In this document: one piece after another, positions 1 to 64,000 of the stretch | How the letters are laid out: the number at the start of each line of letters is the position of its first letter | Position numbering within the stretch: position 1 is the first letter of the stretch | DNA from: Burkholderiales bacterium | Lineage (GTDB): Bacteria; Patescibacteriota; Minisyncoccia; Phycocordibacterales; UBA9973 | Length of the DNA stretch: 64,000 nucleotides | Assembly: GCA_023701005.1 (NCBI GenBank) | Contig: JAMPXW010000002.1 | Span: forward strand, 177,167-241,166 | Direction of reading: 5' to 3' | The notes under the pieces: generated by a model | What the model was told of the DNA's origin: nothing | What the model saw: the letters and a program-made list of their open reading frames with translations, nothing else | Database searches by the model: none | Translations under genes and position numbers: made by a program

Positions 1-1061
1 TTATTTTTTTCTTTCATTTCAGAATTAATAGCCACATATCTAATACCCAAATATGGTCTGACTATTTTACCAGTAGCCTTTACAGATTCTATTGCACTCT
101 TAACACTATTTATAGGTAAAGCAAAACCAATATTCTGAGAACCTTGAGCCACTGCCACATTAACACCGACAACATTCCCAGATAAATCTAACAATGGCCC
201 ACCAGAGTTCCCAGGATTTATTGCTGCATCTGTTTGTATCACATGGTCTAATAATTCTGTTTTACCTGAAGAATCACCAGCCGTAACAGATCTAGCAAGT
301 CCTGAGACAACACCAACAGATACAGTATTTCTAAACTCAGCCAATGCATTGCCTATAGCTATCACACTTTGTCCTACTTGCAATGAGTCAGAGTTACCTA
401 ATGATAAATAAGGAAATCCTGTTCCTTCTACTTTAATTAGAGCAATATCTAAAACAGGATCACGAGCAACAACTTTAGCGATATGTTTTTTACCATTATT
501 AGTAAACACTGTATACTCTACATCTTTTTGATCTACAACATGTTTATTTGTGACAATAAGTCCATCAGCAGATACAAAAAACCCAGAACCACCCCCTATC
601 TCCTTTTTCTCTGTGCCATTCTGACGATATTGTGGAACACTAAAGAAAAACCCTGGGAATAAATCACCAAAAGGATTTTGTTGTTGGTTTGGATCTATAT
701 AAGCCTCATACTTAGGAACATTTTTACTAATCATAATAGACACCACCGCTGGATTTGTCTTTTTTACCGCGTCTATCACGAAACGTTCTTCTGAAAAAAT
801 AGATTGTTTTTCTATTATTTTTTCAGAATTTAAACTTCCATCTTTTGCTAAACTATTATTTGGGTCTTGTATTTCTTGTAAATATTCTTTAGCAAAATAA
901 TCAAAAATATTAGCACGAAAATACCAAATCAGCGCTCCACAAACAATCAAAATAGCAATCAAAGATGCTAAACTTATAAAAAAGATTTTAAGAAAATTTT
1001 TATCTAAAAAGATTTTCTTTTCATCTTTTATTTTATTTACGTCTGTATTTATTTCTTCCAT
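1..1061 (-). CDS. HtrA/DegP-family trypsin-like serine protease (S1C), N-terminal TM anchor; C-terminus runs off window start
   Basis: Reverse-strand translation from ATG at 1061..1059 gives an N-terminal hydrophobic segment then ...IQTDAAINPGNSGGPLLDLSGNVVGVN... (GNSGGPL active-site Ser motif of HtrA family, encoded around 181-240). Not in ORF track because it is truncated by the window edge. Confidence 0.8.
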   Translation of the reverse strand, partial: MEEINTDVNKIKDEKKIFLDKNFLKIFFISLASLIAILIVCGALIWYFRANIFDYFAKEYLQEIQDPNNSLAKDGSLNSEKIIEKQSIFSEERFVIDAVKKTNPAVVSIMISKNVPKYEAYIDPNQQQNPFGDLFPGFFFSVPQYRQNGTEKKEIGGGSGFFVSADGLIVTNKHVVDQKDVEYTVFTNNGKKHIAKVVARDPVLDIALIKVEGTGFPYLSLGNSDSLQVGQSVIAIGNALAEFRNTVSVGVVSGLARSVTAGDSSGKTELLDHVIQTDAAINPGNSGGPLLDLSGNVVGVNVAVAQGSQNIGFALPINSVKSAIESVKATGKIVRPYLGIRYVAINSEMKEKN

Positions 1062-1188
1062 ATTATTTTAAATAAAAATTATTACTAATAATATAAAATT
1101 ATAACGGTCTAATTTAAAAAGTAAAGCTCTATAAAATCCTTTAAAAACCCAACTACCAAGTGAAAAAGAAGTTTATCCACAATTAAAA

Positions 1189-1216
1189 TTGACAGACTCT
1201 AGAGAAAGCATAAAAT
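1189..1216 (+). promoter_or_regulatory. Near-consensus sigma70-type promoter TTGACA-16-TAAAAT, with a DnaA-box-like TTATCCACA (1173..1181) immediately upstream
   Basis: ttgacagactctagagaaagcataaaat read directly; -35 and -10 match consensus with 16-nt spacer; directs + strand transcription into the GC-rich element at 1246..1400. Confidence 0.5.
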
Positions 1217-1245
1217 AAGAGTGTTCATACAAAAAAATAATAAAT

Positions 1246-1400
1246 TTGATTGGGGAAACTGGTGACCTGCCTCGCGTTGACGAGTCAAGGCGGGAATTCC
1301 AGTACAGTGCCGCTACGGTAAGTCCCGACCTAGGTCGAGGAACGAGTCCGATTACCAATCATTTTGTTTTTCCCGAGCAGGAGTTACTCTTCTTTTTGAA
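1246..1400 (+). ncRNA. GC-rich structured RNA (candidate sRNA / riboswitch-like leader; weak resemblance to SRP-RNA domain IV), class unassigned
   Basis: Sharp GC-rich island (ggggaaactggtgacctgcctcgcg...cgacctaggtcgaggaacgagtccgattacc) in AT-rich intergenic DNA. The 5' and 3' segments are largely complementary (GGUGACCUGCCUCG / CGAGUCCGAUUACC) and internal palindromes are present (ggaattcc, cgacctaggtcg). It is preceded by a consensus promoter and followed by a hairpin + U-tract terminator. Overlapping track ORFs 1173..1358(-) and the N-terminal 66 codons of 1246..1914(+) are judged non-coding. Confidence 0.45.
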
Positions 1401-1407
1401 GACTCAA

Positions 1408-1432
1408 GATTCTGCTCAGCAGAATTTTTTTT
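1408..1432 (+). terminator. Intrinsic terminator-like hairpin TTCTGC-tca-GCAGAA followed by T8; upstream GAGCAG (1375..1380) could form an alternative anti-terminator pairing
   Basis: Perfect 6-bp inverted repeat followed by tttttttt read directly; sits between GC-rich RNA and ATG at 1446. Confidence 0.5.
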
Positions 1433-1445
1433 ATGTTCATAACAT

Positions 1446-1914
1446 TATGAAAAAAACAAAAATAATTAAATTTACAATAATCATAGCCTTCTCTACTATA
1501 TTATTTAGTTTACTTTTTTCTGTTCTGTTCTCATCTTTCAAAAACGAAAATAGAATAAAATCTGAAATACAAAACACAAAACCTCAAAGCAAAAATTACA
1601 AGATAGAAAACGATGAATTAAAAAAACTAATAAAGATAACAGTAGAGATTAATGACAAGAAATACGAAAGCACTCTTCCAGAAAATTCAAACATATATGA
1701 ACACATGGAACAATTACAAAAAGAAGGCAAGGTGACATTTAAATATAAAAATTATCCTGGTATGGGTAAATTCATAGAAGAAATAAATAATATAAAAAAT
1801 GGAGAAAAAAGTTGGATATATTATGTAAATAATAAAAAAGCAACAATCGGAATATCAAATTATAAAATAGAAAATGGAGATGTCGTATCCTGGAAATTAG
1901 AATCTAATATTTAA
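1446..1914 (+). CDS. Small membrane-anchored/secreted hypothetical protein (156 aa); true start of track ORF 1246..1914
   Basis: ATG at 1446 begins MKKTKIIKFTIIIAFSTILFSLLFSVLF (signal-anchor); upstream part of the track ORF overlaps GC-rich RNA and terminator. 4 nt upstream of next gene (operon). Confidence 0.6.
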
Positions 1915-1917
1915 TAA

Positions 1918-3735
1918 ATGAAAATAAAAAAAATATATAAAATAATATTAATCATATCAATAATATTTATAAATTCATCAAGCATAGCAAATGCAGCTGA
2001 TATAAATTTAACAATTAGAAGTGGAAATACTATCTTCTTCTCTGGCCCAGTAACACTAAGAGAACCCGGCAATATAGAATTAAATTCTCATCCATTAAAT
2101 TCAAATAGTGTACTTTCCGTAATTAATGATGCCGACATCTCAAGTGAAGATTTCACTATATCAGATATACAATATTATGATTCGTATGGATCATTTTATT
2201 TGAAATGCATGACTAGTTCTGTCGGCAATGATTGTGACAATTGGCAATATACCGTCGATGACATTTATCCTGGGATAGGAATGGACAAAAAAATACTATC
2301 CGGAGGAGAAAATCTATATGTTTATTTTGGTCCCCAAAACAAGATATTACTAAGTTCTAATTCGATAAATACTAACGAAACAGTAACAGTAACAACTAAA
2401 GAATATAACTATCAAGATAATAGCTGGAAAAAAAGAACTGGAATCACTGTCGGATTAACACAAACAAACCCTGATGATCCGTGGTCTCCTTTGGAAATTA
2501 AAACTAGCCCAGTAAATGAAAATGGAGAAATTACTTTTTCTAACATAGAAACTGGCTCTTACAATGTAGGGGTAAAAGAAGATTTTTATTTTCCAACAGA
2601 AATATTAACAGTGACGACTCCACCAAACATAGGAGGTAGCACTGGAGGATCATCTTTTACCACTCCAGAAATAAATAAAAAAGAATTTAACATAGAAAAA
2701 GCTATTGAATTTTTACTTTCTAAACAAAAAGAAGATGGTTCTTTTGGAGAAGATTTATATACAGATTGGGTAGCTATCTCTTTAACACCATTTAAAGATA
2801 AAGAAAATGTATCTAAAACAATAGAAAAATTAAAACTTTATTTTAAAGAAAACAAAAATAATCAAGATCTCTTAACTGACAAAGAGAGAAAATCAATCGC
2901 CTTGTTGTCTTTAGGTTTAGACCCACACAACACAAATAATAAAAATTATATAAAAGAAATATTGGAAACTTTTGATGGTAAACAATTCGGAGAAAATGAC
3001 AAAGATAATGATGATATTTTCGCTTTACTAATATTACAAAAGACAGGATACAACGAGACAGAAGATGTAATAATTAAAACTATCGATTTCATATTATCAA
3101 GACAAAAAGAAAACGGTTCTTGGGATGAGTCTATCGATATGACAAGCGCAGCCATACAATCTTTAAGTAAATTTAATAAAAATGAAATAATAAAAAATTC
3201 TCTTACTAAAGCAAAAGAATATTTAAAAATAAAACAAAAAGAAGATGGGAGTTTTGGAAATGTTTCTTCAACTGCTTGGGCTATGGGAGGCATACTAGCC
3301 TTATCTGAAAAACCTATAGATTGGACTAAAAATAATAATACACCAATAGATTATTTGACTTCTATGCAAGATGAAAATGGAAACATAAAAGACCCGTCTA
3401 GCTTCGATAAGACTGATGAACATTTACAAAATAAAATTTGGCAAACAGCCTACACTCTTTCAGCTTTATCTCAAAAAACATGGCTAGAGACAATGGAAGA
3501 ATTTAAAAAACCAACATCTGATACAACTGAAGAAAATTTACCAACAAATTTAAAATCAAATATTAAAAAAACAGAAAACAAAAAATCATACAGTAAAAAA
3601 AATACTATCAAAAAAGAATTAATAGATATAAATACAAAGAATCAATCACCTTCAACCACTATTTTGCCTGCTTCTACTTCTACCTTGTCTACTTTTCTAA
3701 GATTTTTCAAAACCGTCTTCGATAAAATATTATAA
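1918..3735 (+). CDS. Secreted protein (signal peptide) with C-terminal prenyltransferase/squalene-cyclase-like alpha-alpha toroid repeats
   Basis: N-terminal MKIKKIYKIILIISIIFINSSSIANA signal. Repeated LSKQKEDGSFG / LSRQKENGSW / IKQKEDGSFG / MQDENGN modules resemble the terpenoid cyclase / protein prenyltransferase repeat (QxxxDGSW/F); the domain family is established, the functional role is inference. Confidence 0.6.
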   Translation: MKIKKIYKIILIISIIFINSSSIANAADINLTIRSGNTIFFSGPVTLREPGNIELNSHPLNSNSVLSVINDADISSEDFTISDIQYYDSYGSFYLKCMTSSVGNDCDNWQYTVDDIYPGIGMDKKILSGGENLYVYFGPQNKILLSSNSINTNETVTVTTKEYNYQDNSWKKRTGITVGLTQTNPDDPWSPLEIKTSPVNENGEITFSNIETGSYNVGVKEDFYFPTEILTVTTPPNIGGSTGGSSFTTPEINKKEFNIEKAIEFLLSKQKEDGSFGEDLYTDWVAISLTPFKDKENVSKTIEKLKLYFKENKNNQDLLTDKERKSIALLSLGLDPHNTNNKNYIKEILETFDGKQFGENDKDNDDIFALLILQKTGYNETEDVIIKTIDFILSRQKENGSWDESIDMTSAAIQSLSKFNKNEIIKNSLTKAKEYLKIKQKEDGSFGNVSSTAWAMGGILALSEKPIDWTKNNNTPIDYLTSMQDENGNIKDPSSFDKTDEHLQNKIWQTAYTLSALSQKTWLETMEEFKKPTSDTTEENLPTNLKSNIKKTENKKSYSKKNTIKKELIDINTKNQSPSTTILPASTSTLSTFLRFFKTVFDKIL

Positions 3736-4271
3736 TGTTTTATTTTATCTAATTCATCATCTATCCCCCATAGATCATATTCTGCTACTTCCCAACCTTT
3801 TTCAAAAATATTTAAATTAAGCGGGATAGAATAACTTCTCAAAGTTTTATTTCCATTATCTAAAAAATATTCATGAAAATAAGACATTACTAATTCCCTT
3901 ATATTTTTATATACAGGCTCTCTATATCTTAAAACAGCATGATTCGTCTTAGATAATGCTCCCCACAAACCATCTTTTTTAAAAGGTGTTATCATATGAT
4001 CAAAGTCTCCTTTTGTTGTCTTTAAATGCAAAATAAGGGGTTTGTAACCATGCAAAGAAAGAACATAAGCACCCAATATAGCTCCTTCTATACAATGAGC
4101 ATTCTTTTCTCTCAAAACTCTAATGGGTGACTTTATCACATTTTTCCCATCTTTTTCAAAATTAAATTTTAAACTATTCAAAAAATCTTGCACCTTGGCT
4201 GGTGTATTTAACCTTTTCATTAATGCTATTTCTTTTTGTGTAAAATTTAACATCTGTGGATAACTGGGCAA
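3642..4271 (-). CDS. Hypothetical protein, possible papain-like (transglutaminase/NAT-like) Cys-His enzyme
   Basis: 209-aa ORF; REKNAHCIEGAILGAYVL Cys-containing segment followed by His/Asp-containing segments; weak fold-level guess only. 3' end overlaps convergent gene 1918..3735 by 94 nt. Confidence 0.5.
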   Translation of the reverse strand: MPSYPQMLNFTQKEIALMKRLNTPAKVQDFLNSLKFNFEKDGKNVIKSPIRVLREKNAHCIEGAILGAYVLSLHGYKPLILHLKTTKGDFDHMITPFKKDGLWGALSKTNHAVLRYREPVYKNIRELVMSYFHEYFLDNGNKTLRSYSIPLNLNIFEKGWEVAEYDLWGIDDELDKIKHYNILSKTVLKNLRKVDKVEVEAGKIVVEGD

Positions 4272-4280
4272 GGACCACCC

Positions 4281-4991
4281 TTACCTTTTTAAATATTCTT
4301 TACGGATATGTTCTGGAAATTTCTCTATGGAATAACGAAGCATTGTCCTCGGCATTTTAGAAATATTTTTATCTAAAAATTTACACAATTGTATAGCATC
4401 CCTTTTGCCTGCTTCGCGCAACATCCAGCCACTCGCTTTGTGCATTAAATCATGTTTATGATCTAAAAACATTTTTGCCAATGTCATTGTCCATTTTATA
4501 TTTCCTTTTCTAATAAATGCAAAAGTGGAAACCATCGATATCCGTTGTTCCCATAAATTTTTTGACTTAGCTAATTTTAATAATATTTCTTCTATTCTTT
4601 TCTTTGAAGAAAGATTCAAAAGATAATCGCCCAAAATATGATGAGCAGACAGATCTACCAAATCCCAATTGTTTATATATTTAGTATTTTTTAAATAAAA
4701 ATCTACAATTTCTTTCTTTTCTTTTTCTATCCCCTTTTTGTATTTCTGTACCAAGATGAGTAATGCTATCAAACGGACTTCATGAACTTTATTTTTCAAC
4801 AACAAAGACACTTCTTTTTTTGGTAAATCTTTATACTTTATAGCAATCTTTCTAGACAAAGGTACAGTAAGCCCCCAAAATATATCTCCTTCTCCGTATT
4901 GACCCTTGCCCGTTTTAAAAAACCTAGAAAGTATTTCTGATCTAAATTTATCTCTTTTTGTTTTAATTTCCTTTAAAATAGTTCCATTCAT
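4281..4991 (-). CDS. DNA alkylation repair enzyme (AlkD-like HEAT-repeat DNA glycosylase family)
   Basis: Motifs NNWDLVD and ASGWMLRE...GKRD typical of the DNA alkylation repair protein family (AlkC/AlkD-like); length 236 aa fits. Confidence 0.7.
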   Translation of the reverse strand: MNGTILKEIKTKRDKFRSEILSRFFKTGKGQYGEGDIFWGLTVPLSRKIAIKYKDLPKKEVSLLLKNKVHEVRLIALLILVQKYKKGIEKEKKEIVDFYLKNTKYINNWDLVDLSAHHILGDYLLNLSSKKRIEEILLKLAKSKNLWEQRISMVSTFAFIRKGNIKWTMTLAKMFLDHKHDLMHKASGWMLREAGKRDAIQLCKFLDKNISKMPRTMLRYSIEKFPEHIRKEYLKR

Positions 4992-4996
4992 TTGAC

Positions 4997-6370
4997 TTAT
5001 GATTTACATTTTATACAAGCATTTCTAGCTGGACCTTCGGGAACCATTTGACAATATTGCACACTTGGAACACTTATAAAATTATCACAACTAGGACCAC
5101 TTTCCACAGGAGCTCCAACAGCACCGACACCTTCTGGTAATCTATTTTCTTCTCTGCTTATATCTGGAGTGATACCTTTTGTTTGCTCTTGTATCTGCTC
5201 TCGTATTTTTTCTTTGTATTCATTTGGTATACCTTCTGGTATCATCTTTTGTATATCTTCTCTATTAGGAACTCCATTTTTCATAATTTCGCCATCTCTG
5301 TCTGGTATTTTACCAAAACAAGCTTCTATTTTGGATCCTATTTCTTTTGTTGGTTTAGTTGTTTTATTTAATATATTATTATATTTTTCTTCGCCAATTG
5401 ATGATTTCAAACAACCTTCTACCGTACTACGCATCCCCTCTGGCATCGAGCTAAGGGCCTTCATCATTTCATCTATTCCTGAAGTCATCAACTCTTTGTC
5501 TTTTTCTGAAACTAAACCTTTTTCTATAGCAAAGCTTGAACATAAATCAATATTATCTTCTTTGTTACAAAAATCTTCACATTCTTTTTTTGATTTACAC
5601 CCACCAGGACCAACCCCTCCAGATTTCTTTGCTATTTCAGCATCTTCTTTCGATATAAGTCCAGAAATTTCTGCGAAAGAAACACATTCTGAAAAATTGA
5701 CTTCTTTAGAACAAAAATCTTCACATTCTTTTTTATTCTGACATTTGCCTGGTGTTTTACCTTCTTTCAAAAAAGAAGAAACCTTTTTTGCTTCTTGTAA
5801 ATCTTCTTTTGAAAGAATCTCTGATTTTTCAGCAAAATTTAAACATTCGTCTATATGACTTGTAATAGAACAATAATTTTCACATTCCATTTTTGTCTTA
5901 CAACTACCTGGCATTTCTGCTCCATCTTCTAAAGCCTTCAATATCTTTTTAGCTTCTAAAAGATCTTTTTCTGGTATAATTTTTAATTCATCAGCAAAAA
6001 CTACACATTCTTTTATATTTTCAACTTTAAGAGAACAAAAATTTTTACATTCTTCTTCGCTCTTACAACCGCCAGGAGTCGTTCCTTCAGCTACTCTCTT
6101 TGCTACAGCTTTAGAAACTCTCAAATCTTCTCCTGTAAGGAGTTTTTTTTCTTCTGCATAATTTACACAAGCCACCATATTTACAGTCTTACTACAAAAA
6201 TTTGCACAATCTATTTTGTCTTTACATGAACCAAGTTCCTTTATTGGATAAATGATATTTGTATCACTTACCTTAGGCTTGTACTCTTCTACATTTTGAG
6301 CATTTACAACATTTATAAAAACAAAAGTTAAAACAAAAAATATTCCTAAAAATTTAATAAAATTTTTCAT
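4997..6370 (-). CDS. Secreted cysteine-rich tandem-repeat protein (5 x ~45-aa 4-Cys modules), unknown function
   Basis: Signal peptide MKNFIKFLGIFFVLTFVFINVVNA. Five tandem repeats of pattern G(S/G)CK...EC(E/K)NFCS......EC(V/L)xFAE..xLxxEDL.EAKK. Pro/Gly/Glu-rich C-terminal half ending with another Cys cluster (CDNF...CQMVPEGPARNACIKCKS). Confidence 0.7.
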   Translation of the reverse strand: MKNFIKFLGIFFVLTFVFINVVNAQNVEEYKPKVSDTNIIYPIKELGSCKDKIDCANFCSKTVNMVACVNYAEEKKLLTGEDLRVSKAVAKRVAEGTTPGGCKSEEECKNFCSLKVENIKECVVFADELKIIPEKDLLEAKKILKALEDGAEMPGSCKTKMECENYCSITSHIDECLNFAEKSEILSKEDLQEAKKVSSFLKEGKTPGKCQNKKECEDFCSKEVNFSECVSFAEISGLISKEDAEIAKKSGGVGPGGCKSKKECEDFCNKEDNIDLCSSFAIEKGLVSEKDKELMTSGIDEMMKALSSMPEGMRSTVEGCLKSSIGEEKYNNILNKTTKPTKEIGSKIEACFGKIPDRDGEIMKNGVPNREDIQKMIPEGIPNEYKEKIREQIQEQTKGITPDISREENRLPEGVGAVGAPVESGPSCDNFISVPSVQYCQMVPEGPARNACIKCKS

Positions 6371-6374
6371 AAAA

Positions 6375-6605
6375 TTATTCTACAAAAGGATTCTTATAGC
6401 CATTGTAAGGATTTACATCTGCCTTAAATGGATTAGTTTTTTCGACCTCACTTCCTATATTAAATTTTATATCTTCAATTTTTATATTTTGGTTTTCTTT
6501 TGTCTTACCAAAATCTTTCACAAAATCAAAATTAAAAAATATAATTAATAAAATTATTATTAAAATAATTAATACTATCCAAACAATATTTCTTTTATTA
6601 TTCAT
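6375..6605 (-). CDS. Small membrane protein (76 aa), hypothetical
   Basis: Single hydrophobic helix IVWIVLIILIIILLIIFF; 4 nt after upstream gene stop. Confidence 0.45.
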   Translation of the reverse strand: MNNKRNIVWIVLIILIIILLIIFFNFDFVKDFGKTKENQNIKIEDIKFNIGSEVEKTNPFKADVNPYNGYKNPFVE

Positions 6606-6623
6606 AACAACTATATTATATCA

Positions 6624-6848
6624 CTAGTCTTTATCAACCACTAAAAGCTTGGTCGGGCTTTTGTGTCCATTTATTATACGTATTTTGTTTTTTGGAATAA
6701 CATAGTGAAAAGAAAGCAATTCTACTATTTTATCATTTGCCATGTTTCTCTCGGCTTTTTCTTTAACAGATATCTCAAAATGATCTTCATTCATTTTTTT
6801 GAAGATTTCTTTTTTAGAATTAGGAAAAGCTTTTACTCTTATATACAT
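6624..6848 (-). CDS. DUF167 (YggU-like) family protein
   Basis: 74 aa; pattern AxPNSKKExxxx...ISVKEKAERNMANDKIVELLSFHYVIPKNKIRIINGHKSPTKL matches UPF0235/DUF167 architecture. Confidence 0.55.
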   Translation of the reverse strand: MYIRVKAFPNSKKEIFKKMNEDHFEISVKEKAERNMANDKIVELLSFHYVIPKNKIRIINGHKSPTKLLVVDKD

Positions 6849-7228
6849 AAAAGTATTTTAGGTACAAATATGATAGACCCCACAACAACAGCAATAATAG
6901 CAGACAACAAAACTGCAGCCGCAGCCACATCTTTCGTATCACGAGCAAAAGGATGATATTCTGGAGATGTTAAATCTATATCTATTTCTATCGCTGTATT
7001 GAAAGCTTCTGAAACAATCACAAAACCAATAGAAAAAATTAAAGCAATCCATTCAAAACTAGAAACTTTAAAATAAAAACCTAAAAATAAAACAACAACA
7101 GTTGCTAACAAATGAAAATACAAATTTCTAGTAGTTTTGCCAAAAACATACAAACCTCGAAAAGCATTTAAAAATTTCTCACTCTTTTTAACTTCCCTCC
7201 AAGCTTTTATTTCTTTTTTGGAATCCAT
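6839..7228 (-). CDS. dgkA: Diacylglycerol kinase family protein (DgkA/undecaprenol kinase-like)
   Basis: 129 aa, three TM helices, conserved EAFNTAIE motif of prokaryotic DAGK family. Confidence 0.8.
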   Translation of the reverse strand: MDSKKEIKAWREVKKSEKFLNAFRGLYVFGKTTRNLYFHLLATVVVLFLGFYFKVSSFEWIALIFSIGFVIVSEAFNTAIEIDIDLTSPEYHPFARDTKDVAAAAVLLSAIIAVVVGSIIFVPKILLCI

Positions 7229-7239
7229 ATAAATTACAA

Positions 7240-7869
7240 TTACTTTTTACTTCTAAAGAAGTCTATAAAGAAAAAAGTATGATGTGTGCTTTTTTCTAAT
7301 AGATTGAACAATATAGCTAATGTAAACAAGACTATCGCTGTGTTTGTACTAAAAAAAGAAACTATTATCGCAATCAATGCAGAACCTACGGGGAATAATA
7401 TTCTCATATTCGCATGTTCATTTTCTATCTTAGTGAAAGTTGCATTCTCTATAGTTTTAGAATTTATAGCATATTGACGCATTCTATATAAAGAAAGCCC
7501 AATTAAAATAATATTCAACGCAAAGAATATTATAGCCGTTTGAGAATAACTATATTTACCTAGAAAATGAGAAGAAAATGGAACCAATCCAACAAAAAAG
7601 AAAAATATCGCATTTAAGTTTGAAAACTTTGTATCAATATTTTTTGCTAAAATAGACTCAATAAAATGATGAGATCTCCAATAAGTAAAGAGCAAAGAAA
7701 AACTTAAGAGATAGCTCAAAAATACTGGATATAAATAAAATAATGAATTTAAAAGAGTCCCATCATCTACCACACCCGCATACTCAGGGATACGTATTTC
7801 AAAAACCAATATCGTCATCACTATCGCAAAAATGCTGTCTGCTAATTGATCTAATCTAGCTTGTTTCAT
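7240..7869 (-). CDS. DUF1211/TMEM175-like membrane protein (putative K+ channel family)
   Basis: N-terminal RLDQLADSIFAIVMTILVFEIRIP matches the DUF1211 signature (R.E.FSDGVFAI..TLLVLE); multi-pass membrane. Confidence 0.6.
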   Translation of the reverse strand: MKQARLDQLADSIFAIVMTILVFEIRIPEYAGVVDDGTLLNSLFYLYPVFLSYLLSFSLLFTYWRSHHFIESILAKNIDTKFSNLNAIFFFFVGLVPFSSHFLGKYSYSQTAIIFFALNIILIGLSLYRMRQYAINSKTIENATFTKIENEHANMRILFPVGSALIAIIVSFFSTNTAIVLFTLAILFNLLEKSTHHTFFFIDFFRSKK

Positions 7870-7884
7870 ATATAATATTTTACC

Positions 7885-8256
7885 TTAATTAGTTGGTAAT
7901 ACACAACCACTTATCTCTGATAATTTTTCCAAACCTTGTTCACCTACATATTTTTTACCTTCCCCGTCTATCCACGTAGGATAGCCTTCTATCCCTTTAG
8001 CAATACATAAATCTGGATTCTCAGTGCATTCTACATAAGGAACATATTTAAATGCACCTTCAAATTTGTCTTTCTCTGCTTTACAATGAGAACACCAAAC
8101 AGCACCATACATCGTCATATCTTTACTAGCCAAACATTGTGCAAAAGCATCATATTTTGTAGAGACAGTGCTACTACCTTTGTTCAACAAAATAGTGGCT
8201 ACTGTGCCCAATATCAAAAGACCCATTATTAAAAAGAAAATATTTTTTTGACTCAT
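7885..8256 (-). CDS. Membrane-anchored thioredoxin-like protein (WCSHC active site)
   Basis: N-terminal TM anchor then AVWCSHCKAEK CxxC motif; thioredoxin-fold length. Confidence 0.6.
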   Translation of the reverse strand: MSQKNIFFLIMGLLILGTVATILLNKGSSTVSTKYDAFAQCLASKDMTMYGAVWCSHCKAEKDKFEGAFKYVPYVECTENPDLCIAKGIEGYPTWIDGEGKKYVGEQGLEKLSEISGCVLPTN

Positions 8257-8262
8257 ATTTTT

Positions 8263-8769
8263 TTATTCTTTACAGCAATCTACAAGTTTACCCATGATAT
8301 CATCAAAAGTCATAGGTTTTTCAGCTTCTAGGCTGTTTTTTATATCTGGTATATTAATAATTTTCAATCTAAGTCCAAAGAAAAGATTGTAAACTTTATA
8401 TGCAAAAGTAAACATTTGTTTTGCATCTTCTGTTTTACCATCACCTTGCAACTTAGTTCCGACTTCCATAAGCCTCATCGTTGTTGCCAATAAATGTTTA
8501 GAAATACACCAACTCTCTGCCTCTGTCTTATCTATCATTCGAGCAAGTAAAACTTTTCTCATCTCTCGCACTTCACTCAACATATTATAATATTCGTCTT
8601 TGCCTGTTTTAGCACCAGAAAAAAAGAAGTGCTCTTCTAAGCTAATGAGATTCATGACAGCGATACTCAAATCTTCTTCTGTAGATAAATCTACCCCTCT
8701 ATCTTCTTTTAAGGTTGCTATCTTCTTTTGTAATTCTTCGAAACTTAATAATTTTAAATCTTGTGACAT
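8263..8769 (-). CDS. Hypothetical protein (168 aa) between thioredoxin-like and CcdA genes
   Basis: ORF only; no recognisable motif. Confidence 0.45.
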   Translation of the reverse strand: MSQDLKLLSFEELQKKIATLKEDRGVDLSTEEDLSIAVMNLISLEEHFFFSGAKTGKDEYYNMLSEVREMRKVLLARMIDKTEAESWCISKHLLATTMRLMEVGTKLQGDGKTEDAKQMFTFAYKVYNLFFGLRLKIINIPDIKNSLEAEKPMTFDDIMGKLVDCCKE

Positions 8770-8880
8770 ATATTTAGCTAGAGATTTCTGATAAAGAATT
8801 TTAAGAGTCGTGGGTTCCCTGTCCTTTTGGCTCCGAGGGCGAAGGCTCAGAAATTTTTTATCAGAAATCTTTATTTTTAT

Positions 8881-9576
8881 TTATAATGAAAATATTAAAA
8901 CACCAAAAACAACAAGGATTAATAATAATATTACACGTGCTTTCTTCGTTTCTAATCTGCGCAATCTATCTATCTTTTCTGCCATCACTTTATTTGTCGT
9001 AAGCAACAATATGACAATGAGTGGCAAGACAAAAATAAAATTATAAATGATTAAATACCAAAAACCTTTCCAGAAATTCGCATAATCATGAAGCAAAGAC
9101 AACACAAAAAGATAAGGACCACCAGTACAAGGAAATTCAAACATAGCAACGAGAGCTCCTAACAATAAAAATGCTGGTATAGAACCCTTTGTCATAACTT
9201 TCGCTATAGTTGTGTGAGTACTCTCTGGCATTTTCAATTTGATGGGGAAATTTTCAAAAAATTCATTTATCAAACCGATAATACTGTAAATGAGCAATAT
9301 AGAAGCACCTATCTTCGCCATGATATTTGGTACATTAAAAAATGTTAAAGCTTTCAATGTGCCCAAGCCTATGAGTGTGTAAACTATAGCTATAGCCAAG
9401 ATATATACACCACCAGAAATCAAAACAAATCTTCTATTTTTACCTAAACTAAATAAAAAAGTAATAGTCAAAAATAACACTGAAATAGCACATGGATTGA
9501 TACTGTCAATCAAAGCAGAGAGCATTATTACGGGCAAAAAACCATGTGAACTTGTCGTTAAATATTCTGCAAACAT
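8881..9576 (-). CDS. ccdA: Cytochrome c-type biogenesis / disulfide-reductant transporter CcdA (DsbD beta-domain family)
   Basis: Multi-pass membrane protein with LIDSINPCAISVL motif (conserved Cys in TM1 of CcdA/DsbD family) and second Cys in FEFPCTGGPYL. Confidence 0.75.
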   Translation of the reverse strand: MFAEYLTTSSHGFLPVIMLSALIDSINPCAISVLFLTITFLFSLGKNRRFVLISGGVYILAIAIVYTLIGLGTLKALTFFNVPNIMAKIGASILLIYSIIGLINEFFENFPIKLKMPESTHTTIAKVMTKGSIPAFLLLGALVAMFEFPCTGGPYLFVLSLLHDYANFWKGFWYLIIYNFIFVLPLIVILLLTTNKVMAEKIDRLRRLETKKARVILLLILVVFGVLIFSL

Positions 9577-9624
9577 ATCTAAATAGTATCATGTAAAAAA
9601 CAAATATCCTAGCTTGAAAAACCC

Positions 9625-10836
9625 CTATTGATATTGTATATAACTAGGCTTAGGATTTAACTTTAAAAGCTCCAGAGGAGACAACATAACACTACCCGGA
9701 GTAAATAAATCATTTTTATAAAATAATTTAAAACCAGTAAATTGTATTGGCTCTTTATAGATGAATTGCTTGTATGTGCCTATCTTTTTTGCTTTATCCC
9801 CCCAACCATCCATATGCATTACTATTTGGACATCAGCTGTTGGTTTTATTTCTTTATAATTTGTCACCATGCCTTGTGTGAATCTATGAACAACTAAAAC
9901 TTTTGGTGGTAAATTATTTGCTTTAACTATTTTAGACAAATATTGAACAGCGAAATTCACATCACTAGCATCAAAAGTACCGATGACCTTGCCTGGCTTC
10001 TTGCCTGTCTTCATAGAAAATTCTGGGTCTATACCAAGATGCACATTTGGCATTTTTAAATATTTTTCAAATGCTGGAATCTCCGCTTGTAAATTGCTCA
10101 AGGCGACTTGTATATCTAAAAACACAACTGCGTTCCCGCCTCCCGGACGGGCAGGTATCTTCTCTGCAATTTTCAAAACTTTATCTATTTCGCTAGAAGG
10201 CATACGGGCTCGATACTTTCCATCTTTGCCAGCGCTAGCTTGTGCAACTACAGCAATATAATGAAGAGCTGGGATTACAGGAGTCTTTGGGTCTGCTGCT
10301 TCCCATTTTTTTACTTCTACATCTAATCTTTTTAACATTTCACTTTCATCATATTCACCAAGTACACCCATTTTCCTTGAATACAAATTTCCATAATATG
10401 CGATGATTCTATTCATAGGTAAAAGAGCTCCATTGTTTGGGTATACAGCTTTTACTGGCCAAAGATGAGAGATTATAGGTTGTGGATCTAGAGGTACTTT
10501 TTCAGTCTTAATAATATCTTTTCCATTTTTATCTTTACCTATAACTGTTTTTACTGTTTTGTAAATAATCGGATCTGGAGGATTATTTGCTAATTCTTGC
10601 ATTTTTTTATCGTAAACTTCTTTATCAAAAGGCAAAATCTCTAAAATACTTTCTTTTTTTTCTGTAATATTTTTATCCTCTATCACATTTCCTCCATTCG
10701 AAATTTTACTACTTAAAAATTCTGGAACTAAAAAAAATAAAACTAAAATAATAACCACCAAAAACAAAAAAGGGTAGCAATTTTTGCTATCACATAAAAT
10801 AATATTTTTTATCTTTACCAAAATCTTTTTATTCAT
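9625..10836 (-). CDS. Membrane-anchored exported hypothetical protein (403 aa)
   Basis: N-terminal TM (FLFLVVIILVLFFLV) then large hydrophilic domain; no family recognised by eye. Confidence 0.5.
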   Translation of the reverse strand: MNKKILVKIKNIILCDSKNCYPFLFLVVIILVLFFLVPEFLSSKISNGGNVIEDKNITEKKESILEILPFDKEVYDKKMQELANNPPDPIIYKTVKTVIGKDKNGKDIIKTEKVPLDPQPIISHLWPVKAVYPNNGALLPMNRIIAYYGNLYSRKMGVLGEYDESEMLKRLDVEVKKWEAADPKTPVIPALHYIAVVAQASAGKDGKYRARMPSSEIDKVLKIAEKIPARPGGGNAVVFLDIQVALSNLQAEIPAFEKYLKMPNVHLGIDPEFSMKTGKKPGKVIGTFDASDVNFAVQYLSKIVKANNLPPKVLVVHRFTQGMVTNYKEIKPTADVQIVMHMDGWGDKAKKIGTYKQFIYKEPIQFTGFKLFYKNDLFTPGSVMLSPLELLKLNPKPSYIQYQ

Positions 10837-10844
10837 TCAGAAAT

Positions 10845-11909
10845 TTATATTTTATTTATAACTTCTTCTATAGTACTACCTTTTTCATAAATTATTAAAT
10901 CATTGCCGTTTTCTTTCCAATATTGTTGTAAATTATCTAAAATACGCCATGTCTCAAGAATCTCACCGCTTGAAATAAATAAATCTTGCTTCCCTTCTAT
11001 TGTAGCTTTGATAACCCTTTCATAAGCATCAGCCTCATGCTCAATATTAAAAATCTTTTTATTGCCATCTTTATATTTAATTATTATTTGTGTCTCTTTT
11101 TTAGATAAAGCTTTACCTGTCGTCAAAGTTATAGGCACCCCATGCCAAACTTTATCATTTGAAATCATATTAATAGATACAAATGTCTCCGTCATACTTT
11201 TAGGATTATTTACTTCTTCTTTATATCCTTTGTATTGTCCTCTCTTTACACATTTATGTTCCTTTATATCACAAACTATTTGCAAATTCTTTAGTGCATT
11301 ATAACGATCTTCCATCTTAAAAGATCGAGACAATACTACCGCAGCCATTATAAGAAGATGACTCTGCACAAAATCTTTCAAAGCTCCTGTCTGTTCATAA
11401 AACAAAACTCTACCTTCTATGTCTATCTTTTCACTAGCGATAACTTCTATTTGAGAAACATTCTGTGTATCCCAATTTTCACTTACGATATTTTGCATTG
11501 ATTGCTTTGCTAAATAATGATCGATTCTATATATCTGATCTTCTTTAAAATATTGATCGATGTGCTCTATCAAACTTTGCGCAGATTGTAAATCTCTACC
11601 AAAAGGTTTCTCAAGCATTATCTTTACATCATCTCTACCAAAATTATCATAGATTAATTTAACAACATCAGACACAGCTTCTGGAGGAATAGCCAGATGA
11701 AAAATCTTTCCTGCCTTGCCGGCAGGCAGGCCTTCTTCATTTAGAATAAGATTTTTCAAATTATCATAATCTTTACGAGAAACAGGAATGACACTATTTA
11801 CATAATTTATATTCTGCATATTTGTAAGCGCAGGCAATAAATAACGCTTTGATAAATCGCCTGAAGCACCAAAAATTATGTAATTTGTTTTTTTATTTTT
11901 TGTCTGCAT
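10845..11909 (-). CDS. zwf: Glucose-6-phosphate 1-dehydrogenase, unusually short (354 aa)
   Basis: IIFGASGDLSKRYLLPAL NADP-binding motif; EKPFGRDLQSAQ and RIDHYLAKQ (G6PD signature RIDHYLGKE). Confidence 0.85.
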   Translation of the reverse strand: MQTKNKKTNYIIFGASGDLSKRYLLPALTNMQNINYVNSVIPVSRKDYDNLKNLILNEEGLPAGKAGKIFHLAIPPEAVSDVVKLIYDNFGRDDVKIMLEKPFGRDLQSAQSLIEHIDQYFKEDQIYRIDHYLAKQSMQNIVSENWDTQNVSQIEVIASEKIDIEGRVLFYEQTGALKDFVQSHLLIMAAVVLSRSFKMEDRYNALKNLQIVCDIKEHKCVKRGQYKGYKEEVNNPKSMTETFVSINMISNDKVWHGVPITLTTGKALSKKETQIIIKYKDGNKKIFNIEHEADAYERVIKATIEGKQDLFISSGEILETWRILDNLQQYWKENGNDLIIYEKGSTIEEVINKI

Positions 11910-12813
11910 TTATATTATGTCCTCCAAATTGATTACGCATTAAACACAACAATTTTGTAGCAAAATTCACGTTACCTTTTTGAGAAGCTAATCTTACATC
12001 AAAAGAAGCTTGGATGGAAGGTGTTTCTATATTAAATTCTTTTGCTGTTTCTAAAGCAAAACGTGTCTCTCCTGATTCTACGACTACGCCATCTACCCCT
12101 TCTGCATTTTTATTTTCTTTCAATGCATTTACTGTAAGTTCATTCAACCAAGAAGTGATGACACTTCTCTTTTGCCACACTTCACCTGCTTTTATTAAAT
12201 CAATATTTTTATATGGACCTTCTTTTAAAATTCTATAACCTTCAGCCAAGCTCTCCATCATGCCGTATTCTATGGCATTGTGTGTCATCTTTACATAATG
12301 TCCTGCGCCTGCGTCACCAAAATATTCATAAGCTCCATTTGGCTTTTGTAATATTTCTAAAATTGGTTTTATTATCTCAAAAGTTTTTTCATCTCCACCA
12401 ACCATCATAGAAAAACCATTTTCATAACCCCATACTCCTCCACTAGTGCCTACATCCATTAATACAGAGCCATTTTCTGAGACGAGCAAAGCTCTCTTTT
12501 TGGTAAGACGATAATCAGAATTTCCACCATCAATCAAAATACTATTTTTAGGTATTATTTTAAGCCATTCTTCTATCTCATTATCTACAACGTCATAAGG
12601 AACCATCATCCATATAACGACTTGCTCTTTGTTTTCTAAGTCAAAAGCTTCCACTGCTTCATTTTTTGTGTAGGCTCCTTTCATTCCAAGCTTCACCATC
12701 TCATCCACTTTTTCTTTACTTCTATTGTGAGCGACAACATCAAAACCACCTTCATGAAGTTTCTTTATTATCTGCGCACCCATTTTTCCTAAACCTGATA
12801 TTACTATTTTCAT
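11893..12813 (-). CDS. gnd: 6-phosphogluconate dehydrogenase, short (YqeC-type, 306 aa)
   Basis: MKIVISGLGKMGAQII Rossmann motif; GDAGAGHYVKMTHNAIEYGMM matches 6PGDH signature; 17-nt overlap with zwf start. Confidence 0.85.
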   Translation of the reverse strand: MKIVISGLGKMGAQIIKKLHEGGFDVVAHNRSKEKVDEMVKLGMKGAYTKNEAVEAFDLENKEQVVIWMMVPYDVVDNEIEEWLKIIPKNSILIDGGNSDYRLTKKRALLVSENGSVLMDVGTSGGVWGYENGFSMMVGGDEKTFEIIKPILEILQKPNGAYEYFGDAGAGHYVKMTHNAIEYGMMESLAEGYRILKEGPYKNIDLIKAGEVWQKRSVITSWLNELTVNALKENKNAEGVDGVVVESGETRFALETAKEFNIETPSIQASFDVRLASQKGNVNFATKLLCLMRNQFGGHNINADKK

Positions 12814-13469
12814 ATTAAATTAAATATTGTTAATAATGGAACTTTTTTCAAAATTTGTGCTGGTTCTATAATTTCATCTATATCTTTTTCTTGCAAATCT
12901 TTTATGACTGCATCTTTCTCTATTCCTTGTGTAAATACTATCACTTCATCCAATTTTTTTATAGCTTTGCCAGTCATCGTGATACGCCTAAAAGTCGGAG
13001 TGTCATAATGACAAGCCAATCTTTCTGAGGCCACACCTACACTACCTGGCAAGATACCAGCTGTATGCCCATCTGTACCTATGCCGAACAAACCAATCTT
13101 ATAGTCTGCTAATGCAAATTCTTCTGCTAAATTTTTATCAAATTTTTCTGTTGTATCTTCTATGCTCTCCCCTTTTAAAACAGAAATTATTTTAGCTTCT
13201 TTTAAAACAAAACCTTTTTCTGTAAGTTGCAAATAATTTGAATTAAAATGATCAAGATCTCCGTATCTTTCATCTGTAAGAGTGACGACAAGATTCTTCA
13301 AATCATTATCTTTTAAGATTTCTGAAATTTTTACAGCCACGAGAATAGCCGAACCCCCAGGAACAAAAAACAAAACTCTTTTACCTTCATTTAATTTGCT
13401 CAAAATAGAGCTAGCAATAAAATTTGCAACTTCTTCTATCTTTTCAACTTTTTTAATTTCGAAATTCAT
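12810..13469 (-). CDS. pgl: 6-phosphogluconolactonase (Pgl/NagB family)
   Basis: GIGTDGHTAGILPG hallmark motif of 6-phosphogluconolactonase/glucosamine-6-P isomerase family; 4-nt overlap with gnd start (operon pgl-gnd-zwf). Confidence 0.8.
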   Translation of the reverse strand: MNFEIKKVEKIEEVANFIASSILSKLNEGKRVLFFVPGGSAILVAVKISEILKDNDLKNLVVTLTDERYGDLDHFNSNYLQLTEKGFVLKEAKIISVLKGESIEDTTEKFDKNLAEEFALADYKIGLFGIGTDGHTAGILPGSVGVASERLACHYDTPTFRRITMTGKAIKKLDEVIVFTQGIEKDAVIKDLQEKDIDEIIEPAQILKKVPLLTIFNLI

Positions 13470-13473
13470 ATAA

Positions 13474-14397
13474 TTAATCTTCTATTCTCTTGCCCCATTG
13501 CCATCGAGGCTTTTCACCTTTTTTGTAACAAATATAAATCAAAACAATTACAGACAAAATTATTACAACAAAATTCTTCAACCACTCATGGTCGTTCATC
13601 GTCATCATGGAGAAAGAAAATAATAAAACCCACACAAGTGTCGTGAGCCACCCTTCCCAGGTGACAGGATACCAACCAAAACCATAAAGCTTCCTCTTAA
13701 ACCAAATCTTTTTGATGTCTTTATATAAAAAATTCTTTATTATTTTTAACAACAAAGCTCTCGCATCACCATTTAATTGATGATCTCCATCAATCGCAAT
13801 AACTTTTATGTTTTCATTCAGGTCATCAATACTAGCATTTCTTCCTAATACTTCATCCTGTTTAGCATTTATTATTATTAAATCTGTTTTTAAACTCAAT
13901 TTATTATATAAAGGCTTCGGATATATTTTTTTTCTTTCTACCCAAAACTCTGAAGGAACCATCGTCAAAGTTCCATCTCTCCTAACTAATTTCGATACAC
14001 CATCTAAATTTATTTCTGTGCCCAGACGATCTTTAAACATATTTATCGTATGTTCAATATCATTATCTAAAGATGGTGTTATGAAAATAATTTTGTTAAT
14101 TGATGGCAAAACAGCTAAAGCTACAACCAAACATCCTTGTGAATGAGCGATAATATTTATTACTCCAGATGGATTCTCCAATTTTGCTTTATTCACAACA
14201 TCTGCAAGCATTTTTGCTTGTTCAGATAAAGTGCGAACGGTGAGAATATTTTCTTTTTCATCTACTCCATTATAATCAAAAAGGATAGAATCAGTTTGTT
14301 TTAATTCTTCAGCAATATTGGAAAGAAGGCCTCGATCATCTTTTCGCGTTCCAAATCCATGAGAAAATATTACTATATTTTTATTCTTCTCTTTCAT
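13474..14397 (-). CDS. Alpha/beta-hydrolase fold protein with C-terminal TM segments
   Basis: IVIFSHGFG... and IIAHSQGCLV (GxSxG nucleophile elbow); C-terminal hydrophobic helices. Confidence 0.65.
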   Translation of the reverse strand: MKEKNKNIVIFSHGFGTRKDDRGLLSNIAEELKQTDSILFDYNGVDEKENILTVRTLSEQAKMLADVVNKAKLENPSGVINIIAHSQGCLVVALAVLPSINKIIFITPSLDNDIEHTINMFKDRLGTEINLDGVSKLVRRDGTLTMVPSEFWVERKKIYPKPLYNKLSLKTDLIIINAKQDEVLGRNASIDDLNENIKVIAIDGDHQLNGDARALLLKIIKNFLYKDIKKIWFKRKLYGFGWYPVTWEGWLTTLVWVLLFSFSMMTMNDHEWLKNFVVIILSVIVLIYICYKKGEKPRWQWGKRIED

Positions 14398-14464
14398 CTA
14401 TTCATTATATCAAATAATTAAAATTCTTCTTGCTATCTTAAAATTAATTAGCTACCCTTATAGT

Positions 14465-15100
14465 ATGTACGAAGGCACTATTGGAACGATGATAATTGCA
14501 ATCAGTATTTTGGGATATATCAGCAATTGGATAAATTGGCGTTTTTTGAATTATAAAATAAATTATTTTCTTTTTTATTTCGGGGCATTTATACATGAGA
14601 CTTCACACGCTATATTTTGTATTTTGACAGGAGCAAAAATAAGTGAATATAAGGTTTTTGTTCGCCAGCCACGAGTCGTATATTCAAATCCCAAAATCCC
14701 AATCATCGGCAACCTTCTCATTTCTATCGCGCCGATGTTTGGAGGACTTTTATTTCTCTTTTTAGTAAATAAATATTTTTTAGCAAATCATTTTATAATG
14801 CCAGATTTTACTAACTGGCAATTATTCTTCGAAGATTTTATAAAATTAATAAAACAAATAGATGTCACCAAATGGCAACATCTTATTTTGATATTTTTAT
14901 TTTTAAATATAGGAGCGACGATCGGTTCTTCCCTACAAGATTTAAAAAATGTCTGGGTACTCATTTTAATCCTTTTATTTATCCCCTGGGCACTATTTAC
15001 CCATCTAGGACTTTTGGCCCTAGCTTTAATTTTAGTAAATATAATATTCCAGATTATATTAATAATTATAATCTCTATAGTAAAACTATTTTGGAAGTAA
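14465..15100 (+). CDS. Multi-pass membrane protein with HExxH motif (possible intramembrane metalloprotease)
   Basis: FIHETSHAIFCIL within a TM helix; highly hydrophobic throughout. Confidence 0.4.
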   Translation: MYEGTIGTMIIAISILGYISNWINWRFLNYKINYFLFYFGAFIHETSHAIFCILTGAKISEYKVFVRQPRVVYSNPKIPIIGNLLISIAPMFGGLLFLFLVNKYFLANHFIMPDFTNWQLFFEDFIKLIKQIDVTKWQHLILIFLFLNIGATIGSSLQDLKNVWVLILILLFIPWALFTHLGLLALALILVNIIFQIILIIIISIVKLFWK

Positions 15101-15110
15101 GATAAAAAGT

Positions 15111-15290
15111 TATTTAACCTCTTCTATTTTTGGTTCTTTGCTAAACTTTACTCCCAAGTAATAAGGCCAAATTATTAAGGAAAGAAGACCTTTCCAAAAT
15201 GTTAACTGAAGATATCCAATGGTAAATAACCATCCGATAGCCCAGATAGAGCCCAATATCTCTTGGTTGTTAATAATTACTTTTTCCATA
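15111..15290 (-). CDS. Small membrane protein (59 aa), paralog of 19804..19965; not in ORF track (<60 aa)
   Basis: Translated by hand: MEKVIINNQEILGSIWAIGWLFTIGYLQLTFWKGLLSLIIWPYYLGVKFSKEPKIEEVK; shares WLFTIG(F/Y)LxLTFWKGxL...WPY(F/Y)LGV core with the + strand ORF at 19804. Confidence 0.5.
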
Positions 15291-15304
15291 TATTCATTAT
15301 AACA

Positions 15305-15721
15305 CTAATTTTTACCTTTCAAAATTCTATAAGCTATCATCGGTGAAATGACCAAAGATGCTAAAACAAATATCCAAGTTTCTCCATTCCAAAAATAATA
15401 AGTCTCTAAAATTTCTTTCACGCTTAGATTTTGTAAAAATAAATTCATCCAAGTTTCAAAAATTAAAGTCATACCAAACCAAAGAAAACCAATTTTTTTA
15501 GCATCTTTCTTTGAATATTCTTCTTTGATATTTAGAAAGAAAATATAAATTGCAGAAAAGAAAATGAGTATGCCTGTGATCGAGCTTATCTGATGAGCCC
15601 ATGTTCCTATGTAAGGCATCAAAATAGGTTTATAAATCATTTCCCTGATCCCTGCATTTACTAAAGCCAAAACAAGCAAAGCAAACCAAAACCCAATAGA
15701 TTTCAAGTATAATTTTTTCAT
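15305..15721 (-). CDS. Membrane protein (138 aa), hypothetical
   Basis: Four predicted hydrophobic helices. Confidence 0.5.
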   Translation of the reverse strand: MKKLYLKSIGFWFALLVLALVNAGIREMIYKPILMPYIGTWAHQISSITGILIFFSAIYIFFLNIKEEYSKKDAKKIGFLWFGMTLIFETWMNLFLQNLSVKEILETYYFWNGETWIFVLASLVISPMIAYRILKGKN

Positions 15722-15753
15722 ATATAGATAATATCAAATTCTAAAAATAACAT

Positions 15754-16833
15754 CTAGATTTTGTTTCTGCTTTTCATTTGTTTTTTAGCTGATTTTACAA
15801 ATTTACCAAATTGACGATCTTTTTCTTTTTTTTCTAATTCAGTCATTTCATAAAATTCAGATTCTTTTTTTAAGGAAATATAATTATTATATTTTTCTTC
15901 ATCCAGCTCGCCTTTTTCCAACACAGACAATATTTTACAACCAGGCTCATGTGTATGTGTACAATCAACAAATTTGCATTCTTTAGACAAAATAGACATT
16001 TCATCAAACAAATTTTCTATACCCAAATCTGTATCTGTCATACCCACTTCTCTCATTCCAGGATTATCTATCAAGATACCACCATTTTCCATAAAATACA
16101 TTTCTCTATTTGTGGTTGTATGTTTACCTCTATTAGAACTGAATCCTATATCTTCTGTCTTTATGATATCTTTACCTAGTAATTTATTTATCAATGAAGA
16201 TTTGCCTACACCAGACGAACCAAGAAAACAATAAGTTTTATTCTTTTCTATATATTTTTTAAAGTCATCTAAGCCTTCATCATTTATAGTACTAGTCAAA
16301 ATTATATCGACATCTTTAAACCTATCTTTAATTTCAAGTAATTTTAATTCTAAATCATCTTTGGAAATTAAATCTATTTTATTTATTACGATAGTGGCCT
16401 TAATCCCTCCATCATAAGCTATCGCAATATATCTTTCTAAGCGATTTAAATTGTAATCTCTATCAATTGATTCTACGATAAAAGCTACATCTATATTTGT
16501 AGCAATAATTTGTATGCCATCTTTATTATTATATTTTCTTTTTATTAATGTTTTTCTCGGTAATATTTTATGGATTACTGCTTGTTCCTCATTTAATTCT
16601 GTTATAGCAACCCAATCTCCTACTGCCGGATAATCTTCTCTAGAAGAAGCATCAAACATTTGTTTGCCTGTTATCTTCGCCAGAAATTCACCTTTTTGAT
16701 TTTTTACTTTATAAGCACCTCTATATTCGATAACCACTCGAGCAATTGAAAATTCATCCAAATTTAATTTAGTTCGATTAGATTCAAAAAAACTATCATA
16801 TCCCAAATCTTCTATTTTTATTTCTTTCTGCAT
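15754..16833 (-). CDS. rsgA: Ribosome small-subunit-dependent GTPase A
   Basis: Circularly permuted GTPase motifs (NKIDL ... GSSGVGKSSLINKL) and C-terminal zinc knuckle CKFVDCTHTHEPGCKI typical of RsgA/YjeQ. Confidence 0.85.
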   Translation of the reverse strand: MQKEIKIEDLGYDSFFESNRTKLNLDEFSIARVVIEYRGAYKVKNQKGEFLAKITGKQMFDASSREDYPAVGDWVAITELNEEQAVIHKILPRKTLIKRKYNNKDGIQIIATNIDVAFIVESIDRDYNLNRLERYIAIAYDGGIKATIVINKIDLISKDDLELKLLEIKDRFKDVDIILTSTINDEGLDDFKKYIEKNKTYCFLGSSGVGKSSLINKLLGKDIIKTEDIGFSSNRGKHTTTNREMYFMENGGILIDNPGMREVGMTDTDLGIENLFDEMSILSKECKFVDCTHTHEPGCKILSVLEKGELDEEKYNNYISLKKESEFYEMTELEKKEKDRQFGKFVKSAKKQMKSRNKI

Positions 16834-16871
16834 ACCTATAGTCTAGCAAAATTGTAATTTAAGAGATACTT

Positions 16872-17066
16872 TTATTCCAAAACAAAAACATCTTCTATAT
16901 TTTCTTGTTTTAATGCTTTTGTTATTTTAAAAGCCAAAAGTAAAGATGGATTGTATCTGTTTTGTTCTAAAGAGATTATCGTTTGCCTAGTCACCCCCAC
17001 AGCGTTTGCAAGCTCTTCTTGGGTCATTTCAATTTTATTTCGATAGTAATATATTTTTGTTTCCAT
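16872..17066 (-). CDS. XRE-family helix-turn-helix transcriptional regulator (64 aa)
   Basis: [39 protein letters not shown] = Cro/C1-type HTH. Confidence 0.8.
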
Positions 17067-17068
17067 TT

Positions 17069-17497
17069 TTAATTCTTCTTATCAAGATAAATATTTGAAA
17101 TCATCTTAGTGAGGAGTCCTGCAAATATAGCCACCAAGATCACAGGATCAACTTTTGAGATTCCTTCTACCATCCCCTGTGCAGTCTGATAAGCTATCCC
17201 CATTCCAAGAATTATCACTATCACCCATAATGCATTTCTCTCTGCAATGGCTTCATGCATGCGGTCACGTTCATCTTTTGGTAAATGAATCATTATGTCT
17301 ATAAAATCAATTGCAAATATTATCGCCCAAACAACTAATAAAATAATTTTTGTCTGTGACATATTACCATCACCTGCTGTAAGCAAAGCAATAGGTAAAA
17401 CAAAAACGATTATATATACCCAACCTTGCCAAGTTGCGGGAGAAAAACCCCAACCTGTGTATTTTCTTCTTTTAAACCAATCATATTTTCCAATCAT
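17069..17497 (-). CDS. Membrane protein partnered with XRE regulator (DUF2178-like arrangement)
   Basis: Hydrophobic 142-aa ORF ending 3 nt before the XRE gene start; small HTH + membrane partner is a recurrent pair. Confidence 0.5.
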
Positions 17498-17634
17498 ATA
17501 TTTTTTATATTAATTAAATTTGTAATGTAATATATTTTATACGTAAAAAATAGATTACACAAGCAACCCCTGTGGATAACTAAAAAGCCATTGATAAAAA
17601 GCCATTTTTGTATTATTGTAATAATGGTAACCAT

Positions 17635-17706
17635 TGGGAGATCGTCTAATGGTAGGACACTTCCCTCTGGAGGAAGTTATCTTGGTTCGAGTCCAAGTCT
17701 CCCAGC
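17635..17706 (+). tRNA. tRNA-Gln (anticodon CUG)
   Basis: Hand-folded cloverleaf: acceptor TGGGAGA/TCTCCCA (U1:A72 as typical for bacterial tRNA-Gln); D-arm GTCT-AATGGTA-GGAC; anticodon arm CTTCC-CTCTGGA-GGAAG; T-arm CTTGG-TTCGAGT-CCAAG; discriminator G; CCA not encoded. Confidence 0.85.
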
Positions 17707-17738
17707 TCGTGATTTTAACCTTTATTTTGTATAATTAA

Positions 17739-18461
17739 TTGATGGAATCAAATCCTCTAGAACAACAAAACCGGGAATCCCAAAAAAATTTAGAAGACCT
17801 AAAAAAAGAAATAGGTAAGGTTTTTGATGCTGGCAAGGAAGAAATAAAAATTAGAATAGATAAATTTATAAAAGGAATAGATGCTTATGAAAGAGCAGGA
17901 ATGATGATAAATAAAGAAGAATTTATTAATAATTTACATACAGCAGAAGACATTGAAGATAAGGAACTTTTTATAGAAAAGATGATAGAAGCAACAAAGC
18001 CACTATTGTCATTTAAAATAAATAACCCAAGAGCTTTTGAAGAAGCGCAAAGAAACTTAATTTTAAGTAAAGGAGAAAATATTAAACTAAGTAAATTATT
18101 ATACACAGATATGCGAGGACATGATAATGAAGTGTTTATACATCTGGCAGAAGCCTCAGAGCTAATAAAAAACGAAGGACTCTCAGTATTCAAAAAAGAA
18201 ATAATAGAGGGTTTAGAAGAATTGGCAAAAATAGTAAAAACAAATGAAAACATATTGCGAATAAGCGCAATTTCATGGATAGTAGCAAAAAATCCCATAC
18301 TTCTAGAAAAATTAGGATTTACAATAGATGGCGAAATTTCAAAAGAAGAAAAAGCAATGAACTTCGAAAACGAGGAAAGGCTGGTGGCTAGAGCTCATAT
18401 ATCTAGAGAAGATTTTTTAAAAAGATATAGTTCTCCTGAAACAAATTATCAACAATCGTAA
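17739..18461 (+). CDS. Hypothetical protein (240 aa), acidic/Lys-rich, downstream of tRNA-Gln
   Basis: ORF preceded by extended -10-like TTTTGTATAATTAA at ~17724; no recognisable family. Confidence 0.5.
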   Translation: MMESNPLEQQNRESQKNLEDLKKEIGKVFDAGKEEIKIRIDKFIKGIDAYERAGMMINKEEFINNLHTAEDIEDKELFIEKMIEATKPLLSFKINNPRAFEEAQRNLILSKGENIKLSKLLYTDMRGHDNEVFIHLAEASELIKNEGLSVFKKEIIEGLEELAKIVKTNENILRISAISWIVAKNPILLEKLGFTIDGEISKEEKAMNFENEERLVARAHISREDFLKRYSSPETNYQQS

Positions 18462-18520
18462 GTTTAAAAACACCATTACCCTTACTCGCGATTTTTGGTT
18501 TTATTTTGTATAATTAAAAT

Positions 18521-18868
18521 ATGTTTTCAAAAAAGAATATACAAGAAATACCAATTGAAAAAACTCCACACAATTCTGGTGGTAGAAGAATATTAGCAAA
18601 AAAGGAAGAAATTAATTCTAATTATTTTGAGGCATTCACTTATGGATATTTAGCTCCAAAAGAAAAATACAGTATGCATAAACATGAAAATATTGTTGAA
18701 ATTTGTTTAATAATAAAAGGATCAGGAATCATAAAAAATGTTAAAGGAGAAATGGAAGAATTTAAACCAAATGATAGATTTATTTTTCCATCCAATACAG
18801 AACACGAAATAGAAAATACATCAGAAATTACAGCAGAATTTTATTTCTTTAGAATACAATATAAATAA
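18521..18868 (+). CDS. Cupin-domain protein (115 aa)
   Basis: HKHENIVEICLIIKGSG...EHEIEN pattern (two-His/Glu/His cupin motifs); preceded by TTTTGTATAATTAA. Confidence 0.6.
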   Translation: MFSKKNIQEIPIEKTPHNSGGRRILAKKEEINSNYFEAFTYGYLAPKEKYSMHKHENIVEICLIIKGSGIIKNVKGEMEEFKPNDRFIFPSNTEHEIENTSEITAEFYFFRIQYK

Positions 18869-18927
18869 TAAAACTAACTTTATATCCCCTCCCTCGAGTT
18901 TTTTAACTTTATTTTGTACAAACAAAA

Positions 18928-18958
18928 AACCGCTCAAAATCCGTAGCGGTTTTTTGAA
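18928..18958. terminator. Bidirectional intrinsic terminator hairpin (CCGCT...AGCGG with flanking A- and T-tracts)
   Basis: aaaaaaccgctcaaaatccgtagcggttttttg between convergent genes 18521..18868(+) and 18965..19171(-). Confidence 0.6.
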
Positions 18959-18964
18959 ATAAGA

Positions 18965-19171
18965 TTAGTTTTTTGTAACCTTAGGAGACAATACTGCAAT
19001 ATATACTGCAGAAAGTCCTACTAATGTATATACTACACGAGAAATAACAGACATATCACCGAATATTGTAGATACAAGATCAAAATCCATAATACCTACT
19101 AACCCCCAATTTAAACCTCCAACTATTACCAAAACAAGGGCAACCCAGTCGAGAACATTTAATTTATTCAT
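18965..19171 (-). CDS. DUF378-family small membrane protein
   Basis: 68 aa; DWVALVLVIVGGLNWGLVG...VYTLVGLSAVYIAV matches DUF378 pattern. Confidence 0.65.
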   Translation of the reverse strand: MNKLNVLDWVALVLVIVGGLNWGLVGIMDFDLVSTIFGDMSVISRVVYTLVGLSAVYIAVLSPKVTKN

Positions 19172-19283
19172 TTATTTTAAAATAATTTTTTTAAATTTTT
19201 TATGTGTTTCGACCTTAACACAACTTATACTTAAATAATAACATAAACTGATATTAAAATGTTATAATTATATCCACAAATAT

Positions 19284-19739
19284 ATGATATACATGACATT
19301 AGATTTTTGGGGGCTTTTTATTTTAATCTCTGGTTTCATTATTGGACTCGGAGCAGTGACCGTAATTGATATCCATGGTTTTCTAGGAAGAAAATCATCT
19401 TATTGGACAGAAGCAACCACACGAACGCACAAGGTGACAAAACCAATGATTTGGATAGGTATCACTTTAGCAATTGTTGGTGGTTTTATTTTTTATCATG
19501 ATTCCATATTTATAGGGATACCCATGTTGCATGCTTTCATGGCTCTCGGACTTATATTAAATGGGTATTTTCTTTCTTTTAAAGTCAGCCCCTTCATACT
19601 ACAAAGAGAAAAAGAAAATCGCTCAGGAGAATTGTTGCCTTCCTCGTGGCAAAAGAAAATTACAATAAGTCTCATCATTTCTGATATTTTATGGTGGGGA
19701 GGACTTATTTTGCTAGTCGCTTATATAACACAAAAATAA
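19284..19739 (+). CDS. Membrane protein (151 aa), hypothetical
   Basis: Four hydrophobic helices. Confidence 0.5.
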   Translation: MIYMTLDFWGLFILISGFIIGLGAVTVIDIHGFLGRKSSYWTEATTRTHKVTKPMIWIGITLAIVGGFIFYHDSIFIGIPMLHAFMALGLILNGYFLSFKVSPFILQREKENRSGELLPSSWQKKITISLIISDILWWGGLILLVAYITQK

Positions 19740-19803
19740 AACCATTCGAGTTTTTTAAACTTTTTTTGATATAATTAACCTATTATAAATAATCAACAAA
19801 ATT

Positions 19804-19965
19804 ATGGAAAAAATTAAAATAGAAAATCATACTTTAACTGGTGGAGTTTGGTTTGCAGCCTGGCTCTTTACTATTGGTTTCTTAAATCTAACTTTCTGGA
19901 AAGGTGTCCTCGCTGTCGTAGCTTGGCCGTACTTTTTAGGAGTTCATTTCTCTACATTATTTTAA
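19804..19965 (+). CDS. Small membrane protein (53 aa), paralog of 15111..15290; not in ORF track
   Basis: Hand translation MEKIKIENHTLTGGVWFAAWLFTIGFLNLTFWKGVLAVVAWPYFLGVHFSTLF; conserved core shared with the minus-strand paralog. Confidence 0.5.
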   Translation: MEKIKIENHTLTGGVWFAAWLFTIGFLNLTFWKGVLAVVAWPYFLGVHFSTLF

Positions 19966-19992
19966 TAATTATTAACTAAAATAAAATTAATT

Positions 19993-20388
19993 ATGGAAAC
20001 ATTTTTAACAAACGCAGTGCCAACAAGCAAAGGAAAGATTTTTTTGAATACTGTTTTCTGGGGATTTATTCTTTGGCTTTTTGGTTATATTTTAGGATTT
20101 GTATTCTTTGCTATCGCTCCGAAAGAATTAATCGGATGGTATATCTTACCTTTCGGTGTCGCTTTCACTCTCTTTGTGTTAATCAAAAGAGTGTCAAGAA
20201 GTGAATTTGGATGTTATTTTGGGCTTGGACTCATCTGGACAATAATGGCAATCGTTTTAGATTATTTTTTGCTAATCAAAATGTTGAATGCAACTAATTA
20301 TTACAAAATCGATGTATATATTTACTATATATTAACTTTCATTCTACCACTTCTCGTCGGTTGGTATAAATTTAAAAAAAATAATTAA
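19993..20388 (+). CDS. Membrane protein (131 aa), hypothetical
   Basis: Hydrophobic ORF in a run of co-directional small membrane-protein genes. Confidence 0.5.
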   Translation: METFLTNAVPTSKGKIFLNTVFWGFILWLFGYILGFVFFAIAPKELIGWYILPFGVAFTLFVLIKRVSRSEFGCYFGLGLIWTIMAIVLDYFLLIKMLNATNYYKIDVYIYYILTFILPLLVGWYKFKKNN

Positions 20389-20392
20389 TATT

Positions 20393-20686
20393 ATGAAAAA
20401 ACCATTTTTGTATTCATTAGCAGCAGCTTTATATATCGTGCTTCTGGTATCCGTCATGAGCCTCTCATCTTCAATGATGCCCAAAGAGGATAATATTTTC
20501 ATGCCGATGCTTGCACTGAGTTTGCTCGTACTCTCAGCTCTCGTTATGGCATTCTTATTTTTATCTGAACCTGTAAAACTTTACCTAGAAGACCAAAAGA
20601 AAGAGGCTTTCTCTTTTTTCACTAAGATGATCGCTTGTTTCGCTTGTTTTGTAATCATTTTCCTAATTTTAGTTTTCATCTTTTAA
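20393..20686 (+). CDS. Membrane protein (97 aa), hypothetical
   Basis: Three hydrophobic helices; 4 nt after previous stop. Confidence 0.5.
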   Translation: MKKPFLYSLAAALYIVLLVSVMSLSSSMMPKEDNIFMPMLALSLLVLSALVMAFLFLSEPVKLYLEDQKKEAFSFFTKMIACFACFVIIFLILVFIF

Positions 20687-20701
20687 AACTTACATACAAA
20701 A

Positions 20702-20728
20702 AGCCGGACGCCTGGCGTCCGGCTTTTT
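20702..20728. terminator. Bidirectional intrinsic terminator (perfect GC hairpin GCCGGACGCC/GGCGTCCGGC flanked by A5 and T5)
   Basis: aaaaagccggacgcctggcgtccggctttttg between convergent genes. Confidence 0.75.
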
Positions 20729-20737
20729 GTATTTTAT

Positions 20738-20977
20738 TTATTTACTTAACAATTCATCAAAAGCATCTGGCTGAAAACCTACAATGATATTTCCATCAAT
20801 ATCTATAACTGGCACACCCATTTGCCCACTTTTCTTTACCATTTCCTCTCCTGCAGCTCTATCTAGCCCAACATTTTTATCTTCAAAGGCTACACCTTTT
20901 TCTTTTAAATATTCTTTTGCATAAACACAATACGGACAAGTGGTAGTGGAATAAACTATAACTTTATGATCTTTCAT
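20738..20977 (-). CDS. Glutaredoxin-like protein (NrdH/Grx family, CPYC active site)
   Basis: 79 aa; VIVYSTTTCPYCVYAKEYL...GVPVIDIDG canonical glutaredoxin motifs. Confidence 0.85.
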   Translation of the reverse strand: MKDHKVIVYSTTTCPYCVYAKEYLKEKGVAFEDKNVGLDRAAGEEMVKKSGQMGVPVIDIDGNIIVGFQPDAFDELLSK

Positions 20978-21026
20978 ATATTTTTTTAGTAGAATAAACT
21001 ACTTTAATTAAAATTAATAATAATAT

Positions 21027-21299
21027 TTATTTATATTTACAAATAAACTTTTTCAAATCTTTTACAAAAGGCTTTCCAGGTAATTTATAACAAATTCTTT
21101 TACCTTCTCGTGTCGACAAAACGAGGCCTTCTTTCGACATAGCTTGTAAATGATGAGAAGCCAATGCCACACTCATTTTTAAACTTCCTGCTATATCAGA
21201 TACACAAACCTTTTTATGATTAAAGATAAGACAGAGAATTTTTAATCTATTCTCATCCCCTGCTGTACGCATTAATCTGGCTAATTCATTCAAACGCAT
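21027..21299 (-). CDS. ArsR/SmtB-family metalloregulator
   Basis: 90 aa; NRLKILCLIFNHKKVCVSDIAGSLKMSVALASHHLQAMSKEGLV winged-HTH of ArsR family. Confidence 0.8.
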   Translation of the reverse strand: MRLNELARLMRTAGDENRLKILCLIFNHKKVCVSDIAGSLKMSVALASHHLQAMSKEGLVLSTREGKRICYKLPGKPFVKDLKKFICKYK

Positions 21300-21418
21300 A
21301 TTTGAATGATATACTAAAGAAAAATAATTGTCAACTATTTCAAATGAAAGAAAAATACCCCCTAGGTTGTATTAATAATAGAAGGTCGATTTAACATTAA
21401 AATTAAACAACAAATACA

Positions 21419-21820
21419 ATGAATAATACAAAGAAAATGTTTTTAGGATTAGGAGTTTTGACAGTAATATTAGGCCTCGGAGCATTAGCAAATAGTGCAA
21501 GTGCCTACAAGGGAAATCCTTCCGTGAAAGGTCCAAATTACTCAGCAGAACGCCACACACTTATGGAAAAAGCTTTTGAGACTAATGATTACAATGCTTG
21601 GAAAAGTCTGATGCAAGGTAAAGGTAGAGTGACACAAGTCATTAATAAAGATAACTTTGCAAAATTTGCAGAAGCACATAGATTGGCTGAAAAGGGAGAT
21701 CTAGCCGGAGCCCAAAAAATAAGACAAGAATTGGGTCTAAATAATGGAGCTAATCAAAATCAAAAAGCAAACAATGGTTTTGGAAGAGGAATGAATAGAG
21801 GAAATGGTCTTAATCGTTAA
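21419..21820 (+). CDS. Secreted small protein with Gly/Asn-rich C-terminus, hypothetical
   Basis: Signal peptide MNNTKKMFLGLGVLTVILGLGALANSASA; followed by hairpin terminator CCCCGAAAAATCGGGG at 21839..21860. Confidence 0.5.
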   Translation: MNNTKKMFLGLGVLTVILGLGALANSASAYKGNPSVKGPNYSAERHTLMEKAFETNDYNAWKSLMQGKGRVTQVINKDNFAKFAEAHRLAEKGDLAGAQKIRQELGLNNGANQNQKANNGFGRGMNRGNGLNR

Positions 21821-21838
21821 TTAATAACAAATACATTG

Positions 21839-21860
21839 CCCCGAAAAATCGGGGTTTATG
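21839..21860 (+). terminator. Intrinsic terminator hairpin CCCCGA-aaaa-TCGGGG + T-rich tail
   Basis: ccccgaaaaatcggggtttatgtatttt read directly after 21419..21820. Confidence 0.6.
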
Positions 21861-21893
21861 TATTTTAAATTGAAATACTGTTAATATTAATAT

Positions 21894-22436
21894 ATGAAAG
21901 CAAATGAAGAATTATCAGACGAAGAAATAATAGAAAAAGTCAGAACATCTGATAAAGATCTTTATGCTTTGATAATCAATAGATATCAAAAGAAACTTAT
22001 ACGTTATGCAAATAATCTAATAAAAAATGAGGAAAAAGCGATAGATATAGTGCAGGAATCTTTCATCAAAGCTTTTATTAATTTAAATAGTTTTGATACA
22101 AAGAAAAAATTTTCTAGTTGGATTTATCGCATAGTGCATAATCAAGTTGAAAATATAAGAAAAAAATACAAACAAGAAACTCCTCTATTAGAAGAATGGG
22201 ATTTTGAAAGCAAAGATGATATTGAAAAAGACTTCGAACAAAAAGAGACAATAGAAAAAGTAGAAAAATGTTTAAAAGAAATACCTTTAATATATTCTGA
22301 ACCAATTTCTCTTTATTATATTGATGAAAAATCATATGAAGAAATAAGCGATATTTTAAAAATTCCAATGGGCACCGTCGCAACCCGCATTAATAGAGCA
22401 AAAATAATAATTAAAAAGATATGTCAAAAGAACTAA
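21894..22436 (+). CDS. ECF-subfamily RNA polymerase sigma-70 factor
   Basis: Region 2 (IVQESFIKAFINLNSF...FSSWIYRIVHNQVENIRKK) and region 4 HTH (YEEISDILKIPMGTVATRINRAKIIIKK). Confidence 0.8.
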   Translation: MKANEELSDEEIIEKVRTSDKDLYALIINRYQKKLIRYANNLIKNEEKAIDIVQESFIKAFINLNSFDTKKKFSSWIYRIVHNQVENIRKKYKQETPLLEEWDFESKDDIEKDFEQKETIEKVEKCLKEIPLIYSEPISLYYIDEKSYEEISDILKIPMGTVATRINRAKIIIKKICQKN

Positions 22437-22900
22437 ATATTACAGAAAATGTAATGCAACAAATAAATGAAGGTAAAATAAAAATGAAACCTCGCATATA
22501 TTTCATCGCTGGTTCTATTTTGACTTTCGTTGGATTGGTATTTTCAATTACAACTTCCATTTTTTTAATTAATTTAATAAAATTTTATTTCCGTACTCAT
22601 GGCAAAATGGCAGAATACCGTTTTGAACAAATGTTGGCAAATTTCCCATGGTGGACAGCTCTATTTGCTATCGTCACTCTCCTTTTAGGAATATGGTTAA
22701 TAAAAAAATATGAGTTTTCATATAAGAAAAAACCTTTTTTGATAATCATTGGATTCGTCTTGGCTATAATTTTTGTAGGTATTTTTGTAGATATAGCAGG
22801 TTTTAATGATTCAATAATTCGTAAAAACGGCAAAATGAAAAATATGATGAATGGATATTATCCTAAGGGTTATTTAAATGAAATAAGACCTAATAGATAA
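22421..22900 (+). CDS. Putative anti-sigma factor / membrane protein cotranscribed with ECF sigma
   Basis: 16-nt overlap with sigma gene; three TM helices; position-based inference only. Confidence 0.4.
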   Translation: MSKELNITENVMQQINEGKIKMKPRIYFIAGSILTFVGLVFSITTSIFLINLIKFYFRTHGKMAEYRFEQMLANFPWWTALFAIVTLLLGIWLIKKYEFSYKKKPFLIIIGFVLAIIFVGIFVDIAGFNDSIIRKNGKMKNMMNGYYPKGYLNEIRPNR

Positions 22901-22945
22901 ATCTAATGAAGTAAATAATTAAGAAAAATGCTACAATAGTTTTTA

Positions 22946-23815
22946 ATGAAACGGACAGAAACTGCAGTAAAAACTATATATTTCAGCATCTTTGGAAGCA
23001 TGGCTCTCGCCACTATAAAATGGATAGCTGGAATTTTTGGTAATTCTTATGCACTTATAGCTGATGCCATAGAATCCACGACTGATATATTATCTTCGCT
23101 ACTCGTATTGTTTGGAATTAAATATTCAAGTAAACCAGCAGACAAAGAACATCCATATGGACACGGCAGAGCTGAACCACTCATAACATTCCTAGTGGTC
23201 TGTTTTCTCGTAGCTTCTGCTTCTATTATCATCTATCACAGTATAGAAAATATAAAAACTCCTCATAAACTTCCAGAAACATGGACGCTATTTTTTCTTT
23301 TAGCAATAATAATCTGGAAAGAAGCTTCTTATCGTTTAGTTTTAAAGAAAAGCAAAGAGACAAATAGTTCATCTCTCAAGGCAGACGCTTGGCACCATAG
23401 AAGCGACGCCATCACCTCAGTGGCTGCATTTATTGGTATATCTGTAGCATTGATATTAGGCGAGGGTTATGAATATATGGATGATTATGCAGCTTTATTT
23501 GCAGCAGGATTTATTTTATATAATAGTTATTTAATTTTTAGACCTGCCCTAGGAGAAATAATGGATGAACACTTACATCATGATTTGGAAAATGAAATAA
23601 GAAAAGTCTCATTGGAAGTAGAAGGAATATTGGGTACAGAAAAATGTTTAATTAGAAAAACTGGAATGTATTATCATGTAGATCTACATGCAATAGTAAA
23701 TGCAGAAATAACAGTAAAAGAAGGTCATGATATATCTCATAAACTAAAAAAAACTTTACAAGAAAAGATAGAAGGTATCGGCAATGTACTTATACACATA
23801 GAACCAAAAGAATAA
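22946..23815 (+). CDS. Cation diffusion facilitator (CDF) family metal efflux transporter
   Basis: TM domain with ADAIESTTDILSS and HPYGHGRAEPL, ADAWHHRSDAITS motifs; C-terminal cytoplasmic domain; 289 aa. Confidence 0.85.
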   Translation: MKRTETAVKTIYFSIFGSMALATIKWIAGIFGNSYALIADAIESTTDILSSLLVLFGIKYSSKPADKEHPYGHGRAEPLITFLVVCFLVASASIIIYHSIENIKTPHKLPETWTLFFLLAIIIWKEASYRLVLKKSKETNSSSLKADAWHHRSDAITSVAAFIGISVALILGEGYEYMDDYAALFAAGFILYNSYLIFRPALGEIMDEHLHHDLENEIRKVSLEVEGILGTEKCLIRKTGMYYHVDLHAIVNAEITVKEGHDISHKLKKTLQEKIEGIGNVLIHIEPKE

Positions 23816-23837
23816 ACTGTTATAATGACAATACAAT

Positions 23838-24224
23838 ATGTTTAAATTACCCCAAATCTTAAGATACATAATAGCTGGAAGTACAGCCACCCTCGCCAAC
23901 TTAGAAACTATTTATATATGCGTAAATTATTTCCATTTATGGTATCTCATTTCCGCAGCCATAGCCTTTTGTGTCGGCGTCATCACAAGCTATGTGCTTC
24001 AAAGATTTTTCACTTTCGAAGAAAACCCTAAAACAAATACACAAAAACAATTTTCTCATTTTTTTATTTTTGCTTTAGTCATGCTCGGTTTAAACACATT
24101 GTTGGTGTATGTTTTTGTTGATATAATCAACATCTGGTATCTTTTATCACAGGCATTGGCATCTCTTATCATCGCTTTCTTGAATTATATTTATTTTAGT
24201 AAAGTTATTTTTAATAAATCTTAA
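23838..24224 (+). CDS. GtrA-family membrane protein (polysaccharide/lipid-linked sugar translocation accessory)
   Basis: ILRYIIAGSTATLANLETIYICVNYF...SYVLQRFFTF matches GtrA-like family; 128 aa, 4 TM. Confidence 0.7.
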   Translation: MFKLPQILRYIIAGSTATLANLETIYICVNYFHLWYLISAAIAFCVGVITSYVLQRFFTFEENPKTNTQKQFSHFFIFALVMLGLNTLLVYVFVDIINIWYLLSQALASLIIAFLNYIYFSKVIFNKS

Positions 24225-24227
24225 ATT

Positions 24228-24959
24228 ATGTATAAAGGTAAAAAAGTCATAATAGTATTGCCAGCATTAAATGCAGAATCTACTTTGGAGCAGACAATAA
24301 ATGACGTACCGAAAGATATAGTAGATGAAATCATTTTAGTAGATGATGGTAGTACAGACAACACTGTAAAACTCGCTAGAGAGCTAGGTTTGGAAGTGCA
24401 TGTTCATCACAAAAACATGGGCTATGGGGCAAATCAAAAAACATGCTACAAAATAGCTTTAGAAAAAGGCGCAGACATTATCGTCATGTTACATCCAGAT
24501 TATCAATATGATCCTAAAATCATAAAATATTTAGTAAGCTTCATCGAAGAAAATTATTGTGATGTAATGCTCGGTTCTCGTATTAGATCCAGAAAAGAAG
24601 CATTGGCGGGAGGTATGCCACTTTATAAATATTTCTCAAATCGATTTCTTACTTTCTGTGAAAATGTTTTAAGTGGATACAACCTATCTGAATGGCACAC
24701 CGGAATGAGAGCATACAAGAAAGAAGTCTTAGAAAATATAGATTTTAAGAAAAATTCCAACGATTTCGTTTTCGATTCTCAAGTTTTATTCCAAATAATA
24801 GAAAAAGGTTATCGCATTGGAGATATCCCCGTCCCTGTCAGATATCACAAAGAAGCTTCATCTATAAATTTCAAAAGAAGTTTGAAATACGGTTTACTCA
24901 CTTTGCTCGTTGCTTTTACATTTTTCTTAAAAAATTTATTTAAGAGGGATGAAAAATAA
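24228..24959 (+). CDS. GT2-family glycosyltransferase (polyprenyl-phosphate sugar synthase, DPM1/GtrB-like)
   Basis: [18 protein letters not shown]...[13 protein letters not shown] (GT-A DxD region) with C-terminal TM anchor. Confidence 0.8.
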
Positions 24960-26496
24960 ATTCTTAAAAATTTCTTTAGTAATAATCTTCATATCTTTTT
25001 TTATCCTTTTTAATTGGAATTCTTTTTCTGCGCCTTTTGAAAGAGACGAAGGAGAATATGCATATTCAGCATGGCTTATGAGAACAGACAGAATTCCTTA
25101 TCAAGATTCATTCCTCCAGAAACCACCACTCATCATATACACATACCTCATGGGGCAATACATAAATCCTATATCCGTATGGCCACCTAGATTTTTGGCT
25201 AGCATCTTCACTCTTTTCACCGCATTTTTAATTTATCTAATAGCAAAAAAAGAATGGGGCGTACATGCTGGCATATTTGCTGTATTTTTATTTATATCTC
25301 TTGTGCATTTTCCACCTCTAACACCTTTTGCCGCTAATACAGAAAAATTCATGTTACTACCACTCGTCTCGCTACTCGCTCTCTTTGTCTATTATAAAGA
25401 CAGCAACAAAAATTGGCCCTATGTTTTGGCCGGGATATCTGCCACTTTGGCTATATTTTACAAACCTATATCTCTACCTGTCGTACTCTTTATAATTTTA
25501 TTTTGGCTATTTAAAATTTACCGTTTAGATATTTCTAAAAAAATATCTAACTTACTCAGACCATTCTTTTTAATTCTTTCTTCTTCTATTATCCTCAGTT
25601 TCATTCTCTTAATCCCATTTTTGAAAGTATTGCCAAACTTATTTCAAGAATCAATAATATTTAATCTATCTTATGCTAGTGTATTTGATAATCCTTTTTC
25701 TAATTTATTAAAATATTTAGGAAAATTTTTACATTATTGGTGGATACTATTATTCCTCTTACTTGGTTTTGTCTTTGAAAAACCAAAAAATATCTTTTAT
25801 TATTTTTTATTATTGATAATCTCTATATTAACAATATTCTCGACTCCTATCGGACATTATTATCTGATCATTATGCCATTCCTCGCATTGTGCTGTGCTT
25901 CTTTGTTTGATTCTCTACTTAATTCACTAGCAAAAAATGAAAAACAAAAAACAATTTCAACAATAATATTTTTACCTATTATTTTATTTATTATGATCAT
26001 CCCATTCAAGGAACAATTTTCTTTTAATCCCCAACAACTTTCTATATGGATGTATGGCACCGTAAATCCTTTCAGTGAATCACAAGAAGTCGCCAAACAT
26101 TTGAAAGAAATAACAAAAGATGATGACTTGGTGTTTGTCGCTGGCTCAGAACCTCAGATTTATTATTATGCTCAAAGAAAAAGTATTTCCCGTTTTATAA
26201 TCACCTACCCTTTGAATATGCCCACACCATATAGAGAAGAGTACCAGAAAGAATTGATGTCAGAATTTGAGAAAAATCCACCGAAGGCCATAATCTTGTC
26301 TACAAGAGAGATTAGTAACTTATGGGATGAAAAAAGTCCTAAAATTTTTATAAATTATTTTAATGATTTAATTTCAAAAAATTATAATATAATAGGGGGA
26401 TACGTTTGGGAAACAAATGAGAAAGGACATTGGCAAGAACCGCTAGATCCTAAACTATTACAAAATGCCAGTCTAATATTATTAAGTAAAAAATAG
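24949..26496 (+). CDS. GT-C-family integral membrane glycosyltransferase (ArnT/PMT-like)
   Basis: 515 aa, >10 TM helices; first periplasmic loop [13 protein letters not shown] (DE/DxD motif typical of GT-C/GT39/GT83); overlaps GT2 gene stop by 11 nt. Confidence 0.6.
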
Positions 26497-26498
26497 AT

Positions 26499-28181
26499 AT
26501 GAAAGAGCAAAACGTAGAAGACATATCATTCTTAAAAGATTTAAAGCCATTTTTATGGATAATAATTACTGGTTTTGTCCTTTATTTACAGGCATTTTTC
26601 TTTGATTTTTCTTACTTAGATGACAACAATCTAATTTTGGATAATCAATTCTTCCTAAGTAAGCTTTCTAATATATTTCAATCTTTTTCTATCGATGTAT
26701 TTCATATTTTCAACCACTCCGCTTTTTATTACAGACCAATGCTCACCATATCTTTCATCCTCGACCATCAGCTCGGAGGAATATCCCCTTTCATATATCA
26801 TTTCACAAGTGTACTTTTACATATATTGTCTACTTGTCTGTTGTTTATATTTTTCAAAAAATTAAACTATCGAAAAGACTTATCTTTTCTTTTTTCAATG
26901 TTATTTTTGGTACATCCTGTATTGACGCAAGCCGTCGTTTGGATACCAGGGAGGAATGATTCACTTTTAGCAGTATTTTTACTAACGACTTTCATATTTT
27001 TTATAAAACATCTGAAGGAAGAAAAAGGATACAACTTACTCTGGGCTCTACTATTCTTTGGACTATCACTCTTTACTAAAGAATCTGCAATCTTTGCTTT
27101 TCCTATATTACTTTTCTACTTATTATTCTTTTACAAAAAAGAAAACAAATTACCTTTCAAAAAATTCTATTTCTTTTTCGGATCTATTTTACTTTCTATA
27201 ATTTGGTTTTTATCTAGAAGCTATGTATTGAGAGATTCTACGCCTGCGACTTTACCAAATATGATAAAGTCAGTTTATTTCAACTTCCCTGCTGTCATTC
27301 AATTCTTCGGTAAAATCTTTTTACCATTCAATCTGAGTGTCTTACCGATAATGCAAGATACGACTTTTATATACGGAATAATTTCTATAATACTTTTAGG
27401 GATAATCTTTTTCCTTACAAAAAATAAGCGTTGGAATTTTATTATTTTCGGTTTCACTTGGTTCTTTGCATTTTTATTACCATCTTTTATACGTCCAAAT
27501 CCATTTCTTCCTGCTGATTTTATAGAACATAGACTCTACGTTCCCATCATTGGTATTTTTATAATTCTTTTAGAAACAGATTTTATAAAAAAAATAGATT
27601 TAAAGAAAAAAACTTATCTAATAATATCAGGGTCATTATTACTTTTATTCTGCGTCATAACTCTCGTTCATAGCAGAAATTTTGTAAATAAAATAGCTTT
27701 TTGGGAAAATGCTGCCAAAAATTCACCCAATTATCCTTTGTCTCACAGGAATTTAGGGGCAATGTATTATCTAGATAAAAGAATGGATGAAGCAGAAAAA
27801 GAGTTCAAAAACGCCTTAGAATTAAACCCAACAGAAGAAATGGCACATAACAATTTAGGTCTTGTATACCTTAGCAAGGGTATGTTAAAAGAAGCAGAAG
27901 AAGAATACATTAAAGAATTAGAAGTAAATCCAAATTATGACAATGCATATTTCAATCTTGGATTATTATATTGGCAACAAAAAAAATATAAAGAAGCAGC
28001 AGATAATTGGCAAAAGACTTTAGCAATAAATGAAGGTTATGTAGATGCTTACAATGCTTTGATGATATATAACTACCAAGAAAAGAATTATAAAGAAATG
28101 GAACTTTATGCTTTTGAAGTTTACAAAAGAGGGGGCCAAATACCAGACGAAATTTTGGAAATCCTAAAAAACATAAACTAA
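26499..28181 (+). CDS. Multi-pass membrane protein with C-terminal TPR repeats (TMTC-like putative O-glycosyl/mannosyltransferase)
   Basis: About 10 TM helices then TPR repeats (NLGAMYYLDKRMDEAEKEFKNALELNP / HNNLGLVYLSKGMLKEAEEEY / AYFNLGLLYWQQKKYKEAADNWQKTL). Confidence 0.55.
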   Translation: MKEQNVEDISFLKDLKPFLWIIITGFVLYLQAFFFDFSYLDDNNLILDNQFFLSKLSNIFQSFSIDVFHIFNHSAFYYRPMLTISFILDHQLGGISPFIYHFTSVLLHILSTCLLFIFFKKLNYRKDLSFLFSMLFLVHPVLTQAVVWIPGRNDSLLAVFLLTTFIFFIKHLKEEKGYNLLWALLFFGLSLFTKESAIFAFPILLFYLLFFYKKENKLPFKKFYFFFGSILLSIIWFLSRSYVLRDSTPATLPNMIKSVYFNFPAVIQFFGKIFLPFNLSVLPIMQDTTFIYGIISIILLGIIFFLTKNKRWNFIIFGFTWFFAFLLPSFIRPNPFLPADFIEHRLYVPIIGIFIILLETDFIKKIDLKKKTYLIISGSLLLLFCVITLVHSRNFVNKIAFWENAAKNSPNYPLSHRNLGAMYYLDKRMDEAEKEFKNALELNPTEEMAHNNLGLVYLSKGMLKEAEEEYIKELEVNPNYDNAYFNLGLLYWQQKKYKEAADNWQKTLAINEGYVDAYNALMIYNYQEKNYKEMELYAFEVYKRGGQIPDEILEILKNIN

Positions 28182-28272
28182 AACTTTTTTCGGCATACGC
28201 AATATTATTTTCGTTAACCACATTCAAGTTCGAGTGCGAGCCGTGAAAAAGTATTATTTTATGTTTTTTATT

Positions 28273-29967
28273 TTATTTCTTTTTATTAATACAAGCTTTG
28301 ATGAAGCTCGTAAATAAAGGATGAGGAGAAAGTGGACGAGCTAAAAATTCTGGATGAAATTGAGTACCCAAGAAGAATGGATGTTTAGATTTTGGAAGCT
28401 CTGCTATCTCCATCAAATGTCCGTCTGGAGAACGTCCTGAGAAAACTAAACCTTTGGCTTCCAAATCACCTATAAAAGAAGGATTCACTTCATAACGATG
28501 TCTGTGACGCTCAGTCACAAAGGCCGGTCCTTTTTTAAAATCTTTTAAGGACCGGCCTTGAAGGGAGGAGGCGTAAGATTCCTTTGCTATCGTGCCTTCG
28601 CGAAGGAGTGCTTTGTATTCACCTAAACGCATAGAACCTCCGTAAGAATTTCTCTTCAAAATCTCTTTTTGAGATTCCATCACATCAATAACGAGATTTT
28701 TAGAATTAGGATTAACTTCTTTTGTATTTGCATCTTTCAAACCCAAAATATTTCTAGCATATTCGATGACTATCATTTGCATTCCATAACAAAGACCAAA
28801 ATAAGGAATCTTATTTTCGCGAGCAAATTTGATAACACTTAGATTGCCCTCTACTCCGCGAGAGCCGAAACCACCTGGAATTATTATCCCATCATATTTT
28901 TTAAGATCTTTTAATTTAGCTGGATTCTTTTCAAAATCAGTAGAATTGAGCCAAGTCATCACTGGCTTTCTATTTTGTAGATAACTAGAATATTTCAAAG
29001 CTTCAATAACAGAAAGATAGGAATCTGATAATATAAAATCTCCTGTCTCAAAATATTTTCCTATCATCGCTATCTTCACGACTTCTTTTCCATTGTGTGC
29101 ATGTTTGGCAAAATCTTTCCATTTCTTCCATGCTTTATCATCAGCTTTTTTTGTTTTAATATTTAAAATCTCACAAAGCTTCTCTGAAAGTTTTTCTTTT
29201 TCAAAATTTATAGGAATATCATAAATACTATCTACATCTGGAGCAGAGATGACATTACTTGGATGCACATTACAGAAAAGAGAAATCTTTTCTTTCCTTT
29301 TGTCATCTAAGCTCGAAGATGCTCTGGCTATCAGTATATCTGGCTGGATACCTGAAGCATTCAATGTCCTCACTGCATTTTGGGTTGGTTTCGTTTTCAT
29401 TTCACCTATCTTTTGAGGTGTAGGCAAAAATGAAACCATCACAAAAGCTGTATTCTTTGGATTTTCTAATTTCAACATTCTGGCTGCTTCCAAGAAAAGC
29501 ATATTTTGATATTCACCAACAGTTCCACCGACTTCAATGACGACGACATCTGCAGAAGCATTTTTCCCTGCTTCTTTAATTCTTCCTATTACTTCAAGAG
29601 GAATATGAGGAACAACTTCTACACATTTACCTTTATATTCAAGATTTCTTTCTTTTTCTATAACTGATTTATAGACACGCCCCGTCGTCATATAATTCAA
29701 ACGAGTCAAATTGATATCAAGGAATCTTTCATAGTTGCCCATGTCTTGGTCTGTCTCATCTCCATCTTTCAAAACAAAAACCTCACCGTGTTCTGTGGGG
29801 TTCATAGTACCTGCATCTACATTTATGTATGGATCTATCTTTATTGATGTCACATTCAATCCACGATTCTTTAATATGAGGCCAAGAGAAGAAGAAGTAA
29901 TACCCTTTCCGACTCCAGAAATAACTCCCCCTACTACAAATATGTATTTTGTTTCTTTTTTTGTCAT
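28273..29967 (-). CDS. pyrG: CTP synthase
   Basis: MTKKETKYIFVVGGVISGVGKGITSSSLGLIL...GHYERFL-like, full-length 564 aa with C-terminal glutamine amidotransferase (GFGSRG, HPEF). Confidence 0.95.
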   Translation of the reverse strand: MTKKETKYIFVVGGVISGVGKGITSSSLGLILKNRGLNVTSIKIDPYINVDAGTMNPTEHGEVFVLKDGDETDQDMGNYERFLDINLTRLNYMTTGRVYKSVIEKERNLEYKGKCVEVVPHIPLEVIGRIKEAGKNASADVVVIEVGGTVGEYQNMLFLEAARMLKLENPKNTAFVMVSFLPTPQKIGEMKTKPTQNAVRTLNASGIQPDILIARASSSLDDKRKEKISLFCNVHPSNVISAPDVDSIYDIPINFEKEKLSEKLCEILNIKTKKADDKAWKKWKDFAKHAHNGKEVVKIAMIGKYFETGDFILSDSYLSVIEALKYSSYLQNRKPVMTWLNSTDFEKNPAKLKDLKKYDGIIIPGGFGSRGVEGNLSVIKFARENKIPYFGLCYGMQMIVIEYARNILGLKDANTKEVNPNSKNLVIDVMESQKEILKRNSYGGSMRLGEYKALLREGTIAKESYASSLQGRSLKDFKKGPAFVTERHRHRYEVNPSFIGDLEAKGLVFSGRSPDGHLMEIAELPKSKHPFFLGTQFHPEFLARPLSPHPLFTSFIKACINKKK

Positions 29968-29993
29968 TATTTATTTTTTAAATTAAAATAAAA

Positions 29994-30917
29994 TTATTTA
30001 TTTAAATATTTTCTAATCGCTATTAAACTTGAAATAATACCCAATGAAACTCCTGACAATAAAATAATCACAGTAATTTGAAATAAATTTGAAACATAAT
30101 AACTAAAAATATTCATACCCAGAAAGTTCGTCATGGTGCGTCCGAGATAAATAGTCGTTGGAATAAACAAAAGGATAGTTATGATTGTAGCAATGGCCCC
30201 ATATATAGCACCCTCTACCATAAATGGACCTCTCACTCTCATTTTACTAGCTCCGACTAAACGCATCACACTTATTTCTTCTTTAGATATAAATATAGCT
30301 AATCTTATGGTGTTGAAAGTGACAATTATAGAAATGACGATGAGAATTAGAGTGACTAAAAATCCTAATTTTTGTGCTCCTGAAATAATATTATTTAATC
30401 TATCTATTACAATTTTATTTTGATGGTAATTTATTTTATCTACAATAGAAGCAGAACCTAAAACTAAAGCATTATCACCTTTCAAGAAGTTAGCGATACT
30501 TTCATATTGAGAAACTTCTTTGGCTTTCACATTTAAATACGCACCGAGTGGATTATCTTTTATCTCATCTAAGGCTTGAATAGTAGGATAATCACTCTCA
30601 TGACGTTCACGGAAGAGACGCAATGCTTCTTCTGCACTAACATAAGAAACTTCCTTTACTTCTGGGAGATTTTCTAATGATCCTTTTAGTGACAATATCT
30701 TATCCTCCGGAGCTTTAACATTAAAATAAATAGTTACATCTACTTTGTCTTTTATTTCATTAAGAGAAAAATTAAGTACTGCTTGCAAAAGTATAATACC
30801 AGTAATGACAGACAGAGTGATGGTGACGACGAGCACTGCTGCAAAAGAAACTAAACCACTTCTGGTAAAATTAAGAAATCCAGCCTTTATAACTCTTTTT
30901 AAATCAATCATCATCAT
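29994..30917 (-). CDS. ftsX: Cell-division ABC transporter permease FtsX-like
   Basis: 4-TM topology with large extracytoplasmic loop after TM1, FtsX-family C-terminal TM bundle; immediately downstream of ftsE. Confidence 0.75.
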   Translation of the reverse strand: MMMIDLKRVIKAGFLNFTRSGLVSFAAVLVVTITLSVITGIILLQAVLNFSLNEIKDKVDVTIYFNVKAPEDKILSLKGSLENLPEVKEVSYVSAEEALRLFRERHESDYPTIQALDEIKDNPLGAYLNVKAKEVSQYESIANFLKGDNALVLGSASIVDKINYHQNKIVIDRLNNIISGAQKLGFLVTLILIVISIIVTFNTIRLAIFISKEEISVMRLVGASKMRVRGPFMVEGAIYGAIATIITILLFIPTTIYLGRTMTNFLGMNIFSYYVSNLFQITVIILLSGVSLGIISSLIAIRKYLNK

Positions 30918-30926
30918 ATGTTTGGA

Positions 30927-31607
30927 TTATATAATATACTTACCACTCTTGTCATCTCTAATAACTTTACCCTTTTCCATTGTGATTACTCTCTTCTTTA
31001 TGGAATCGATAACTCCTCTGTTGTGCGTAGTCAGTATAACGGTCGTACCCAGATCATTAATCTTTTTCAAAATCTGAATTATTTCATAAGTATTAATTGC
31101 ATCTAGATTACCAGTAGGCTCGTCTGCGATAATGAGCTCCGGTTGATTGATGATGGCACGGGCTATAGCAAGACGTTGTTGTTCTCCACCAGACATCTGA
31201 TGAGGGAAATGATGCATTTTGTCCTTCAAATCTACAAGTTCTAATACATGGGGGACATCGCTCTCTATTTCTTCATTTGTTTTACCTACTGCTTCCATAG
31301 CAAAAGCTATGTTTTCGTAAGCTGTCTTATTTGAAAGCAACTTAAAATCTTGAAAAACCACCCCTATCCTTCTTCTTAAGTTAGTTAGATCTTTATTTTT
31401 AAGCTTAAATACATTTATAGACTCAAAAAACACCGTTCCTTCATTTGGAACATCGTCTGCTAAAATCATTTTGATAAGAGTCGTCTTTCCTGCGCCAGAA
31501 TGTCCTACTATGGATACAAATTCCCCTGCAGTGATGGTGAGAGTGACATCATCCAATGCCAAAGAATCTTTATTGTAAACTTTTGAAACATTATTAAAAT
31601 AAATCAC
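30927..31607 (-). CDS. ftsE: Cell-division ABC transporter ATP-binding protein FtsE
   Basis: Walker A GHSGAGKTT, ABC signature SGGEQQRLAIARAI, Walker B IIADEPTGNLD; 226 aa. Confidence 0.9.
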   Translation of the reverse strand: MIYFNNVSKVYNKDSLALDDVTLTITAGEFVSIVGHSGAGKTTLIKMILADDVPNEGTVFFESINVFKLKNKDLTNLRRRIGVVFQDFKLLSNKTAYENIAFAMEAVGKTNEEIESDVPHVLELVDLKDKMHHFPHQMSGGEQQRLAIARAIINQPELIIADEPTGNLDAINTYEIIQILKKINDLGTTVILTTHNRGVIDSIKKRVITMEKGKVIRDDKSGKYII

Positions 31608-31616
31608 CTCCCTATT

Positions 31617-32498
31617 TTAACATAGATCCTTTTCTGCTTCAATAAATAAATCTAAATCACCATCGAGTACTTCATCTACATTTGAAGTTTCAGCATTTGT
31701 ACGATGATCTTTGACCATTTTATATGGATGTAATACATAAGAACGTATCTGACTCCCCCATTCTATGTCTGTGCCATAATTTTTATTATATATTTCTTCT
31801 ATACTTTTTTGTTCTTCTTCTGCTTTTTTAAATATTTTAGCTAAAAGTATCGCCATCGCCCTTTCTCTGTTTTGTTCTTGAGATCTTTCTTCTGAAGAAT
31901 GTGCAGAAATATTTGTAGGAATATGTACCAACCTCACTGCCGTCTCTCTCTTGTTCACATTCTGACCACCAGGGCCACCTGAACGACTATATTCTATTTT
32001 TATATCTGCTGGTGGAATATTAAAATCTTTTTCTTCTAATTTTGAAAATTTTGGCAATACTTCCACAAGAGAAAAAGAGGTGTGCCTCAACTTTTTCGCA
32101 TTAAAAGGAGAAATCCGCACCAATCGATGCACTCCTCCTTCGTTCTTTAACATTCCATAAACATTTTTACCTTTTATTTCAAAAGAAACATTTCTGTAAC
32201 CACCATGATCATTCTTATGTTCATGAATAAAAAATATTTCCCAAGCATTCTTGCTAGCATATTTCATGTACATATTTAAAAGCATAGAAGAAAAATCTTC
32301 TGCATCATCTCCTCCAGCACCAGATACTATCGTAACAATTGCATTGCCTTTATCATATTTTTTTGCACCAACAATCTTGTCTTTTAATTCTGCAATTCTT
32401 TTTAAAGTTGCTTGAGCTTTATTCTTGTCATTCCAAAAATCAACTTCCTGCATCTGCTTCTCTAAATTTTTTATTTCATTTTCTAAATCATTGTTCAT
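31617..32498 (-). CDS. prfB: Peptide chain release factor 2 (compact, 293 aa, no programmed frameshift)
   Basis: GGQ motif (SGGPGGQNVNKRETAVRLVHIPT) and SPF tripeptide (RISPFNAKK), diagnostic of RF2 rather than RF1; single uninterrupted ORF. Confidence 0.85.
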   Translation of the reverse strand: MNNDLENEIKNLEKQMQEVDFWNDKNKAQATLKRIAELKDKIVGAKKYDKGNAIVTIVSGAGGDDAEDFSSMLLNMYMKYASKNAWEIFFIHEHKNDHGGYRNVSFEIKGKNVYGMLKNEGGVHRLVRISPFNAKKLRHTSFSLVEVLPKFSKLEEKDFNIPPADIKIEYSRSGGPGGQNVNKRETAVRLVHIPTNISAHSSEERSQEQNRERAMAILLAKIFKKAEEEQKSIEEIYNKNYGTDIEWGSQIRSYVLHPYKMVKDHRTNAETSNVDEVLDGDLDLFIEAEKDLC

Positions 32499-32500
32499 AA

Positions 32501-33538
32501 TTATATATTTTTTATTTTTGGGAAAAATTTTGCTGGAAGATGTTCAAAATAATCATCGACATAAGGAGCCATCGAATCACAGGCCAAAAAACAACAAACT
32601 ATTTCTCCATTTTTATTTTTTAAATCTTTTAATTTATTTTTCTTTTTGTATTCTTTCAACTTTTGCAATATCGCTGCCAATTGCATGCCGGTCGAAGGGC
32701 CGACAAAAAGACCCAACCTTATGAGCTCCAGACTTTTCTCGAAAGCAGGCTGTGATGACATAGGCACTACTTCATCTACTACCTTTTTCCAATCAATACC
32801 TAATTTATGAATCATCACTTCATTTCTAGGGCCAGGGATAGAATGACCTTTTTTGATAGCCGTGCCTACTACTTTTATATTAGGATTCTTTTCTTTTAAA
32901 AAACCCCCAGCACCCACAATAGTGCCAGCAGTACCTATAGTAGAGACAAAAATAGAAAGCTTTTCCCCAAATTGATGCCACAATTCTTTACCTATATATT
33001 CTCTAGAAGATTCTACATTCCCAGGATTAATATATTGATGTAGATTATGCCAACCCTTTTTACTACCCAATTTTTTAGCATCACAAATACCACCATCACC
33101 ACCAAATACCTCTGGGCAAGGGTCACCATGAGATATCAAAAGATTTGTACCAACAAGCTGCAACATTCTCTTTTTGTGTTCTGGCACATCAGAAGTGATG
33201 ATCGCGTGCATTTTAGGTATACCAAAATATTGAGACAATATTGTGAGAGATAGGGCGGTGTTGCCAGAAGAATACTCTACTAAATTTTTTATTTTTGAAA
33301 GTTTATTTTTTTCTATATTAGAAAGCATCATGTATGATGGCAAAGATTTTATATTTCCTAGAGGAGCAGAGTGGACGAGCTTCACAAAAATTCTAACTTT
33401 ATCTTTTTTAAAAGGATTTAGAGAAGATGGTAATTCTACTATTGAAGTCATTCCAAAATTTTTCGGCAAAAGAAAAGATCTTATCGCATCTTCTCCTTCG
33501 TAAACTTTTTTATTATTTTTTATTTCATTTTTTTTCAT
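32501..33538 (-). CDS. PLP-dependent fold-type II enzyme (cysteine synthase/CBS-like family)
   Basis: SSGNTALSLT (PLP-Lys region analog) and Gly-rich loop GTAGTIVGAG typical of the tryptophan-synthase-beta/cysteine-synthase superfamily. Confidence 0.65.
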   Translation of the reverse strand: MKKNEIKNNKKVYEGEDAIRSFLLPKNFGMTSIVELPSSLNPFKKDKVRIFVKLVHSAPLGNIKSLPSYMMLSNIEKNKLSKIKNLVEYSSGNTALSLTILSQYFGIPKMHAIITSDVPEHKKRMLQLVGTNLLISHGDPCPEVFGGDGGICDAKKLGSKKGWHNLHQYINPGNVESSREYIGKELWHQFGEKLSIFVSTIGTAGTIVGAGGFLKEKNPNIKVVGTAIKKGHSIPGPRNEVMIHKLGIDWKKVVDEVVPMSSQPAFEKSLELIRLGLFVGPSTGMQLAAILQKLKEYKKKNKLKDLKNKNGEIVCCFLACDSMAPYVDDYFEHLPAKFFPKIKNI

Positions 33539-33539
33539 G

Positions 33540-33612
33540 AGCCACCCCCGAGGATCGAACTCGGGACCCCGTCTTTACGAAAGACGTGCTCTACCAACTG
33601 AGCTAGGGTGGC
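33540..33612 (-). tRNA. tRNA-Thr (anticodon CGU)
   Basis: Reverse-complement folds as GCCACCC-TA-GCTC-AGTTGGTA-GAGC-A-CGTCT-TTCGTAA-AGACG-GGGTC-CCGAG-TTCGATC-CTCGG-GGGTGGC-T. Confidence 0.85.
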
Positions 33613-33623
33613 ACCCTTTCTAG

Positions 33624-33696
33624 AGCCGTTGCGCGGGATTGAACCGCGGACCTCGATATTACCAATATCGTGCTCTACCAACTGAGCTACAACGGC
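33624..33696 (-). tRNA. tRNA-Thr (anticodon GGU)
   Basis: Reverse-complement folds as GCCGTTG-TA-GCTC-AGTTGGTA-GAGC-A-CGATA-TTGGTAA-TATCG-AGGTC-CGCGG-TTCAATC-CCGCG-CAACGGC-T. Confidence 0.85.
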
Positions 33697-33740
33697 TTAA
33701 CATTTTTAAAAAACAATTCCCTATTTATATTAGTTTATCC

Positions 33741-33772
33741 CCACACCTTTTACAAGTGAAAGGTGTGGGGAT
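33741..33772. other. Stable hairpin CCCCACACCTT-ttacaagtga-AAGGTGTGGGG upstream of tRNA pair; function unknown (terminator/processing signal)
   Basis: 11-bp perfect inverted repeat read directly; followed by DnaA-box-like TGTGGATAA-GGTGGATAA at 33839..33856. Confidence 0.4.
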
Positions 33773-33931
33773 TTATTTTAAATAATTTTGCAAAAAAAAT
33801 CTTTGCAAATAAATACCAAAAATAAAAACAGTGGAAAGTGTGGATAAGGTGGATAAATGAGCTTTATTAAAAAAATAAAAAAATATATAATCTATTTAAC
33901 AAATTAATATTTAAAAAAATTAAATAAAAAA

Positions 33932-34582
33932 ATGGAAACAAAAATAAAAATTAATAAGAAAGTTGTAGTCGGAATATTTGTACTAGCATTCTTTCTTGTC
34001 GTCCAGTTTTATTCTCTCATCGAAACAGCCATCGCAGCTTCTGCTACAGACAATGTCATCGTCACTCTTGATGTCACTTCTGGTATCACTATCTCTGACG
34101 GAGCAGCTGTCACCATGGCACCAAATCTAGGTATCGCCGCAGACCAATCTATCGGCACCTCATCTTGGCTCGTCAAAACAAACGCTGTCAATGGATACAC
34201 TCTCGCTGTCAAAGCTTCTGCTTCTCCTGCTCTCGTAAGTGGAGCAAACAGCTTTGCTGATTACACTGAAGGTACTCCTGGAACTCCAGATGTATGGAAC
34301 GTACCATCCGGCAGTAAAGAATTTGGATATTCTGCATATGGAACAGACACTCCCACAGCTACTTGGGGTACAGGAGCTTCTTGTGGAGCTGCTGGAGTAC
34401 CTACAGCAACTTTAAAATATGATGGATTCACTACTTCTGATAACACAATAGCTACTAGAGCTACTGTCACTCCTACTACAGGAATAACAACGACAATTTG
34501 TTTTGCTGCTGAACAAGATACAGTGTATGCCCCTTCTGGAACCTACACAGCTACCATCACAGCTACTGCAACAACATTGTAA
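33932..34582 (+). CDS. Secreted Thr/Ala/Gly-rich surface protein, WxL-domain-like
   Basis: Signal-anchor then TSSWLVKTNAVNGYTL (WxL-like motif); composition and size (216 aa) resemble Firmicutes WxL cell-surface proteins; locally elevated GC. Confidence 0.5.
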   Translation: METKIKINKKVVVGIFVLAFFLVVQFYSLIETAIAASATDNVIVTLDVTSGITISDGAAVTMAPNLGIAADQSIGTSSWLVKTNAVNGYTLAVKASASPALVSGANSFADYTEGTPGTPDVWNVPSGSKEFGYSAYGTDTPTATWGTGASCGAAGVPTATLKYDGFTTSDNTIATRATVTPTTGITTTICFAAEQDTVYAPSGTYTATITATATTL

Positions 34583-34612
34583 TTTTCAGTTACCCACATA
34601 TTAAATATCAAA

Positions 34613-35575
34613 ATGAAAAAACTTTTTTATATAATCGCCATATCAATGATCTTTGGTACTGTCATAGCGCCAAAGTTTTCTTTGGCGTTTCAGAAGAGCA
34701 AAATGGAGATGGTTCCTCAAAATGATTTCGTCGTAGAGCCAGGTAAAACCGAAGTTTTCTTAAACCCTGGAGACAATATGGTGAAAAATATTACCATTAC
34801 TAATCGTATAAACAAAACAGTTAGATTCAAATTGACCACCGAAGACTTCGTCGGGACAAATGATCCCAAACAACCTGTCCTTCTTTTAGGAGATGATCAC
34901 AGTCCATATTCTTTAAAAGATTTTATCGTTCCTGAAATACAAGAATTTTCTCTAGAACTTGGAGAAAAGATAACTATTCCTATCACCATATCCGTACCTA
35001 CAAATGCAGAACCAAGAGGATATTATGGGGCTTTGATTGTTTCTAATGACCCAGATAAACTCGAAGGTGAAAACTCTCAAGAAATAGAAGGTAAAACGAG
35101 AATCATTTCTAGAATAGGTTCTTTATTTTTACTCAAAATAAATGGTGAAGGAAAAGAAGAAGGAAATATTGAAGAATTTAAATTGATAGGCCCAGAACAA
35201 ACTTTCTACAGTGAAAGACCAGAAGGTTTTGAAATCGCATACAAAAATACAGGTAATGTGCACCTTGTCCCCTATGGAACGATCGCTATCAAAAATATTT
35301 TTGGGAAAATAGTAAAGACATTACCAGTAGATGCTTATTTTGTTCTTCCAGATTCTATAAGATATAGAGAAATAAAATGGGAGGATGGTTTTAGCTTAGG
35401 AAGATATACTGCGAATATACATCTAAACAAAGGCTACAATAATGAATATCAAGATATGAAACTAGCATTTTGGGTAATACCTTGGAAGATACTGATAATC
35501 GCCTTCATAGCTCTGGCTCTCATAATAGGCGCTCTATATTATCTCTTGACGCGGTTTGAATTAAGAAAAAAGTAA
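34613..35575 (+). CDS. Membrane-anchored surface protein, DUF916 + DUF3324-like architecture (WxL-locus partner)
   Basis: Signal peptide, beta-rich ectodomain, C-terminal TM helix + basic tail (ILIIAFIALALIIGALYYLLTRFELRKK), as in DUF916/DUF3324 proteins encoded beside WxL proteins. Confidence 0.5.
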   Translation: MKKLFYIIAISMIFGTVIAPKFSLAFQKSKMEMVPQNDFVVEPGKTEVFLNPGDNMVKNITITNRINKTVRFKLTTEDFVGTNDPKQPVLLLGDDHSPYSLKDFIVPEIQEFSLELGEKITIPITISVPTNAEPRGYYGALIVSNDPDKLEGENSQEIEGKTRIISRIGSLFLLKINGEGKEEGNIEEFKLIGPEQTFYSERPEGFEIAYKNTGNVHLVPYGTIAIKNIFGKIVKTLPVDAYFVLPDSIRYREIKWEDGFSLGRYTANIHLNKGYNNEYQDMKLAFWVIPWKILIIAFIALALIIGALYYLLTRFELRKK

Positions 35576-35578
35576 AAA

Positions 35579-36355
35579 ATGAAAAATATAATTCCATCTT
35601 TTCAAAAGAAAAGAAGTATTATGACATTCCTCTTTTTGCTCTTACTCATAATACCTCTATATAAAATATTTGCTGAAACAATGCAAAGCAACACATATCG
35701 TATCATGTCTGATACTGTAAATGTCGGCGGTACTGATGTGTCGGGTTCTACAAATTATAATCTAGGAGACACATTAGGAGAGATAGGTACGGGAGATTCA
35801 AATAGTGCAAATTATTTTTTACGTGCTGGTTTTTGGCAAATGCAAGAAAGCTATATCGCTCTATCTAGCCCTTCTGATTTGGCCCTCACCCCGATAGGTG
35901 GGATAAATGGTGAAGGAAGTGAAGGCACGATGTCTTGGACAGTCACCACAGATAATTTTGCAGGATATAGCATGAGTATAAATGTGACGAGTGTCCCCGC
36001 TTTGAGATCAGTCACTGATTCTTTTGATGATTATACACCCGCTTCTTCAGATCCTGATTATAATTTTTCAATAGCTTCAACGACTTCGGAATTCGGATTT
36101 TCTCCTGAAGGAGTAGACACTTCTGCCAGATTTAAAGATAATGGAGCATCTTGTAATGTAGGAACAAACGAAACACAAGCAAAATGTTGGGATGGTCTTT
36201 CTGTCTCTCCTAAAACAATATTTCAAAGGACTACGAGTAATCAGACAAGCGGGAGCACAGCCACTGTACGATTCAGAGCAGAATCTGGCGCAAATCATAT
36301 ACAGACATCAGGTAGCTATTCTGCCCCAATTATCGTAACAGCTGTCACACTATAA
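35579..36355 (+). CDS. Second secreted WxL-like Ser/Thr-rich surface protein (258 aa)
   Basis: Signal peptide; EGTMSWTVTTDNFAGYSM (WxL-like motif); 4 nt after previous stop, 1 nt before next start (operon). Confidence 0.5.
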   Translation: MKNIIPSFQKKRSIMTFLFLLLLIIPLYKIFAETMQSNTYRIMSDTVNVGGTDVSGSTNYNLGDTLGEIGTGDSNSANYFLRAGFWQMQESYIALSSPSDLALTPIGGINGEGSEGTMSWTVTTDNFAGYSMSINVTSVPALRSVTDSFDDYTPASSDPDYNFSIASTTSEFGFSPEGVDTSARFKDNGASCNVGTNETQAKCWDGLSVSPKTIFQRTTSNQTSGSTATVRFRAESGANHIQTSGSYSAPIIVTAVTL

Positions 36356-36356
36356 A

Positions 36357-37796
36357 ATGAAAAATATAAAGAGAACAACTTTATCTTTTATTGCAATAAT
36401 TCTATTTAATATTAATATCTCCTCTGTTTTAGCTCAAAATAACTCAATACAGGTAGAATTAGGTGTAATCGGCTGTAATAACAATGGGATATGTGAAGTC
36501 GGAGAATCTATAGCTTCTTGTCCAGTCGACTGTGCTGTCGTCATACCTCCACAACCCCCTGAAGCTCCTGGAAGTGTCGCTTTTCCTCAAGACATAGTCA
36601 TTCTCAATTTGGCTATACAACCAAATTTTACGAATGCTTTTATAACCTGGAACAGTTCTGAAAGTGCAATAAGCACTATAAGATGGGGTGAAACTACAGA
36701 AGTGAGAGAAGGAACGTTAAAAAGTATTGTTTATGCTTTAAATCACAAAGTAGAGTTGATAAACCTTAAGCCAGGAACAATGTATTACTTCACGATCGAG
36801 AGTACTGGAGTAAATGGCAAAAACAGTACTCACCCACCTACTTATTTCTTTACTAAATTTCCAAAAGACACTACCCTCCCTTCAAACCCTCGTAATGTAA
36901 AAACATTTGCTGATATAAATGGAATAACTTTGACCTGGGAAAATCCTAATGAGGAAAATTTTTCATATGTGCGTATTATGCGACACGAAGACAGATTTAG
37001 AGGAAATCCATATTTAGGTAAATTAATTTATGAAGGAGATGAAGAAAGATTTTTAGATAAAAATGTCATACCGGGCAAAAAATATTTTTATACTTTATTT
37101 TCTAGGGATATAAATAAAAACTTTTCTTCTGGAGTTGCTGTTTCTGAAACAGCTTATTTAAAAAATAAATTACCTCCTGTAAAAGAAGAACCTACCGAAA
37201 AACCAATTGAGACAAAAAAGGAAGAAGACATCGTCACTCCATCAAAAGAAAAAGAAACAAAAAAAAACACCACCCCACTCCAACCAAACATTGGAGTACC
37301 CCTCCTTGATAAAGGAGGGGTAAAAAAGAGTGATATCGCTTTTTTTGTACATCAATACAATCAAGTTGTCGAAGAACTTTTGCCTAATAAAAAAATAATT
37401 ATAGATGGAAACAAAAGTACTATCGTAGATACTGATTCAAAAACTTTAGCTGATGACTTTTTAAATGTGTTTGACGAAAACAAAAAATTAATTGCTCAAT
37501 ATTTATTCTCTTTCAATAAAGATAGTATGCGCTATCAAAGTGTGATCTCTCCCCTAGAAAAACCGGGAACATATTTCATAGAAATTTTTAGATATAGAGA
37601 AAATATTTTAACAAAAATAGCTGAGGGAACTCTTTTTGTGGAAGGAAATTTCATCGCAAAAAATGAAAAATCTGTAAACAATTTTCAATATATTTATGAA
37701 AATTACTTTTTATATATATTAATTCTACTTCTAACACTATTTTTAATAATTGTCTATCTCCTCTTGAGACGAAAAAAGCAAGAAAAACAAGGCTAA
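36357..37796 (+). CDS. Surface protein with fibronectin type-III-like domains, Lys/Glu/Pro-rich linker and C-terminal TM anchor
   Basis: Signal peptide; FTNAFITWNSSESAISTIRWGETTE...YYFTIEST and NPRNVKTFADINGITLTWENP...YVRIMRHE (two FN3/PAP-N-like beta-sandwich signatures); C-terminal YILILLLTLFLIIVYLLLRRKKQEKQG. Confidence 0.6.
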   Translation: MKNIKRTTLSFIAIILFNINISSVLAQNNSIQVELGVIGCNNNGICEVGESIASCPVDCAVVIPPQPPEAPGSVAFPQDIVILNLAIQPNFTNAFITWNSSESAISTIRWGETTEVREGTLKSIVYALNHKVELINLKPGTMYYFTIESTGVNGKNSTHPPTYFFTKFPKDTTLPSNPRNVKTFADINGITLTWENPNEENFSYVRIMRHEDRFRGNPYLGKLIYEGDEERFLDKNVIPGKKYFYTLFSRDINKNFSSGVAVSETAYLKNKLPPVKEEPTEKPIETKKEEDIVTPSKEKETKKNTTPLQPNIGVPLLDKGGVKKSDIAFFVHQYNQVVEELLPNKKIIIDGNKSTIVDTDSKTLADDFLNVFDENKKLIAQYLFSFNKDSMRYQSVISPLEKPGTYFIEIFRYRENILTKIAEGTLFVEGNFIAKNEKSVNNFQYIYENYFLYILILLLTLFLIIVYLLLRRKKQEKQG

Positions 37797-37818
37797 AAAA
37801 CCACCAATTTTGTAAAAA

Positions 37819-37836
37819 TGTAAGGGCCGTCCTTAC
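37819..37836 (+). terminator. Hairpin GTAAGG-gccgt-CCTTAC after the surface-protein operon (weak T-tract)
   Basis: Read directly 23 nt after the stop of 36357..37796. Confidence 0.35.
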
Positions 37837-37976
37837 CCCTCTAAAAATGTGGATAACTAGTGGATATGCTGTTCATTATCTACTATAATATAAGGGTATA
37901 AAAAAATATCGGATACCCGAGATACAGATTTTTTACACCTCGGACATCCGAGAAAGTATTATATATCTTTACAAAA

Positions 37977-38336
37977 ATGGGAAATCTTAAAAAAGCACTA
38001 TCTTTAAATCAAGCTTCAAAAATTTCTGGCTATCATCCAGATTATTTGAGTGCTTTAATACGTAAAGGAGAGATAAAAGGAGAGAAAATCAGTGGAAGTT
38101 GGTTTACGACAGAAGAAGAAATAAAAGACTACATTTTCAAACAAAAAATTAGACACAAAAGATTAGATATCGGAGGCTTCCTATCCCCTAAAAGAACGGG
38201 TAAGGTTTTTGTCCTTACTAGTGTTTTATTCTTAGCTACCATTTTAGCAGTAATTTATATTTACGGAAAAACAGCGCAAGTGCATTTAGAAGAAGGAAGG
38301 AAAACTCTTTCCACTGATGTTGAAGTAGTTGAGTAG
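37977..38336 (+). CDS. Small membrane-anchored helix-turn-helix protein (excisionase/MerR-like HTH + single TM), candidate regulator immediately upstream of giant gene
   Basis: LSLNQASKISGYHPDYLSALIRKGEIKGEKISGSWFTTEEEI resembles HTH_17/excisionase-type DNA-binding domain; followed by TM helix VFVLTSVLFLATILAVIYIY. Confidence 0.55.
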   Translation: MGNLKKALSLNQASKISGYHPDYLSALIRKGEIKGEKISGSWFTTEEEIKDYIFKQKIRHKRLDIGGFLSPKRTGKVFVLTSVLFLATILAVIYIYGKTAQVHLEEGRKTLSTDVEVVE

Positions 38337-38374
38337 TAGAAAGTTTGTAAAGTCATAAAGTTATAAAGTAAAAA

Positions 38375-41300
38375 ATGTTAAAAACAAAATTACAAATAAA
38401 TAAAATAAATACAACAAAGATTATCTTTGCAATATTTATTTTAATTTTTGTATTCTCCCCTTTTGCAAAAGGAGAAGCTGCAATAAATAAACAAATCAAT
38501 TATCAAGGTAAACTCACTGGAAGTAGTGGAGTCGCTGTATCAAACGGAACATATAACATGGAATTCAAACTGTACACTGTAAGTTCTGGTGGCACAGCTA
38601 TCTGGACAGAGACAAGAACAGATGCAAACAAAGTCCAAGTGACGAGCGGACTCTTTAGTGTGCTATTAGGAGAGGTTTCTACTTTGGACAATGTTGATTT
38701 CAATCAGACACTTTATTTAGGAGTAAACATCGGAGGTACAGCTGTCTCTCCTGCTTGGGATGGTGAAATGACCCCACGTAAAAAACTCGGAACAGTGCCT
38801 AGTGCTGTTGTCGCAGAGAAAGCTATAAACATACTTGGTGGTTCTGCAGGATATGTTCCCTTCCAAACAGCTGCAAACACAACTTCATTTTCATCCAATT
38901 TCTTTTGGGATAATTCTACAGCAAAATTAGGTATCGGGACAACGGCACCAGTACAAAAATTAACTATATCGGGTGGCAATATAAAACTTGATGATAGCTA
39001 TTATCTTGATTGGTCAAATGGAAGTGAAAGAATTACAGGTACAGGTTTAAGTGGAAACTATTCATTAAAATTTGAAACCTACAATGGCAGTGCATTGACA
39101 GAAAAAATGAGAATCCTAGGAAACGGTAATATAGGTATCGGGACGACAGCGCCTAATGCACTTTTGCATCTTTCTGGATCTGCAGGATCAAATGGACCAA
39201 ATTCAGGTTTAATATTAAATGCATCTTATGGTTTGGGTACTTCAGTAAACAACATTGATTTTAGAATTAATGGAAATGCAATCAGAGCTGCATCTCTTGG
39301 TGCTGCAGCTAATGTTGGAGGAGCTGATTTAACATTTTACACTTCATCAAACTTTGCGACAACAGATGCCACAGAAAAAATGAGAATCGACAAAAACGGC
39401 AACGTAGGTATCGGGACAACGGCACCAGGATTTAAATTAGATGTTAACGGAATATCTGCGGCAAATCAGTTTTATTCAGGAGGAGTTAATATAACTAGTA
39501 GCGGTATCTGGGGTGTAGGTAGTAGTGCTGAAGCTTTAATTGGTTTTGGAAGTGCTCAAGCAGGAGGAGCAAGACCCTGGAATTTTTCTTCTGGCGGAAC
39601 TGGTAAAACAGGTGGTTATTTTACCTGGAATATAGATACAGTAGAAAAAATGCGTCTTGATAATTCCGGCAACGTCGGCATCGGGACGACAGCGCCGGGG
39701 GCAAAGCTGCATGTTGAAGGAACTAATGAAATTTTATCTTTAACAGGAACAACTCCTTATCTTCGTTTCTTTGCAAATCCATCACAAAGTTATATTGGTT
39801 CTGGTTCTGGCTTGGTTTCTGGTATGGCAGTTACAGATTTAGCAATACGCTCTGCATCAAATATTGGTTTTTCAATTGGGACAAGTGAAAAGGTTAGGAT
39901 AGATAGTAGCGGTAACGTCGGCATCGGGACGACGGCACCAGTAGAAAAATTAAATGTAAATGGAAACATCAATATTACTGGCGGAGAATTAAGAATGTTT
40001 AACAATTCTACAGTTTTAGCTGCAACTTCATCTAACTTATTATCAATCAACAACGGTGGATTTAGTAATGTAGCTATAACAAACGGTAATATCGGCATAG
40101 GAACAACGACACCAGCTTACAAATTACACGTAAATGGCGTCGCTTATTCTTCTTCTTATTTCTATGCTCCTGAAGGTATATTTACATCAGTACAAGCAAA
40201 TAAAGTATTTCCAACTTCTTCTGTAGATTTACGATTACAAACTAGAGATAACACAGATAATATTTTATTTGAAATAGATACAAATGCTCCTTCAGAAAAA
40301 ATGAGAATCACCTCAGCAGGCAACGTCGGTATCGGGACGACGGCACCAACATACAAATTACAAGTTGCGACAGCAGTAAATTCTGCTGGAATTGTACATT
40401 CAAATTCATCCAATGGAACTAGAGTCTATACATTTATTGATTCTTCTGATAACGGATTATTACTTCTAAAAAATAGTAGCAATATCGATAATATAAATTT
40501 GAATACTGGTGGTAATAGTTATTTAAACGGTGGCAACGTCGGTATTGGGACAACAGCTCCAGGACAAAAGCTTGATGTAGTAGGAGGAAGTATAAGAACA
40601 GATAATCAATTAATTTCTACAATAGCAACAGGTACTTCCCCATTATCCATCTTATCTACAACAAAAGTCACAAACTTAAATGCCGACATATTAGATGGAT
40701 ATCATTATAATTCATTTATTCCAGTAAGTGGTTATCACTTTACAAACGGATATTTGATAGCGACAGACATCTCTGCAGCAAGCAACACAATGTTTAGTGT
40801 AGAAATAACCGGAAATAGCTATGGGGATGGAAAACCGATTCATATAACACTTCAAGGATACAACTATACTGCAGGAGACGCTATCATAAATTATTCTGGA
40901 GTCGCAGAAGATTGGACCAGAACCGTAAAAGCATTCAACTATAATGGATACTTATATTTCTGGCTCGATCAAAGTTCTTCATTCCAATCCATCACTGCTT
41001 ATGTAAAAAATACAATGGAAACAAATAATGTAAATCATGTCACAGCTATCACCAACGAAGTAGAGCCAACAACAGGCACAACCAGAAAAGTTTCTATAGT
41101 TCCAAAACAAATTTGGAATTCTGGAAATGATGGAGTTGCTTCTACATTGGATGCTGATTTGTTAGATGGACAACATGGTTCATATTATCAAACTGCTTTG
41201 ACTAATCCTGTCACTGGCACAGGTACAACAAATTATCTTTCTAAATTTACTGGTACTTCTACTTTAGGAAATTCTTTAATTTTTGATAATGGAACTAATG

Positions 41301-44300
41301 TGGGTATTGGGACGACGGCACCAACTCAAAAACTTTCTATAAATGGTTCAGTAAACATGATTTCTAACGGTGCAATAACTTTTGAAAATACTAATAATAA
41401 TGGAAATTGGTATATAAGAAATTCTGGTACAAATTTAGCATCATTAGATTTTGGAATTGGAGCTGTTGGTGCGAGTGACAAAATAAGATTTGATAGTAAC
41501 GGCAACGTCGGTATCGGGACGACAGCGCCAGGAGCAACCTTGGATGTTGCTGGAACAATTAGAACAACTTCAACAATCACAACTGGTTCATATTTTTATA
41601 ATAATTCAGCTTCTGATGCTAATAAATATCTTACAAACACGCCAGGGCCAAGCTATATGGGTTTTAGAGGACATGGAATAAACAATAATACAAATTCAGT
41701 ATTATCAATTGGTTATACAACTTTACCATCTACTCTAATTTCTCCTGTCTTGTCGGTAGTTGATAATGGTAACGTCGGTATCGGGACGACGGCACCAACT
41801 CAAATGTTACAAATTGGAGGAAACACTACATCTTCCATAGGAATGAGGATAGCTCCTGCTGGCGCAAATTGGGACATAGTCACTGATGGCAGTCAGGGCT
41901 TAAACATTAAAAATGGAAATGGGAATTATTTAACTTTCATTAATTCATCACAAATATCTTCTTTTACAGGAAACGTCGGTATCGGGACAACAGCGCCAAC
42001 CGCAAAATTAGATATAAATAATGGGGTAAATCGTACAAACAATCCAACTAGTTTAATAGTTGCTGGCACTGGAGTACTTGGAACAACAGCTGGTAGTTAC
42101 CTATATCCGTCAGAAACAATATCAAATGCCGGAAATACTTTAAGGCTACAAACAACAGCGTACCGTAGAGATGCTGGAAGTACATGGTTCGGGGCTGGTT
42201 TCAGAATACAATATGCTGTAGACAATAGTTTTACAGATGGAACTGGTTCTTTCTTAGAAATGGGTGGACGAACTGACACAACTCCTTATATATCATTAGG
42301 TACTTCTGGAGCTGATAGAATTTATATTAATTCTTCTGGCAACGTCGGTATTGGGACAACAAGTCCAAGTGGAAAATTGGAAATAAATGGTGGAGCTTAT
42401 GATTCTTCACTTGTTATTACAACAAATGTTTCTAGTGGTGCTGATATTAAATTAAATCAAACAGGAACAAATGGAAGGGAGTGGCATATAACTTCAACTG
42501 GAAGCTCAAATGCAATGAGTGCTGGAGGTTTACAATTTTATGATGACACTGCTGGTGCTTTTAGAATGGGTATTCAAGGATCTACTGGTAATGTCGGGAT
42601 AAATACGGGGAATCCACAAGCAAAATTACATATTTATAATGCTACAGCTGGTGGATTAAATGAAACCATCCGTTCTCAGGGATATTGGTCTGCTCCAGGT
42701 TCTGGTTCTTTAATCAGATTCACTAATTATCATGCTTCCGGAACCACCCCAAACACAGGCGAATACAACTTAGCTGGAATAGGAGGGTTAGATGATAATG
42801 GAGGTTGGGGTGGTTCTTTATACTTCCAAACAGCACCGACAGGTACAGCAGGTGGAGCAGCGTTACAAACCAGAATGACAATCAACCCTGCCGGTAACGT
42901 CGGTATCGGGACGACGAGTCCAGGAACTAAATTAAACGTAATTGGTAATATAGCATCTGAAAAATCAGCAGGTGGATATGTATCCTCTTTATTTTGGCAG
43001 GGCAATGATCCAGCAATCGGTTATTATTCGGAAAATGGTTTGCTTTTTGGTACTGAAACTACAATGGTAGGTGGGGCTTTTAGTGAAAAGATGAGGATAA
43101 CAAACGCAGGCAACGTCGGCATCGGGACGACGGCACCTGCTCAAGCATTAGATGTGGCTGGTGTCATCAATGCTTCAACAGGATTTAGAATAGGAAATGC
43201 TGCTACTTCTGGTAATTATCTCCGAGGAAATGGAACAAATTTTGTTTCAAGTGCCATTCAAGCTGGAGACGTCCCTACCCTAAACCAAAATACCGCTGGT
43301 TATGCTGCACTCTTGGTGAGTGAAGACAATAGAACAATTTCTCCAAGCGAGCTAGCTATCAACCGATTAAAATTTGGTTTTACTAGTTGGGCAAACAACG
43401 ACAGCTCTCCTTATGCAGATTTCTTGCATTTGAGAAGTTACGCTGATTCCTCAGGAGGAGCTGACAACTTAATAATGTTCAACAAGAGTGTAATAGCAAT
43501 GAGAATCTATCAGCAAACATTCGGTTCTGCTACTGCATATTCTTCTTATAGAGATGTCATAACAACAAACACAAGCGCAAGTGGTACTGCAAATTATTTA
43601 CCTAAATTTTCTAGCGGAACAACAATTGCAAATTCATTAATTTTTGATAACGGAACTAACGTGGGTATCGGACTCACTAATCCTGAAGGTAAAATGCATA
43701 TTATTGGCATGAATAGTGCCTTCCCTGCTACTACGGGAACCGTTCAAACTGGATTAGAGGCTCGATTTCAACCTTATGACTCTAACGGAGTATTAGACAT
43801 AGGTGTTAACTCTGGAAGTGGAGCTTGGTTGCAATCAACTAATCGAACTAGTTTAAGTAGCAATTACCCATTGTTATTAAATCCAAATGGAGGCAACGTC
43901 GGTATCGGGACGACAGCGCCAGCCACAAATCTTGATGTAGTCGGAGATATAAGAGCAAGTGATACTTCAGGAAATTATATTTATCTTGACACGACAGGTG
44001 CAAATCCAGGCATCGTTTCAAATTCTAGCAGGTCAATCAATATACAACCTGGGTCAGGCCTAACCACTTTTTATACCTCAGGTACTGCCGGTACTCTTCA
44101 AATATATGATGGTAGTTCTTCATATCCGATTATATTGAGAGCAGGCGGTAATAGTATATTCAATGGTGGTAGCGTCGGTATCGGAACTGCAAGCCCTGCT
44201 TCAAAATTACATGTCTACGACAACAACGCAACCACAGATCACACTATCGGACTTACGATAGAACAAGCAGGTACAGGTGATGCAAAATTACAATGGCTCA

Positions 44301-47300
44301 CGACAGGCGTGACACGTTTTGGAATGGGTATAGACAATAGTGATGGAGATAAATTAAAAATATCTGCAGCCACAGACTTAAGTACAAACAATGTTTTGAC
44401 AATCGATTCTTCTTCTAATGTCGGTATCGGAACTGCAAGCCCTGGAGTACTTTTGCATTTATCAAAAAATGGAACAGCAAGCACACAAACAGTAATGGCT
44501 GTTTTAGAATCTGTCACCTCTCAAAGGCCAGTATTACAATTTAGTGAAGGTGGCTATGGTTTGACTAGTGGGATGAGCATTGAATACGATGGCAGGAGTG
44601 GAGGAAGAGCAAATCTATTAAATATAAATGATATTAATGGTGTAGCAATCGGAACATTCATGAGTGGCGGGAATTTTGGAATTCAAACTACATCCCCTAC
44701 TGCAAATTTGACAGTCGCTCAAAGCACAGCAGGAGTCGGAACAGTTTCAAATACAGCAGGAGGAACGACAGTCACAGGTAATGGCACAGAATTTACAAAC
44801 ACATTTAAAGTCGGAGATACCATAACAGTCGGAGGACAAACTGTCGCTATTTCAGCTATCGCGAGTGACACTAGTATGACAACTGCAGCCATAACAAATG
44901 CAAACACAAACGCTGCATACACATTAGTAGGTGGAACAAGAATGGTTGTAAAAGGTAATGGAAATGTTGGCATTGGTTTAACGAATCCTTCTGCAAGACT
45001 TCATATTTCTGAAGCAGGACCAGCATATGATTGGGACTCGTTGAGAGTAGATTTTCAAGCAAATGGAAATTTGAATAGTTTAAATTCTTCAGCTGGTAGA
45101 TTCATAAATACTCTCGCACCAAGCTCTCAATCTTATGCTATCGGTTCATTAGGAGAAGCAATAAAAACAGGGCACTATGGCTACACGGCCACAGGAGCAG
45201 AAGGTCGTGGAATATATAGAAGTAATTCTTTAGGAACAAGCTTAGCTTCATTAGATTTGTACGGTGTTAGTGGTAAAGTGTCTGTCGAAGGCACAGGAGC
45301 AAACACAATCAATTCAGGAAAATCTTTGTATGCTTATGCCAACGTAGACGCTGGAAATATTTTAAGTACTTACTGGGGAGTTTATGTAAAATCTCCATCA
45401 GGAACAGGAACGATAACAAACAAATACGCATTAGTCACAGAAGCAGGTGCGGGAAACGTGGGAATTGGTTTGACTAACCCAGGCTTCCCTCTCGCAGTGC
45501 AAGGAACAATACAAGGAAGAGGCATAGCTTATTTCACTCAAGCTTCACCAACAAATTCTCTAGCGATAGATGCAACTTCAACAACTTTACACAAAATTTA
45601 TACAAACAATGCTGGTATTGATTTATCTTTGGGAACAAATAGTTCAACTTCACAATTATATTTACAATCTGCAGGCAACGTCGGTATCGGGACAACGAGT
45701 CCAGGAGCAAAATTAGATATCCTCGGATCAAATAGTGCAATGGCCTTAAATCTCAGAAGTTCTAGTGGCCAAATTCAATTTTTCCCATACAGTGATAATA
45801 AAAATTACATAGAAAGCGTAGACGGTACTGGTACAGCTTCACAACTTCTCTACTTCACTGGATACAGTGGAACAGCAGGAACATTTTCTTTTAATGGCAA
45901 CGTCGGTATCGGGATGACTTCACCAACTTACAAATTAGATTTGCAAGGATCAGCTTGGAACAATATTGCACGTATATATTCTACAGGTAGCTCTAGTGGC
46001 TTAGACTTTTATGATTCTGGAGTAAGACGTGGTGTTGTTTATAGTGATTCTAGTGGTTTTGGATTATTAAATAGTGCTACTAGTTGGGCTATTAAAATAC
46101 CTTACGGTACAGGTAATGTTGTCGTAGAAAATGGAAATATGGGTGTCGGAACATCAAGCCCAAGTGCAAAATTAGATGTCGTTGGAAATATAGAATTAGG
46201 AGCAGCTGTCGGCACCACTAGATATATCTTAACAGACGAAACAAACACCGGTACTGGAAAAGTCGCAATACAAGCAGGAGCTGGTTCAGCAGCCTTTGGT
46301 GGTGCTATAAATCTTTATGCTCAAGCACATGCTACAAATCCTGGATGGGTACAAATTGGTATTGGTTCTGGGGCTGGAAGTGGAGGGACAGAAGGAAGAT
46401 TTACTGTAAACAATCAAGGACTAGGTGGAGGAACTGATGTCTTCACAGTATTAAGAACAGGTAACGTCGGCATCGGGACGACGGGGCCGAGTCAGAAATT
46501 GGAAGTTAATGGTAATGCATTAGTAACAAAACTTGGAATCGGTCAACTTGATGCCGCGAATTATGTGTTGGATGTAGGTGGTGCGGCGAGAATCTCTTCA
46601 AGCGGAAATGTGAATTTTAATCAGGCAAGTGGCGCTGCGACTTTTCATGGACAAGTAAATTTCCCTGGGTCAGGGGTTTGGCAAACAAGCGGCAACGTCG
46701 GCATCGGGACGACGAGCCCAAATCAAAGATTAGAAATTGGTAGTTCCGGAAATTACCAAATGCGCATAGGTAATGGTTCTACCGCTGCTTATTCATATGA
46801 TTTTGGAAGAAATACAACAGATGGTTTATTTTATTTATACGGAAATCAAACTGGAGCAAACGGATATGTTTTTAGTGGAATAAATGGTGAAAGAATGAGA
46901 ATAAATGAAAGTGGTAACGTCGGCATCGGGACGACAGCACCTGGAACTAAATTAGATATTGCTGGAACCATGCACACAACAGGCCTATATACTGCGAGCG
47001 CGGGTATCCAACTTGAAGGTCAAAATTTAGGCTGGGATCAAAGTGGAGTTAGATCTTGGACAATGGGAACAGCTGCTTCTAGTGGCAATATGACATTAAA
47101 ATCTGGAGATGAAGCTGGAATTTTTCGTGTTTTAACAACAACAACTTCATTAAGTGGTAATTTAATTGTTTCTGGTACTACAAATAGTTCTATCGCTGGA
47201 AATCTAGGTATTGGAACGATAAATCCTGGAGCTGATTTAGTTATAGAAAACAGTGGTACAAACAATACCCAACTATGGTTACAAAATACTGGTACAGGTA

Positions 47301-50300
47301 TTACAGAAATCGGTTTTGATTCGGCAAATGGAGATTTCGCTGGTAGCGATTACATGTCTTTGGGGCAAAATGATTCATTGGATGGATATATTAAAATGTT
47401 TGCTAACGCTGGAAGATTTCATATAGATACAGGAGGAGTTGAAAGATTTACTATCTTACAAAATGGAAATCTAGGTATCGGAACAACAGCACCAGGGTCA
47501 AGATTGGTAGTTAGTTCAGCTGGGATTGTTGCAGGGACACCTGAATTTGTTGTCGGTGATTATGGAACAATAAAATTAAAAACATACCAGACTGGAAGTA
47601 CTTATGCAGCGATGTATACAGGCAACAATGAAGACTTAAGAATCACTGCTGGAACAGATAATAGTCAATTAGTACTAAAAGCAAATAATGGAAACATTGG
47701 AATTGGTACTGCCTCCCCTACCGCCTTCAAGCTCCAAGTCGCAGGAAGTGTCGGACCAAATGTAGACAATTCTTATGACTTAGGTTCTTCTGGAGCAAGA
47801 TGGAGAAACTTATACATCTCTGGGACGATAGCTCAAGGAGGATATTTAGATAATAGTTTAGACAATTTAGTTTACAACGGAGATTTTGAAACAAATTCTA
47901 CAAATGGTTGGACGGGGGGAGGCACAGCAATAGTCACAGGAGGACATTCTGGAAATTATGCAATGCAAGTGACAGGCAACCAACAAATAGAAAGTGTTGA
48001 CTACATCCCCGTCAATCCTGTAAGAGATATTTTACAATTAGAAATCTACGCGAAAAAGTCTGTAGCTGGAACTACACCAGGAATACTCTATTTAGGATAT
48101 ATTGCATATGATGCAAACAAAGCAGCCATTTACACAGCTCCTTGTGGATCATATTGTTATTTTGCTGCTTCTGCTTATACATTACCAGCAGATGGAAATT
48201 GGCATAAATTCAATGCAACGACAAACGGTGAAGGTACGGTTTATCCCAACTTCCCTGTCGGGACGAAATTCGTTCGTGTATTAGGATTAATAAACTACAG
48301 TGGATCTGCAGATGCAGTGACTTTAATAGACCATATCACATTAAAGAGATTAAATTATGGACCTACATACATAGGAAACAACTTCGGAACGACAAACCAA
48401 GCAGACCAAACTCAATTGAGTAAACTCTACACAACTTCTGTAAATAATTTAATAATAGATACTCCTGCTAGTAACGGAAATATAGGATTCGGAATAACAA
48501 ATCCAAATCCTTTTGCTTGGTCATCCAAAGCATTCACTCTTCAATCTACTGGTACAAATACTTATTCATCTCTTGAAGCTTTTGGAACAGGTACAGGGTC
48601 TGGAGCATTATTGTTAGGTAACAGCACCATTCACAGAGCAACTATATCTACAGCTGACGGTTCTCACCTCACATTCTCAACAAACAATAACAACGCCGCT
48701 TCATACATGACAGAAAAAATGAGAATCACTGCAACGGGCAACGTCGGAATCGGAACGACTTCTCCAGATCAATTATTGCAAGTAAATGGCGCCAGCGGCA
48801 CAGCGATAAGTATCAAAACTCCTTGGGCTGCGAGTGCTTATGGTCAATTGAGATTTGATACAGGAACAGGTAGCTCTTCTATCCGTTCTTCTGTGCCTGG
48901 TGATTCTACAAATGGTTTACAATTCTTTACTTACTCTGGTGGAGAGACTGTAAAAATGTCTATCACTGGTGCAGGCAATGTTGGTATCGGACTCACAAAT
49001 CCAGCATACAAATTAGATGTTGTCGGAGGAATTCATTGGAATCCTGGAGTGACAGGTTCTCCTGAAGGCTTTATGTCTGGATCAAGCGCTGAACAATCTA
49101 TTCAACTAGGATCATTAACAAATAGTCCCCTTTCCCTAACAACAAATGCCCTAACGAGATTATTCATTGATGGAAATGGAAATGTCGGTATCGGGACGAC
49201 AGTACCAACTTACAAAGTAGACATAGCTTCCACAGGTAATGCCTTAAAGATAGGTCAATCAGGAACAGCTACAAACACCATCTATCAAACATTCACAAAC
49301 GGTGGAGGAAGTGTTTATCTTGGAATAGATAATTCTGGAGGTAATGGATTATTCACAGGAGGCGCAGGCTATGCTGCAGCTTTCGGACATGGAGGAAATT
49401 ATCCAATAGAATTCGCGACAAATAGTACTGTCAGAATGCTCATCGACGGTTCCGGAAATGTGGGAGTAGGTACAGCGACACCACAATATGGAAAATTAGA
49501 AATAGCAACCACTGCATCTAATGTTGGAGGTTTAACCTTGTATCGTGGAACAGGAACGACGGCTAGACACTGGATCAATTCATCTGATGTTTACTTAATT
49601 CAAAGAGCTATTACTGACACTTATGGCATTGCAATAGACAACGTTGGAAATGTCGGCATCGGAACGACAAGTCCAGTCAGTATCTTAAACATTAATGCAA
49701 CTTCTCCAGTACTTACTCTTACGGGTTCTACAAGTGGACAAGAAACTATTGCTTCACAAATTCACTTTGCCGTCGGTAATTATTCTGGAGCAAGAATCAA
49801 AGCGATCCAAACGGGAGCAAGCTATGGTTATCAAGTTGGGTTAGGATTTTTTACACAAGACGCTCCATACGATGCTAACTCTTTTGAAAGAATGAGAATA
49901 TCAAGCACCGGAAACGTCGGCATCGGGACGACGGCGCCAGGTAAAACTCTTGATATAGCAGTTTCTCCCAATGCTAGTAATGGTATTTTGGTAAGAGATA
50001 ATAATGATGCAACAAAATCTATATTAATTACGAGTTCACAAGGATCCACTGCCTTCCCGTACATTGGTACAAATGGTAATAGGCGTCTTGATTTTGGTAC
50101 AAATACTGCACGACAAATGACAATAGATACAACCGGCAACGTCGGTATCGGGACAACGGCACCGAACGCGCCTTTGTCATTTGGAACAGTTACAGGGGAT
50201 AAGATTTATCTCTATGATGGAAGTGGCAATTATGGATTTGGTGTGGACTCGGGAGGGGCTTCCCAACTAAACATCTTCACAGGAAATTCTGCGGATATGT

Positions 50301-53300
50301 GGTTTAGAAGCGGTGGTGGGGATGGGACCGTCAGGATGGCAATTGTAGGAACAACTGGGAATGTCGGTATCGGGACGACGGCGCCAGGAAATCTATTAAA
50401 CATATATAGAAATTCTTCTTCTACACTACCTATAACACGAATAGAAGATGCTGGAACAGGAGATGCATCAATGGCGTTTGCCCTCACAGGAGTAGCTGGG
50501 TTTTCTATCGGTATAGACAATAGCGACGATAATAAGTTTAAAATTTCAGGAAGTGGAACAGATGTGGGGAGTAATCCGTATTTAACTATTTTAGGGACAG
50601 GACCAACAGTAGGTAACGTCGGCATCGGGACGACGAGTCCGGGAACTAAATTACAGATTGTGGATAGTGATGGCTCAAATGGAACGATTGGAGTTGGAAT
50701 AAATTCAAGGGGGACATTTGGGTGGAATAATGCTGGTCAAGGTACTCTAGAGATAAAAAATAATCTTACAAGTGGAAGTCCTAACGCTATTACTTTTTGG
50801 GCTGCTCCAACCAGTGGAACTGTTGCTGAGATGATGCGTATTCAAGGAAATGGCAACGTCGGTATCGGAACGACAGCACCGGGGGCAAAATTAGAAGTTG
50901 TAGGAAATACATACATATCTGGAATAAGTTCAGGAACTGGAAATAGGCTTTCTTTTGATACTACGGGAGGGGCGGCTTCTAACTGGATCGGCACAACGAA
51001 TGATTATTGGACATCAATAGTCAATGGAAGAGGTTCAGGATCAAGAATAGATTTAGCTACTAATGATATAAGGTTTACCTTTGGTTCAGATGTGGGAAAT
51101 ATGCTTTTAAAAGCAAATGGGAATCTCGGAATTCAGACAGTTTCTCCTGTTGCAAATTTCCAAGTATCACAAAGCAGCACAGGCGTAGGCACAGTCACCA
51201 CAAATGGAACAACAACATTAACAGGTTCAGGAACACAATTTACAAATACATTTAAAGTTGGAGACACTATCACAGTATCTGGAGAAACAGTGAGAACTAT
51301 TGCCACCATTGTGAGTGATACTAGTTTGACTACGACTGTCGCCTTCTCTACTACTGCTTCTTCCCTTTCATACACCCTCACTGGTGGAGACAGGTTTGTT
51401 GTTAAGGGTAATGGAAATGTTGGGATTGGAACGACGGCACCAAATAAAACATTACACGTAATAGGTGATGTTCGTGGTGGAGCTTATTATAATAATAATT
51501 CTGGAGATGGTTGGTTAATTAATCAAGATTCAGGAACAAATAGAGGATTGTATTATTACAACACAACAGGTACGTGGGATTTGTTTGACGGAGGAACTTC
51601 AAAAATTAGTATGGGTATTAACGGAAATATTCAAATGGACGGAATACTCACAGTAAGCGGTACAGGGAATACCACAATCGCCGGCAACGTCGGTATTGGG
51701 ACGACGGCGCCAGTCACTCGTCTAGATGTAAGAGCTTTAAATGCCCTAGATGGAATTACTTTATCAGCTAATTCTGGAGGTTCTTCTGTTTTTAGAATGG
51801 TAAATCCGACTGTATCTAATAATTTACAAATTGGTACTTTGTCTAGTAATGACGTAGACATCATAGCTAATGGTAGTTCCAAGATTACTATTCTAAACGC
51901 AAACGGCAACGTCGGGATAGGAACCACATCCCCTGCACAAAAATTAACTATCAGTGGTGGAAATATCGGAATACTTGGACAACAAGATTTAATGCTTTAC
52001 GATTCTGATAGTTCACATTATAGTGGATTCCAAGCACATGCGACAACTACAAGTAATTCAATTTACACAATGCCAGCAGCCTTCCCTGGCTCTACTTCCT
52101 TCATGAAAACAGATTCAGCTGGAAATCTTTCTTGGGATACAAGCACTTATATAACAGGCAACCAATCTATCTCATTATCTGGTGATGCTTCAGGTTCAGG
52201 AACGACAGCAATAACAGTGACAAATAATTTATTAACCAAAGAAGACAATAGAACAATCTCTCCAAGCGAACTCACAACAGGGAAAATGCGTTTCGGATTT
52301 ACAAGTTGGGCAAACAATGACAGCTCCCCTTATGCAGATTTCTTGCATTTGAGAAGTTATACTGATGCATCAGGAGGAACAGATAATTTAGTAATGTTCA
52401 ACAAGAGTGTAATAGCAATGAGAATTTATCAACAGACTTACGGCTCCGCTACAGCATATTCTTCTTACAGAGATGTATTAACGACAGACACAGGTACAGG
52501 AGGCACAGCAAATTATATTCCTAAATTTACTGGTGGAACAACATTGGCAAATTCTTTAATGTTTGATAATGGAACAAATGTCGGTGTTGGGACAACAGCA
52601 CCTTCATATAAATTAGATGTCAGTGGACAAATTAGAGCAAATGCTGGTGCTGGTGTAGCAGGAATATTTACAAGTACAGCCGATTATCAATTAGCTTTAT
52701 CAAGTTCTGACAGTTGGACCGGAATTGGCTTCGATGATTCTGGAGCAATAAATGATTCTATTTGGTATCAAGGTACTACTGGAACATTCGCAATCGGTGG
52801 AGGTGGAAGTAGCGGAGTCACTAGTAAGAAATTACACATAGATGGTGCAACGACAATCGGTGCAAACTATGATGCCACAGCAATACCAACCAACGGATTA
52901 AGAGTCGAAGGTCAAACTTGGCTAGATAGTAACGTCGGTATCGGGACGACAAATCCTTTTCAAAAATTTGAAATAGATTTAGACCCTACAAATACAACTC
53001 AACCTACTGGAATTAACGGAACTGGAACAGATCCTCACACAGGAATGTTTATTCTAGGTACCGGAAATGCAAACAATGAAAAACTCGGCCTACAAATCGG
53101 TTTGTGGAGTAACGGTACAAACAAATATAGTATTGGAGGATTGTTTGGGGTAATGACTTCTGCTTCTGGAAACACCATCGGTGATTTAACTTTTGATCTA
53201 AGATCAAATGTAAATGACTCTTACCTAACAGAAAGAATGAGAATAACAAATGCCGGTAATTTAGGAATTCAAACTGCCTCTCCTGTCGCAAATTTCCAAG

Positions 53301-56300
53301 TCTCTCAAAGCACTACCGGGGTAGGAACTGTCGCAACGAATGGAACGACGACATTAACGGGGACAGGAACACAATTTACAAATACTTTTAAAGTTGGAGA
53401 CACTATCACAGTATCTGGAGAAACAGTCAGAACTATCGCTACTATCGTAAGTGATACAAGTTTGGCTACGACTGTTGCCTTCACTACTACTGCTTCCTCT
53501 CTTTCATACACTCTTACTGGTGGAGATAGATTTGTTGTTAAGGGTAATGGAAATGTGGGCATAGGGACGACAGCGCCAAATAAAACATTACACGTAATAG
53601 GTGATGTTCGTGGTGGAGCTTATTATAATAATAATTCTGGGGATGGTTGGTTAATTAATCAAGATTCAGGAACAAATAGAGGATTATATTATTACAATAC
53701 AGCAGGTACGTGGGACTTATTTGACGGAGGAACTTCAAAAATTAGTATGGGTATTAATGGAAATATTCAAATGGACGGAATACTCACAGTAAGCGGTACA
53801 GGAAATACCACAATCGCCGGCAACGTCGGTATCGGGACGACGGCACCAGGAGCAAAACTTCAAGTTCAGGGTGCAATAAAAATACAAAATATAGTACCTT
53901 CATCTCCAGATCAAAACTTTAGAAGAATGATAAATGTCGCTTCATATCAAGGCGGAGGAACAATACGAACTGGAATCCTTACTGTAAAATTACCTACTCC
54001 CCTTGTTCATTCAATGGGAAAAATAAAAATAAGTGGTTGGAGTTATGGGCAATCTTGGGAAATTGATGTATCGGGATATATGCACCCTGGCACTGGTAGC
54101 GGATGGACACAAGTCGGTGGAACCGTTGTTTCAGGAAATCCACCATTCTCCCCGCATCAAGTAAAACTCGTCGCAGAAACGACAACTACAGATACTTTCT
54201 ATGTTTTGCTTGGTAATGCATCAACAAATTGGGGATATTATGCTAGCGTCGGTGTCGATGTTGATAGCTATTATTCAGACGGTCTTGGGTCAACTGGATG
54301 GGATATTAGTATCGCTGCCGCAGAACCAGCTTATGACACCTCGATCGTTCCAACAGTTTCTTCATATGGAAGTAGCAATGCTTTAATTTCTGGCAACGTG
54401 GGTATCGGGACGACAGCACCAATAAGAACTTTAGAAGTAAATGGCGGGATACAAGCATCCTCTGCTGGTTTTTATTTAGGTACTAATAGTGCTTTAGCTC
54501 AAAGTTCTTCAACTATAAAATTAGGTTGGGTTGATAGAGGAGAATTAGCAAATACTTTTATAACTCAAATCTTTTCAGGAGGAACAGGAACGACAACAAC
54601 TCCAACGATGACATTAAACGGAAATGTCGGTGTTGGTATAACAAATCCTATATACAAACTTGATGTATCACAAACAACTGTAAACAATGGTTCAGGGGTA
54701 AATGTCGTAGTTGGTAATTTTAATTCTACTGTCACAGCAGGCTCAGGAGCAGCAAATGCTGGAAGTGCAATATTAAGAGTTTCCGTAGCAGGAGGCCCTC
54801 ATGCTACGGACATAGAACAAAATGATGGAGGTTCTGCTCCATTCAGATACGGAACATACATGGATACAAACATCGTAAATAAAGATGTAAGTTCTGGTGC
54901 TTATGGAAATATAAATTTCGTAACTGGAAGTAGTACCAGTACTTCTAGTGTGGTGATGACGATAGGTGGAGGAACACAAAAAGGATTTGTAGGAATAGGT
55001 GCCACACCTACTTCTAAATTAAGTATCCAAAATAATGGTGCTTCCGACAACATTCTAAGCAATTATGCTATTACAAACGGAAATAATGCCGCAACTTTCA
55101 GAACGAGTGACACTGGTCCAATATTCGGAATTCATGCACAAAACAATGGTGCTATCTATATAAAAGATACAAGCGATAACGTACTATTCTATGGTAGTAA
55201 CGGTGGCAACGTCGGTATAGGGACAACGGCACCAGGAGTGACTCTAGATGCCTATGGAAGAATTCGAGCAGGGACAAGCTATAGAACAACAATATTTGGA
55301 GACGGAACAGGCTCAAAAATAATGCTCGGCTCAGAGTCCGACGAGGATTCCTTGGCGGTAATTGGATCATTTGGTACATCTTTACAATTAGATAGTTACA
55401 ACGGTCCAATCGTATTTAAATATTCAAGTGCTGAAAAAATGCGAATAGGAACCGATGGCAACGTCGGTATTGGGACAACAGCACCTGCTTCTCGTTTGCA
55501 TGTATCTACGTTGAGTTCTAATGATGGAGCTTTAGGACAACGTTGGTCTTATAATGGAGGAGATAGTTCCTATTATTTAGATCTAAAACAGACGGTCACC
55601 GCTGGCATAGTACGATGGAATTTCTCACAACTTAATAATGGGACAGCATACAATAATGTATTGGTTCTAGATAGAGGCAACGTCGGCATCGGGACGACGG
55701 CGCCAGGAACAAAAGTAGACGTAATCGGTGGCGACTTGCAAGCAAGCGGATTCGGACATTTTAAAGGTTGGAATACTGCAGGAGCTACTGGCTTAGGATT
55801 AGATGTTGGTATAAGTTCAAATCAAGGTTATATTATGGCATATGATAGGACTGCCTCAACTTATTATCCACTTAGAATCGTAGCTTCTAACAACACAGGA
55901 TCTGATGGATTAACATTAGCAACAAATGGCAACGTCGGTATCGGGACAACGGCACCAAGTAGAAAATTAGATGTCGCTGGATCAATAGTTGTCTCTGCTA
56001 ATGAAGTATGGTTTGCAGATAATACCGTAGCTCGTTTTGGCAAACAGGCTGACCATGGAACAATAATAAAAGCAGCAACAGGTACAACAAACGATTTTGC
56101 ATTGGCCGCACCTACAGGTTCTATATTAATGCAAAACCCAACAGCAACAGCAAACCTAGCATTTATGGCTGGTAATCTTGGTATCAATACAACAAATCCA
56201 AAAAATAAGTTAGATATTTATTTCAGTTCAGGAAATTATAGTGCTACAGCTTACAACGCTTCCCCTCTTGTATTGAGCACTCCTGATTATGCAACAGATT

Positions 56301-59300
56301 CAAAATTCTCAGGAATAAGATTTACAAATGTTAGTGGCAATAGAGAATCAATGTTTGGCACAGTGCAAACATCCCAAAACCAAGCTGATTTTGTTTTCCA
56401 AGGTTACAATGCAACAGCAGTTGCCTATCAAGAATATTTGAGAATAAAAAATGACGGAAAAGTCGGTATCGGGACGACGGCACCATCAAGCAATCTAACG
56501 ATGGTTGGTGCTAATGGAGGAATGACTGAATTCAGTATTTTTGATTACGCAGGAACAGTCGCAGGTTTCCAAATCAGATATGATGACAGCACTGGTGCAA
56601 CTTATTTAGATAATAGATACGATAATGCAAGTGGAGATATATTTATAAGGACAAAAACTTATGGGACAGCCGTAAATGCACTTACAATAGAAAGTGCTGG
56701 AAACATCGGTATCGGGACGACAGCACCTGGAAGTATCTTGCATTTGAATGTAGCTTCAGGAGTCCCTTATCAAACATTTTCTGTCGCCAATACACCGTTT
56801 GGATATGTTGGGGCAGCGGGTGCATTTTTCTCTGGACAAGGAACTAATTTCGGATTATATGGTGGTGGTAGTAGTAATATTATGATTGGAGCTCGCAATA
56901 GTGCTGATCTTACAATAGCAACTTCTGGTAACGTCGGTATCGGGACGACGAGCCCAGGACAAAAATTAAGTGTTGTTGGAAATATTGACCTCAGCGGTTC
57001 TATCGGCGGAACTGGTATGTTGTATATAGGAAAATCTGGAACAAAAACTGGCTTAGCTTATGATTCTTCAAATCAAAATTACGGTATCTTTTATACAGAA
57101 GGAGCTACCGATGCTGTTTCTATAGCTCCTAACGGTGGAGGAGACACGACTCCTGTCGCATACTTTAGTGGTAATGGCAACGTCGGCATCGGGACGACAG
57201 CACCAGCATCAGCTCTGTCTCTCGTTGGAGATATCGCCCTAACCTCTGGCGGTTATATATATGGAGACAACACAGATCCACATATTAAATTACATGCTGC
57301 ATTTGGTGCTATTATTGGATATTCAACAAATGAACTTTATATAGGTAGCGATTACAGCTTTTTGACTAATGGAACAACAAAAATGAAATTAAAAAATAAT
57401 GGCAATCTTGGTATTGGAACTGCTTCTCCTACTGCGAACTTGCAAGTCGCACAGATTTCTTCTGGGGTTGGAACTGTTTCAAACACCGCAGGTGGAACAA
57501 CAGTCACTGGAGTCGGCACACAATTCTTAAATACTTTCAAGGTTGGAGACACTGTGACGATCGGAGGGCAAACAGTCGCTATTTCTGCGATAGCGAGTGA
57601 CACTAGTATGACAACTGCAGCCATAACAAATGCAAACACAAATGTTGCATACACATTGACAGGAGCTGTAAGATTTTCAGTTTTAGGAAATGGCAATGTG
57701 GGAATAAGTACTACAGCACCTGGAGAATTATTATCTCTCGGTACAGCAGGCACCACAAAAGGTGTGCTTTCATTAGCAGGAAATACTTCTGGAAAAATAA
57801 TTATCCAACCAGCAGCCGCTGCAGGAACATACACACTCACCCTCCCTACTACCGATGGAGATGCCAGCCAAGTGTTGACGACTGATGGATCTGGAGTTTT
57901 GTCTTGGGCTTCAGCAGGAGGATCTTCTCAATGGACGACGACTGGTTCAAATATTTATTACAATACTGGTAATGTCGGCATCGGGACGACAGCACCAACT
58001 GCCAGACTTCATATAAAAGAAGCAATTTCTACCACAGTTGAAGGCTTAAGAATAGAAGATTCAACTGCGACGGGTGGATATTTAAAACTTTCAGATGCCT
58101 CTAGTGTAAGTGGACATTTCATTCCTTCTTTCTGGTCAAAAGGAATAGGTACAGGAGCAGCAGACAGAAATGGTTTTATGATAGTGGCTGAACCAGGGGA
58201 AGATGGAGCAGATGATGCAGGCATAGTATTGAATGCTCGTCTGAATGGTGCTGCTTTAACAAATGCTTCGGTATTAAAAATACAAAATTATGCTACTGAA
58301 CTAATGAGAATTGGTGCTAGTGGAAATGTCGGAATTGGAAACACAAATCCAGGATACAAATTAGATATTGCCGGAAATATAAATCTCCAAGCATCAGGGT
58401 ATCTAAGAACAGGTTCAGGTGACACAGAAATAGGTGCCTCAAGTACAGATTGGTATGTAAAAACATATGGTGGAGGAGCATTAACAGAAAGAATAAGAGT
58501 AACGAGTACAGGAAATGTAGGAATAGGAACCAACAGTCCACTAGAAAAATTAACTGTCCAAAACGGTAGCATCCTTGCTTCTAATGGAACAATATATGCA
58601 CAACCACAATCATTAACAATTTTTTCCAACTCAGCATCTACTTCAAACTCTCCAACTGGATATGTTTACCAATCATTCACGCCAACAACTGATATGCTAG
58701 CCACCGCATTAAGTGTAAATTTGTATAAACCTGGAGGTATTAGTACAATTTATTATATCTATACAGCAAACGGTGATGCTCCAGACCAATCATTGGGATT
58801 TGCTATGTCAGGGACAACAGAAGTTATGGGGTGGACTAGATTAAATCTTGATACCCCAATAGCTCTTAAAGGTGGAACAAAATACGTTTTATATGTAATG
58901 CAATCTTCAGGATATATAAAATACTCAAATACAGATGTATATTCTGGTGGTGTTTCAAGCGTGGGAGCAAGTAATGATATGCTATTTCGAATAGAGGGTT
59001 CTGTATCTAATGTAATCTCTGCTTTTTCAACGTCTACAACAAATGGATCAGCTAACTCTTACCAATCATTCACAACAACAACCGATATGCTCGTTACTGC
59101 AATCAGTGCAAATATTTACAAACCTGGTGGAAATTATGCATATTATTACATCTATACAGCAAACGGTGATACCCAAGACCAAGCATTGGGCTATGCGATA
59201 TCAGGGACAGCAGAGGCTGGAGGGTGGACTAGACTAGAATTGCCTAGCCCCATAGCCTTAAAAGCAAATACAAAATATGTCTTATATTTCACTATTACTG

Positions 59301-60736
59301 GGGGGTATACTAAATATTCAAATACTGATGTATATTCTGGTGGTGTTTCAAGCGTGGGAGCAAGTAATGATATATTATTTATGATAGAAGATTCAAGTGT
59401 CACGGCTAATCAACATTTTCCAAGCGTGGCATCATCTAGTGGTACAAATTTAGTCGTAGGTCCTAATGGTAAAGTTTATAAATACTCTTCTTCTGCTAAA
59501 TACAAAGAGAATATAACACCCTTAAAACAAGATTTTTCTAAAATCTTAGAAATACAACCAGTATCATATGACTATATCGCAACAAAGACTCATGATATTG
59601 GATATACGGCTGAAAGTTTAGACTTATTAGGTCTAAAAGATTTGGTAATATATGATTCTGAAGGGACACCAGATGCTATAAAATATGACAGAATATCTCT
59701 ATATAACTTAGAAGTAACGAAACAACAACAAAATATATTAAACATATTAAATCCTTCTATATCTAAAGAAATAAAACAAGATATCCTAGAATATACAGAT
59801 TACAGTAATGCACTTTCTATGATAACAAAAACCCCACTTTACTCTTTCAAATACAAAGATGAAGTAAAGGAAAATGAAGAAGATCCTTCTTTAGTAAAAA
59901 CTCGTATTGGATATATGTCTGAAGAAGTAGATCCGACTTTCCTTCTGGGAGACAAAATAGATCAAGTATCTGTAAATGGATTATTGATAGCTTCCATAAA
60001 AGAATTAAATCTAAAAATAGAAGAATTGGGTGGAGGACAAATAAATACAGAAGGTGCTACTGTCACCTTCGGGGAATACGCAAGTATGTTCTTTAATGAC
60101 GTGTTAACAAAAGTAGAAAACGGAGTAGCTTATATGAAAAATCTAGCTGTAGAAACTCTCAAGATAGGTAGCCCTGAAAAGCCAAGTGGTATCACAATGT
60201 ATGACGAAGTGACTGGTGACCCATATTGTTTCTCAATATCAAATGGCTCAACAAAAACATTGCTCGGAGAATGTCCTTCTATTACTCTTCCTTCAAAAGT
60301 AGCGACAAACATAGAAGGCACATTAGAAGGTGGAACAGTGTCTTCTGGAGATGTAGACAAACCAACGATCACTCTAGAAGGACAACAAATAGTGATGCTA
60401 GATGTCGGAGCTTCATATAGTGAGGCTGGTGCTCTAGCTAAAGACAATGTAGATGGAGATGTGGCTGTCGTCATTAGTGGATCTGTAGATACTTCAACTG
60501 CTGGAATATATACCATCACATACACAGCGACAGACTCAAATGGCAACACAACAACAATGACAAGAACAATACAAGTCGGAGAAGTTTCTATGATAACTCC
60601 TTCAGACATTCCAGTAACGACAGAAACGCCGACAGAAGAAACTACACAGACAGAAACTCCAACAGAAAACACAAATACCGAGCCTGCTCCATCATCAACC
60701 GAATCCACAACAGCACCAACAGAACCTACTGCCTAA
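38375..60736 (+). CDS. Giant secreted repeat protein (7453 aa) with about 70 GNVGIGTTAP-type repeats, internal segmental duplications, and a C-terminal intramolecular-chaperone autoproteolysis (Peptidase S74-like) domain followed by coiled coil, DUF5011-like Ig domain and TPE-rich tail; probable trimeric surface fibre/adhesin
   Basis: Single uninterrupted ORF (22,362 nt). N-terminal signal/TM (IIFAIFILIFVFSPFAKGEA). Conserved N-terminal module INYQGKLTGSSG...IWTE...LGVNIGG...TPRKKLGTVPSA. Recurring ...EKMRI(T/D)xxGNVGIGTT(A/S)PxxKLxV... units. C-terminal SSSAKYKENITPLKQDFSKILEIQPVSYDY...IGYTAESLD...KYDRISLYNLEVTKQQQ (S74 chaperone domain, Ser/Lys dyad conserved), then ...PTITLEGQQIVMLDVGASYSEAGALAKDNVDGDVAVVISGSVDTSTAGIYTITYTATDSNGNTTTMTRTIQVG (DUF5011-like). 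Confidence 0.85.
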   Translation: MLKTKLQINKINTTKIIFAIFILIFVFSPFAKGEAAINKQINYQGKLTGSSGVAVSNGTYNMEFKLYTVSSGGTAIWTETRTDANKVQVTSGLFSVLLGEVSTLDNVDFNQTLYLGVNIGGTAVSPAWDGEMTPRKKLGTVPSAVVAEKAINILGGSAGYVPFQTAANTTSFSSNFFWDNSTAKLGIGTTAPVQKLTISGGNIKLDDSYYLDWSNGSERITGTGLSGNYSLKFETYNGSALTEKMRILGNGNIGIGTTAPNALLHLSGSAGSNGPNSGLILNASYGLGTSVNNIDFRINGNAIRAASLGAAANVGGADLTFYTSSNFATTDATEKMRIDKNGNVGIGTTAPGFKLDVNGISAANQFYSGGVNITSSGIWGVGSSAEALIGFGSAQAGGARPWNFSSGGTGKTGGYFTWNIDTVEKMRLDNSGNVGIGTTAPGAKLHVEGTNEILSLTGTTPYLRFFANPSQSYIGSGSGLVSGMAVTDLAIRSASNIGFSIGTSEKVRIDSSGNVGIGTTAPVEKLNVNGNINITGGELRMFNNSTVLAATSSNLLSINNGGFSNVAITNGNIGIGTTTPAYKLHVNGVAYSSSYFYAPEGIFTSVQANKVFPTSSVDLRLQTRDNTDNILFEIDTNAPSEKMRITSAGNVGIGTTAPTYKLQVATAVNSAGIVHSNSSNGTRVYTFIDSSDNGLLLLKNSSNIDNINLNTGGNSYLNGGNVGIGTTAPGQKLDVVGGSIRTDNQLISTIATGTSPLSILSTTKVTNLNADILDGYHYNSFIPVSGYHFTNGYLIATDISAASNTMFSVEITGNSYGDGKPIHITLQGYNYTAGDAIINYSGVAEDWTRTVKAFNYNGYLYFWLDQSSSFQSITAYVKNTMETNNVNHVTAITNEVEPTTGTTRKVSIVPKQIWNSGNDGVASTLDADLLDGQHGSYYQTALTNPVTGTGTTNYLSKFTGTSTLGNSLIFDNGTNVGIGTTAPTQKLSINGSVNMISNGAITFENTNNNGNWYIRNSGTNLASLDFGIGAVGASDKIRFDSNGNVGIGTTAPGATLDVAGTIRTTSTITTGSYFYNNSASDANKYLTNTPGPSYMGFRGHGINNNTNSVLSIGYTTLPSTLISPVLSVVDNGNVGIGTTAPTQMLQIGGNTTSSIGMRIAPAGANWDIVTDGSQGLNIKNGNGNYLTFINSSQISSFTGNVGIGTTAPTAKLDINNGVNRTNNPTSLIVAGTGVLGTTAGSYLYPSETISNAGNTLRLQTTAYRRDAGSTWFGAGFRIQYAVDNSFTDGTGSFLEMGGRTDTTPYISLGTSGADRIYINSSGNVGIGTTSPSGKLEINGGAYDSSLVITTNVSSGADIKLNQTGTNGREWHITSTGSSNAMSAGGLQFYDDTAGAFRMGIQGSTGNVGINTGNPQAKLHIYNATAGGLNETIRSQGYWSAPGSGSLIRFTNYHASGTTPNTGEYNLAGIGGLDDNGGWGGSLYFQTAPTGTAGGAALQTRMTINPAGNVGIGTTSPGTKLNVIGNIASEKSAGGYVSSLFWQGNDPAIGYYSENGLLFGTETTMVGGAFSEKMRITNAGNVGIGTTAPAQALDVAGVINASTGFRIGNAATSGNYLRGNGTNFVSSAIQAGDVPTLNQNTAGYAALLVSEDNRTISPSELAINRLKFGFTSWANNDSSPYADFLHLRSYADSSGGADNLIMFNKSVIAMRIYQQTFGSATAYSSYRDVITTNTSASGTANYLPKFSSGTTIANSLIFDNGTNVGIGLTNPEGKMHIIGMNSAFPATTGTVQTGLEARFQPYDSNGVLDIGVNSGSGAWLQSTNRTSLSSNYPLLLNPNGGNVGIGTTAPATNLDVVGDIRASDTSGNYIYLDTTGANPGIVSNSSRSINIQPGSGLTTFYTSGTAGTLQIYDGSSSYPIILRAGGNSIFNGGSVGIGTASPASKLHVYDNNATTDHTIGLTIEQAGTGDAKLQWLTTGVTRFGMGIDNSDGDKLKISAATDLSTNNVLTIDSSSNVGIGTASPGVLLHLSKNGTASTQTVMAVLESVTSQRPVLQFSEGGYGLTSGMSIEYDGRSGGRANLLNINDINGVAIGTFMSGGNFGIQTTSPTANLTVAQSTAGVGTVSNTAGGTTVTGNGTEFTNTFKVGDTITVGGQTVAISAIASDTSMTTAAITNANTNAAYTLVGGTRMVVKGNGNVGIGLTNPSARLHISEAGPAYDWDSLRVDFQANGNLNSLNSSAGRFINTLAPSSQSYAIGSLGEAIKTGHYGYTATGAEGRGIYRSNSLGTSLASLDLYGVSGKVSVEGTGANTINSGKSLYAYANVDAGNILSTYWGVYVKSPSGTGTITNKYALVTEAGAGNVGIGLTNPGFPLAVQGTIQGRGIAYFTQASPTNSLAIDATSTTLHKIYTNNAGIDLSLGTNSSTSQLYLQSAGNVGIGTTSPGAKLDILGSNSAMALNLRSSSGQIQFFPYSDNKNYIESVDGTGTASQLLYFTGYSGTAGTFSFNGNVGIGMTSPTYKLDLQGSAWNNIARIYSTGSSSGLDFYDSGVRRGVVYSDSSGFGLLNSATSWAIKIPYGTGNVVVENGNMGVGTSSPSAKLDVVGNIELGAAVGTTRYILTDETNTGTGKVAIQAGAGSAAFGGAINLYAQAHATNPGWVQIGIGSGAGSGGTEGRFTVNNQGLGGGTDVFTVLRTGNVGIGTTGPSQKLEVNGNALVTKLGIGQLDAANYVLDVGGAARISSSGNVNFNQASGAATFHGQVNFPGSGVWQTSGNVGIGTTSPNQRLEIGSSGNYQMRIGNGSTAAYSYDFGRNTTDGLFYLYGNQTGANGYVFSGINGERMRINESGNVGIGTTAPGTKLDIAGTMHTTGLYTASAGIQLEGQNLGWDQSGVRSWTMGTAASSGNMTLKSGDEAGIFRVLTTTTSLSGNLIVSGTTNSSIAGNLGIGTINPGADLVIENSGTNNTQLWLQNTGTGITEIGFDSANGDFAGSDYMSLGQNDSLDGYIKMFANAGRFHIDTGGVERFTILQNGNLGIGTTAPGSRLVVSSAGIVAGTPEFVVGDYGTIKLKTYQTGSTYAAMYTGNNEDLRITAGTDNSQLVLKANNGNIGIGTASPTAFKLQVAGSVGPNVDNSYDLGSSGARWRNLYISGTIAQGGYLDNSLDNLVYNGDFETNSTNGWTGGGTAIVTGGHSGNYAMQVTGNQQIESVDYIPVNPVRDILQLEIYAKKSVAGTTPGILYLGYIAYDANKAAIYTAPCGSYCYFAASAYTLPADGNWHKFNATTNGEGTVYPNFPVGTKFVRVLGLINYSGSADAVTLIDHITLKRLNYGPTYIGNNFGTTNQADQTQLSKLYTTSVNNLIIDTPASNGNIGFGITNPNPFAWSSKAFTLQSTGTNTYSSLEAFGTGTGSGALLLGNSTIHRATISTADGSHLTFSTNNNNAASYMTEKMRITATGNVGIGTTSPDQLLQVNGASGTAISIKTPWAASAYGQLRFDTGTGSSSIRSSVPGDSTNGLQFFTYSGGETVKMSITGAGNVGIGLTNPAYKLDVVGGIHWNPGVTGSPEGFMSGSSAEQSIQLGSLTNSPLSLTTNALTRLFIDGNGNVGIGTTVPTYKVDIASTGNALKIGQSGTATNTIYQTFTNGGGSVYLGIDNSGGNGLFTGGAGYAAAFGHGGNYPIEFATNSTVRMLIDGSGNVGVGTATPQYGKLEIATTASNVGGLTLYRGTGTTARHWINSSDVYLIQRAITDTYGIAIDNVGNVGIGTTSPVSILNINATSPVLTLTGSTSGQETIASQIHFAVGNYSGARIKAIQTGASYGYQVGLGFFTQDAPYDANSFERMRISSTGNVGIGTTAPGKTLDIAVSPNASNGILVRDNNDATKSILITSSQGSTAFPYIGTNGNRRLDFGTNTARQMTIDTTGNVGIGTTAPNAPLSFGTVTGDKIYLYDGSGNYGFGVDSGGASQLNIFTGNSADMWFRSGGGDGTVRMAIVGTTGNVGIGTTAPGNLLNIYRNSSSTLPITRIEDAGTGDASMAFALTGVAGFSIGIDNSDDNKFKISGSGTDVGSNPYLTILGTGPTVGNVGIGTTSPGTKLQIVDSDGSNGTIGVGINSRGTFGWNNAGQGTLEIKNNLTSGSPNAITFWAAPTSGTVAEMMRIQGNGNVGIGTTAPGAKLEVVGNTYISGISSGTGNRLSFDTTGGAASNWIGTTNDYWTSIVNGRGSGSRIDLATNDIRFTFGSDVGNMLLKANGNLGIQTVSPVANFQVSQSSTGVGTVTTNGTTTLTGSGTQFTNTFKVGDTITVSGETVRTIATIVSDTSLTTTVAFSTTASSLSYTLTGGDRFVVKGNGNVGIGTTAPNKTLHVIGDVRGGAYYNNNSGDGWLINQDSGTNRGLYYYNTTGTWDLFDGGTSKISMGINGNIQMDGILTVSGTGNTTIAGNVGIGTTAPVTRLDVRALNALDGITLSANSGGSSVFRMVNPTVSNNLQIGTLSSNDVDIIANGSSKITILNANGNVGIGTTSPAQKLTISGGNIGILGQQDLMLYDSDSSHYSGFQAHATTTSNSIYTMPAAFPGSTSFMKTDSAGNLSWDTSTYITGNQSISLSGDASGSGTTAITVTNNLLTKEDNRTISPSELTTGKMRFGFTSWANNDSSPYADFLHLRSYTDASGGTDNLVMFNKSVIAMRIYQQTYGSATAYSSYRDVLTTDTGTGGTANYIPKFTGGTTLANSLMFDNGTNVGVGTTAPSYKLDVSGQIRANAGAGVAGIFTSTADYQLALSSSDSWTGIGFDDSGAINDSIWYQGTTGTFAIGGGGSSGVTSKKLHIDGATTIGANYDATAIPTNGLRVEGQTWLDSNVGIGTTNPFQKFEIDLDPTNTTQPTGINGTGTDPHTGMFILGTGNANNEKLGLQIGLWSNGTNKYSIGGLFGVMTSASGNTIGDLTFDLRSNVNDSYLTERMRITNAGNLGIQTASPVANFQVSQSTTGVGTVATNGTTTLTGTGTQFTNTFKVGDTITVSGETVRTIATIVSDTSLATTVAFTTTASSLSYTLTGGDRFVVKGNGNVGIGTTAPNKTLHVIGDVRGGAYYNNNSGDGWLINQDSGTNRGLYYYNTAGTWDLFDGGTSKISMGINGNIQMDGILTVSGTGNTTIAGNVGIGTTAPGAKLQVQGAIKIQNIVPSSPDQNFRRMINVASYQGGGTIRTGILTVKLPTPLVHSMGKIKISGWSYGQSWEIDVSGYMHPGTGSGWTQVGGTVVSGNPPFSPHQVKLVAETTTTDTFYVLLGNASTNWGYYASVGVDVDSYYSDGLGSTGWDISIAAAEPAYDTSIVPTVSSYGSSNALISGNVGIGTTAPIRTLEVNGGIQASSAGFYLGTNSALAQSSSTIKLGWVDRGELANTFITQIFSGGTGTTTTPTMTLNGNVGVGITNPIYKLDVSQTTVNNGSGVNVVVGNFNSTVTAGSGAANAGSAILRVSVAGGPHATDIEQNDGGSAPFRYGTYMDTNIVNKDVSSGAYGNINFVTGSSTSTSSVVMTIGGGTQKGFVGIGATPTSKLSIQNNGASDNILSNYAITNGNNAATFRTSDTGPIFGIHAQNNGAIYIKDTSDNVLFYGSNGGNVGIGTTAPGVTLDAYGRIRAGTSYRTTIFGDGTGSKIMLGSESDEDSLAVIGSFGTSLQLDSYNGPIVFKYSSAEKMRIGTDGNVGIGTTAPASRLHVSTLSSNDGALGQRWSYNGGDSSYYLDLKQTVTAGIVRWNFSQLNNGTAYNNVLVLDRGNVGIGTTAPGTKVDVIGGDLQASGFGHFKGWNTAGATGLGLDVGISSNQGYIMAYDRTASTYYPLRIVASNNTGSDGLTLATNGNVGIGTTAPSRKLDVAGSIVVSANEVWFADNTVARFGKQADHGTIIKAATGTTNDFALAAPTGSILMQNPTATANLAFMAGNLGINTTNPKNKLDIYFSSGNYSATAYNASPLVLSTPDYATDSKFSGIRFTNVSGNRESMFGTVQTSQNQADFVFQGYNATAVAYQEYLRIKNDGKVGIGTTAPSSNLTMVGANGGMTEFSIFDYAGTVAGFQIRYDDSTGATYLDNRYDNASGDIFIRTKTYGTAVNALTIESAGNIGIGTTAPGSILHLNVASGVPYQTFSVANTPFGYVGAAGAFFSGQGTNFGLYGGGSSNIMIGARNSADLTIATSGNVGIGTTSPGQKLSVVGNIDLSGSIGGTGMLYIGKSGTKTGLAYDSSNQNYGIFYTEGATDAVSIAPNGGGDTTPVAYFSGNGNVGIGTTAPASALSLVGDIALTSGGYIYGDNTDPHIKLHAAFGAIIGYSTNELYIGSDYSFLTNGTTKMKLKNNGNLGIGTASPTANLQVAQISSGVGTVSNTAGGTTVTGVGTQFLNTFKVGDTVTIGGQTVAISAIASDTSMTTAAITNANTNVAYTLTGAVRFSVLGNGNVGISTTAPGELLSLGTAGTTKGVLSLAGNTSGKIIIQPAAAAGTYTLTLPTTDGDASQVLTTDGSGVLSWASAGGSSQWTTTGSNIYYNTGNVGIGTTAPTARLHIKEAISTTVEGLRIEDSTATGGYLKLSDASSVSGHFIPSFWSKGIGTGAADRNGFMIVAEPGEDGADDAGIVLNARLNGAALTNASVLKIQNYATELMRIGASGNVGIGNTNPGYKLDIAGNINLQASGYLRTGSGDTEIGASSTDWYVKTYGGGALTERIRVTSTGNVGIGTNSPLEKLTVQNGSILASNGTIYAQPQSLTIFSNSASTSNSPTGYVYQSFTPTTDMLATALSVNLYKPGGISTIYYIYTANGDAPDQSLGFAMSGTTEVMGWTRLNLDTPIALKGGTKYVLYVMQSSGYIKYSNTDVYSGGVSSVGASNDMLFRIEGSVSNVISAFSTSTTNGSANSYQSFTTTTDMLVTAISANIYKPGGNYAYYYIYTANGDTQDQALGYAISGTAEAGGWTRLELPSPIALKANTKYVLYFTITGGYTKYSNTDVYSGGVSSVGASNDILFMIEDSSVTANQHFPSVASSSGTNLVVGPNGKVYKYSSSAKYKENITPLKQDFSKILEIQPVSYDYIATKTHDIGYTAESLDLLGLKDLVIYDSEGTPDAIKYDRISLYNLEVTKQQQNILNILNPSISKEIKQDILEYTDYSNALSMITKTPLYSFKYKDEVKENEEDPSLVKTRIGYMSEEVDPTFLLGDKIDQVSVNGLLIASIKELNLKIEELGGGQINTEGATVTFGEYASMFFNDVLTKVENGVAYMKNLAVETLKIGSPEKPSGITMYDEVTGDPYCFSISNGSTKTLLGECPSITLPSKVATNIEGTLEGGTVSSGDVDKPTITLEGQQIVMLDVGASYSEAGALAKDNVDGDVAVVISGSVDTSTAGIYTITYTATDSNGNTTTMTRTIQVGEVSMITPSDIPVTTETPTEETTQTETPTENTNTEPAPSSTESTTAPTEPTA

Positions 60737-60741
60737 CCCAA

Positions 60742-60769
60742 TTTCCCGGACACCAGGTGTCCGGGAAAT
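60742..60769. repeat. REP-like 27-nt palindrome copy 1 (also plausible bidirectional terminator between giant gene and RAYT gene)
   Basis: tttcccggacaccaggtgtccgggaaa, 13-1-13 perfect arms; 6 nt after giant-gene stop. Confidence 0.8.
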
Positions 60770-60777
60770 CTCGTGTG

Positions 60778-61506
60778 TTATAATATTATTTCTAAATCCA
60801 ACCAAGAAAAAATATCTTTCTTAAAATCACCAATATTCAAAAAATATTCAGGAAAACTTTTTAAATCTAAAATTTTATTTTCAGATCTTCTGTTGCCAGA
60901 ATTATCATAATAACTACTCCATCTGTAATGATCTAAATATTCCAAATTATTTTCACTATTGATACCCTCATTCTCTCTCCAACTTGAATCAATAAGCTTG
61001 AGAGGATTAAGATGAATATAAGAAAAAACATACTTAGCCTGAACGTCATTCTCAACATGAACTGCTTTAAATGGACCCTCATACAAACTTCCAGTCCTTT
61101 TATGCCTAATATTAAAATATTTAGAATAACTCATACAAAGTTTGTGCATAAATAAAGTAATATTCTTATTAAAATCCTCTATTTCTTCCCGGACACCAGG
61201 TGTCCGGGAATTTTTAGAATCAGAAAAATCCTCACGTGGAGTTAAATAAATATGAAAATGATTTGGCATTAAAACCCAGGCACCGATAGATACGAGTGTT
61301 TCTCCCCTATCAAAATCTAAAGCATTAATTTTTTTATCAACAATGTCATCACGAAAACAAATATTCTTTTTTGAATTAGAAAGATATAATAATTTTACAA
61401 AACGTTCTCTATCTCTATCATCAATAAAGATATTTTGCTTACTGTTACCTCTATTATAAACATGAAAATATTCTCCAAAAACAAGAGCCTCTTTTCTATG
61501 TGTCAT
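60778..61506 (-). CDS. REP-associated tyrosine transposase (RAYT; IS200-like Y1 HuH transposase)
   Basis: EYFHVYNRGNSKQNIF; HuH motif in WVLMPNHFHIYL; catalytic-Tyr region KYVFSYIHLNPLK; C-terminal YRWSSY. Matches the RAYT family signature order (Y-x-Y-NRG...MPNHxHLL...YIxxNP...WSS). Confidence 0.8.
   Translation of the reverse strand: MTHRKEALVFGEYFHVYNRGNSKQNIFIDDRDRERFVKLLYLSNSKKNICFRDDIVDKKINALDFDRGETLVSIGAWVLMPNHFHIYLTPREDFSDSKNSRTPGVREEIEDFNKNITLFMHKLCMSYSKYFNIRHKRTGSLYEGPFKAVHVENDVQAKYVFSYIHLNPLKLIDSSWRENEGINSENNLEYLDHYRWSSYYDNSGNRRSENKILDLKSFPEYFLNIGDFKKDIFSWLDLEIIL
61186..61210. repeat. REP-like palindrome copy 2, located in-frame inside the RAYT coding sequence (encodes ..SRTPGVRE..)
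   Basis: ttcccggacaccaggtgtccgggaa read directly within 60778..61506. Confidence 0.8.
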
Positions 61507-61557
61507 TAGTTAACTATAGCACTTTAGAAAAATAAACCCTCATTACAACACACCTCT

Positions 61558-61584
61558 TTCCCCGGACACCAGGTGTCCGGGAAG
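61558..61584. repeat. REP-like palindrome copy 3, 52 nt upstream of RAYT start
   Basis: tttccccggacaccaggtgtccgggaag (one extra C in left arm). Confidence 0.75.
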
Positions 61585-61638
61585 TAAGCAAGAAATAAGG
61601 TAATATCCAAGAAATTAAAAAAGTGGTAAAATATAAAT

Positions 61639-62694
61639 ATGAGGAAAAATGACTTTAAAAAAATACTCCTACTAGTTATCATCTTCTTCGTTTTCGATGC
61701 AAATCTCGGCATGGCTGAAGGCCTGGTAGATTATTCTGCAGAAAATAAAGTGAAAGTCTGTAGAGATGTCACTTGTACAAATCCACCACCAGAAATAATT
61801 TATTTTGAAAATGGAGGAGATTCCCCTCTTATAGTAAATGTGGAAAAAGGTTTGAGTGGAAAAGCTTGGGGTGGAGAACTCGGCTGGGTAACTTTCAATC
61901 CACCATACGGGGGAGTGTTTTTTGCTGATATCAATACTGGTTTGTTAAAAGGCACAGCTTGGAGCGAAACTTCTGGTGCTATCAACTTTTCTGTGACAGG
62001 ACAAAAGGTGACGATAGATCCAAAAACTGGCGAATGGAATGGCTATGCTTTCGCTTCTGGCCCATACGGAGGATGGATAAAATTTGATTGCAAAGAAGAT
62101 TCTTGCCTAAAAACAACTCCTTATTTAGAAACAAAAAAAGAAAACAAATTAGAAAAAAAGAATACAGATGTCGCTGAAGAAAAGATAGAACCCATAAAGA
62201 CAAAAATTAAAAAAGAAAAAATTAATTTAAATATAATACCTTTCAAAGATAGCTTCATAAACCTTTTTGAAGGAACAAAGATAGCTATAAACATTTCAAC
62301 AAATTTATTTTATAAATCTTTCATTAATCTTTTTGATGGTACAAAATTAGCTATAAATACATCAAAAGATTTATTTTGTAATTCTTTCGGAAATTTATTT
62401 GAAGGAACTAAAATATATATAAATATTACTTATAGTCTAATGACAAATGCATTTTCCAATTTAAATAATTTGATAGTACGAGAAATGAACAAAATAAATG
62501 GAAGCACATTCATAACTTCCTATAATAATACAATCACTTTCTCTCAAAAAATGACTAGAACAAAAAACATTGCAATAGAAAATTTTACAAACATAATCGG
62601 AGGCTTAAATACTGATTCTTATAATCAATTTTACTCGTACTTAAAAAACTCTAGATCTCTCCTTTTATCTAAAGTGGAAGGATTGTTTAATTAA
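61639..62694 (+). CDS. Secreted hypothetical protein with three 22-aa tandem repeats (SFINLFEGTKIAINISTNLFYK-like)
   Basis: Signal peptide MRKNDFKKILLLVIIFFVFDANLGMA; repeats SFINLFEGTKIAINISTNLFYK / SFINLFDGTKLAINTSKDLFCN / SFGNLFEGTKIYINITYSLMTN. Confidence 0.55.
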   Translation: MRKNDFKKILLLVIIFFVFDANLGMAEGLVDYSAENKVKVCRDVTCTNPPPEIIYFENGGDSPLIVNVEKGLSGKAWGGELGWVTFNPPYGGVFFADINTGLLKGTAWSETSGAINFSVTGQKVTIDPKTGEWNGYAFASGPYGGWIKFDCKEDSCLKTTPYLETKKENKLEKKNTDVAEEKIEPIKTKIKKEKINLNIIPFKDSFINLFEGTKIAINISTNLFYKSFINLFDGTKLAINTSKDLFCNSFGNLFEGTKIYINITYSLMTNAFSNLNNLIVREMNKINGSTFITSYNNTITFSQKMTRTKNIAIENFTNIIGGLNTDSYNQFYSYLKNSRSLLLSKVEGLFN

Positions 62695-64000
62695 AAATCT
62701 TATCCCAAAAAACAATAAAACTAAATACACCAAAAAATAGAAAAACAATTCCTATAATTATTTTTCTCAATAGATTAGGATGAAAAACCTTTGGTAAGCT
62801 TTTATAATTAAGCCAAGAAACTAAACCTATGTGTACAAACATAGCAAAAGCATTTATTATGGCGCCAAGTATAATCAAAGATTTGGGTTCATATATATTA
62901 AAAAGAAATAATATTATTCCAAAAATAATTTGAGCCCAAACAAAAGTATAATAAAGAAAAGAAAGATTTATCTTTATTTTATCTTGCCCATGCAATTTTT
63001 TAATAGCCAAATTCTCTGCCATTATACGAGAAGTCGAATCCATAACTCCTAATTGCGTTTGAAACAACATAATAGACACTATAACCAGAAACACCGTCCC
63101 CATGGTTGGAAATAACATCCTCCCAACAAAAATGCCTTCGTTTATAACAAAATTTATTCCTTCTGTATTATTTTCTAAACCATATGTCGTAATGTAAGAC
63201 AGAATCATCAAAAATATCATAGAAACAATCCCTAAAAACCAAAAAACGAAACCATGCTCAATACTTATCAATTTCCACCATTTCTTGAAACGACTTATGT
63301 CTTCATTCGTCATCGTACAATCTGTGCCTGCCAAAGATATTTCTTCTTTTCCCTTCATGGCAAATAAACTAGAAATCTTTTGAGAATACATACCCATACC
63401 ATAACCCTTTTCTTTAATATAAATAGACTGAGTCAAATTTAAATTTCCCCCAGCTCCAGAATAAGCAAAAGCTGCCAAAAAAGTTGCCAACCCTATCCCC
63501 TCTGGCAAAAATAAAAATCCATCACCTTTTCCTACAAATCCATAAAACAAAGCCGACCAGTCAGTTTTCGTAGCGAGGAATACAACTAATAAAAATAAAA
63601 AAGGTATACCAAATAAAATAATGATCTTAGTTAAATTTTCCATCATTTTATAAACCGTTTTACCTATACTTAAAATCAAACCTATCAATAATAAAAAAAT
63701 AATAGCAATCCATTTAAAATTTTGTATGCCTAAAATACTTCCCATCACTTGTGCAGAAGCAGCGATAATGCCAGGCAAACCAAAACCTAAAAAAGTAGAG
63801 GCAATAAACCAATAAACAGCAGGTTTAAATAATTTATGGATACCAACAAAGACACTCTCCCCTTTAACTAAAGCATATCTCTCAATCTCCATATTTATAA
63901 AATATTGAAATGTTATACCCAAAACAGCACCCCAAACTATGCCTAGGCCATAATTTGCTGTGAGATAAGGCCATAATATAACCTCACCTGAACCCAAACC
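62687..64000 (-). CDS. Multi-pass membrane transporter, Nramp/APC-superfamily-like; N-terminus probably beyond window end
   Basis: About 11 hydrophobic helices; N-terminal region GEVILWPYLTANYGLGIVWGAVLGITFQYFINMEIERYAL loosely resembles Nramp TM1-TM2 region; reaches window edge. Confidence 0.45.
   Translation of the reverse strand, partial: GLGSGEVILWPYLTANYGLGIVWGAVLGITFQYFINMEIERYALVKGESVFVGIHKLFKPAVYWFIASTFLGFGLPGIIAASAQVMGSILGIQNFKWIAIIFLLLIGLILSIGKTVYKMMENLTKIIILFGIPFLFLLVVFLATKTDWSALFYGFVGKGDGFLFLPEGIGLATFLAAFAYSGAGGNLNLTQSIYIKEKGYGMGMYSQKISSLFAMKGKEEISLAGTDCTMTNEDISRFKKWWKLISIEHGFVFWFLGIVSMIFLMILSYITTYGLENNTEGINFVINEGIFVGRMLFPTMGTVFLVIVSIMLFQTQLGVMDSTSRIMAENLAIKKLHGQDKIKINLSFLYYTFVWAQIIFGIILFLFNIYEPKSLIILGAIINAFAMFVHIGLVSWLNYKSLPKVFHPNLLRKIIIGIVFLFFGVFSFIVFWDKIFN

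Follow-up and report, generated by a model that had tools for sequence, protein, structure and literature searches.

The open reading frame at positions 38375 to 60736 (+ strand) of the window, the 64,000-nucleotide stretch of DNA analyzed here, probably encodes a giant cell-surface fibre of the mosaic adhesive trimer (MAT) and phage tail-fibre kind, with a Nomurabacteria-like member of the Paceibacteria (CPR) as its producer and with processing as proposed below. We put the probability of this reading at about 0.65. The frame starts at an ATG and was translated into 7453 amino acids (aa) with zero internal stops, as the original prediction of one uninterrupted frame had it. The MAT-type fibre protein was defined from the open reading frame list and its translation, and an exact match in the protein collection was MCM2339341.1. 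The protein is already in GenBank, where it carries a bland name and the wrong taxon.

The chain begins with a signal peptide (aa 1 to 35; 38375 to 38479, +) that is composed of a Lys-rich n-region (MLKTKLQINKINTTK), a hydrophobic core, and a predicted cleavage junction, G-E-A|A. The only TM-like hydrophobic segment of the protein was found at aa ~8 to 37, with none after aa 37. The junction past the signal, x-x-A|A-I-N-K-Q in the fibre protein, is conserved in 7 relatives as x-x-A|A-(I/L/F)-N-(K/Q)-Q, and by the -3/-1 rule signal peptidase I would cut after Ala35. The sole hydrophobic segment and the conserved junction bear out the N-terminal signal peptide that had been predicted. It is followed by a beta-rich domain (aa 36 to 162; 38480 to 38860, +) that resembles the N-domain of MAT fibres and is presumed to be the cell-proximal anchor. 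This domain matched the NCBIfam model NF053851 (Bdello_MAT_N) at 30.7 bits (E = 2.3e-7; cutoff, 60) over profile positions 9 to 78 of 162. Five relatives match the same model right after their signal peptides, with E values, the fibre protein included, of 2e-7 to 1e-5; these matches reach 25 to 31 bits against the curated cutoff of 60 and cover positions ~6 to 78 of 162. No PHROG match was obtained for aa 36 to 162.

The shaft (aa 163 to 6745; 38861 to 58609, +) is made up of 69 MAT beta-helix/capping-loop units with five inserted domains between them. The 69 copies of the repeat unit, ...ERMRI...GNVGIGTTxPxxKLxV..., were counted using a hidden Markov model built from the protein's own repeats and are spaced 58 to 450 aa apart (median, 85), close to the approximately 70 irregularly spaced copies originally reported. 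A loose regular expression recovered 60 copies, compared to 0.2 expected from shuffles. When 51 of the repeats were built into a profile and searched against 177,635 PDB sequences, the matches were MAT fibre crystal structures only. The best was 8OND (Bd2133; E = 1.6e-31, three stretches), and the others were 8OML (1.4e-16), 8OJN (3.8e-12), 8OL4 (2.6e-9), and 8ON4 (1.2e-8). The element ERMRI..GNVGIGT.AP..KL.V could be aligned between the fibre repeats and the MAT structures, and the match of the repeat profile to these structures substantiates the earlier description of a periodic, beta-helix- or fibre-like motif. The MAT crystal structures give 0.38 to 0.44 A per residue, from which a shaft length of about 0.26 to 0.31 um is estimated. 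CPR cells are ultra-small, and the shaft would probably be roughly as long as the cell that carries it.

Insert 1 (aa 753 to 951; 40631 to 41227, +) is a non-repeat stretch that was recognized as a repeat gap with two flanking L-D-G-x-H motifs and that gave weak matches to PHROG tail-fibre families (phrog_5342, 5.8e-6). Insert 2 (aa 1612 to 1746; 43208 to 43612, +), also a repeat gap, matched the tail protein family phrog_10588 (1e-5) and is 76 to 84% identical at the amino acid level to aa 4619 to 4752; a "restart" motif, NYLPKF..NSLIFDNGTNVGIG, comes after it. Its paralog, insert 4 (aa 4533 to 4719; 51971 to 52531, +), was delimited by the repeat gap, internal comparison, and PHROG. Insert 3 (aa 3128 to 3345; 47756 to 48409, +) resembles a carbohydrate-binding module, with 28.8 bits for Pfam CBM_4_9 (cutoff, 25.9), a match to phrog_25032 at 4e-11, and a weak match to NCBIfam NTTRR-F1. 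Insert 5 (aa 5175 to 5316; 53897 to 54322, +) is a non-repeat domain that appeared as a gap in the repeat matches and had no family match in Pfam or PHROG.

Two tandem DUF4082/lectin-like domains (aa ~6746 to 7010; 58610 to 59404, +) follow the shaft. Pfam scored this region at 42 bits for DUF4082 (cutoff, 28.4) and 36 bits for Lectin_like (cutoff, 27), with two stretches each, and the two copies are 55 to 72% identical to each other. The pair is presumed to form the distal binding tip after loss of the C-terminal fragment. The first S74 domain of the fibre protein is directly preceded by these lectin-like domains and not by beta-helix, whereas the chaperones of endoNF, T5, and Bd3182 lie right next to the helix that they fold.

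The C-terminal piece matched Pfam PF13884 (Peptidase_S74) at 51.6 bits over two stretches, above the gathering score of 22. A single S74 domain had been placed at 59.48 to 60.0 kb; its identity as S74 was correct, but it resolved into two tandem copies. S74#1 (aa 7039 to 7126; 59489 to 59752, +) scored 33.1 bits from profile position 1 and has an intact Ser7039/Lys7044 dyad. S74#2 (aa 7127 to 7217; 59753 to 60025, +) scored 25.9 bits from profile position 4 and carries Ile7129 and Lys7134 at the equivalent positions. A recent duplication was rejected, as BLASTP detected no meaningful similarity between the copies beyond sequence shared at the junction; judged from their sequences, they belong to two different S74 subtypes. 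The Ser7039 column is Ser in 77/79 relatives and the Lys7044 column is Lys in 78/79, so that the claimed conservation of a Ser and of a Lys five residues on held up on alignment. The dyad is in register with S-D-R-R-I-K of 6f45, a phage long-tail-fibre chaperone. The residue after the nucleophile is Ser instead of the usual Asp (S-S-x-K-x-K versus S-D-x-x-x-K), and Ser is found there in 75 of the 79 relatives of this subtype. At the nucleophile column of S74#2, Ile7129 (ATA, at least 2 nt away from any Ser codon) stands against Ser in 43/45 relatives, with Lys7134 retained. By profile, S74#2 is an S74 member that is predicted to be non-catalytic. When the S74 domains were compared with PDB by sequence and by profile, the matches were weak (6f45, E = 0.005; 8jov, E = 0.37); they sufficed to fix the register of the dyad, not to model S74.

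The peptide SSSAKYKENI begins at aa 7038. Because the analogous cuts in MyRF (P586|S587) and Bd3182 (S782) point to cleavage N-terminal to the catalytic Ser, the scissile bond is predicted to be S7038|S7039 (nt 59488|59489), two residues upstream of the site originally suggested, SSS|AKYKENI. S74#1 is followed by ~330 further residues. Since 99 of 123 S74-bearing relatives carry more than 100 residues past S74, a position away from the C terminus is normal for the family of the fibre protein and is not an anomaly of this gene. The assertion that the domain is the extreme C terminus in characterized S74 proteins does not hold generally, as the S74 of MyRF is internal (PMC8326128).

The region beyond S74 had been described as a coiled coil, a DUF5011-type Ig domain, and a Thr/Pro/Glu-rich tail. 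The last two stand; the alignment and the structure model showed that the coiled-coil helix is no separate element but the end of S74#2. Next comes a module that we refer to as Cys2 (aa 7222 to 7302; 60038 to 60280, +), defined from alignments by the signature GIT.YDE.TG.PYC.S..NG..KT..GEC with invariant Cys7285 and Cys7300. It is found after S74 in ~55 of the mapped proteins and, as far as their sequences tell, is usually the conserved element beyond S74 in S74-bearing relatives. An AF2 model of the module reached a pLDDT of 75, with 87 to 96 in a small sheet, and Foldseek found no neighbor of this model in PDB (best E = 1.1) or BFVD (best E = 0.034; TM, <=0.25). The Ig-like domain (aa 7332 to 7401; 60368 to 60577, +) scored 74.4 bits for PF16403 (Bact_surface_Ig-like; DUF5011 at NCBI), confirming the family that had been named, and had PDB sequence matches to 2kpn and 5fq3. 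In an AlphaFold2 monomer model of the C-terminal 453 aa, based on a 13-sequence alignment (mean pLDDT, 44.7), the Ig domain was the only confident part (70 to 88). The chain ends with the low-complexity Thr/Pro/Glu-rich tail (aa 7402 to 7453; 60578 to 60733, +), which was recognized by sequence and is also present in homologs. Neither an LPXTG-type sorting signal nor a TM segment or other anchor was found at the C terminus by sequence and hydrophobicity.

The closest known relatives of the fibre protein, absent from the original prediction, are the MAT fibres; in them, repeat, N-domain, and S74 are explained jointly. These fibres are trimers located on the cell surface, and they have a signal peptide, an ~130-aa N-domain that was proposed to be cell-proximal, and beta-helix modules whose capping loops follow the motif V-G-G/N-pi-x-x-P-x-x-x-L (PMC10769870). 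A self-cleaving S74 domain is present in 13/21 members, and in Bd3182, with S782 as the relevant residue, cleavage was blocked by S782A; the MATs of HD100 are ~1000 aa long, and the homologues listed in that study reach at most 1915 aa (PMC10769870). Common to the fibre protein and the MAT fibres of Bdellovibrio bacteriovorus, in particular their S74 subgroup (such as Bd3182 and Bd2133), are the order of signal peptide, beta-rich N-domain, and repeats, the capping-loop/beta-helix repeat itself, an admixture of lectin-like or other adhesive domains, and an S74 chaperone/protease whose dyad is of the form Ser-x4-Lys. The cells that encode them live, in both cases, on other cells. The fibre protein differs in being ~7 times longer, with its 69 repeats and five internal inserts, in having a non-terminal, duplicated S74 with an inactivated second copy, and in the Cys2 module, Ig domain, and P/T tail beyond S74, which are not described for MATs. 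Moreover, its N-domain matches half of the MAT_N model, below cutoff, and its host belongs to the Patescibacteria, a phylum missing from the list of the MAT study (PMC10769870). The proposed role as a cell-surface adhesin is backed, at the level of sequence, by homology to the Bdellovibrio surface fibres. This homology to solved MAT fibres is evident, and the fibre presumably forms a trimer. A repeat homolog, P0218, is named a trimeric autotransporter adhesin in its source; this type was rejected for the fibre protein, in which Pfam scans revealed no YadA-type C-terminal beta-barrel and which ends in the P/T-rich tail instead.

We propose that the chain is exported by Sec and that its signal peptide would be removed after Ala35. 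The S74 intramolecular-chaperone domains would then bring three chains into register at the C-terminal end, and the shaft would fold as an intertwined trimeric beta-helix with 69 capping-loop repeats and five interspersed globular domains. As suggested by the conserved residues and by MyRF, endoNF, and Bd3182, S74#1 would cut itself at Ser7038/Ser7039 by means of the Ser7039/Lys7044 dyad. The cut would free a C-terminal fragment of 415 residues, comprising S74#1, the nucleophile-less S74#2, Cys2, the Ig-like domain, and the P/T-rich tail, and would expose the lectin-like pair, which would then form the distal tip. At the other end, according to the MAT model, the MAT-N-like domain would hold the fibre at the cell surface. 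Such a fibre would likely serve to seek out and attach to host-cell glycans. Several observations weigh against this model: the N-domain match lies below the curated cutoff and covers the first half of its profile, the monomer model of the C-terminal piece is poor, S74#1 adjoins lectin-like domains in place of a beta-helix, and the nucleophile is followed by Ser where Asp is usual. Moreover, to throw away 415 structured residues that include a conserved module would be costly, a hint at some function that this model leaves unexplained.

It is unlikely that the S74 domains serve as trimerization and folding nuclei only and stay uncleaved in vivo, with the S74-S74-Cys2-Ig-P/T module remaining as the distal tip. 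S74#2, which lacks the nucleophile, implies that a non-cleaving S74 is tolerated in this protein. However, the near-invariance of the S74#1 dyad is hard to explain without catalysis, and the nucleophile is also retained in nearly all of the S74#2-type relatives counted above. Conservation and structure in both the Cys2 module and the Ig domain are what a functional end-piece would lead one to expect, and PF16403 Ig-like domains are typical of surface proteins; yet the intact-dyad S74 domains that were tested experimentally, in Bd3182 and MyRF, all cleave.

We consider it quite improbable that the polarity is reversed as in MyRF, such that the C-terminal Ig domain and P/T tail associate with the envelope or wall and the cut sheds the fibre or leaves it non-covalently attached. 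In surface proteins of Gram-positive bacteria, P/T-rich stretches are known to act as spacers across the wall, and the post-S74 module is conserved across the family, both of which would fit a wall-associated end. The precedent is MyRF itself, which resembles the fibre protein in having an internal S74 (ICA) domain with structured sequence beyond it (PMC8326128, PMC3742443). Its experimentally cleaved S74/ICA domain is followed by a transmembrane domain (PMC8326128) and parts the released N-terminal trimer from the tethered C-terminal part. As cleavage occurs N-terminal to the catalytic Ser, two sizeable products result in MyRF and, by prediction, in the fibre protein. In MyRF, the C-terminal product is TM-anchored and the released part is a transcription factor, whereas the fibre protein has no C-terminal TM segment and its N-terminal product would be an extracellular fibre. 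A membrane-tethered ICA protein of the MyRF type was rejected, there being no hydrophobic window after aa 37. Reversed polarity is further opposed by the C terminus, which is devoid of any TM, LPXTG-type, or other anchor, by the resemblance of the N-domain to the proposed cell-proximal domain of MATs, and by the location of lectin-like and carbohydrate-binding domains along the shaft and at its C-terminal end.

The kinship of the fibre protein with phage tail fibres is real at the level of sequence. The shaft matched PHROG tail-fibre families 9942 (2e-42) and 18345 (8e-36), the inserts matched such families as described above, and tblastn found matches in 52 phage records to proteins annotated as tail fibres. 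S74 is a classical phage domain, and the dyad has the same register as in tail fibres and tailspikes such as endoNF (K1F, 3GW6), T5 pb1 (4UW8), and the S16 long tail fibre (6F45, the structure that was compared). By analogy, the same logic of C-terminal trimer nucleation followed by self-cleavage would be expected. That the gene is a prophage or phage tail-fibre gene binned with a bacterial contig is nonetheless very improbable. In contrast to phage fibres, the protein is cellular, Sec-exported, and outside any virion context, it has ~330 more residues past the chaperone, and its N-domain is one for which phage families gave no match. The neighbors of the gene encode CTP synthase, RF, FtsEX, tRNAs, and glycosyltransferases, no phage structural gene was seen among the neighbors scanned, and the 268-kb contig, of which the fibre gene occupies 8.4%, holds Patescibacteria housekeeping genes. 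A virion tail fibre was rejected on these grounds. The S74#2-Cys2 module was not found in IMG/VR with a single sequence or a 10-sequence alignment, a search that sees fairly close relatives only. A WxL-type surface complex as a reading of four upstream genes was also discarded, the WxLIP_PGBD match being non-significant (E = 0.11).

The best 80 relatives of the CTP synthase, up to 82% identical, are nearly all labelled as Patescibacteria groups (Paceibacterota, Nomurabacteria, and others), with no Burkholderiales among them. These labels rule out the "Burkholderiales" designation of the NCBI record and agree with the small, AT-rich, episymbiont-type genome that had been suggested. Judged by these relatives, the host is a Paceibacteria/Nomurabacteria bacterium.

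The 22-kb fibre gene is a real coding sequence. Its GC content at codon positions 1, 2, and 3 is 0.44, 0.51, and 0.24. An independently found giant relative, P0109 (5744 aa, 59 repeats), could be aligned to the fibre protein at the N terminus, the shaft repeats, and the C-terminal module. The two proteins are 25 to 39% identical, and each has one signal at its N terminus and one C-terminal module. Some homologs of the gene are interrupted; inteins are present in homologs but absent from 38375 to 60736. Although the gene comes from a metagenome-assembled genome whose taxon label is wrong, its protein is highly repetitive, and certain homologs are interrupted, it is scarcely credible that the frame is an assembly artefact or decaying pseudogene of shorter repeat genes joined or collapsed by the assembler: mis-assembly is unlikely because dN/dS among internal paralogous segments is 0.02 to 0.12 and exact direct repeats in the DNA reach 65 nt at most; in addition, the frame is free of stops over 22.4 kb at 36 to 41% GC, its internal DNA duplicates are at most 92% identical, and its single signal and single C-terminal module recur in P0109.

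A tentative and doubtful extension of our reading is that, in this Patescibacteria sub-family, S74 is no longer a folding cap to be disposed of but has become a maturation switch, with two functional products as the outcome. If so, these would be an ~0.3-um lectin-tipped fibre and a trimeric C-terminal particle of S74 core, Cys2, Ig domain, and P/T tail. The particle might, for example, be secreted and bind the host, dock back onto the fibre or the envelope, or act as a platform for assembly. The pair of active and inactivated S74 would fix the position of the cut, with S74#2 staying as the permanent trimer core of the particle, and Cys2 would represent a functional domain that is new and confined to these episymbionts.

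Very long secreted proteins of ultra-small or host-dependent bacteria, thought to act in cell-cell interaction, are also found among the Omnitrophota and other host-associated giants (bioRxiv 10.1101/2023.11.21.568195; PMC11573180). Their domain content differs from that of the fibre protein, and they reach tens of thousands of residues; "S74" and "tail fiber" are absent from the Omnitrophota preprint, and the "neglected giants" paper likewise contains no S74 or tail-fibre architecture. The fibre protein is less exceptional than the original prediction held, given that internal S74 domains are known, that the arrangement is common in the family, and that the protein was already deposited.

Little is known of the means by which the ultra-small cells of CPR/Patescibacteria locate their hosts and stay attached to them; in the literature consulted, type IV pili and "adhesins" without names are the main candidates. 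Here, a Paceibacteria genome spends 22 kb on a fibre made of the module that serves Bdellovibrio in prey recognition and phages in host recognition, and the MAT fibre family thereby gains a phylum and a size class that its discoverers did not list. What the predicted C-terminal fragment would do is a question posed by the conserved S74-Cys2-Ig arrangement and by the pairing of an active with an inactive S74. The fibre is a concrete, testable candidate for host recognition, with its lectin-like and carbohydrate-binding domains as candidate determinants of specificity.

The fiber gene occupies positions 38375 to 60736 (+) of the window. As proposed in the original prediction, it is one uninterrupted frame: the list of window ORFs and the translation gave a single ORF of 7,453 codons without an internal stop, which begins with the earliest start codon available downstream of a stop. 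The GC content rises from approximately 30% in the flanks to 36 to 41% within the gene, and Gly, Thr, Ser, and Asn are abundant in the protein, which has only four Cys. About 70 irregularly spaced repeats had been claimed. This agrees with our count: a loose search pattern found 60 copies of the core motif G-N-V-G-I-G-T (0.2 expected by shuffling), and an HMM derived from the repeats detected 69 units, spaced 58 to 450 amino acids apart (median, 85).

A Pfam scan yielded no model for the repeat unit. When a 536-aa repeat block was used as a query, at least 4,663 proteins were matched, many of them containing S74; named matches came from Patescibacteria, Elusimicrobia, Margulisiibacteriota, and Omnitrophica. 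The block also matched PHROG tail-fiber families 9942 (E = 2e-42) and 18345 (E = 8e-36) and annotated tail fibers of Pelagibacter, Synechococcus, Roseobacter, and Thermus phages. In the decisive test, 51 repeats of the protein itself were turned into a profile and compared with all PDB sequences. This retrieved eight entries with five distinct sequences, all of them crystal structures of mosaic adhesive trimer (MAT) fibers of Bdellovibrio bacteriovorus: 8OND (Bd2133; E = 1.6e-31, in three stretches), 8OML, 8OJN/8ONB/8ONC, 8OL4/8ONF, and 8ON4. The aligned repeat element common to the giant protein and these structures is exemplified by SERMRIDTSGNLGLGTAAPTSALHV and SDKVVISQAGNVGIGATAPTAKLEV. 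At the level of profile comparison, this shows that the repeats are homologous to the solved trimeric MAT fibers. MAT modules are an intertwined trimeric beta-helix bounded by "capping loops" with the consensus V-G-G/N-pi-x-x-P-x-x-x-L (PMC10769870). Two such loops lie 96 residues apart on a 60-Å module of the MAT fiber Bd3182 (PMC10769870), a distance close to the 85-aa median period of the giant. The rise in the MAT crystal structures is 142 Å for 370 aa and 60 Å for 135 aa (PMC10769870). Extrapolated from these values, a shaft of 6,876 residues would have a predicted length of 2,640 to 3,060 Å. We expect this to be probably comparable to the size of a CPR cell.

The shaft (aa 163 to 6745) comprises the 69 repeats, interrupted by five repeat-free inserts. 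Insert 1 (aa 753 to 951) contains two L-D-G-x-H motifs. Inserts 2 and 4 (aa 1612 to 1746 and 4533 to 4719) are paralogs with 76 to 84% identity, and a "restart" motif, NY(L/I)PKF..NS(L)(I/M)FDNGTNVG(I/V)G, comes after each of the two regions. Insert 3 (aa 3128 to 3345) matched CBM_4_9 with 28.8 bits (cutoff, 25.9), and insert 5 (aa 5175 to 5316) had no family match. Two DUF4082/lectin-like domains follow at aa ~6746 to 7010, with scores of 42 and 36 bits, above cutoffs. The word "mosaic" in the name of the MAT family refers to just such a mix of domains, which the giant shows on a scale approximately 7 times larger. Four repeats additionally carry a small inserted beta-domain (window positions ~44790, ~51240, ~53375, and ~57525; aa ~2140, 4289, 5001, and 6384) with the motif ..GVGTV...GTT.TG.GT.F.NTFKVGDT.T..G.TV..I..I.SDTS..T... 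Its copies are 56 to 97% identical, and it matched the mechanosensitive-channel beta-domain of Pfam weakly (27 bits).

At the N-terminus, a Sec-type signal peptide (predicted to span aa 1 to 35) is followed by a conserved N-domain (aa 36 to 162; AINKQINYQGKLT...GTYNMEFKLY...WTE...V.V..GLFSV.LG...VDF...LYLGV...EMTPRK.LG.VP.). The N-domain is also present in other large relatives, always immediately after an x-x-A|A junction. The giant and five relatives each matched NCBIfam Bdello_MAT_N in this domain with 25 to 31 bits (E = 2e-7 to 1e-5), scores which lie below the curated cutoff of 60 and cover only the first half of the model. These matches point to a reproducible remote homology with the MAT N-domain rather than to formal membership. 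The N-domain had no match in PHROG, whereas the shaft and inserts did, and this fits the proposal by the MAT authors that their N-domain is the cell-proximal attachment piece (PMC10769870). The n-region of the signal peptide (window positions 38375 to 38420, aa 1 to 15) is unusually long and conserved between the window protein and the giant relatives P0109, P0155, and P0103 (MLKTKLQINKINTTK, MSKPKLQINIKK, ...LQNKINIKK, and MSTPKGQINKK, respectively, across these four), which suggests a specialized export or targeting signal.

Near the C-terminus, a Peptidase_S74 domain had been predicted at 59.48 to 60.0 kb. Its identity was supported by Pfam matches, but the region holds two domains in tandem instead of one. 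The first, S74-1 (aa 7039 to 7126), scored 33.1 bits when scanned alone, from profile position 1. As originally claimed, its Ser/Lys dyad is conserved: the Ser7039 column is Ser in 77 of 79 relatives and the Lys7044 column is Lys in 78 of 79, and both align in the same register as S-D-R-R-I-K from the long-tail-fiber chaperone of phage S16 (6f45). The second, S74-2 (aa 7127 to 7217), scored 25.9 bits from profile position 4. Its nucleophile column is Ser in 43 of 45 relatives (consensus Q-T-S-T-R-x-T-K-Q-D-I) and Ile in the window protein (P-S-I-S-K-E-I-K-Q-D-I), with the Lys kept. Since no Ser codon can be reached from the Ile codon, ATA, by fewer than two changes, this is no base-calling slip. 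Judged from these alignments, the dyad is intact in S74-1 and the nucleophile is lost in S74-2. Comparison of both domains led us to reject the idea that they are recent duplicates. The tandem arrangement is rare, with one other protein in the mapped set (P0094, both dyads intact); the closest giant relative, P0109, carries just one S74, of the canonical S-D-A-R-L-K type, followed by the Cys2 module, an Ig-like domain, and a P/T-rich tail.

Cleavage had been placed after the third Ser of SSSAKY. In MyRF the cut falls between P586 and S587, and S587/K592 correspond to S911/K916 of endoNF (PMC8326128); Bd3182 is cut at S782 (PMC10769870). Because of these analogies, the predicted scissile bond of the giant moves to that between Ser7038 and Ser7039. 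The "coiled coil" described after S74 is, according to the alignment and the model, the terminal helix of S74-2, whose equivalent forms a trimeric coiled coil in MyRF (PMC8326128).

The nonterminal position of S74 had been regarded as an anomaly. However, MyRF has an internal, experimentally characterized S74/ICA domain followed by a transmembrane domain (PMC8326128). An exhaustive HMMER search with aa 7031 to 7332 found 3,707 representative proteins at E values up to 1e-3. Among the 123 S74-bearing proteins of the retrieved set with mapped modules, a sample biased because the query included the downstream module, S74 was followed by more than 100 residues in 99 and by more than 200 in 63. Roughly half of 50 proteins matched via S74-1 alone had long extensions. 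Within the best 120 ordinary-sized homologs of the repeat block, 16 contained S74, and 15 of these ended no more than 13 residues after it. Terminal and extended arrangements are therefore both common, and the extended one is, by these domain maps, typical of the giant's Paceibacteria subfamily. As nonterminal S74 is neither unprecedented nor rare, the giant is less surprising than originally implied. A different giant, P0112 (7,103 aa), has none of the GNVGIGT repeats and contains three S74 domains (aa 2282 to 2382, 4637 to 4740, and 6996 to 7098) at a regular spacing of ~2,355 aa. It looks like three fiber units in one polypeptide, which could be separable by S74 self-cleavage.

The Cys2 module is a recurrent S74 partner of ~80 residues (...FF.DV..KVENGVAYMK.L.V.TLKIGSPEK..GIT.YDE.TG.PYC.S..NG..KT..GEC) with two invariant Cys, 7285 and 7300. 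It follows S74 in ~55 mapped proteins, often succeeded by a PF16403 Ig-like domain and a P/T-rich tail. An AlphaFold2 model from a 60-sequence alignment had a mean pLDDT of 75 (87 to 96 in the last part). In the model, a linker joins the S74 terminal helix to a helix and hairpin, after which come an extended segment and a sheet of three strands, with Cys7285 predicted on the sheet and Cys7300 just past its last strand. Foldseek found no structural neighbor of the model in PDB (best E = 1.1) or BFVD (best E = 0.034). In the closest C-terminal homologs, on contigs L082 (1 to 6428; ENA ERZ27254852 k141_386766) and L083 (1 to 10966), the fiber gene is interrupted by an intein just after a repeat motif (...GNVGIGTTEPLQKLHVEGQ|CVTSDTLL...). 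The N-intein ORF reads on into an unrelated stretch before it terminates. Next come a gene for a PemK toxin and one more ORF, and then a new ORF, starting inside the intein (...VWDIEVEDTHNFVGNNIFAHN|TYMSGNVGIGT), carries S74-Cys2-Ig. The intein is either naturally split, trans-splicing the shaft to the C-terminal module, or decayed.

We propose that the fiber chain would be exported with removal of its signal peptide and that the C-terminal S74 domains would put three chains in register and nucleate the beta-helical shaft. S74-1 would cut itself between S7038 and S7039, and a 415-residue trimeric fragment would depart or remain loosely bound. The lectin-like pair would thereby become the distal tip, with the N-domain keeping the fiber on the cell. 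Because of the analogy with MAT fibers, which act in prey recognition, and with phage fibers, the most likely role is recognition of, and adhesion to, a host cell surface glycan. A fiber in which S74 stays uncleaved and the C-terminal module is the tip is unlikely, when the lost nucleophile of S74-2 is weighed against the intact dyad of S74-1. Less probable still is a reversed polarity with shedding as in MyRF; the sole hydrophobic, transmembrane-like window of the giant lies at aa ~8 to 37.

The source MAG carries the GenBank label "Burkholderiales bacterium." The best 80 relatives of the window's CTP synthase (28273 to 29967, −) in GTDB species genomes, with identities of up to 82%, are almost all labeled as Patescibacteria groups (Candidatus Paceibacterota, Nomurabacteria, Paceibacteria, Saccharibacteria, and others) or simply "bacterium"; a few are labeled "Bdellovibrionales" and none Burkholderiales. 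The window has a GC content of 30%, and the closest homologs of the fiber C-terminal module come from Candidatus Nomurabacteria. On the evidence of these relatives, the Burkholderiales label is wrong and the record is misbinned or mislabeled, in keeping with the predicted small, AT-rich genome of episymbiont type. The genes around the giant gene are of cellular type (CTP synthase, release factor, FtsEX, tRNAs, and PMT-type glycosyltransferases), and the gene context is that of a Patescibacteria cell. A phage or prophage origin, to which the PHROG tail-fiber matches might point, is very improbable in this setting; Cys2 was not found among IMG/VR viral contigs.

Upstream of the fiber gene, four codirectional genes (33932 to 37796, +) encode secreted or membrane proteins. 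Two (216 and 258 aa) are paralogs (33% identity; E = 6.5e-25), a 320-aa protein has a signal peptide, a C-terminal transmembrane helix, and a nonsignificant WxLIP_PGBD match (E = 0.11), and a 479-aa protein with a C-terminal transmembrane helix gave fn3-like and purple-acid-phosphatase-N-like matches. The four genes may constitute a cluster for surface proteins. Directly upstream of the giant gene is a 119-aa ORF (37977 to 38336, +). Its N-terminal helix-turn-helix scored 22.7 bits with Pfam HTH_17, which is under the cutoff of 27, and a transmembrane helix lies at its C-terminal end. The product might be a regulator tethered to the membrane; on L082, a MerR/HTH_17 gene lies ~350 nt downstream of the homologous fiber gene. 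The gene converging on the fiber 3' end (60778 to 61506, −) has a faint IS200-like Y1 transposase match (E = 0.02, below cutoff) and may be a REP-associated or domesticated transposase.

The giant is a real gene and very unlikely to be a product of assembly. Internal duplicates at aa 4276 to 4425 and 4988 to 5137 share 97% protein and 92% DNA identity, with 32 synonymous and 4 nonsynonymous differences (dN/dS, 0.03), and two further pairs gave dN/dS values of 0.02 and 0.12; these low values indicate that purifying selection has acted on the frame ever since the segments were duplicated. Exact direct DNA repeats within the ORF reach at most 65 nt, and repeat families are 71 to 86% identical at the DNA level, so a short-read assembler has little to collapse. 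GenBank contains an identical protein (MCM2339341.1), encoded on a contig of 267,744 bp, part of which is also present in SRR23907158. A second giant, P0109 (5,744 aa, 59 repeats), was found independently and shares the N-terminus, shaft, and C-terminal module at 25 to 39% identity. That the ORF is an assembly artefact or pseudogene, as its internal repeats might suggest, is thus the least credible of the alternatives.

Among known systems, the S74 subgroup of Bdellovibrio MAT fibers comes closest, and the giant has its building block and logic in common with it. The listed MAT homologs span 417 to 1,915 aa and come from Oligoflexia, PVC, FCB, Micavibrio, Myxococcales, Bradymonadaceae, and Omnitrophica, with no Patescibacteria and none of the giant's size (PMC10769870). 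A literature search, which as a text search cannot prove absence, found no description of MAT-type fibers in CPR bacteria. The giant differs from MAT fibers in its phylum, its size class, its family-specific post-S74 module, and its pair of active and inactive S74 domains, and it provides a tangible starting point for understanding how CPR bacteria recognize their hosts.

Follow-up and report, generated by a model that had tools for sequence, protein, structure and literature searches.

Attachment of episymbiotic and predatory bacteria to their hosts or prey is believed to involve very large, membrane-anchored repetitive proteins, as set out in the cited sections of reports on Vampirococcus lugosii (PMC8080830) and on Omnitrophota (10.1101/2023.11.21.568195). 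The largest of the giant surface proteins reported there for V. lugosii, a CPR bacterium, span 1,392-4,163 aa (PMC8080830), and giant repetitive genes are known, from the cited part of the Omnitrophota report, to suffer local assembly errors (10.1101/2023.11.21.568195). In Bdellovibrio bacteriovorus, mosaic adhesive trimer (MAT) fibres such as Bd2133 (PDB 8OND) and Bd3182 are trimeric and stand on the cell surface, with a beta-helical shaft in which a capping-loop motif (V-G-G/N-pi-x-x-P-x-x-x-L) recurs and an end formed by an S74 chaperone/protease domain carrying SDxxxK (S74 subgroup) or by another tip domain (Caulton et al. 2024, PMC10769870).

Phage fibres and tailspikes whose C-terminal domain is an intramolecular chaperone (Peptidase_S74; e.g. 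K1F endosialidase, T5 pb1, and PHROG 9942, 18345, 1980 and 1591) offer a second point of comparison. Tetart, Desplats and Krisch are said to have described, in 1998 (J Mol Biol), recombination between conserved motifs in the distal tail-fibre genes of T-even phages, where short DNA-conserved motifs reportedly separate the variable segments and act as cross-over points. Here we describe a giant gene, found in a window of 64,000 nucleotides (the whole stretch of DNA analysed), whose product resembles both the MAT fibres and those phage tail fibres that carry an S74 chaperone.

Architecture of the giant fibre protein

The protein is probably a secreted surface fibre of a small-genome bacterium, itself probably one of the Patescibacteria/CPR; its architecture is probably trimeric, and it may have a role in attachment to the host cell. 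Read directly from the sequence, its N-terminus (MLKTKLQINKINTTKIIFAIFILIFVFSPFAKGEAA) begins with basic residues ahead of a hydrophobic core, and it is predicted to serve as a signal peptide (signal/anchor) of the kind that opens MAT fibres. Behind it lies a beta-rich domain, a candidate relative of the MAT N-terminal domain, whose match to NCBIfam NF053851 (Bdello_MAT_N) is weak: it covers profile positions 10-78 of 162 with E=3.3e-7 and scores 30.2 bits, where the curated threshold is 60. Further likenesses are the long shaft with recurring GNxGxGTxAPxxxL loops, an S74 chaperone domain near the C-terminus, a mosaic, domain-swapped build, and occurrence in a bacterium with a probably cell-attached way of life. 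Junction motifs with the core G[IV]G[TIL] occur ~66 times, mostly ~70-90 aa apart (range 15-349). The shaft motif, GNxGxGTxAPxxKL, is predicted to be a recurring capping loop of the MAT type, and the profile of the junction motif aligns to three loops of Bd2133 (chain 8OND_A). In the AF2 model, a monomer prediction, pLDDT over the shaft is 51-70.

Unlike the MAT fibres, with their ~1,000 aa, this fibre has 7,453 residues (about seven times the length), carries four inserted Y beta-barrel domains in its shaft, and belongs to a low-GC CPR-like bacterium rather than to Bdellovibrio. Its S74 domain (PF13884, E=9.2e-12, 45.5 bits against a cut-off of 22) is not terminal: the order at the C-terminal end is lectin-like tip, S74 chaperone and Ig-like domain, and ~370 residues, the Ig-like domain among them, still follow the chaperone. 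The domain starts with SSAKYK instead of SDxxxK, with Ser in place of Asp when aligned by eye, and a candidate Ser-Lys dyad lies within S7039-S-A-K-Y-K7044 on the same reading.

The likeness to phage tail fibres consists of the S74 domain, of PHROG families 9942 and 18345, which match along the entire protein, and of the Y domain, which aligns with the N-terminal ends (~70 positions) of PHROG 1980 and 1591. In contrast to phage genes, the gene stands among cellular genes (CTP synthase, FtsEX, RF, Nramp), and its product is predicted to carry a membrane anchor or signal peptide. Among the neighbouring genes no capsid, portal, terminase, sheath, baseplate or tail families were found, the only phage-like signals being weak fn3/tail-fibre-like and excisionase-like HTH matches, and no tRNA-derived direct repeat flanking the region was detected. 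We rejected an origin as part of a phage or prophage on the lack of structural-gene neighbours and on a third-position GC equal to that of the host genes (0.24). With the giant proteins of V. lugosii and Omnitrophota the fibre shares very large size, membrane anchoring and repeats that fragment assemblies; a junction-motif fibre family and cassette exchange, however, are not described for them in the cited sections of those reports (PMC8080830; 10.1101/2023.11.21.568195).

Table 1. Features of the giant fibre gene, in window coordinates
Feature	Position	Strand	Remarks
Giant fibre gene	38375..60736	+	ORF, 7,453 aa, ~22.4 kb, frame uninterrupted
Beta-rich N-terminal domain	38474..38686	+	aa 34-104; candidate distant relative of MAT-family N-terminal domain
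Junction motif copy	41501..41530	+	DNA-conserved, begins GGCAACGTCGGTATCGGGACGAC
Y unit, subtype Yb, first older copy	44669..45010	+	aa 2099-2212; HMM 173 bits
Exact 50-nt tract in Yb pair	44861..44910 and 57593..57642	+	candidate short gene-conversion tract
Y unit copy 1 (subtype Ya)	51119..51439	+	GNLGIQT (degenerate junction), ~75-aa beta-barrel domain, GNVGIGTTA junction
Z unit copy 1	51440..51713	+	ordinary fibre repeat with GNVGIGTTAP junction at end
Y unit copy 2 (subtype Ya)	53255..53575	+	
Z unit copy 2	53576..53849	+	
Y unit, subtype Yb, second older copy	57401..57742	+	aa 6343-6456; profile HMM
Peptidase_S74 intramolecular chaperone domain	59489..59617	+	aa 7039-7081; Pfam PF13884

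A duplicated pair of units with two levels of divergence

A preliminary description of this DNA had reported a ~600-nt duplication within the giant gene, and self-comparison with blastn bears this out: positions 51119-51713 and 53255-53849 align over 595 nt with 57 mismatches and no gaps (90.4% nt identity, E=0), at an offset of 2136 nt, as the top off-diagonal match in the gene. Both copies lie in the reading frame, encode aa 4249-4446 and 4961-5158, and agree at 191 of 198 residues. The block is thus truly duplicated inside the gene, and consists of two adjacent units, Y and then Z, each present twice. Since the 100-nt flanks on either side are unrelated (23% and 33% identical), the copies are not two alleles of one site. 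Third codon positions hold 49 of the 57 differences, which comprise 37 transitions and 20 transversions; by codon, 46 are synonymous and 7 non-synonymous (overall dS 0.43, dN/dS 0.04). We rejected the possibility of a diversity-generating retroelement target on this distribution, as the mismatches are evenly spread over the bases of copy 1 (A16, C15, T14, G12) and concentrated at third positions; the ORFs scanned yielded no match to a reverse-transcriptase family.

Divergence is unequal within the block. The two Y copies differ at dS 0.71 (pS 0.46), whereas the two Z copies are 96.3% identical in nucleotides, with dS 0.16, and this 4.5-fold step in synonymous divergence coincides with the internal junction motif between Y and Z. 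The stretch of high similarity that had been placed in the central ~300 nt, at about 97%, thus exists, although it occupies the 3' half and the figure was slightly high: identity is 93.1% over 51400-51720, the interval originally given, 96.3% over 51440-51712 and 86.3% over 51119-51418. The accompanying suggestion of a very recent duplication or ongoing conversion fares differently in its two parts. A very recent date is unsupported because overall dS is 0.43, Y is near synonymous saturation and even Z has accumulated measurable synonymous change, while the mosaic of divergence supports gene conversion or cassette replacement as its best explanation.

One alternative to an ancient duplication with later replacement of Z is that the entire 595-nt block was duplicated once, with halves that differ by mutation or codon constraint and with no conversion or exchange afterwards. 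Purifying selection on each half is very strong (dN/dS 0.03-0.04), Z is rich in two-fold codons (Asn, Tyr, Asp) with a strong AT preference, and the differences inside Z are not clustered (longest-run test P=0.60), all of which a single event could accommodate; indeed, the composition of Z could account for part of its lower dS. Weighting by synonymous sites, however, argues that composition does not suffice, as the 40 third-position differences in Y against 9 in Z were matched in 0 of 20,000 permutations (P<5e-5). The coincidence of the step with a junction motif likewise speaks against a single event, as does a Z unit in a different gene that matches either window copy as closely as the two match one another, with no comparable external copy of Y (best 77% nt, 79-83% aa). 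We consider a single duplication unlikely.

The Y domain and its older copies

A profile HMM of the Y domain recovers exactly four full-length copies in the fibre protein (166-173 bits), and its remaining matches fall below 20 bits and cover the junction motif only. The domain is predicted to be the beta-barrel found at the N-termini of phage tail fibres, with matches to PHROG 1980 (E=1e-5) and 1591 (E=1.9e-5) at profile positions 6-79, their N-terminal ends, and to the N-terminus of the 'distal tail protein gp20' (PDB 23gd_B, E=0.002). Its AF2 model has pLDDT >90 at residues ~20-90; Foldseek searches with this model gave 19 BFVD matches at E<=1e-3 (E 4e-5 to 1e-3), mostly phage tail-fibre and tailspike proteins, the closest-fitting with 70-85 aligned columns at an rmsd of 1.2-2.5 A, and only matches of E>=0.015 in the PDB.

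Two of the four copies form a separate subtype, Yb, 79% nt and 75% aa identical to one another and 61-64% aa identical to the Ya pair (63-64% for the first Yb copy). The earlier reading of these as two older copies of the same module is correct in that diverged Y domains of ~110 aa are present, and needs revision in that they do not form a simple within-gene series: each Yb copy has nearer counterparts in other CPR genomes (80% aa, as between the first Yb copy and those in L011 and L012) than the other Yb. Within this otherwise 79%-identical pair, 50 nt are exactly identical (codon-column permutation P<=5e-5), while DNA encoding the same peptide in other genomes matches at only 35-41 of 50 nt, a pattern that suggests short-tract conversion.

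Units shared between fibre genes

A third copy of Z lies in a JGI metagenome contig (Ga0172380_10007990, hereafter L265), 96.0% identical in nucleotides to both window copies (dS 0.16-0.18). It belongs to a fibre ORF of at least 2,679 aa whose N-terminus differs and in which no Y unit precedes Z. Similarity to the window is confined to 51412-51713, from motif to motif, between unrelated flanks. As it begins and ends in junction motifs, Z appears to behave as a motif-bounded cassette exchanged between genes. A further locus, L266, likewise carries Z, and there the adjoining unit is 82.6% identical in nucleotides to window positions 47450-47719, which stand 3.7 kb from Z in the window. More generally, HSPs between loci are unit-sized, and most have their ends no more than ~25 nt from a motif. 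As L265 could come from the same genome, as a paralogue, instead of from another organism, this sharing speaks for exchange between genes that need not have crossed between genomes. A search for an orthologue of the giant gene in a related strain, for comparison, found none.

Such sharing raises a different account, in which both copies of the block were acquired independently, by cassette insertion from a phage or another fibre gene, rather than by internal duplication. Units common to several genes (Z in L265 and L266, the 47.45-kb unit in L266), a Y domain widespread in phage tail-fibre and adaptor proteins, and exact 24-nt junction DNA in more than 120 IMG/VR contigs would all be expected from it. 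Against this stand the Y copies of the window, which at 95% aa and 85% nt are far closer to each other than to any external copy found (at most 83% aa, 77% nt), the identical Y-then-Z arrangement and unit boundaries in both copies, and the host-like third-position GC of the gene. Independent acquisition seems to us about as improbable as the single event considered above, and duplication within the gene with subsequent exchange of Z is the reading that we carry forward.

Conservation of the junction motif and its effect on assembly

The strict form GNVGIGTTxP accounts for 48 of the 66 G[IV]G[TIL] cores, and its DNA is conserved to a consensus (GGC AAC GTC GGT ATC GGG ACG ACG GCA CCA). GC3 in the motif codons is 0.54, whereas these amino acids in the rest of the gene would predict 0.195 (p=1e-44). 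At the three Gly positions the favoured codons differ (GGC, GGT and GGG), which points to the copying of one specific DNA sequence, although the GC-rich wobble could have causes other than recombination. It is conceivable, and we offer this tentatively, that the junction DNA provides the anchoring homology for a system of cassette exchange in which units are copied, converted or swapped in frame between positions and fibre genes, possibly also between CPR genomes and phages, with recombination-based variation of a host-attachment fibre as the outcome. Adhesin segments swapped in frame between genes would recall the T-even tail-fibre genes, with the differences that the motif here recurs about 48-66 times in one cellular gene and that exchange is deduced from sequence mosaics only. 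We also observed that a RAYT-like HUH gene recurs beside such fibre genes, which could be part of an exchange system or a coincidence.

The same organism has also been assembled independently at k=31; a Logan contig of that assembly (L002) matches window positions 28222-41530 without a mismatch and ends exactly at a junction motif, where the 31-mer at 41501-41531 recurs at 43892-43922. Regions with 31-mers repeated elsewhere in the gene number 20, and among 25 related fibre ORFs from public MAGs, 16 are truncated by contig ends. The expectation that these repeats are classic assembly-collapse sites is accordingly sound for the gene, whose repeats break short-k assemblies, and fails for the duplication itself: the breaks come at the junction motif, not in the 595-nt block, where the longest exact stretch common to both copies is 65 nt, so that ordinary reads, of at least 100 nt, can distinguish them. 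The unit order between 41.5 and 60.7 kb is that of a single assembly. A repeat-induced mis-join, or two strain alleles in one contig, has in its favour the repeated 31-mers, the fragmented relatives and the assembly errors noted for giant repetitive genes in the cited part of the Omnitrophota report (10.1101/2023.11.21.568195), yet it is very improbable given the brevity of the shared exact stretches, the uninterrupted 22.4-kb frame and 57 differences in an evolutionary pattern.

A proposed history of the fibre gene

Taken together, we think it likely that an ancient intragenic duplication was followed by motif-bounded replacement or exchange of Z. The 22-kb gene would consist of ~66 units joined by the conserved junction peptide GNVGIGTTAP. 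The two-unit block, or at least Y, would have been duplicated within the gene long ago, and purifying selection would since have kept the protein of both copies almost unchanged. Much later, Z would have been homogenised or replaced, with recombination end-points in the junction motifs, and the same cassette would have been exchanged with at least one further fibre gene. We hypothesize that the motif, nearly identical in DNA over ~48 copies, supplies the short homology for such in-frame copying, conversion and swapping. The duplication is an ordinary feature of a repetitive adhesin gene, and it appears to reflect rebuilding by recombination at the conserved junction motif.

CPR/Patescibacteria rely on attachment to other cells; assemblies of their giant surface proteins are poor, and hardly any studies address them. 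The gene described here extends an adhesin of the MAT/phage-tail-fibre type to a length far beyond that of the Bdellovibrio fibres, and its internal repeats appear to record a rebuilding of the fibre unit by unit, with break-points in a DNA-conserved junction motif. Should cassette exchange between genes be general, it would account for the mosaic build seen across this fibre family and would provide a route for rapid change of host range.

A giant, probably trimeric adhesin in a cellular neighbourhood

The giant fibre gene, whose 7,453 codons contain no internal stops, encodes a very long, probably trimeric adhesin of MAT and phage-tail-fibre-like type in a CPR-like genome. MAT fibres combine a signal peptide, a conserved N-terminal domain and a trimeric beta-helical shaft with capping loops, and end in S74 or other tips (PMC10769870). 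The protein studied here starts with a basic and then hydrophobic stretch, a signal or anchor sequence, and has a high content of Gly, Thr, Ser and Asn. Cores of the form G[IV]G[TIL] recur about 66 times along it, at spacings of mostly 70-90 residues (range 15-349), and 48 of them are strict GNVGIGTTxP motifs. The junction motif, GNVGIGTTAP, which bounds the repeat units, aligns with loops of the Bdellovibrio MAT fibre Bd2133 (PDB 8OND), and NCBIfam Bdello_MAT_N gives a weak match, under its cut-off, to the N-terminal domain (E=3.3e-7). Matches to the tail-fibre families PHROG 9942 and 18345 cover the protein over its whole length, and a Peptidase_S74 intramolecular chaperone domain lies near the C-terminus (E=9.2e-12). 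The S74 region gave no match at E<=0.01 in a sequence search against the PDB. This domain begins with SSAKYK in place of the usual SDxxxK and is followed by approximately 370 residues, including an Ig-like domain (Bact_surface_Ig-like) and a Thr/Pro/Glu-rich tail. The tandem lectin-like pair just before it is probably the binding tip.

Features of the fibre gene and its surroundings (window positions unless another locus is named)
Feature	Position	Strand	Remarks
Two tRNA-Thr genes (CGT, GGT)	33539-33696	-	at the step from ~0.30 to ~0.40 GC
Four co-directional genes upstream of fibre gene	33932-37796	+	
Gene with PamT match	35579-36355		
Gene with fn3-like and tail-fibre-like matches	36357-37796		
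HTH_17/excisionase-like gene	37977-38336		119 aa; directly 5' of giant gene
Giant fibre gene	38375-60736	+	7,453 aa
Strict junction motifs	38914-58520		n=48, e.g. 41501-41530, 43892-43921, 51683-51712
Second dispersed duplication	43310-43708 and 52229-52627		also 41221-41322
Y unit, subtype Yb	44669-45010 and 57401-57742		
Exact 50-nt tract in Yb	44861-44910 and 57593-57642		
595-nt block	51119-51713 and 53255-53849		residues 4249-4446 and 4961-5158
Y unit, subtype Ya	51119-51439 and 53255-53575		
Z unit	51440-51713 and 53576-53849		
Lectin-like/DUF4082-like tandem pair	58666-59001 and 59059-59394		393-nt period; 78% nt, 72% aa
Peptidase_S74 domain	aa 7039-7081		
S74 region to end of tail	59489-60736		
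Ig-like domain	aa 7332-7401		
RAYT-like HUH/Y1 gene	60778-61506	-	242 aa; NCBIfam REP_Tyr_transpos E=1.4e-8, below cut-off
RAYT-like homologues in other loci	L016 4300-4923; L012 2405-3067; L266 6733-7362; L009 8952-9581		
Truncated fibre ORF, contig L018	1-8093		JBBABA010000024.1

The genes around the fibre gene are cellular (CTP synthase, FtsE/FtsX, release factor, G6PD, 6PGD, RsgA and Nramp), with no phage structural genes among them. GC rises from 0.30 to 0.40 in a genome of approximately 30% GC, and since third-position GC in the fibre gene (0.24) equals that of neighbouring and housekeeping genes, the higher overall value comes from a Gly/Thr/Ala-rich amino-acid composition acting at codon positions 1-2. 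A foreign island at the tRNA-Thr genes was rejected on the same unchanged GC3, and because no tRNA-derived (att-like) repeat of at least 13 nt occurs elsewhere. PamT, a pilus protein of CPR type, weakly matches one of the co-directional upstream genes (E=3.7e-12, well under the cut-off). This match, the low genomic GC and the relatives of the Y unit, which in fibre proteins come mostly from Patescibacteria/CPR MAGs, suggest that the genome is probably of Patescibacteria/CPR type. The RAYT-like gene lies 42 nt downstream of the giant gene, and in four further loci, which come from different MAGs or metagenomes, homologues with 31-38% identity lie approximately 0.3-2.8 kb from fibre genes. A search of GTDB genomes for orthologues, by a DNA pattern encoding a Z peptide with degenerate wobble positions, gave no match, a protein search gave no hit above 82% identity, and the gene downstream of the fibre gene had no counterpart on record.

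A dispersed duplication of two units

Repeats within the fibre protein were compared fragment against fragment. The strongest off-diagonal match of the giant gene to itself (blastn) joins two copies of a 595-nt block that are offset by 2136 nt; they are 90.4% identical, with 57 mismatches in an ungapped alignment. Both are in frame and agree at 191 of 198 residues. The duplication and the offset of about 2.1 kb proposed in the preliminary description are thus borne out. Its statement that the central ~300 nt are ~97% identical holds in that a well-conserved part exists, but the figure is slightly high and the part is not central: identity climbs from 86.3% (51119-51418) through 93.1% (51400-51720) to 96.3% (51440-51712). 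Internal duplication is ordinary in a repetitive fibre gene of this kind. A second dispersed pair (82% nt, 76% aa; dS 0.73, dN 0.078) has one copy between the two copies of the block.

The block might be an artefact of assembly, and the gene as a whole does attract such trouble. A Logan contig (L002, from SRR23907158, a sample in which this organism is present) agrees with all 13,309 nt of window positions 28222-41530 (0 mismatches) and ends exactly where the 31-mer at 41501-41531 recurs (at 43892). By our own count, contig ends truncate 16 of the 25 related fibre ORFs from GTDB representative genomes, and 10.1101/2023.11.21.568195 treats the fragmentation of giant repetitive genes as a known problem. 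The earlier warning of assembly collapse therefore applies to the gene, chiefly at junction motifs, and unit order beyond 41.5 kb rests on a single assembly. It probably does not extend to the 595-nt duplication, for which an artefact is unlikely: the longest exact stretch common to both copies is 65 nt, their differences follow an evolutionary pattern, the frame is kept and the flanks are unrelated (23% and 33% identity over 100 nt before and after). The same flanks make the block a dispersed duplication and rule out a remnant of a 2.1-kb tandem repeat. A DGR template/variable pair was rejected, as the mismatches lack adenine specificity and the ORFs scanned yielded no reverse transcriptase.

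An old Y duplication and a cassette-like Z unit

The block consists of two consecutive units, Y and then Z, each bounded by junction motifs. Its copies differ at 53 codons, 46 synonymously and seven with a change of residue, and third positions carry 49 of the 57 nucleotide differences; judged from these substitutions, both copies are under strong purifying selection. Divergence by the Nei-Gojobori method is dS 0.43, dN 0.018 and pS 0.328 for the whole block, 0.71, 0.0305 and 0.46 for Y, and 0.16, 0.0048 and 0.144 for Z. The Y duplication is therefore old, and the preliminary reading of a very recent event does not stand. The excess of synonymous differences in Y survives weighting by synonymous sites (40 versus 9 third-position differences; 0 of 20,000 permutations), and the step coincides with the internal junction motif. 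This step, together with an exact 50-nt tract described below, supports the alternative that had been offered, gene conversion, in the form of conversion-like mosaicism.

Z is an ordinary shaft repeat with a perfect junction motif at its end, and the 3' limit of the duplication is the last base of that motif. Scanning JGI metagenome contigs with Z revealed a third copy on Ga0172380_10007990, which is 96.0% identical to each window copy (dS 0.16-0.18), the same distance as that between the window copies. It resides in another fibre ORF, which spans at least 2,679 aa and has a different N-terminus; the unit upstream of it is not a Y, its flanks are unrelated, and DNA similarity to the window is confined to 51412-51713, from motif to motif. 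The ORF on this contig may be a paralogue within the genome studied or may belong to a different organism. A further contig, L266, holds a more distant Z (78-81% nt); the unit adjoining it is 82.6% identical to window 47450-47719, a unit that in the window is separated from Z by 3.7 kb. DNA matches between the fibre gene and related loci are unit-sized, their ends mostly within ~25 nt of a junction motif. Given the third copy and these motif-bounded matches, Z behaves as a cassette that appears to have passed between positions, and between genes, by copying or conversion after the Y duplication.

Relatives of the Y unit

Y opens with a degenerate junction, GNLGIQT, followed by a domain of ~75 residues (GTVTTNGTTTLTGSGTQFTNTFKVGDTITVSGETVRTIATIVSDTSLT...) that AlphaFold2 predicts as a compact beta structure with pLDDT >90; the remainder of the Y+Z module is poorly modelled, which is unsurprising when a fibre is predicted as a monomer. 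In sequence, Y matches the initial ~70 positions of the tail-fibre families PHROG 1980 and 1591, and also the N-terminal end of a phage distal tail protein of known structure (23gd_B, E=0.002). A Foldseek search of predicted viral structures returned 19 matches at E<=1e-3, mostly to the N-terminal regions of tail fibres or tailspikes from phages, the closest-fitting with rmsd 1.2-2.5 A over 70-85 columns; against the PDB, the Y+Z module gave weak matches alone (E>=0.015). Head-tail adaptor proteins and ~290-aa proteins encoded on ~40-kb contigs also contain the domain, at local identities reaching ~85%, and its relatives in a fibre context come mostly from Patescibacteria/CPR MAGs. The Ya-type beta-barrel is found within phage head-tail adaptors (P0011, P0014 and P0024; PF05135 / PHROG 40), at times as a tandem pair, as well as in the large ~290-aa phage family (P0019, P0048, P0059 and P0062). 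The stretch VSGETVRTIATI.SDTSLTVTVAFS is nearly invariant across these settings.

A profile HMM finds exactly four full-length Y copies in the fibre protein (166-173 bits). The two diverged copies of the first ~110 residues, previously regarded as older copies of the same module, are real but form a separate subtype, Yb (...GGQTVAISAIASDTSMTTAAITNANT...), rather than simply the older output of one duplication series. The Yb pair is 75% identical mutually versus 80% to copies in other MAGs (L011, L012 and L016), whereas the Ya pair is 95% identical mutually and at most 83% to any external copy, which places the Ya/Yb split before the recent history of the gene. Within the otherwise 79%-identical Yb pair lies the exact 50-nt tract (P<=5e-5, codon-column permutation), to which the same peptide in other genomes matches at 35-41 of 50 nt. 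Short-tract conversion across the 12.7 kb between the two sites is consistent with this pattern.

Conservation of the junction motif at the DNA level

The 48 strict motifs favour the codons GGC AAC GTC GGT ATC GGG ACG ACG GCA CCA far above the usage of the gene itself: GTC supplies ~79% of Val codons in the motif versus 23% in the rest of the gene, GGG 69% versus 8% of Gly, and ACG 64% versus 8% of Thr. Motif GC3 is 0.54 versus an expected 0.195 (p=1e-44), and the rise is limited to motif codons. As the three glycine positions prefer three different codons (GGC/GGT/GGG), the pattern is better read as one particular DNA sequence having been propagated than as a general bias.

The consensus is present in the fibre genes of several other CPR MAGs, though not all, and more than 120 IMG/VR contigs of 29-65% GC, two of them from giant-virus MAGs, contain the exact GC-rich 24-mer. 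A contig labelled Thermoplasmata archaeon (L018) also carries GC-rich junction DNA; its 8.1 kb are a single truncated fibre ORF of bacterial/phage type, and the archaeal label is possibly a binning error. A universal nucleotide constraint on the motif lacks support as a general rule: motif GC3 was 0.24 in ORFs with GC3 <0.3 in an unbiased set of 244 motif instances drawn from 119 viral loci. A motif hairpin (CGTCG...CGACG, with four wobble positions in the stem) as possible target of the RAYT-like protein likewise lacks support, covariation of its paired wobble positions (23-24 of 36 pairable) being no better than in control pairs (26-34 of 36). We infer that the junction motif may serve as a short homology mediating unit-level recombination, and that homogenisation, maybe GC-biased, would give rise to its wobble pattern.

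The sharing of motif-bounded cassettes and the DNA-level conservation of their junctions are more interesting by-products than the duplication itself, and both merit a test at the population level.

Follow-up and report, generated by a model that had tools for sequence, protein, structure and literature searches.

In the present study, a RAYT-type gene in a 64-kb stretch of DNA (hereafter the window) was found to carry a hairpin-forming palindrome in frame inside its own coding sequence, matched to copies of the same palindrome on both sides of the gene, and no description of such an arrangement was found in the literature searched. Herein, we propose that this locus is a REPtron-like module of Patescibacteria, composed of a RAYT-type gene and its cognate hairpins, in which an ancient in-frame hairpin is kept matched to the flanking copies at the DNA level; in our judgement, this proposal is about evenly poised between being right and being wrong. 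The clade described here provides a minimal natural system, with three to six copies per locus and one of these inside the gene of the enzyme itself, for the questions of how REP hairpins are kept in agreement with RAYT enzymes and of whether these enzymes really mobilise or rewrite REPs in living cells, and it brings the reduced genomes of Patescibacteria, which are ultra-small bacteria, into REP/RAYT biology.

Results

The palindrome CCCGGACACCAGGTGTCCGGG was observed three times at the gene, 9 nt past the stop codon, 52 nt ahead of the start codon and once in frame inside the ORF (Table 1). This result confirms the three copies claimed in the first-pass annotation of this DNA: the exact 21-nt core is present at 60745-60765, 61188-61208 and 61561-61581, each time with the central A on the + strand, and was absent from 100 dinucleotide-preserving shuffles, with none expected by chance. 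The window has a GC content of 34.3%, and no fourth copy was found across its remaining ~61 kb. The 3' copy lies between the convergent stops of a giant ORF (60736) and of the RAYT gene (60778), and the 9 nt that separate it from the latter are counted from its TTTCCC...GGGAAA form (60742-60768). The 5' copy is 96% identical and retains the perfect core, although its outer stem is imperfect because of an extra C (TCCCCGG...). As single-stranded DNA, the copies fold into stable hairpins at -10.7 to -14.5 kcal/mol (z -4.6 to -6.1), with the 5' copy at -10.7 kcal/mol and the 3' copy at -14.5 kcal/mol (z -6.0). The internal copy is read as S100-R-T-P-G-V-R-E107, exactly the in-frame SRTPGVRE first reported, and occupies eight codons rather than the nine initially counted.

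Table 1. Positions of the RAYT-like gene, the palindrome copies and associated elements in the window
Feature	Position	Strand	Basis
RAYT-like HUH/Y1 (IS200 superfamily) ORF	60778..61506	-	ORF call, HMM, alignment, fold match
3'-flank copy, 29-nt perfect ATTTCCCGGACACC-A-GGTGTCCGGGAAAT	60741..60769	.	sequence and palindrome scan
Internal in-frame copy TTCCCGGACACC-N-GGTGTCCGGGAA, encodes S100-E107	61186..61210	.	sequence and palindrome scan
5'-flank copy TCCCCGGACACCAGGTGTCCGGGAA, 52 nt upstream of ATG	61559..61583	.	sequence, repeat search
Right arm of 42-nt inverted repeat: palindrome and gene-proximal tail ATCTCGTGTGTTATAAT with the RAYT stop codon	60743..60784	.	repeat search
Left arm of 42-nt inverted repeat: tail ATTACAACACACCTCTT and palindrome	61542..61583	.	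repeat search
9-nt direct repeat AAAATCCTC around the internal palindrome (61171-61179, 61225-61233)	61171..61233	.	read from sequence
Window-specific 10 codons P90-N99 (PREDFSDSKN), from HuH strand to palindrome	61210..61239	-	comparison with relatives
Extended -10-like element TGCTATAGT, ending 6 nt before ATG	61513..61521	-	sequence

The ORF called on the 64-kb window encodes 242 aa, and both motifs expected of a RAYT are present. The HuH motif (H83-F-H85) is invariant in the homologue alignment, lies on a predicted beta-strand (83-89) and aligns to the HuH of 4er8 in a PDB profile search. The presumed catalytic Tyr, Y163, is located in SYIHLNP, of which Y163-I-H-L-N-P is invariant among the homologues and aligns to YIYINPVK of 4er8. 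The C-terminal motif is YRWSSY, and the N-terminal motif, previously given as YHVYNRG, actually reads EYFHVYNRG. The profile matches are weak: NCBIfam NF047646 scored 34.7 bits (E 1.4e-8; cut-off 80) and Pfam PF01797 15.4 bits (cut-off 23) on the window protein, and 30 of 34 relatives also matched PF01797 when E up to 1 was allowed, the best of them at 1.3e-6. No match to the window protein was obtained at E up to 0.01 in either the Pfam scan or the PDB profile search, and the sole PDB profile match at E up to 10 was 4er8 (E 0.21), aligned at both motifs. The top Foldseek match in the PDB was also 4ER8, the E. coli TnpA-REP (probability 0.98, E 7e-3, TM 0.31-0.42, with a model pLDDT of only 62), followed by the TnpA of IS608/IS200. 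The earlier description of a RAYT-like ORF with cognate palindromes on both sides is upheld, and the product appears from its sequence to be a distant RAYT/IS200-type HUH-tyrosine enzyme under the curated HMM cut-offs. In the predicted structure, the pLDDT of residues 94-109 is below 50; the palindrome-encoded segment is thus predicted to sit in a disordered, permissive loop just after the HuH strand, in agreement with the tolerant loop between the HuH and Tyr motifs that had been suggested.

The internal palindrome is not peculiar to the window. Among the 80 closest relatives, all Patescibacteria and part of a family of more than 3,400 proteins, a GC-rich perfect palindrome was observed at the same loop position in 53-61 genes; a strong perfect palindrome was present within the 71-nt target in 56 genes, compared with 5 elsewhere across about 550 nt of the gene, and 61 genes were positive when one or two imperfections were allowed. 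The perfect palindrome is kept at this one position in relatives down to about 52% identity, palindrome-type loop peptides were observed in 120 of the 120 closest database proteins, and the ORF runs uninterrupted through the palindrome in 81 of 81 loci. The peptide itself is not conserved among the homologues: 53 loci contain 35 distinct internal cores, the palindrome is read in all three frames across the relatives, and GCGGAAGC..GCTTCCGC alone is read in two. The internal copy has been lost or is decaying at least 4-5 times with the gene and the flanking copies intact, being absent or a degenerate remnant in one monophyletic clade and in scattered loci, and it decays or is deleted where it and the flanks no longer match. 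The three-copy layout was shown to be ancestral to a large clade of these relatives.

These results bear directly on the origin first suggested for the internal copy, namely recent self-targeting or recent REP proliferation, and on the scenario of a native peptide that resembles the flanking repeats because the same nine residues occur in all homologues. The three window copies are identical over 21-25 nt, as either origin would allow, and two features hint at a local rearrangement in the window lineage. A 9-nt direct repeat surrounds the internal palindrome (GAGGATTTT on the sense strand, encoding EDF in EDFSDSKN and in EDFNKN) and may have been left behind when the surroundings of the hairpin were locally duplicated; moreover, the ten codons of PREDFSDSKN, which were found in no other locus compared, move the palindrome centre to +308, versus +275 to +293 in the relatives. 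The part that is unique to the window when aligned with homologues is PREDFSDSKN ahead of the palindrome, not the palindrome. A palindrome at the same position throughout the family argues against a recent event, and the residues differ between homologues, in 35 sequences that track the flanks of their own loci, with three reading frames used and with covariation that follows base-pairing rather than protein chemistry. Judged from these sequence comparisons, the internal palindrome is neither a recent insertion nor a native peptide, and we consider both origins barely credible.

The copies are matched within each genome. Each of the 53 internal cores is found again beside its own gene with no more than one mismatch, 41 of them in both flanks, compared with a recurrence of 2.3% in the flanks of other loci. 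Matching palindromes are present both upstream and downstream of the gene in nearly all related loci, and in most loci 0-35 nt separate the stop codon from the downstream copy. The stem covaries: all 12 pairs vary on both sides, with 170 compensated cells versus 44 in shuffles, and the covariation score was 0.755 versus about 0.16 with shuffled or slid partners; the underlying alignment was centred on the best palindrome of each gene, which inflates the percentage of paired positions but not the diversity of pair types. In addition, in 88 of 94 cases the unpaired loop of a flank copy has either the same bases as the internal loop or their reverse complement, indicating that the copies are related by copying and not solely through selection for pairing. 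The copies keep no fixed loop orientation with respect to the gene from locus to locus, so that no simple end-to-end transposition geometry emerges.

Alternatively, selection might act on an mRNA hairpin in the coding region, through translational pausing, RNase processing or mRNA stability, with the flanking copies as 5' and 3' RNA structures of the same transcript. The RNA stems are indeed very stable (-19 to -24 kcal/mol over the copies, with -19.4 for the internal and -24 for the 3' copy), and the downstream copy is close to the stop codon in most loci, as noted above. However, with the conserved -10 element only 6-7 nt from the ATG, the upstream copy should lie outside the transcript; moreover, copies of identical sequence are found in either orientation and also after unrelated genes, and an Rfam search at the hairpins found no family. 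The stems are also almost purely Watson-Crick (663 Watson-Crick pairs, 24 G-T pairs, nearly all at the outer ends, and 7 mismatches in a G-T-tolerant rerun), a weak point against an RNA function given that the search was biased to Watson-Crick pairing. An absence of G-U pairs had been considered as proof of selection at the DNA level and was discarded: the first count was circular for the inner 8 pairs, because the loci had been picked for perfect Watson-Crick arms, and the rerun supports the idea weakly. Taken together, an explanation based on mRNA structure seems quite unlikely.

Comparison of syntenic genomes revealed how the palindromes diverge. Twenty relatives share the same downstream genes, and at these orthologous sites different palindromes occupy the same places between conserved flanks, differing between genomes and agreeing inside each, extra intergenic copies included; the natural types in the family include CCCGGACACC, CCCCTAAGTC and GCGGAAGC. 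The palindrome sequence diverges stepwise through compensated base-pair changes, in parallel with the protein and in agreement with the tree order, and the correlation between palindrome and protein divergence (Spearman 0.44) was matched by 0 of 2000 permutations. Genomes with two family members contain divergent paralogues, each with its own palindrome.

This pattern is difficult to reconcile with an autonomous IS200-like insertion sequence, in which the 841-bp unit 60743-61583 would be the element, bounded at left and right by the identical flanking hairpins, and the internal copy would be incidental. Such an element would be expected to leave near-identical copies, of which none was seen: same-genome paralogues are divergent, the window has one copy, 20 relatives share one conserved locus, and solo palindromes occur after other genes. 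Instead of distinct imperfect LE/RE hairpins on one strand, both ends carry one and the same perfect palindrome, whose orientation varies. In its favour are the size and the single-gene content, similar to those of IS200, the presence of two family members in several genomes, the position of the window gene, which lies outside the locus common to its 20 closest syntenic relatives, and the 42-nt terminal inverted repeats of the window, which are formed from the flanking copies and are 83% complementary. The tails beyond the palindrome, considered as a general trait, were found in the window with no consistent pattern among the relatives. We therefore regard an insertion sequence as quite improbable.

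The transcriptional context was also analyzed. The RAYT gene starts without a Shine-Dalgarno sequence, and its mRNA is probably leaderless. In 55 of 79 related loci, an element resembling TGnTATAAT precedes the ATG by 6-7 nt; lacking a -35 element, the extended -10 element was missed by a consensus promoter scan. The upstream copy abuts the -10 box in many relatives, where it could be an operator. The 3' copy, put forward in the first-pass annotation as a possible terminator of the giant gene, is not followed by a T-run on either strand. On the + strand, antisense to the gene, the internal copy is followed by TTTTT and forms the only canonical terminator-like site on this strand. A-runs ahead of the internal copy, i.e. 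antisense T-runs, were also observed in the ACGGAAGC clade; in most relatives, no antisense T-run is present and TAAC(T/C) precedes the stem. A conserved antisense terminator was accordingly rejected as a general role, since it holds in the window and one clade. Two further candidates were ruled out. One was an internal start at the conserved Met120 with the 3' arm acting as its Shine-Dalgarno sequence, because the spacing is 24-40 nt; the other was a restriction or methylation site (CCWGG/CCGG in the window palindrome), as no such motif is common to the palindromes of other lineages.

These observations are most relevant to the possibility that the internal hairpin is a selected cis-acting site, whereby the enzyme would bind the extruded hairpin and the promoter copy, repress or roadblock transcription or limit its own activity and, in some lineages, also terminate antisense read-through. 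The retention of a perfect palindrome at one position over the range of identity given above, despite coding constraints, is what such a site would require, and the upstream copy adjoins the conserved -10 element of a leaderless gene in many loci. The terminator-like site of the window faces the giant gene, and the antisense T-runs of the ACGGAAGC clade point in the same direction. Nevertheless, most relatives have no antisense T-run, and the repeated loss or decay of the internal copy beside an intact gene and intact flanks is not expected of a site under selection. A cis-acting site of this type is possible but, in our view, not probable.

Discussion

Herein, we propose the following mechanism for the copying of the hairpin. 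A vertically inherited gene for a RAYT-type HUH/tyrosine single-strand-DNA nuclease-ligase would travel with its cognate hairpin-forming palindrome, and the object that is maintained would be the DNA hairpin rather than the peptide. An active copying process might keep the internal copy matched to its sister copies; the likeliest would be hairpin-directed cleavage and strand transfer by the enzyme itself on single-stranded DNA, preferentially in cis, assisted by hairpin-templated correction of both arms. The internal copy would then be a tolerated passenger of copying in a permissive loop, and the flanking copies, as putative binding sites of the enzyme, might also insulate the leaderless, weakly expressed gene. 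On single-stranded DNA, purified TnpA-REP enzymes cut next to REP hairpins with perfect stems and perform strand transfer (PMC8266576, PMC3479197), and by analogy such activities are biochemically plausible for the window enzyme. The long persistence of a perfect hairpin at a single position might just as well be explained by selection for a function in cis. In a stronger form, the intragenic hairpin would be a functional, self-referential site and the master copy, on which the enzyme loads in cis, as it does at the promoter-abutting copy, autoregulating its gene and rewriting the sister copies; we consider this rather unlikely. If it is true, the specificity of the protein and its target are inherited and diversified as one unit, and the 35 or more natural protein-hairpin pairs are snapshots of their co-diversification.

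The copying proposal is open to direct study in this clade. In dozens of related genomes, the hairpin shifts one compensated base pair at a time, together with the protein and at orthologous sites, making in-place rewriting versus re-insertion directly testable. The role of a hairpin in the coding sequence of the enzyme as an operator is also testable here. In addition, the recognition code might be approached through the 35 or more natural enzyme-hairpin pairs, which would be useful for HUH-tag protein-DNA conjugation. The clade also appears to provide a clear case in which the sequence of a protein segment is set by DNA structure and not by the protein.

Several known systems resemble the locus in part. 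In REPtrons, tnpA-REP (RAYT) genes are bordered by REP/BIME, as for E. coli TnpA-REP (PDB 4ER8), and the Stenotrophomonas maltophilia REPtron has an 8-bp perfect stem with a 3-nt loop (PMC3333891, PMC3479197, PMC8266576). The HUH and Tyr motifs, the bordering of the gene by cognate GC-rich palindromes, which have perfect stems and loops of 1 or 3 nt, the separate palindrome of each paralogue, the vertical inheritance at a conserved locus and the extragenic position of extra copies next to stop codons are all shared with REPtrons, and the best fold match, at the low TM given above, is to a TnpA-REP. Unlike REPtrons, the locus has a third copy that is read in frame within the gene and evolves with the flanks, a feature not described in the REPtron/RAYT literature searched. 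Moreover, the GTAG/CGTC tags that guide cleavage in characterised REP systems are missing from the window palindromes, the flanks of which read ..AATTTCCC / GGGAAATC.., the copy number observed in the window and in the relatives is very low, far below that of classical REPs, and the window protein is about 80 aa longer and under the curated HMM cut-offs. The distant classical relatives from Iodobacter and Skermanella have flanking REPs, a short loop and no internal palindrome, and GTAG is present in the flanking REP of Iodobacter. The REPIN-RAYT systems of Pseudomonas and enterobacteria (Bertels & Rainey) are similar in having a single-copy, vertically inherited RAYT that co-evolves with its own repeat family, with divergent paralogues serving separate families. 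However, REPINs are inverted doublets in tens to hundreds of copies (PMC3116915, PMC5581495, bioRxiv 10.1101/2021.07.10.451892), whereas mostly single hairpins, few per region, were observed here and the gene itself hosts a copy.

An in-frame palindromic repeat tolerated in a protein is also known from Rickettsia palindromic elements and intragenic GTAG/CGTC REPs, which are lineage-specific insertions in unrelated host genes (PMC3733652 and work cited there). In contrast, the host gene here encodes the presumed cognate enzyme, the site of the repeat has been conserved over a large clade, and its sequence is continually kept in step with the copies outside the gene. The nick site of an HUH enzyme lies inside the enzyme's own gene in the phiX174 gene A protein/origin and the pT181 RepC double-strand origin, which are replication origins of phage and plasmid replicons with a demonstrated function. 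The presumed cognate site of the window enzyme is likewise within its coding sequence, and in all three cases protein and site are inherited as one unit; unlike those origins, the present site is in a chromosomal gene and belongs to a set of at least three copies, and some lineages can do without it. Finally, IS200 of Salmonella and the IS200-IS605 family (TnpA; PDB 2VIC, 2F4F and others) share the predicted Y1 HUH fold and a single-gene unit, about 0.7-0.85 kb long, that has hairpins at its borders, and a flanking hairpin can serve as a transcriptional insulator. Neither the distinct imperfect hairpins on one strand that form the ends of these elements nor their near-identical copies per genome were observed here.

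With respect to copy number, the label "REP" used in the first-pass annotation is appropriate insofar as cognate palindromes flank the gene; as to the classical high-copy sense, three copies were observed in 64 kb, all at the RAYT gene. In the relatives, 29 extra copies were observed in about 1.0 Mb (0.29 per 10 kb), of which 26 are intergenic, mostly 2-20 nt past a stop codon. A metagenome scan with the exact palindrome revealed 16 single sites; 12 of these, on unrelated contigs with a GC content of 50-75%, are likely to be hairpins that arose by chance, and 4 are in AT-rich, Patescibacteria-like contigs. The only other strong palindrome of the window is a related one at 20694-20732. Inverted doublets are rare in the relatives, which contain mostly single hairpins and a handful per region; one such doublet, at locus L051, lies inside a 603-aa ORF and is a second example of an in-frame repeat.

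Results

Three matched palindromes in and around a RAYT-like gene

The first-pass annotation had placed a GC-rich palindrome 9 nt past the stop codon, 52 nt before the start codon and in frame within a RAYT-like gene, and this arrangement was confirmed. Within the 64-kb window (GC content 34.3%) there are exactly three occurrences of the 21-nt core CCCGGACACCAGGTGTCCGGG, none of 100 dinucleotide-preserving shuffles contained it, and a search of the remaining ~61 kb of the window revealed no further palindrome copy. The gene is thus accompanied by three matched, hairpin-forming palindromes, designated the 3', internal and 5' copies. The perfect stem spans 29 nt in the 3' copy and 25 nt in the internal copy, which is translated in frame as S100-RTPGVR-E107, and the outer stem of the 5' copy carries one extra C. 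All three copies fold into stable hairpins as single-stranded DNA (-10.7 to -14.5 kcal/mol, z -4.6 to -6.1), and an Rfam search at the hairpins matched no family. In the window, the outer two copies are prolonged into a 42-nt inverted repeat; such tails beyond the palindrome are no general feature among the relatives. Together, the direct repeat and the ten extra codons at the internal copy (Table) suggest that the hairpin was locally duplicated or re-positioned in this lineage. In a few database relatives the left-arm peptide is similarly duplicated in part (SPNSSPNPGLG, TPISPIPGIGE).

Table. Features of the window and their coordinates
Feature	Position	Strand	Remarks
RAYT-like ORF	60778..61506	minus	242 aa
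3' copy, core	60745-65
Internal copy, core	61188-208
5' copy, core	61561-81
9-nt direct repeat AAAATCCTC	61171-61179 and 61225-61233		brackets the internal copy
Ten extra codons, PREDFSDSKN	61210-61239		before the internal palindrome; absent from every other relative
Extended -10 element	61513-61521		-15 to -7 from the ATG in relatives
Giant ORF	38375-60736		7,453 aa
39-nt perfect palindrome	20694-20732		between convergent ORFs

A divergent member of the RAYT branch

No Pfam family matched the window protein at E up to 0.01. The NCBIfam model for REP-associated tyrosine transposases aligned with residues 49-170 (34.7 bits, E 1.4e-8; well short of the cut-off of 80), and PF01797 (IS200-like Y1 transposase) gave 15.4 bits against a cut-off of 23 for the window protein, but among the aligned relatives 30 of 34 match it at E up to 1. 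H83, H85 and Y163-I-H-L-N-P are invariant across the relatives. The only PDB sequence match, E. coli TnpA-REP (4er8), was weak (E 0.21), with the HuH and YIxxNP motifs aligned exactly. The structure predicted by AlphaFold, moderate in quality (pLDDT 62), likewise resembled 4ER8 most closely in fold (probability 0.98, TM 0.31-0.42), with IS608, IS200 and ISDra2 TnpA next. On proteobacterial and actinobacterial replicons, distant homologues (21-27% identity) carry transposase annotations and share the QRGNNRQ, NHxH, YxxLNP and WSSY motifs; two have classical flanking REPs, one of them carrying GTAG. The protein is thus a divergent RAYT-branch member of the HUH/Y1 superfamily, scoring below the curated thresholds. 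In the model, the palindrome peptide falls within residues 94-109 (pLDDT <50), between the HuH strand (83-89) and a long helix (112-134).

The internal palindrome across the family

A database search returned 3,463 relatives, the closest of which (57-69% identity) belong to Paceibacterota, Nomurabacteria, Zambryskibacteria and other Patescibacteria, and 80 loci were fetched from species-representative genomes, where at least 564 relatives exist. A strong perfect GC-rich palindrome lies within 71 nt after the HuH codons in 56 of the 80 genes, compared with five elsewhere in the ~550 nt of gene; arms of at least 8 bp are perfect in 53, and 61 carry a hairpin if one or two imperfections are tolerated. 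The ORF runs uninterrupted through the palindrome in 81/81 loci. In the protein alignment the peptide occupies the same place in every relative (e.g. SRTPGVRE, SPTPGVGE, SPIPGIGE, SPKSDLGE), and palindrome-type loop peptides occur in all 120 closest database proteins. Several ORFs extend into the 3' copy, so that the same peptide appears again at the C-terminus. This family-wide position does not support the recent REP insertion or proliferation suggested in the first-pass annotation, and the three-palindrome architecture is ancestral for a large clade. Because the distant classical RAYTs lack an internal palindrome and their loop is short, the in-frame copy is an innovation of the Patescibacteria clade.

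Evidence for maintenance at the DNA level

Among the 53 internal copies, representing 35 distinct core types, every core recurs (at most one mismatch) directly upstream or downstream of its own gene, and on both sides in 41; compared against flanks belonging to other loci, cores match in only 2.3% of cases. All 12 stem pairs have changed on both sides, with 170 compensated cells versus 44 in shuffles. The covariation score was 0.755 versus ~0.16 for shuffled or slid partners, in an alignment centred on each palindrome, which inflates the percent paired and leaves pair-type diversity uninflated. Substitutions in the loop peptide are those to be expected of compensated stem changes, e.g. R..R to P..G and T..V to I..I. 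The palindrome centre is found in all three codon phases (GCGGAAGC-AAG-GCTTCCGC is read in two frames), and therefore the peptide is not the conserved object; these patterns point to maintenance at the DNA rather than the peptide level. The first-pass annotation had also considered a native protein segment merely resembling its flanks, which is likewise less likely, since the peptide differs among relatives and the palindrome is read in different frames and follows the flanks of its own gene. The unpaired loop bases of flank and internal copies are identical or reverse complementary in 88/94 cases, including asymmetric loops such as CTA/TAG, which favours descent of the copies from one another over mere convergence on a stem. 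The orientation of the copies relative to the gene is not fixed.

Concerted change was evident in place. The downstream genes (219 aa and 1,132 aa) are the same in twenty of the closest loci, and in an alignment of these loci the coding sequence and flanks are conserved and the inner part of the palindrome differs per genome. In one syntenic pair (L001 and L010), five orthologous sites, located after three upstream genes, inside the RAYT gene and after it, have CCCGGACACC in one member and CCCCTAAGTC in its partner. The palindrome type tracks the protein tree, with a Spearman correlation of 0.44 between arm and protein distances (reached by none of 2,000 permutations), and neighbouring types are one compensated pair apart (CCCGGACACC, CCCCGACACC, CCCCTACACC and so on). 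The change is thus concerted over all copies of a genome, orthologous sites included.

Additional copies and loss of the internal copy

The internal copy is missing from one monophyletic clade (flank type TCCTAAGG..CCTTAGGA, loop 6-8 residues shorter) and from scattered further loci. Several of these retain degenerate remnants: one, TCTCATAAATCAGACAAATGG, stands at the TCCCACATGTCAGACATGTGGG position of the relatives in loci L071 and L076, a fragment of a different, older palindrome type is retained in L032, and one arm but not the other has been updated in L080. The internal copy has thus been lost or has decayed repeatedly; it is dispensable and decays when orphaned.

Beyond three per gene, 29 extra copies were found in ~1.0 Mb of DNA flanking the relatives (0.29 per 10 kb), many within ~1 kb of the RAYT gene; of these extra copies, 26 fall between genes, mostly 2-20 nt past a stop codon and ahead of true T-run terminators. 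Paralogues sharing a genome have different palindromes, and a metagenome scan for the exact palindrome sequence yielded no more than 16 single sites, most of them on unrelated contigs that are GC-rich. This behaviour is, as judged from copy distribution, that of a REP/RAYT system at very low copy number; an autonomous IS is less likely. A second intragenic REP in these genomes is that of L051, where a 603-aa ORF contains, in frame, the locus's own palindrome as an inverted doublet (at 1797 and 1822 nt after the start of the RAYT gene).

Several palindrome families were also seen together. The intergenic spacers adjoining the RAYT gene of L010 (8920-9010 and 9560-9615) hold three side by side, GGGAAGGAC-A-GTCCTTCCC, TCCCCTAAGTC-N-GACTTAGGGGA and TCGGACGT-CCA-ACGTCCGA, in BIME-like clusters between stop codons and true T-run terminators. 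In L007, the three copies of the RAYT gene itself belong to the TCCCCTAAGTC type, and 149 nt upstream of this gene, at the same site as in L093, there is a palindrome of the window type (CCCGGACACC-T-GGTGTCCGGG), so that more than one family coexists in this genome. The 39-nt palindrome of the window (Table), ATACAAAAAGCCGGACGCC-T-GGCGTCCGGCTTTTTGTAT, resembles an intrinsic terminator working in both directions (ssDNA fold -21.7 kcal/mol, z -9.4); the core of this palindrome, CCGGACGCC, is one compensated base pair from the RAYT core CCGGACACC, and it may belong to the same repeat family or be a coincidence.

Promoter and transcript

In 55 of 79 loci a conserved extended -10 element (TGnTATAAT-like) stops 6-7 nt short of the ATG, without a Shine-Dalgarno sequence, and the RAYT mRNAs are probably leaderless. 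The upstream palindrome abuts this element in many loci and, in the window, ends 52 nt upstream of the ATG; given a leaderless mRNA, it lies outside the transcript. The hairpins might serve mRNA structure, and their RNA folds reach -19 to -24 kcal/mol; with the upstream copy probably untranscribed, this role is less likely. No T-run follows the palindrome copy after the giant gene, and the only canonical terminator-like site on the plus strand is the internal copy, followed by TTTTT. The main rival explanation, selection of the internal copy as an operator or roadblock, might draw on this site and on the constant position after the HuH codons; with the repeated losses, we consider it fairly improbable, yet more probable than an mRNA-structure role, an autonomous IS or the two alternatives of the first-pass annotation.

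Discussion

Herein, we propose that an active copying process keeps the copies alike. The most economical candidate would be the enzyme itself, through cleavage guided by the hairpin and strand transfer, both on single-stranded DNA; the TnpA-REP enzymes from E. coli, Stenotrophomonas and Marinomonas show these activities in vitro (PMC8266576; PMC3479197). Intrastrand templating would assist in keeping both arms complementary, and the internal copy might be a passenger that the disordered loop tolerates. REPtrons, the co-evolution of RAYTs with REPINs, and palindromic repeats lying in frame in unrelated genes are already known. In the literature searched, outside which many subscription papers lie, we found neither a RAYT with a cognate palindrome in frame in its own gene, co-evolving with the flanks, nor a description of RAYT/REP systems in Patescibacteria. 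In phiX174 gene A and pT181 RepC the nick site is located inside the gene itself, and these may be the nearest conceptual precedents.

Several minor observations were also made. First, the giant ORF, convergent with the RAYT gene, contains roughly 100 repeats of the GNVGIGTT(A/S)P type, the Pfam families Peptidase_S74 (chaperone of endosialidase), Bact_surface_Ig-like and DUF4082 match its C-terminal 999 residues, and its stop codon lies 5 nt from the 3' palindrome. Second, a DnaA-box-like TTWTNCACA (AGTTTTCCACAG) directly follows the downstream palindrome, 10-45 nt past the RAYT stop (e.g. L005-L028 in A3, an alignment of related loci); it occurs downstream in 17/80 loci and upstream in 11/80, always in plus orientation, against a background of 0.22 per kb, and much of this reflects shared synteny. 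Third, the source MAG is tagged 'Burkholderiales bacterium' in NCBI, which is likely a binning or taxonomy error because the window has 34% GC and the gene's close relatives all come from Patescibacteria MAGs; several relatives are labelled 'Saccharibacteria' or 'Pseudomonadales' in automated records.
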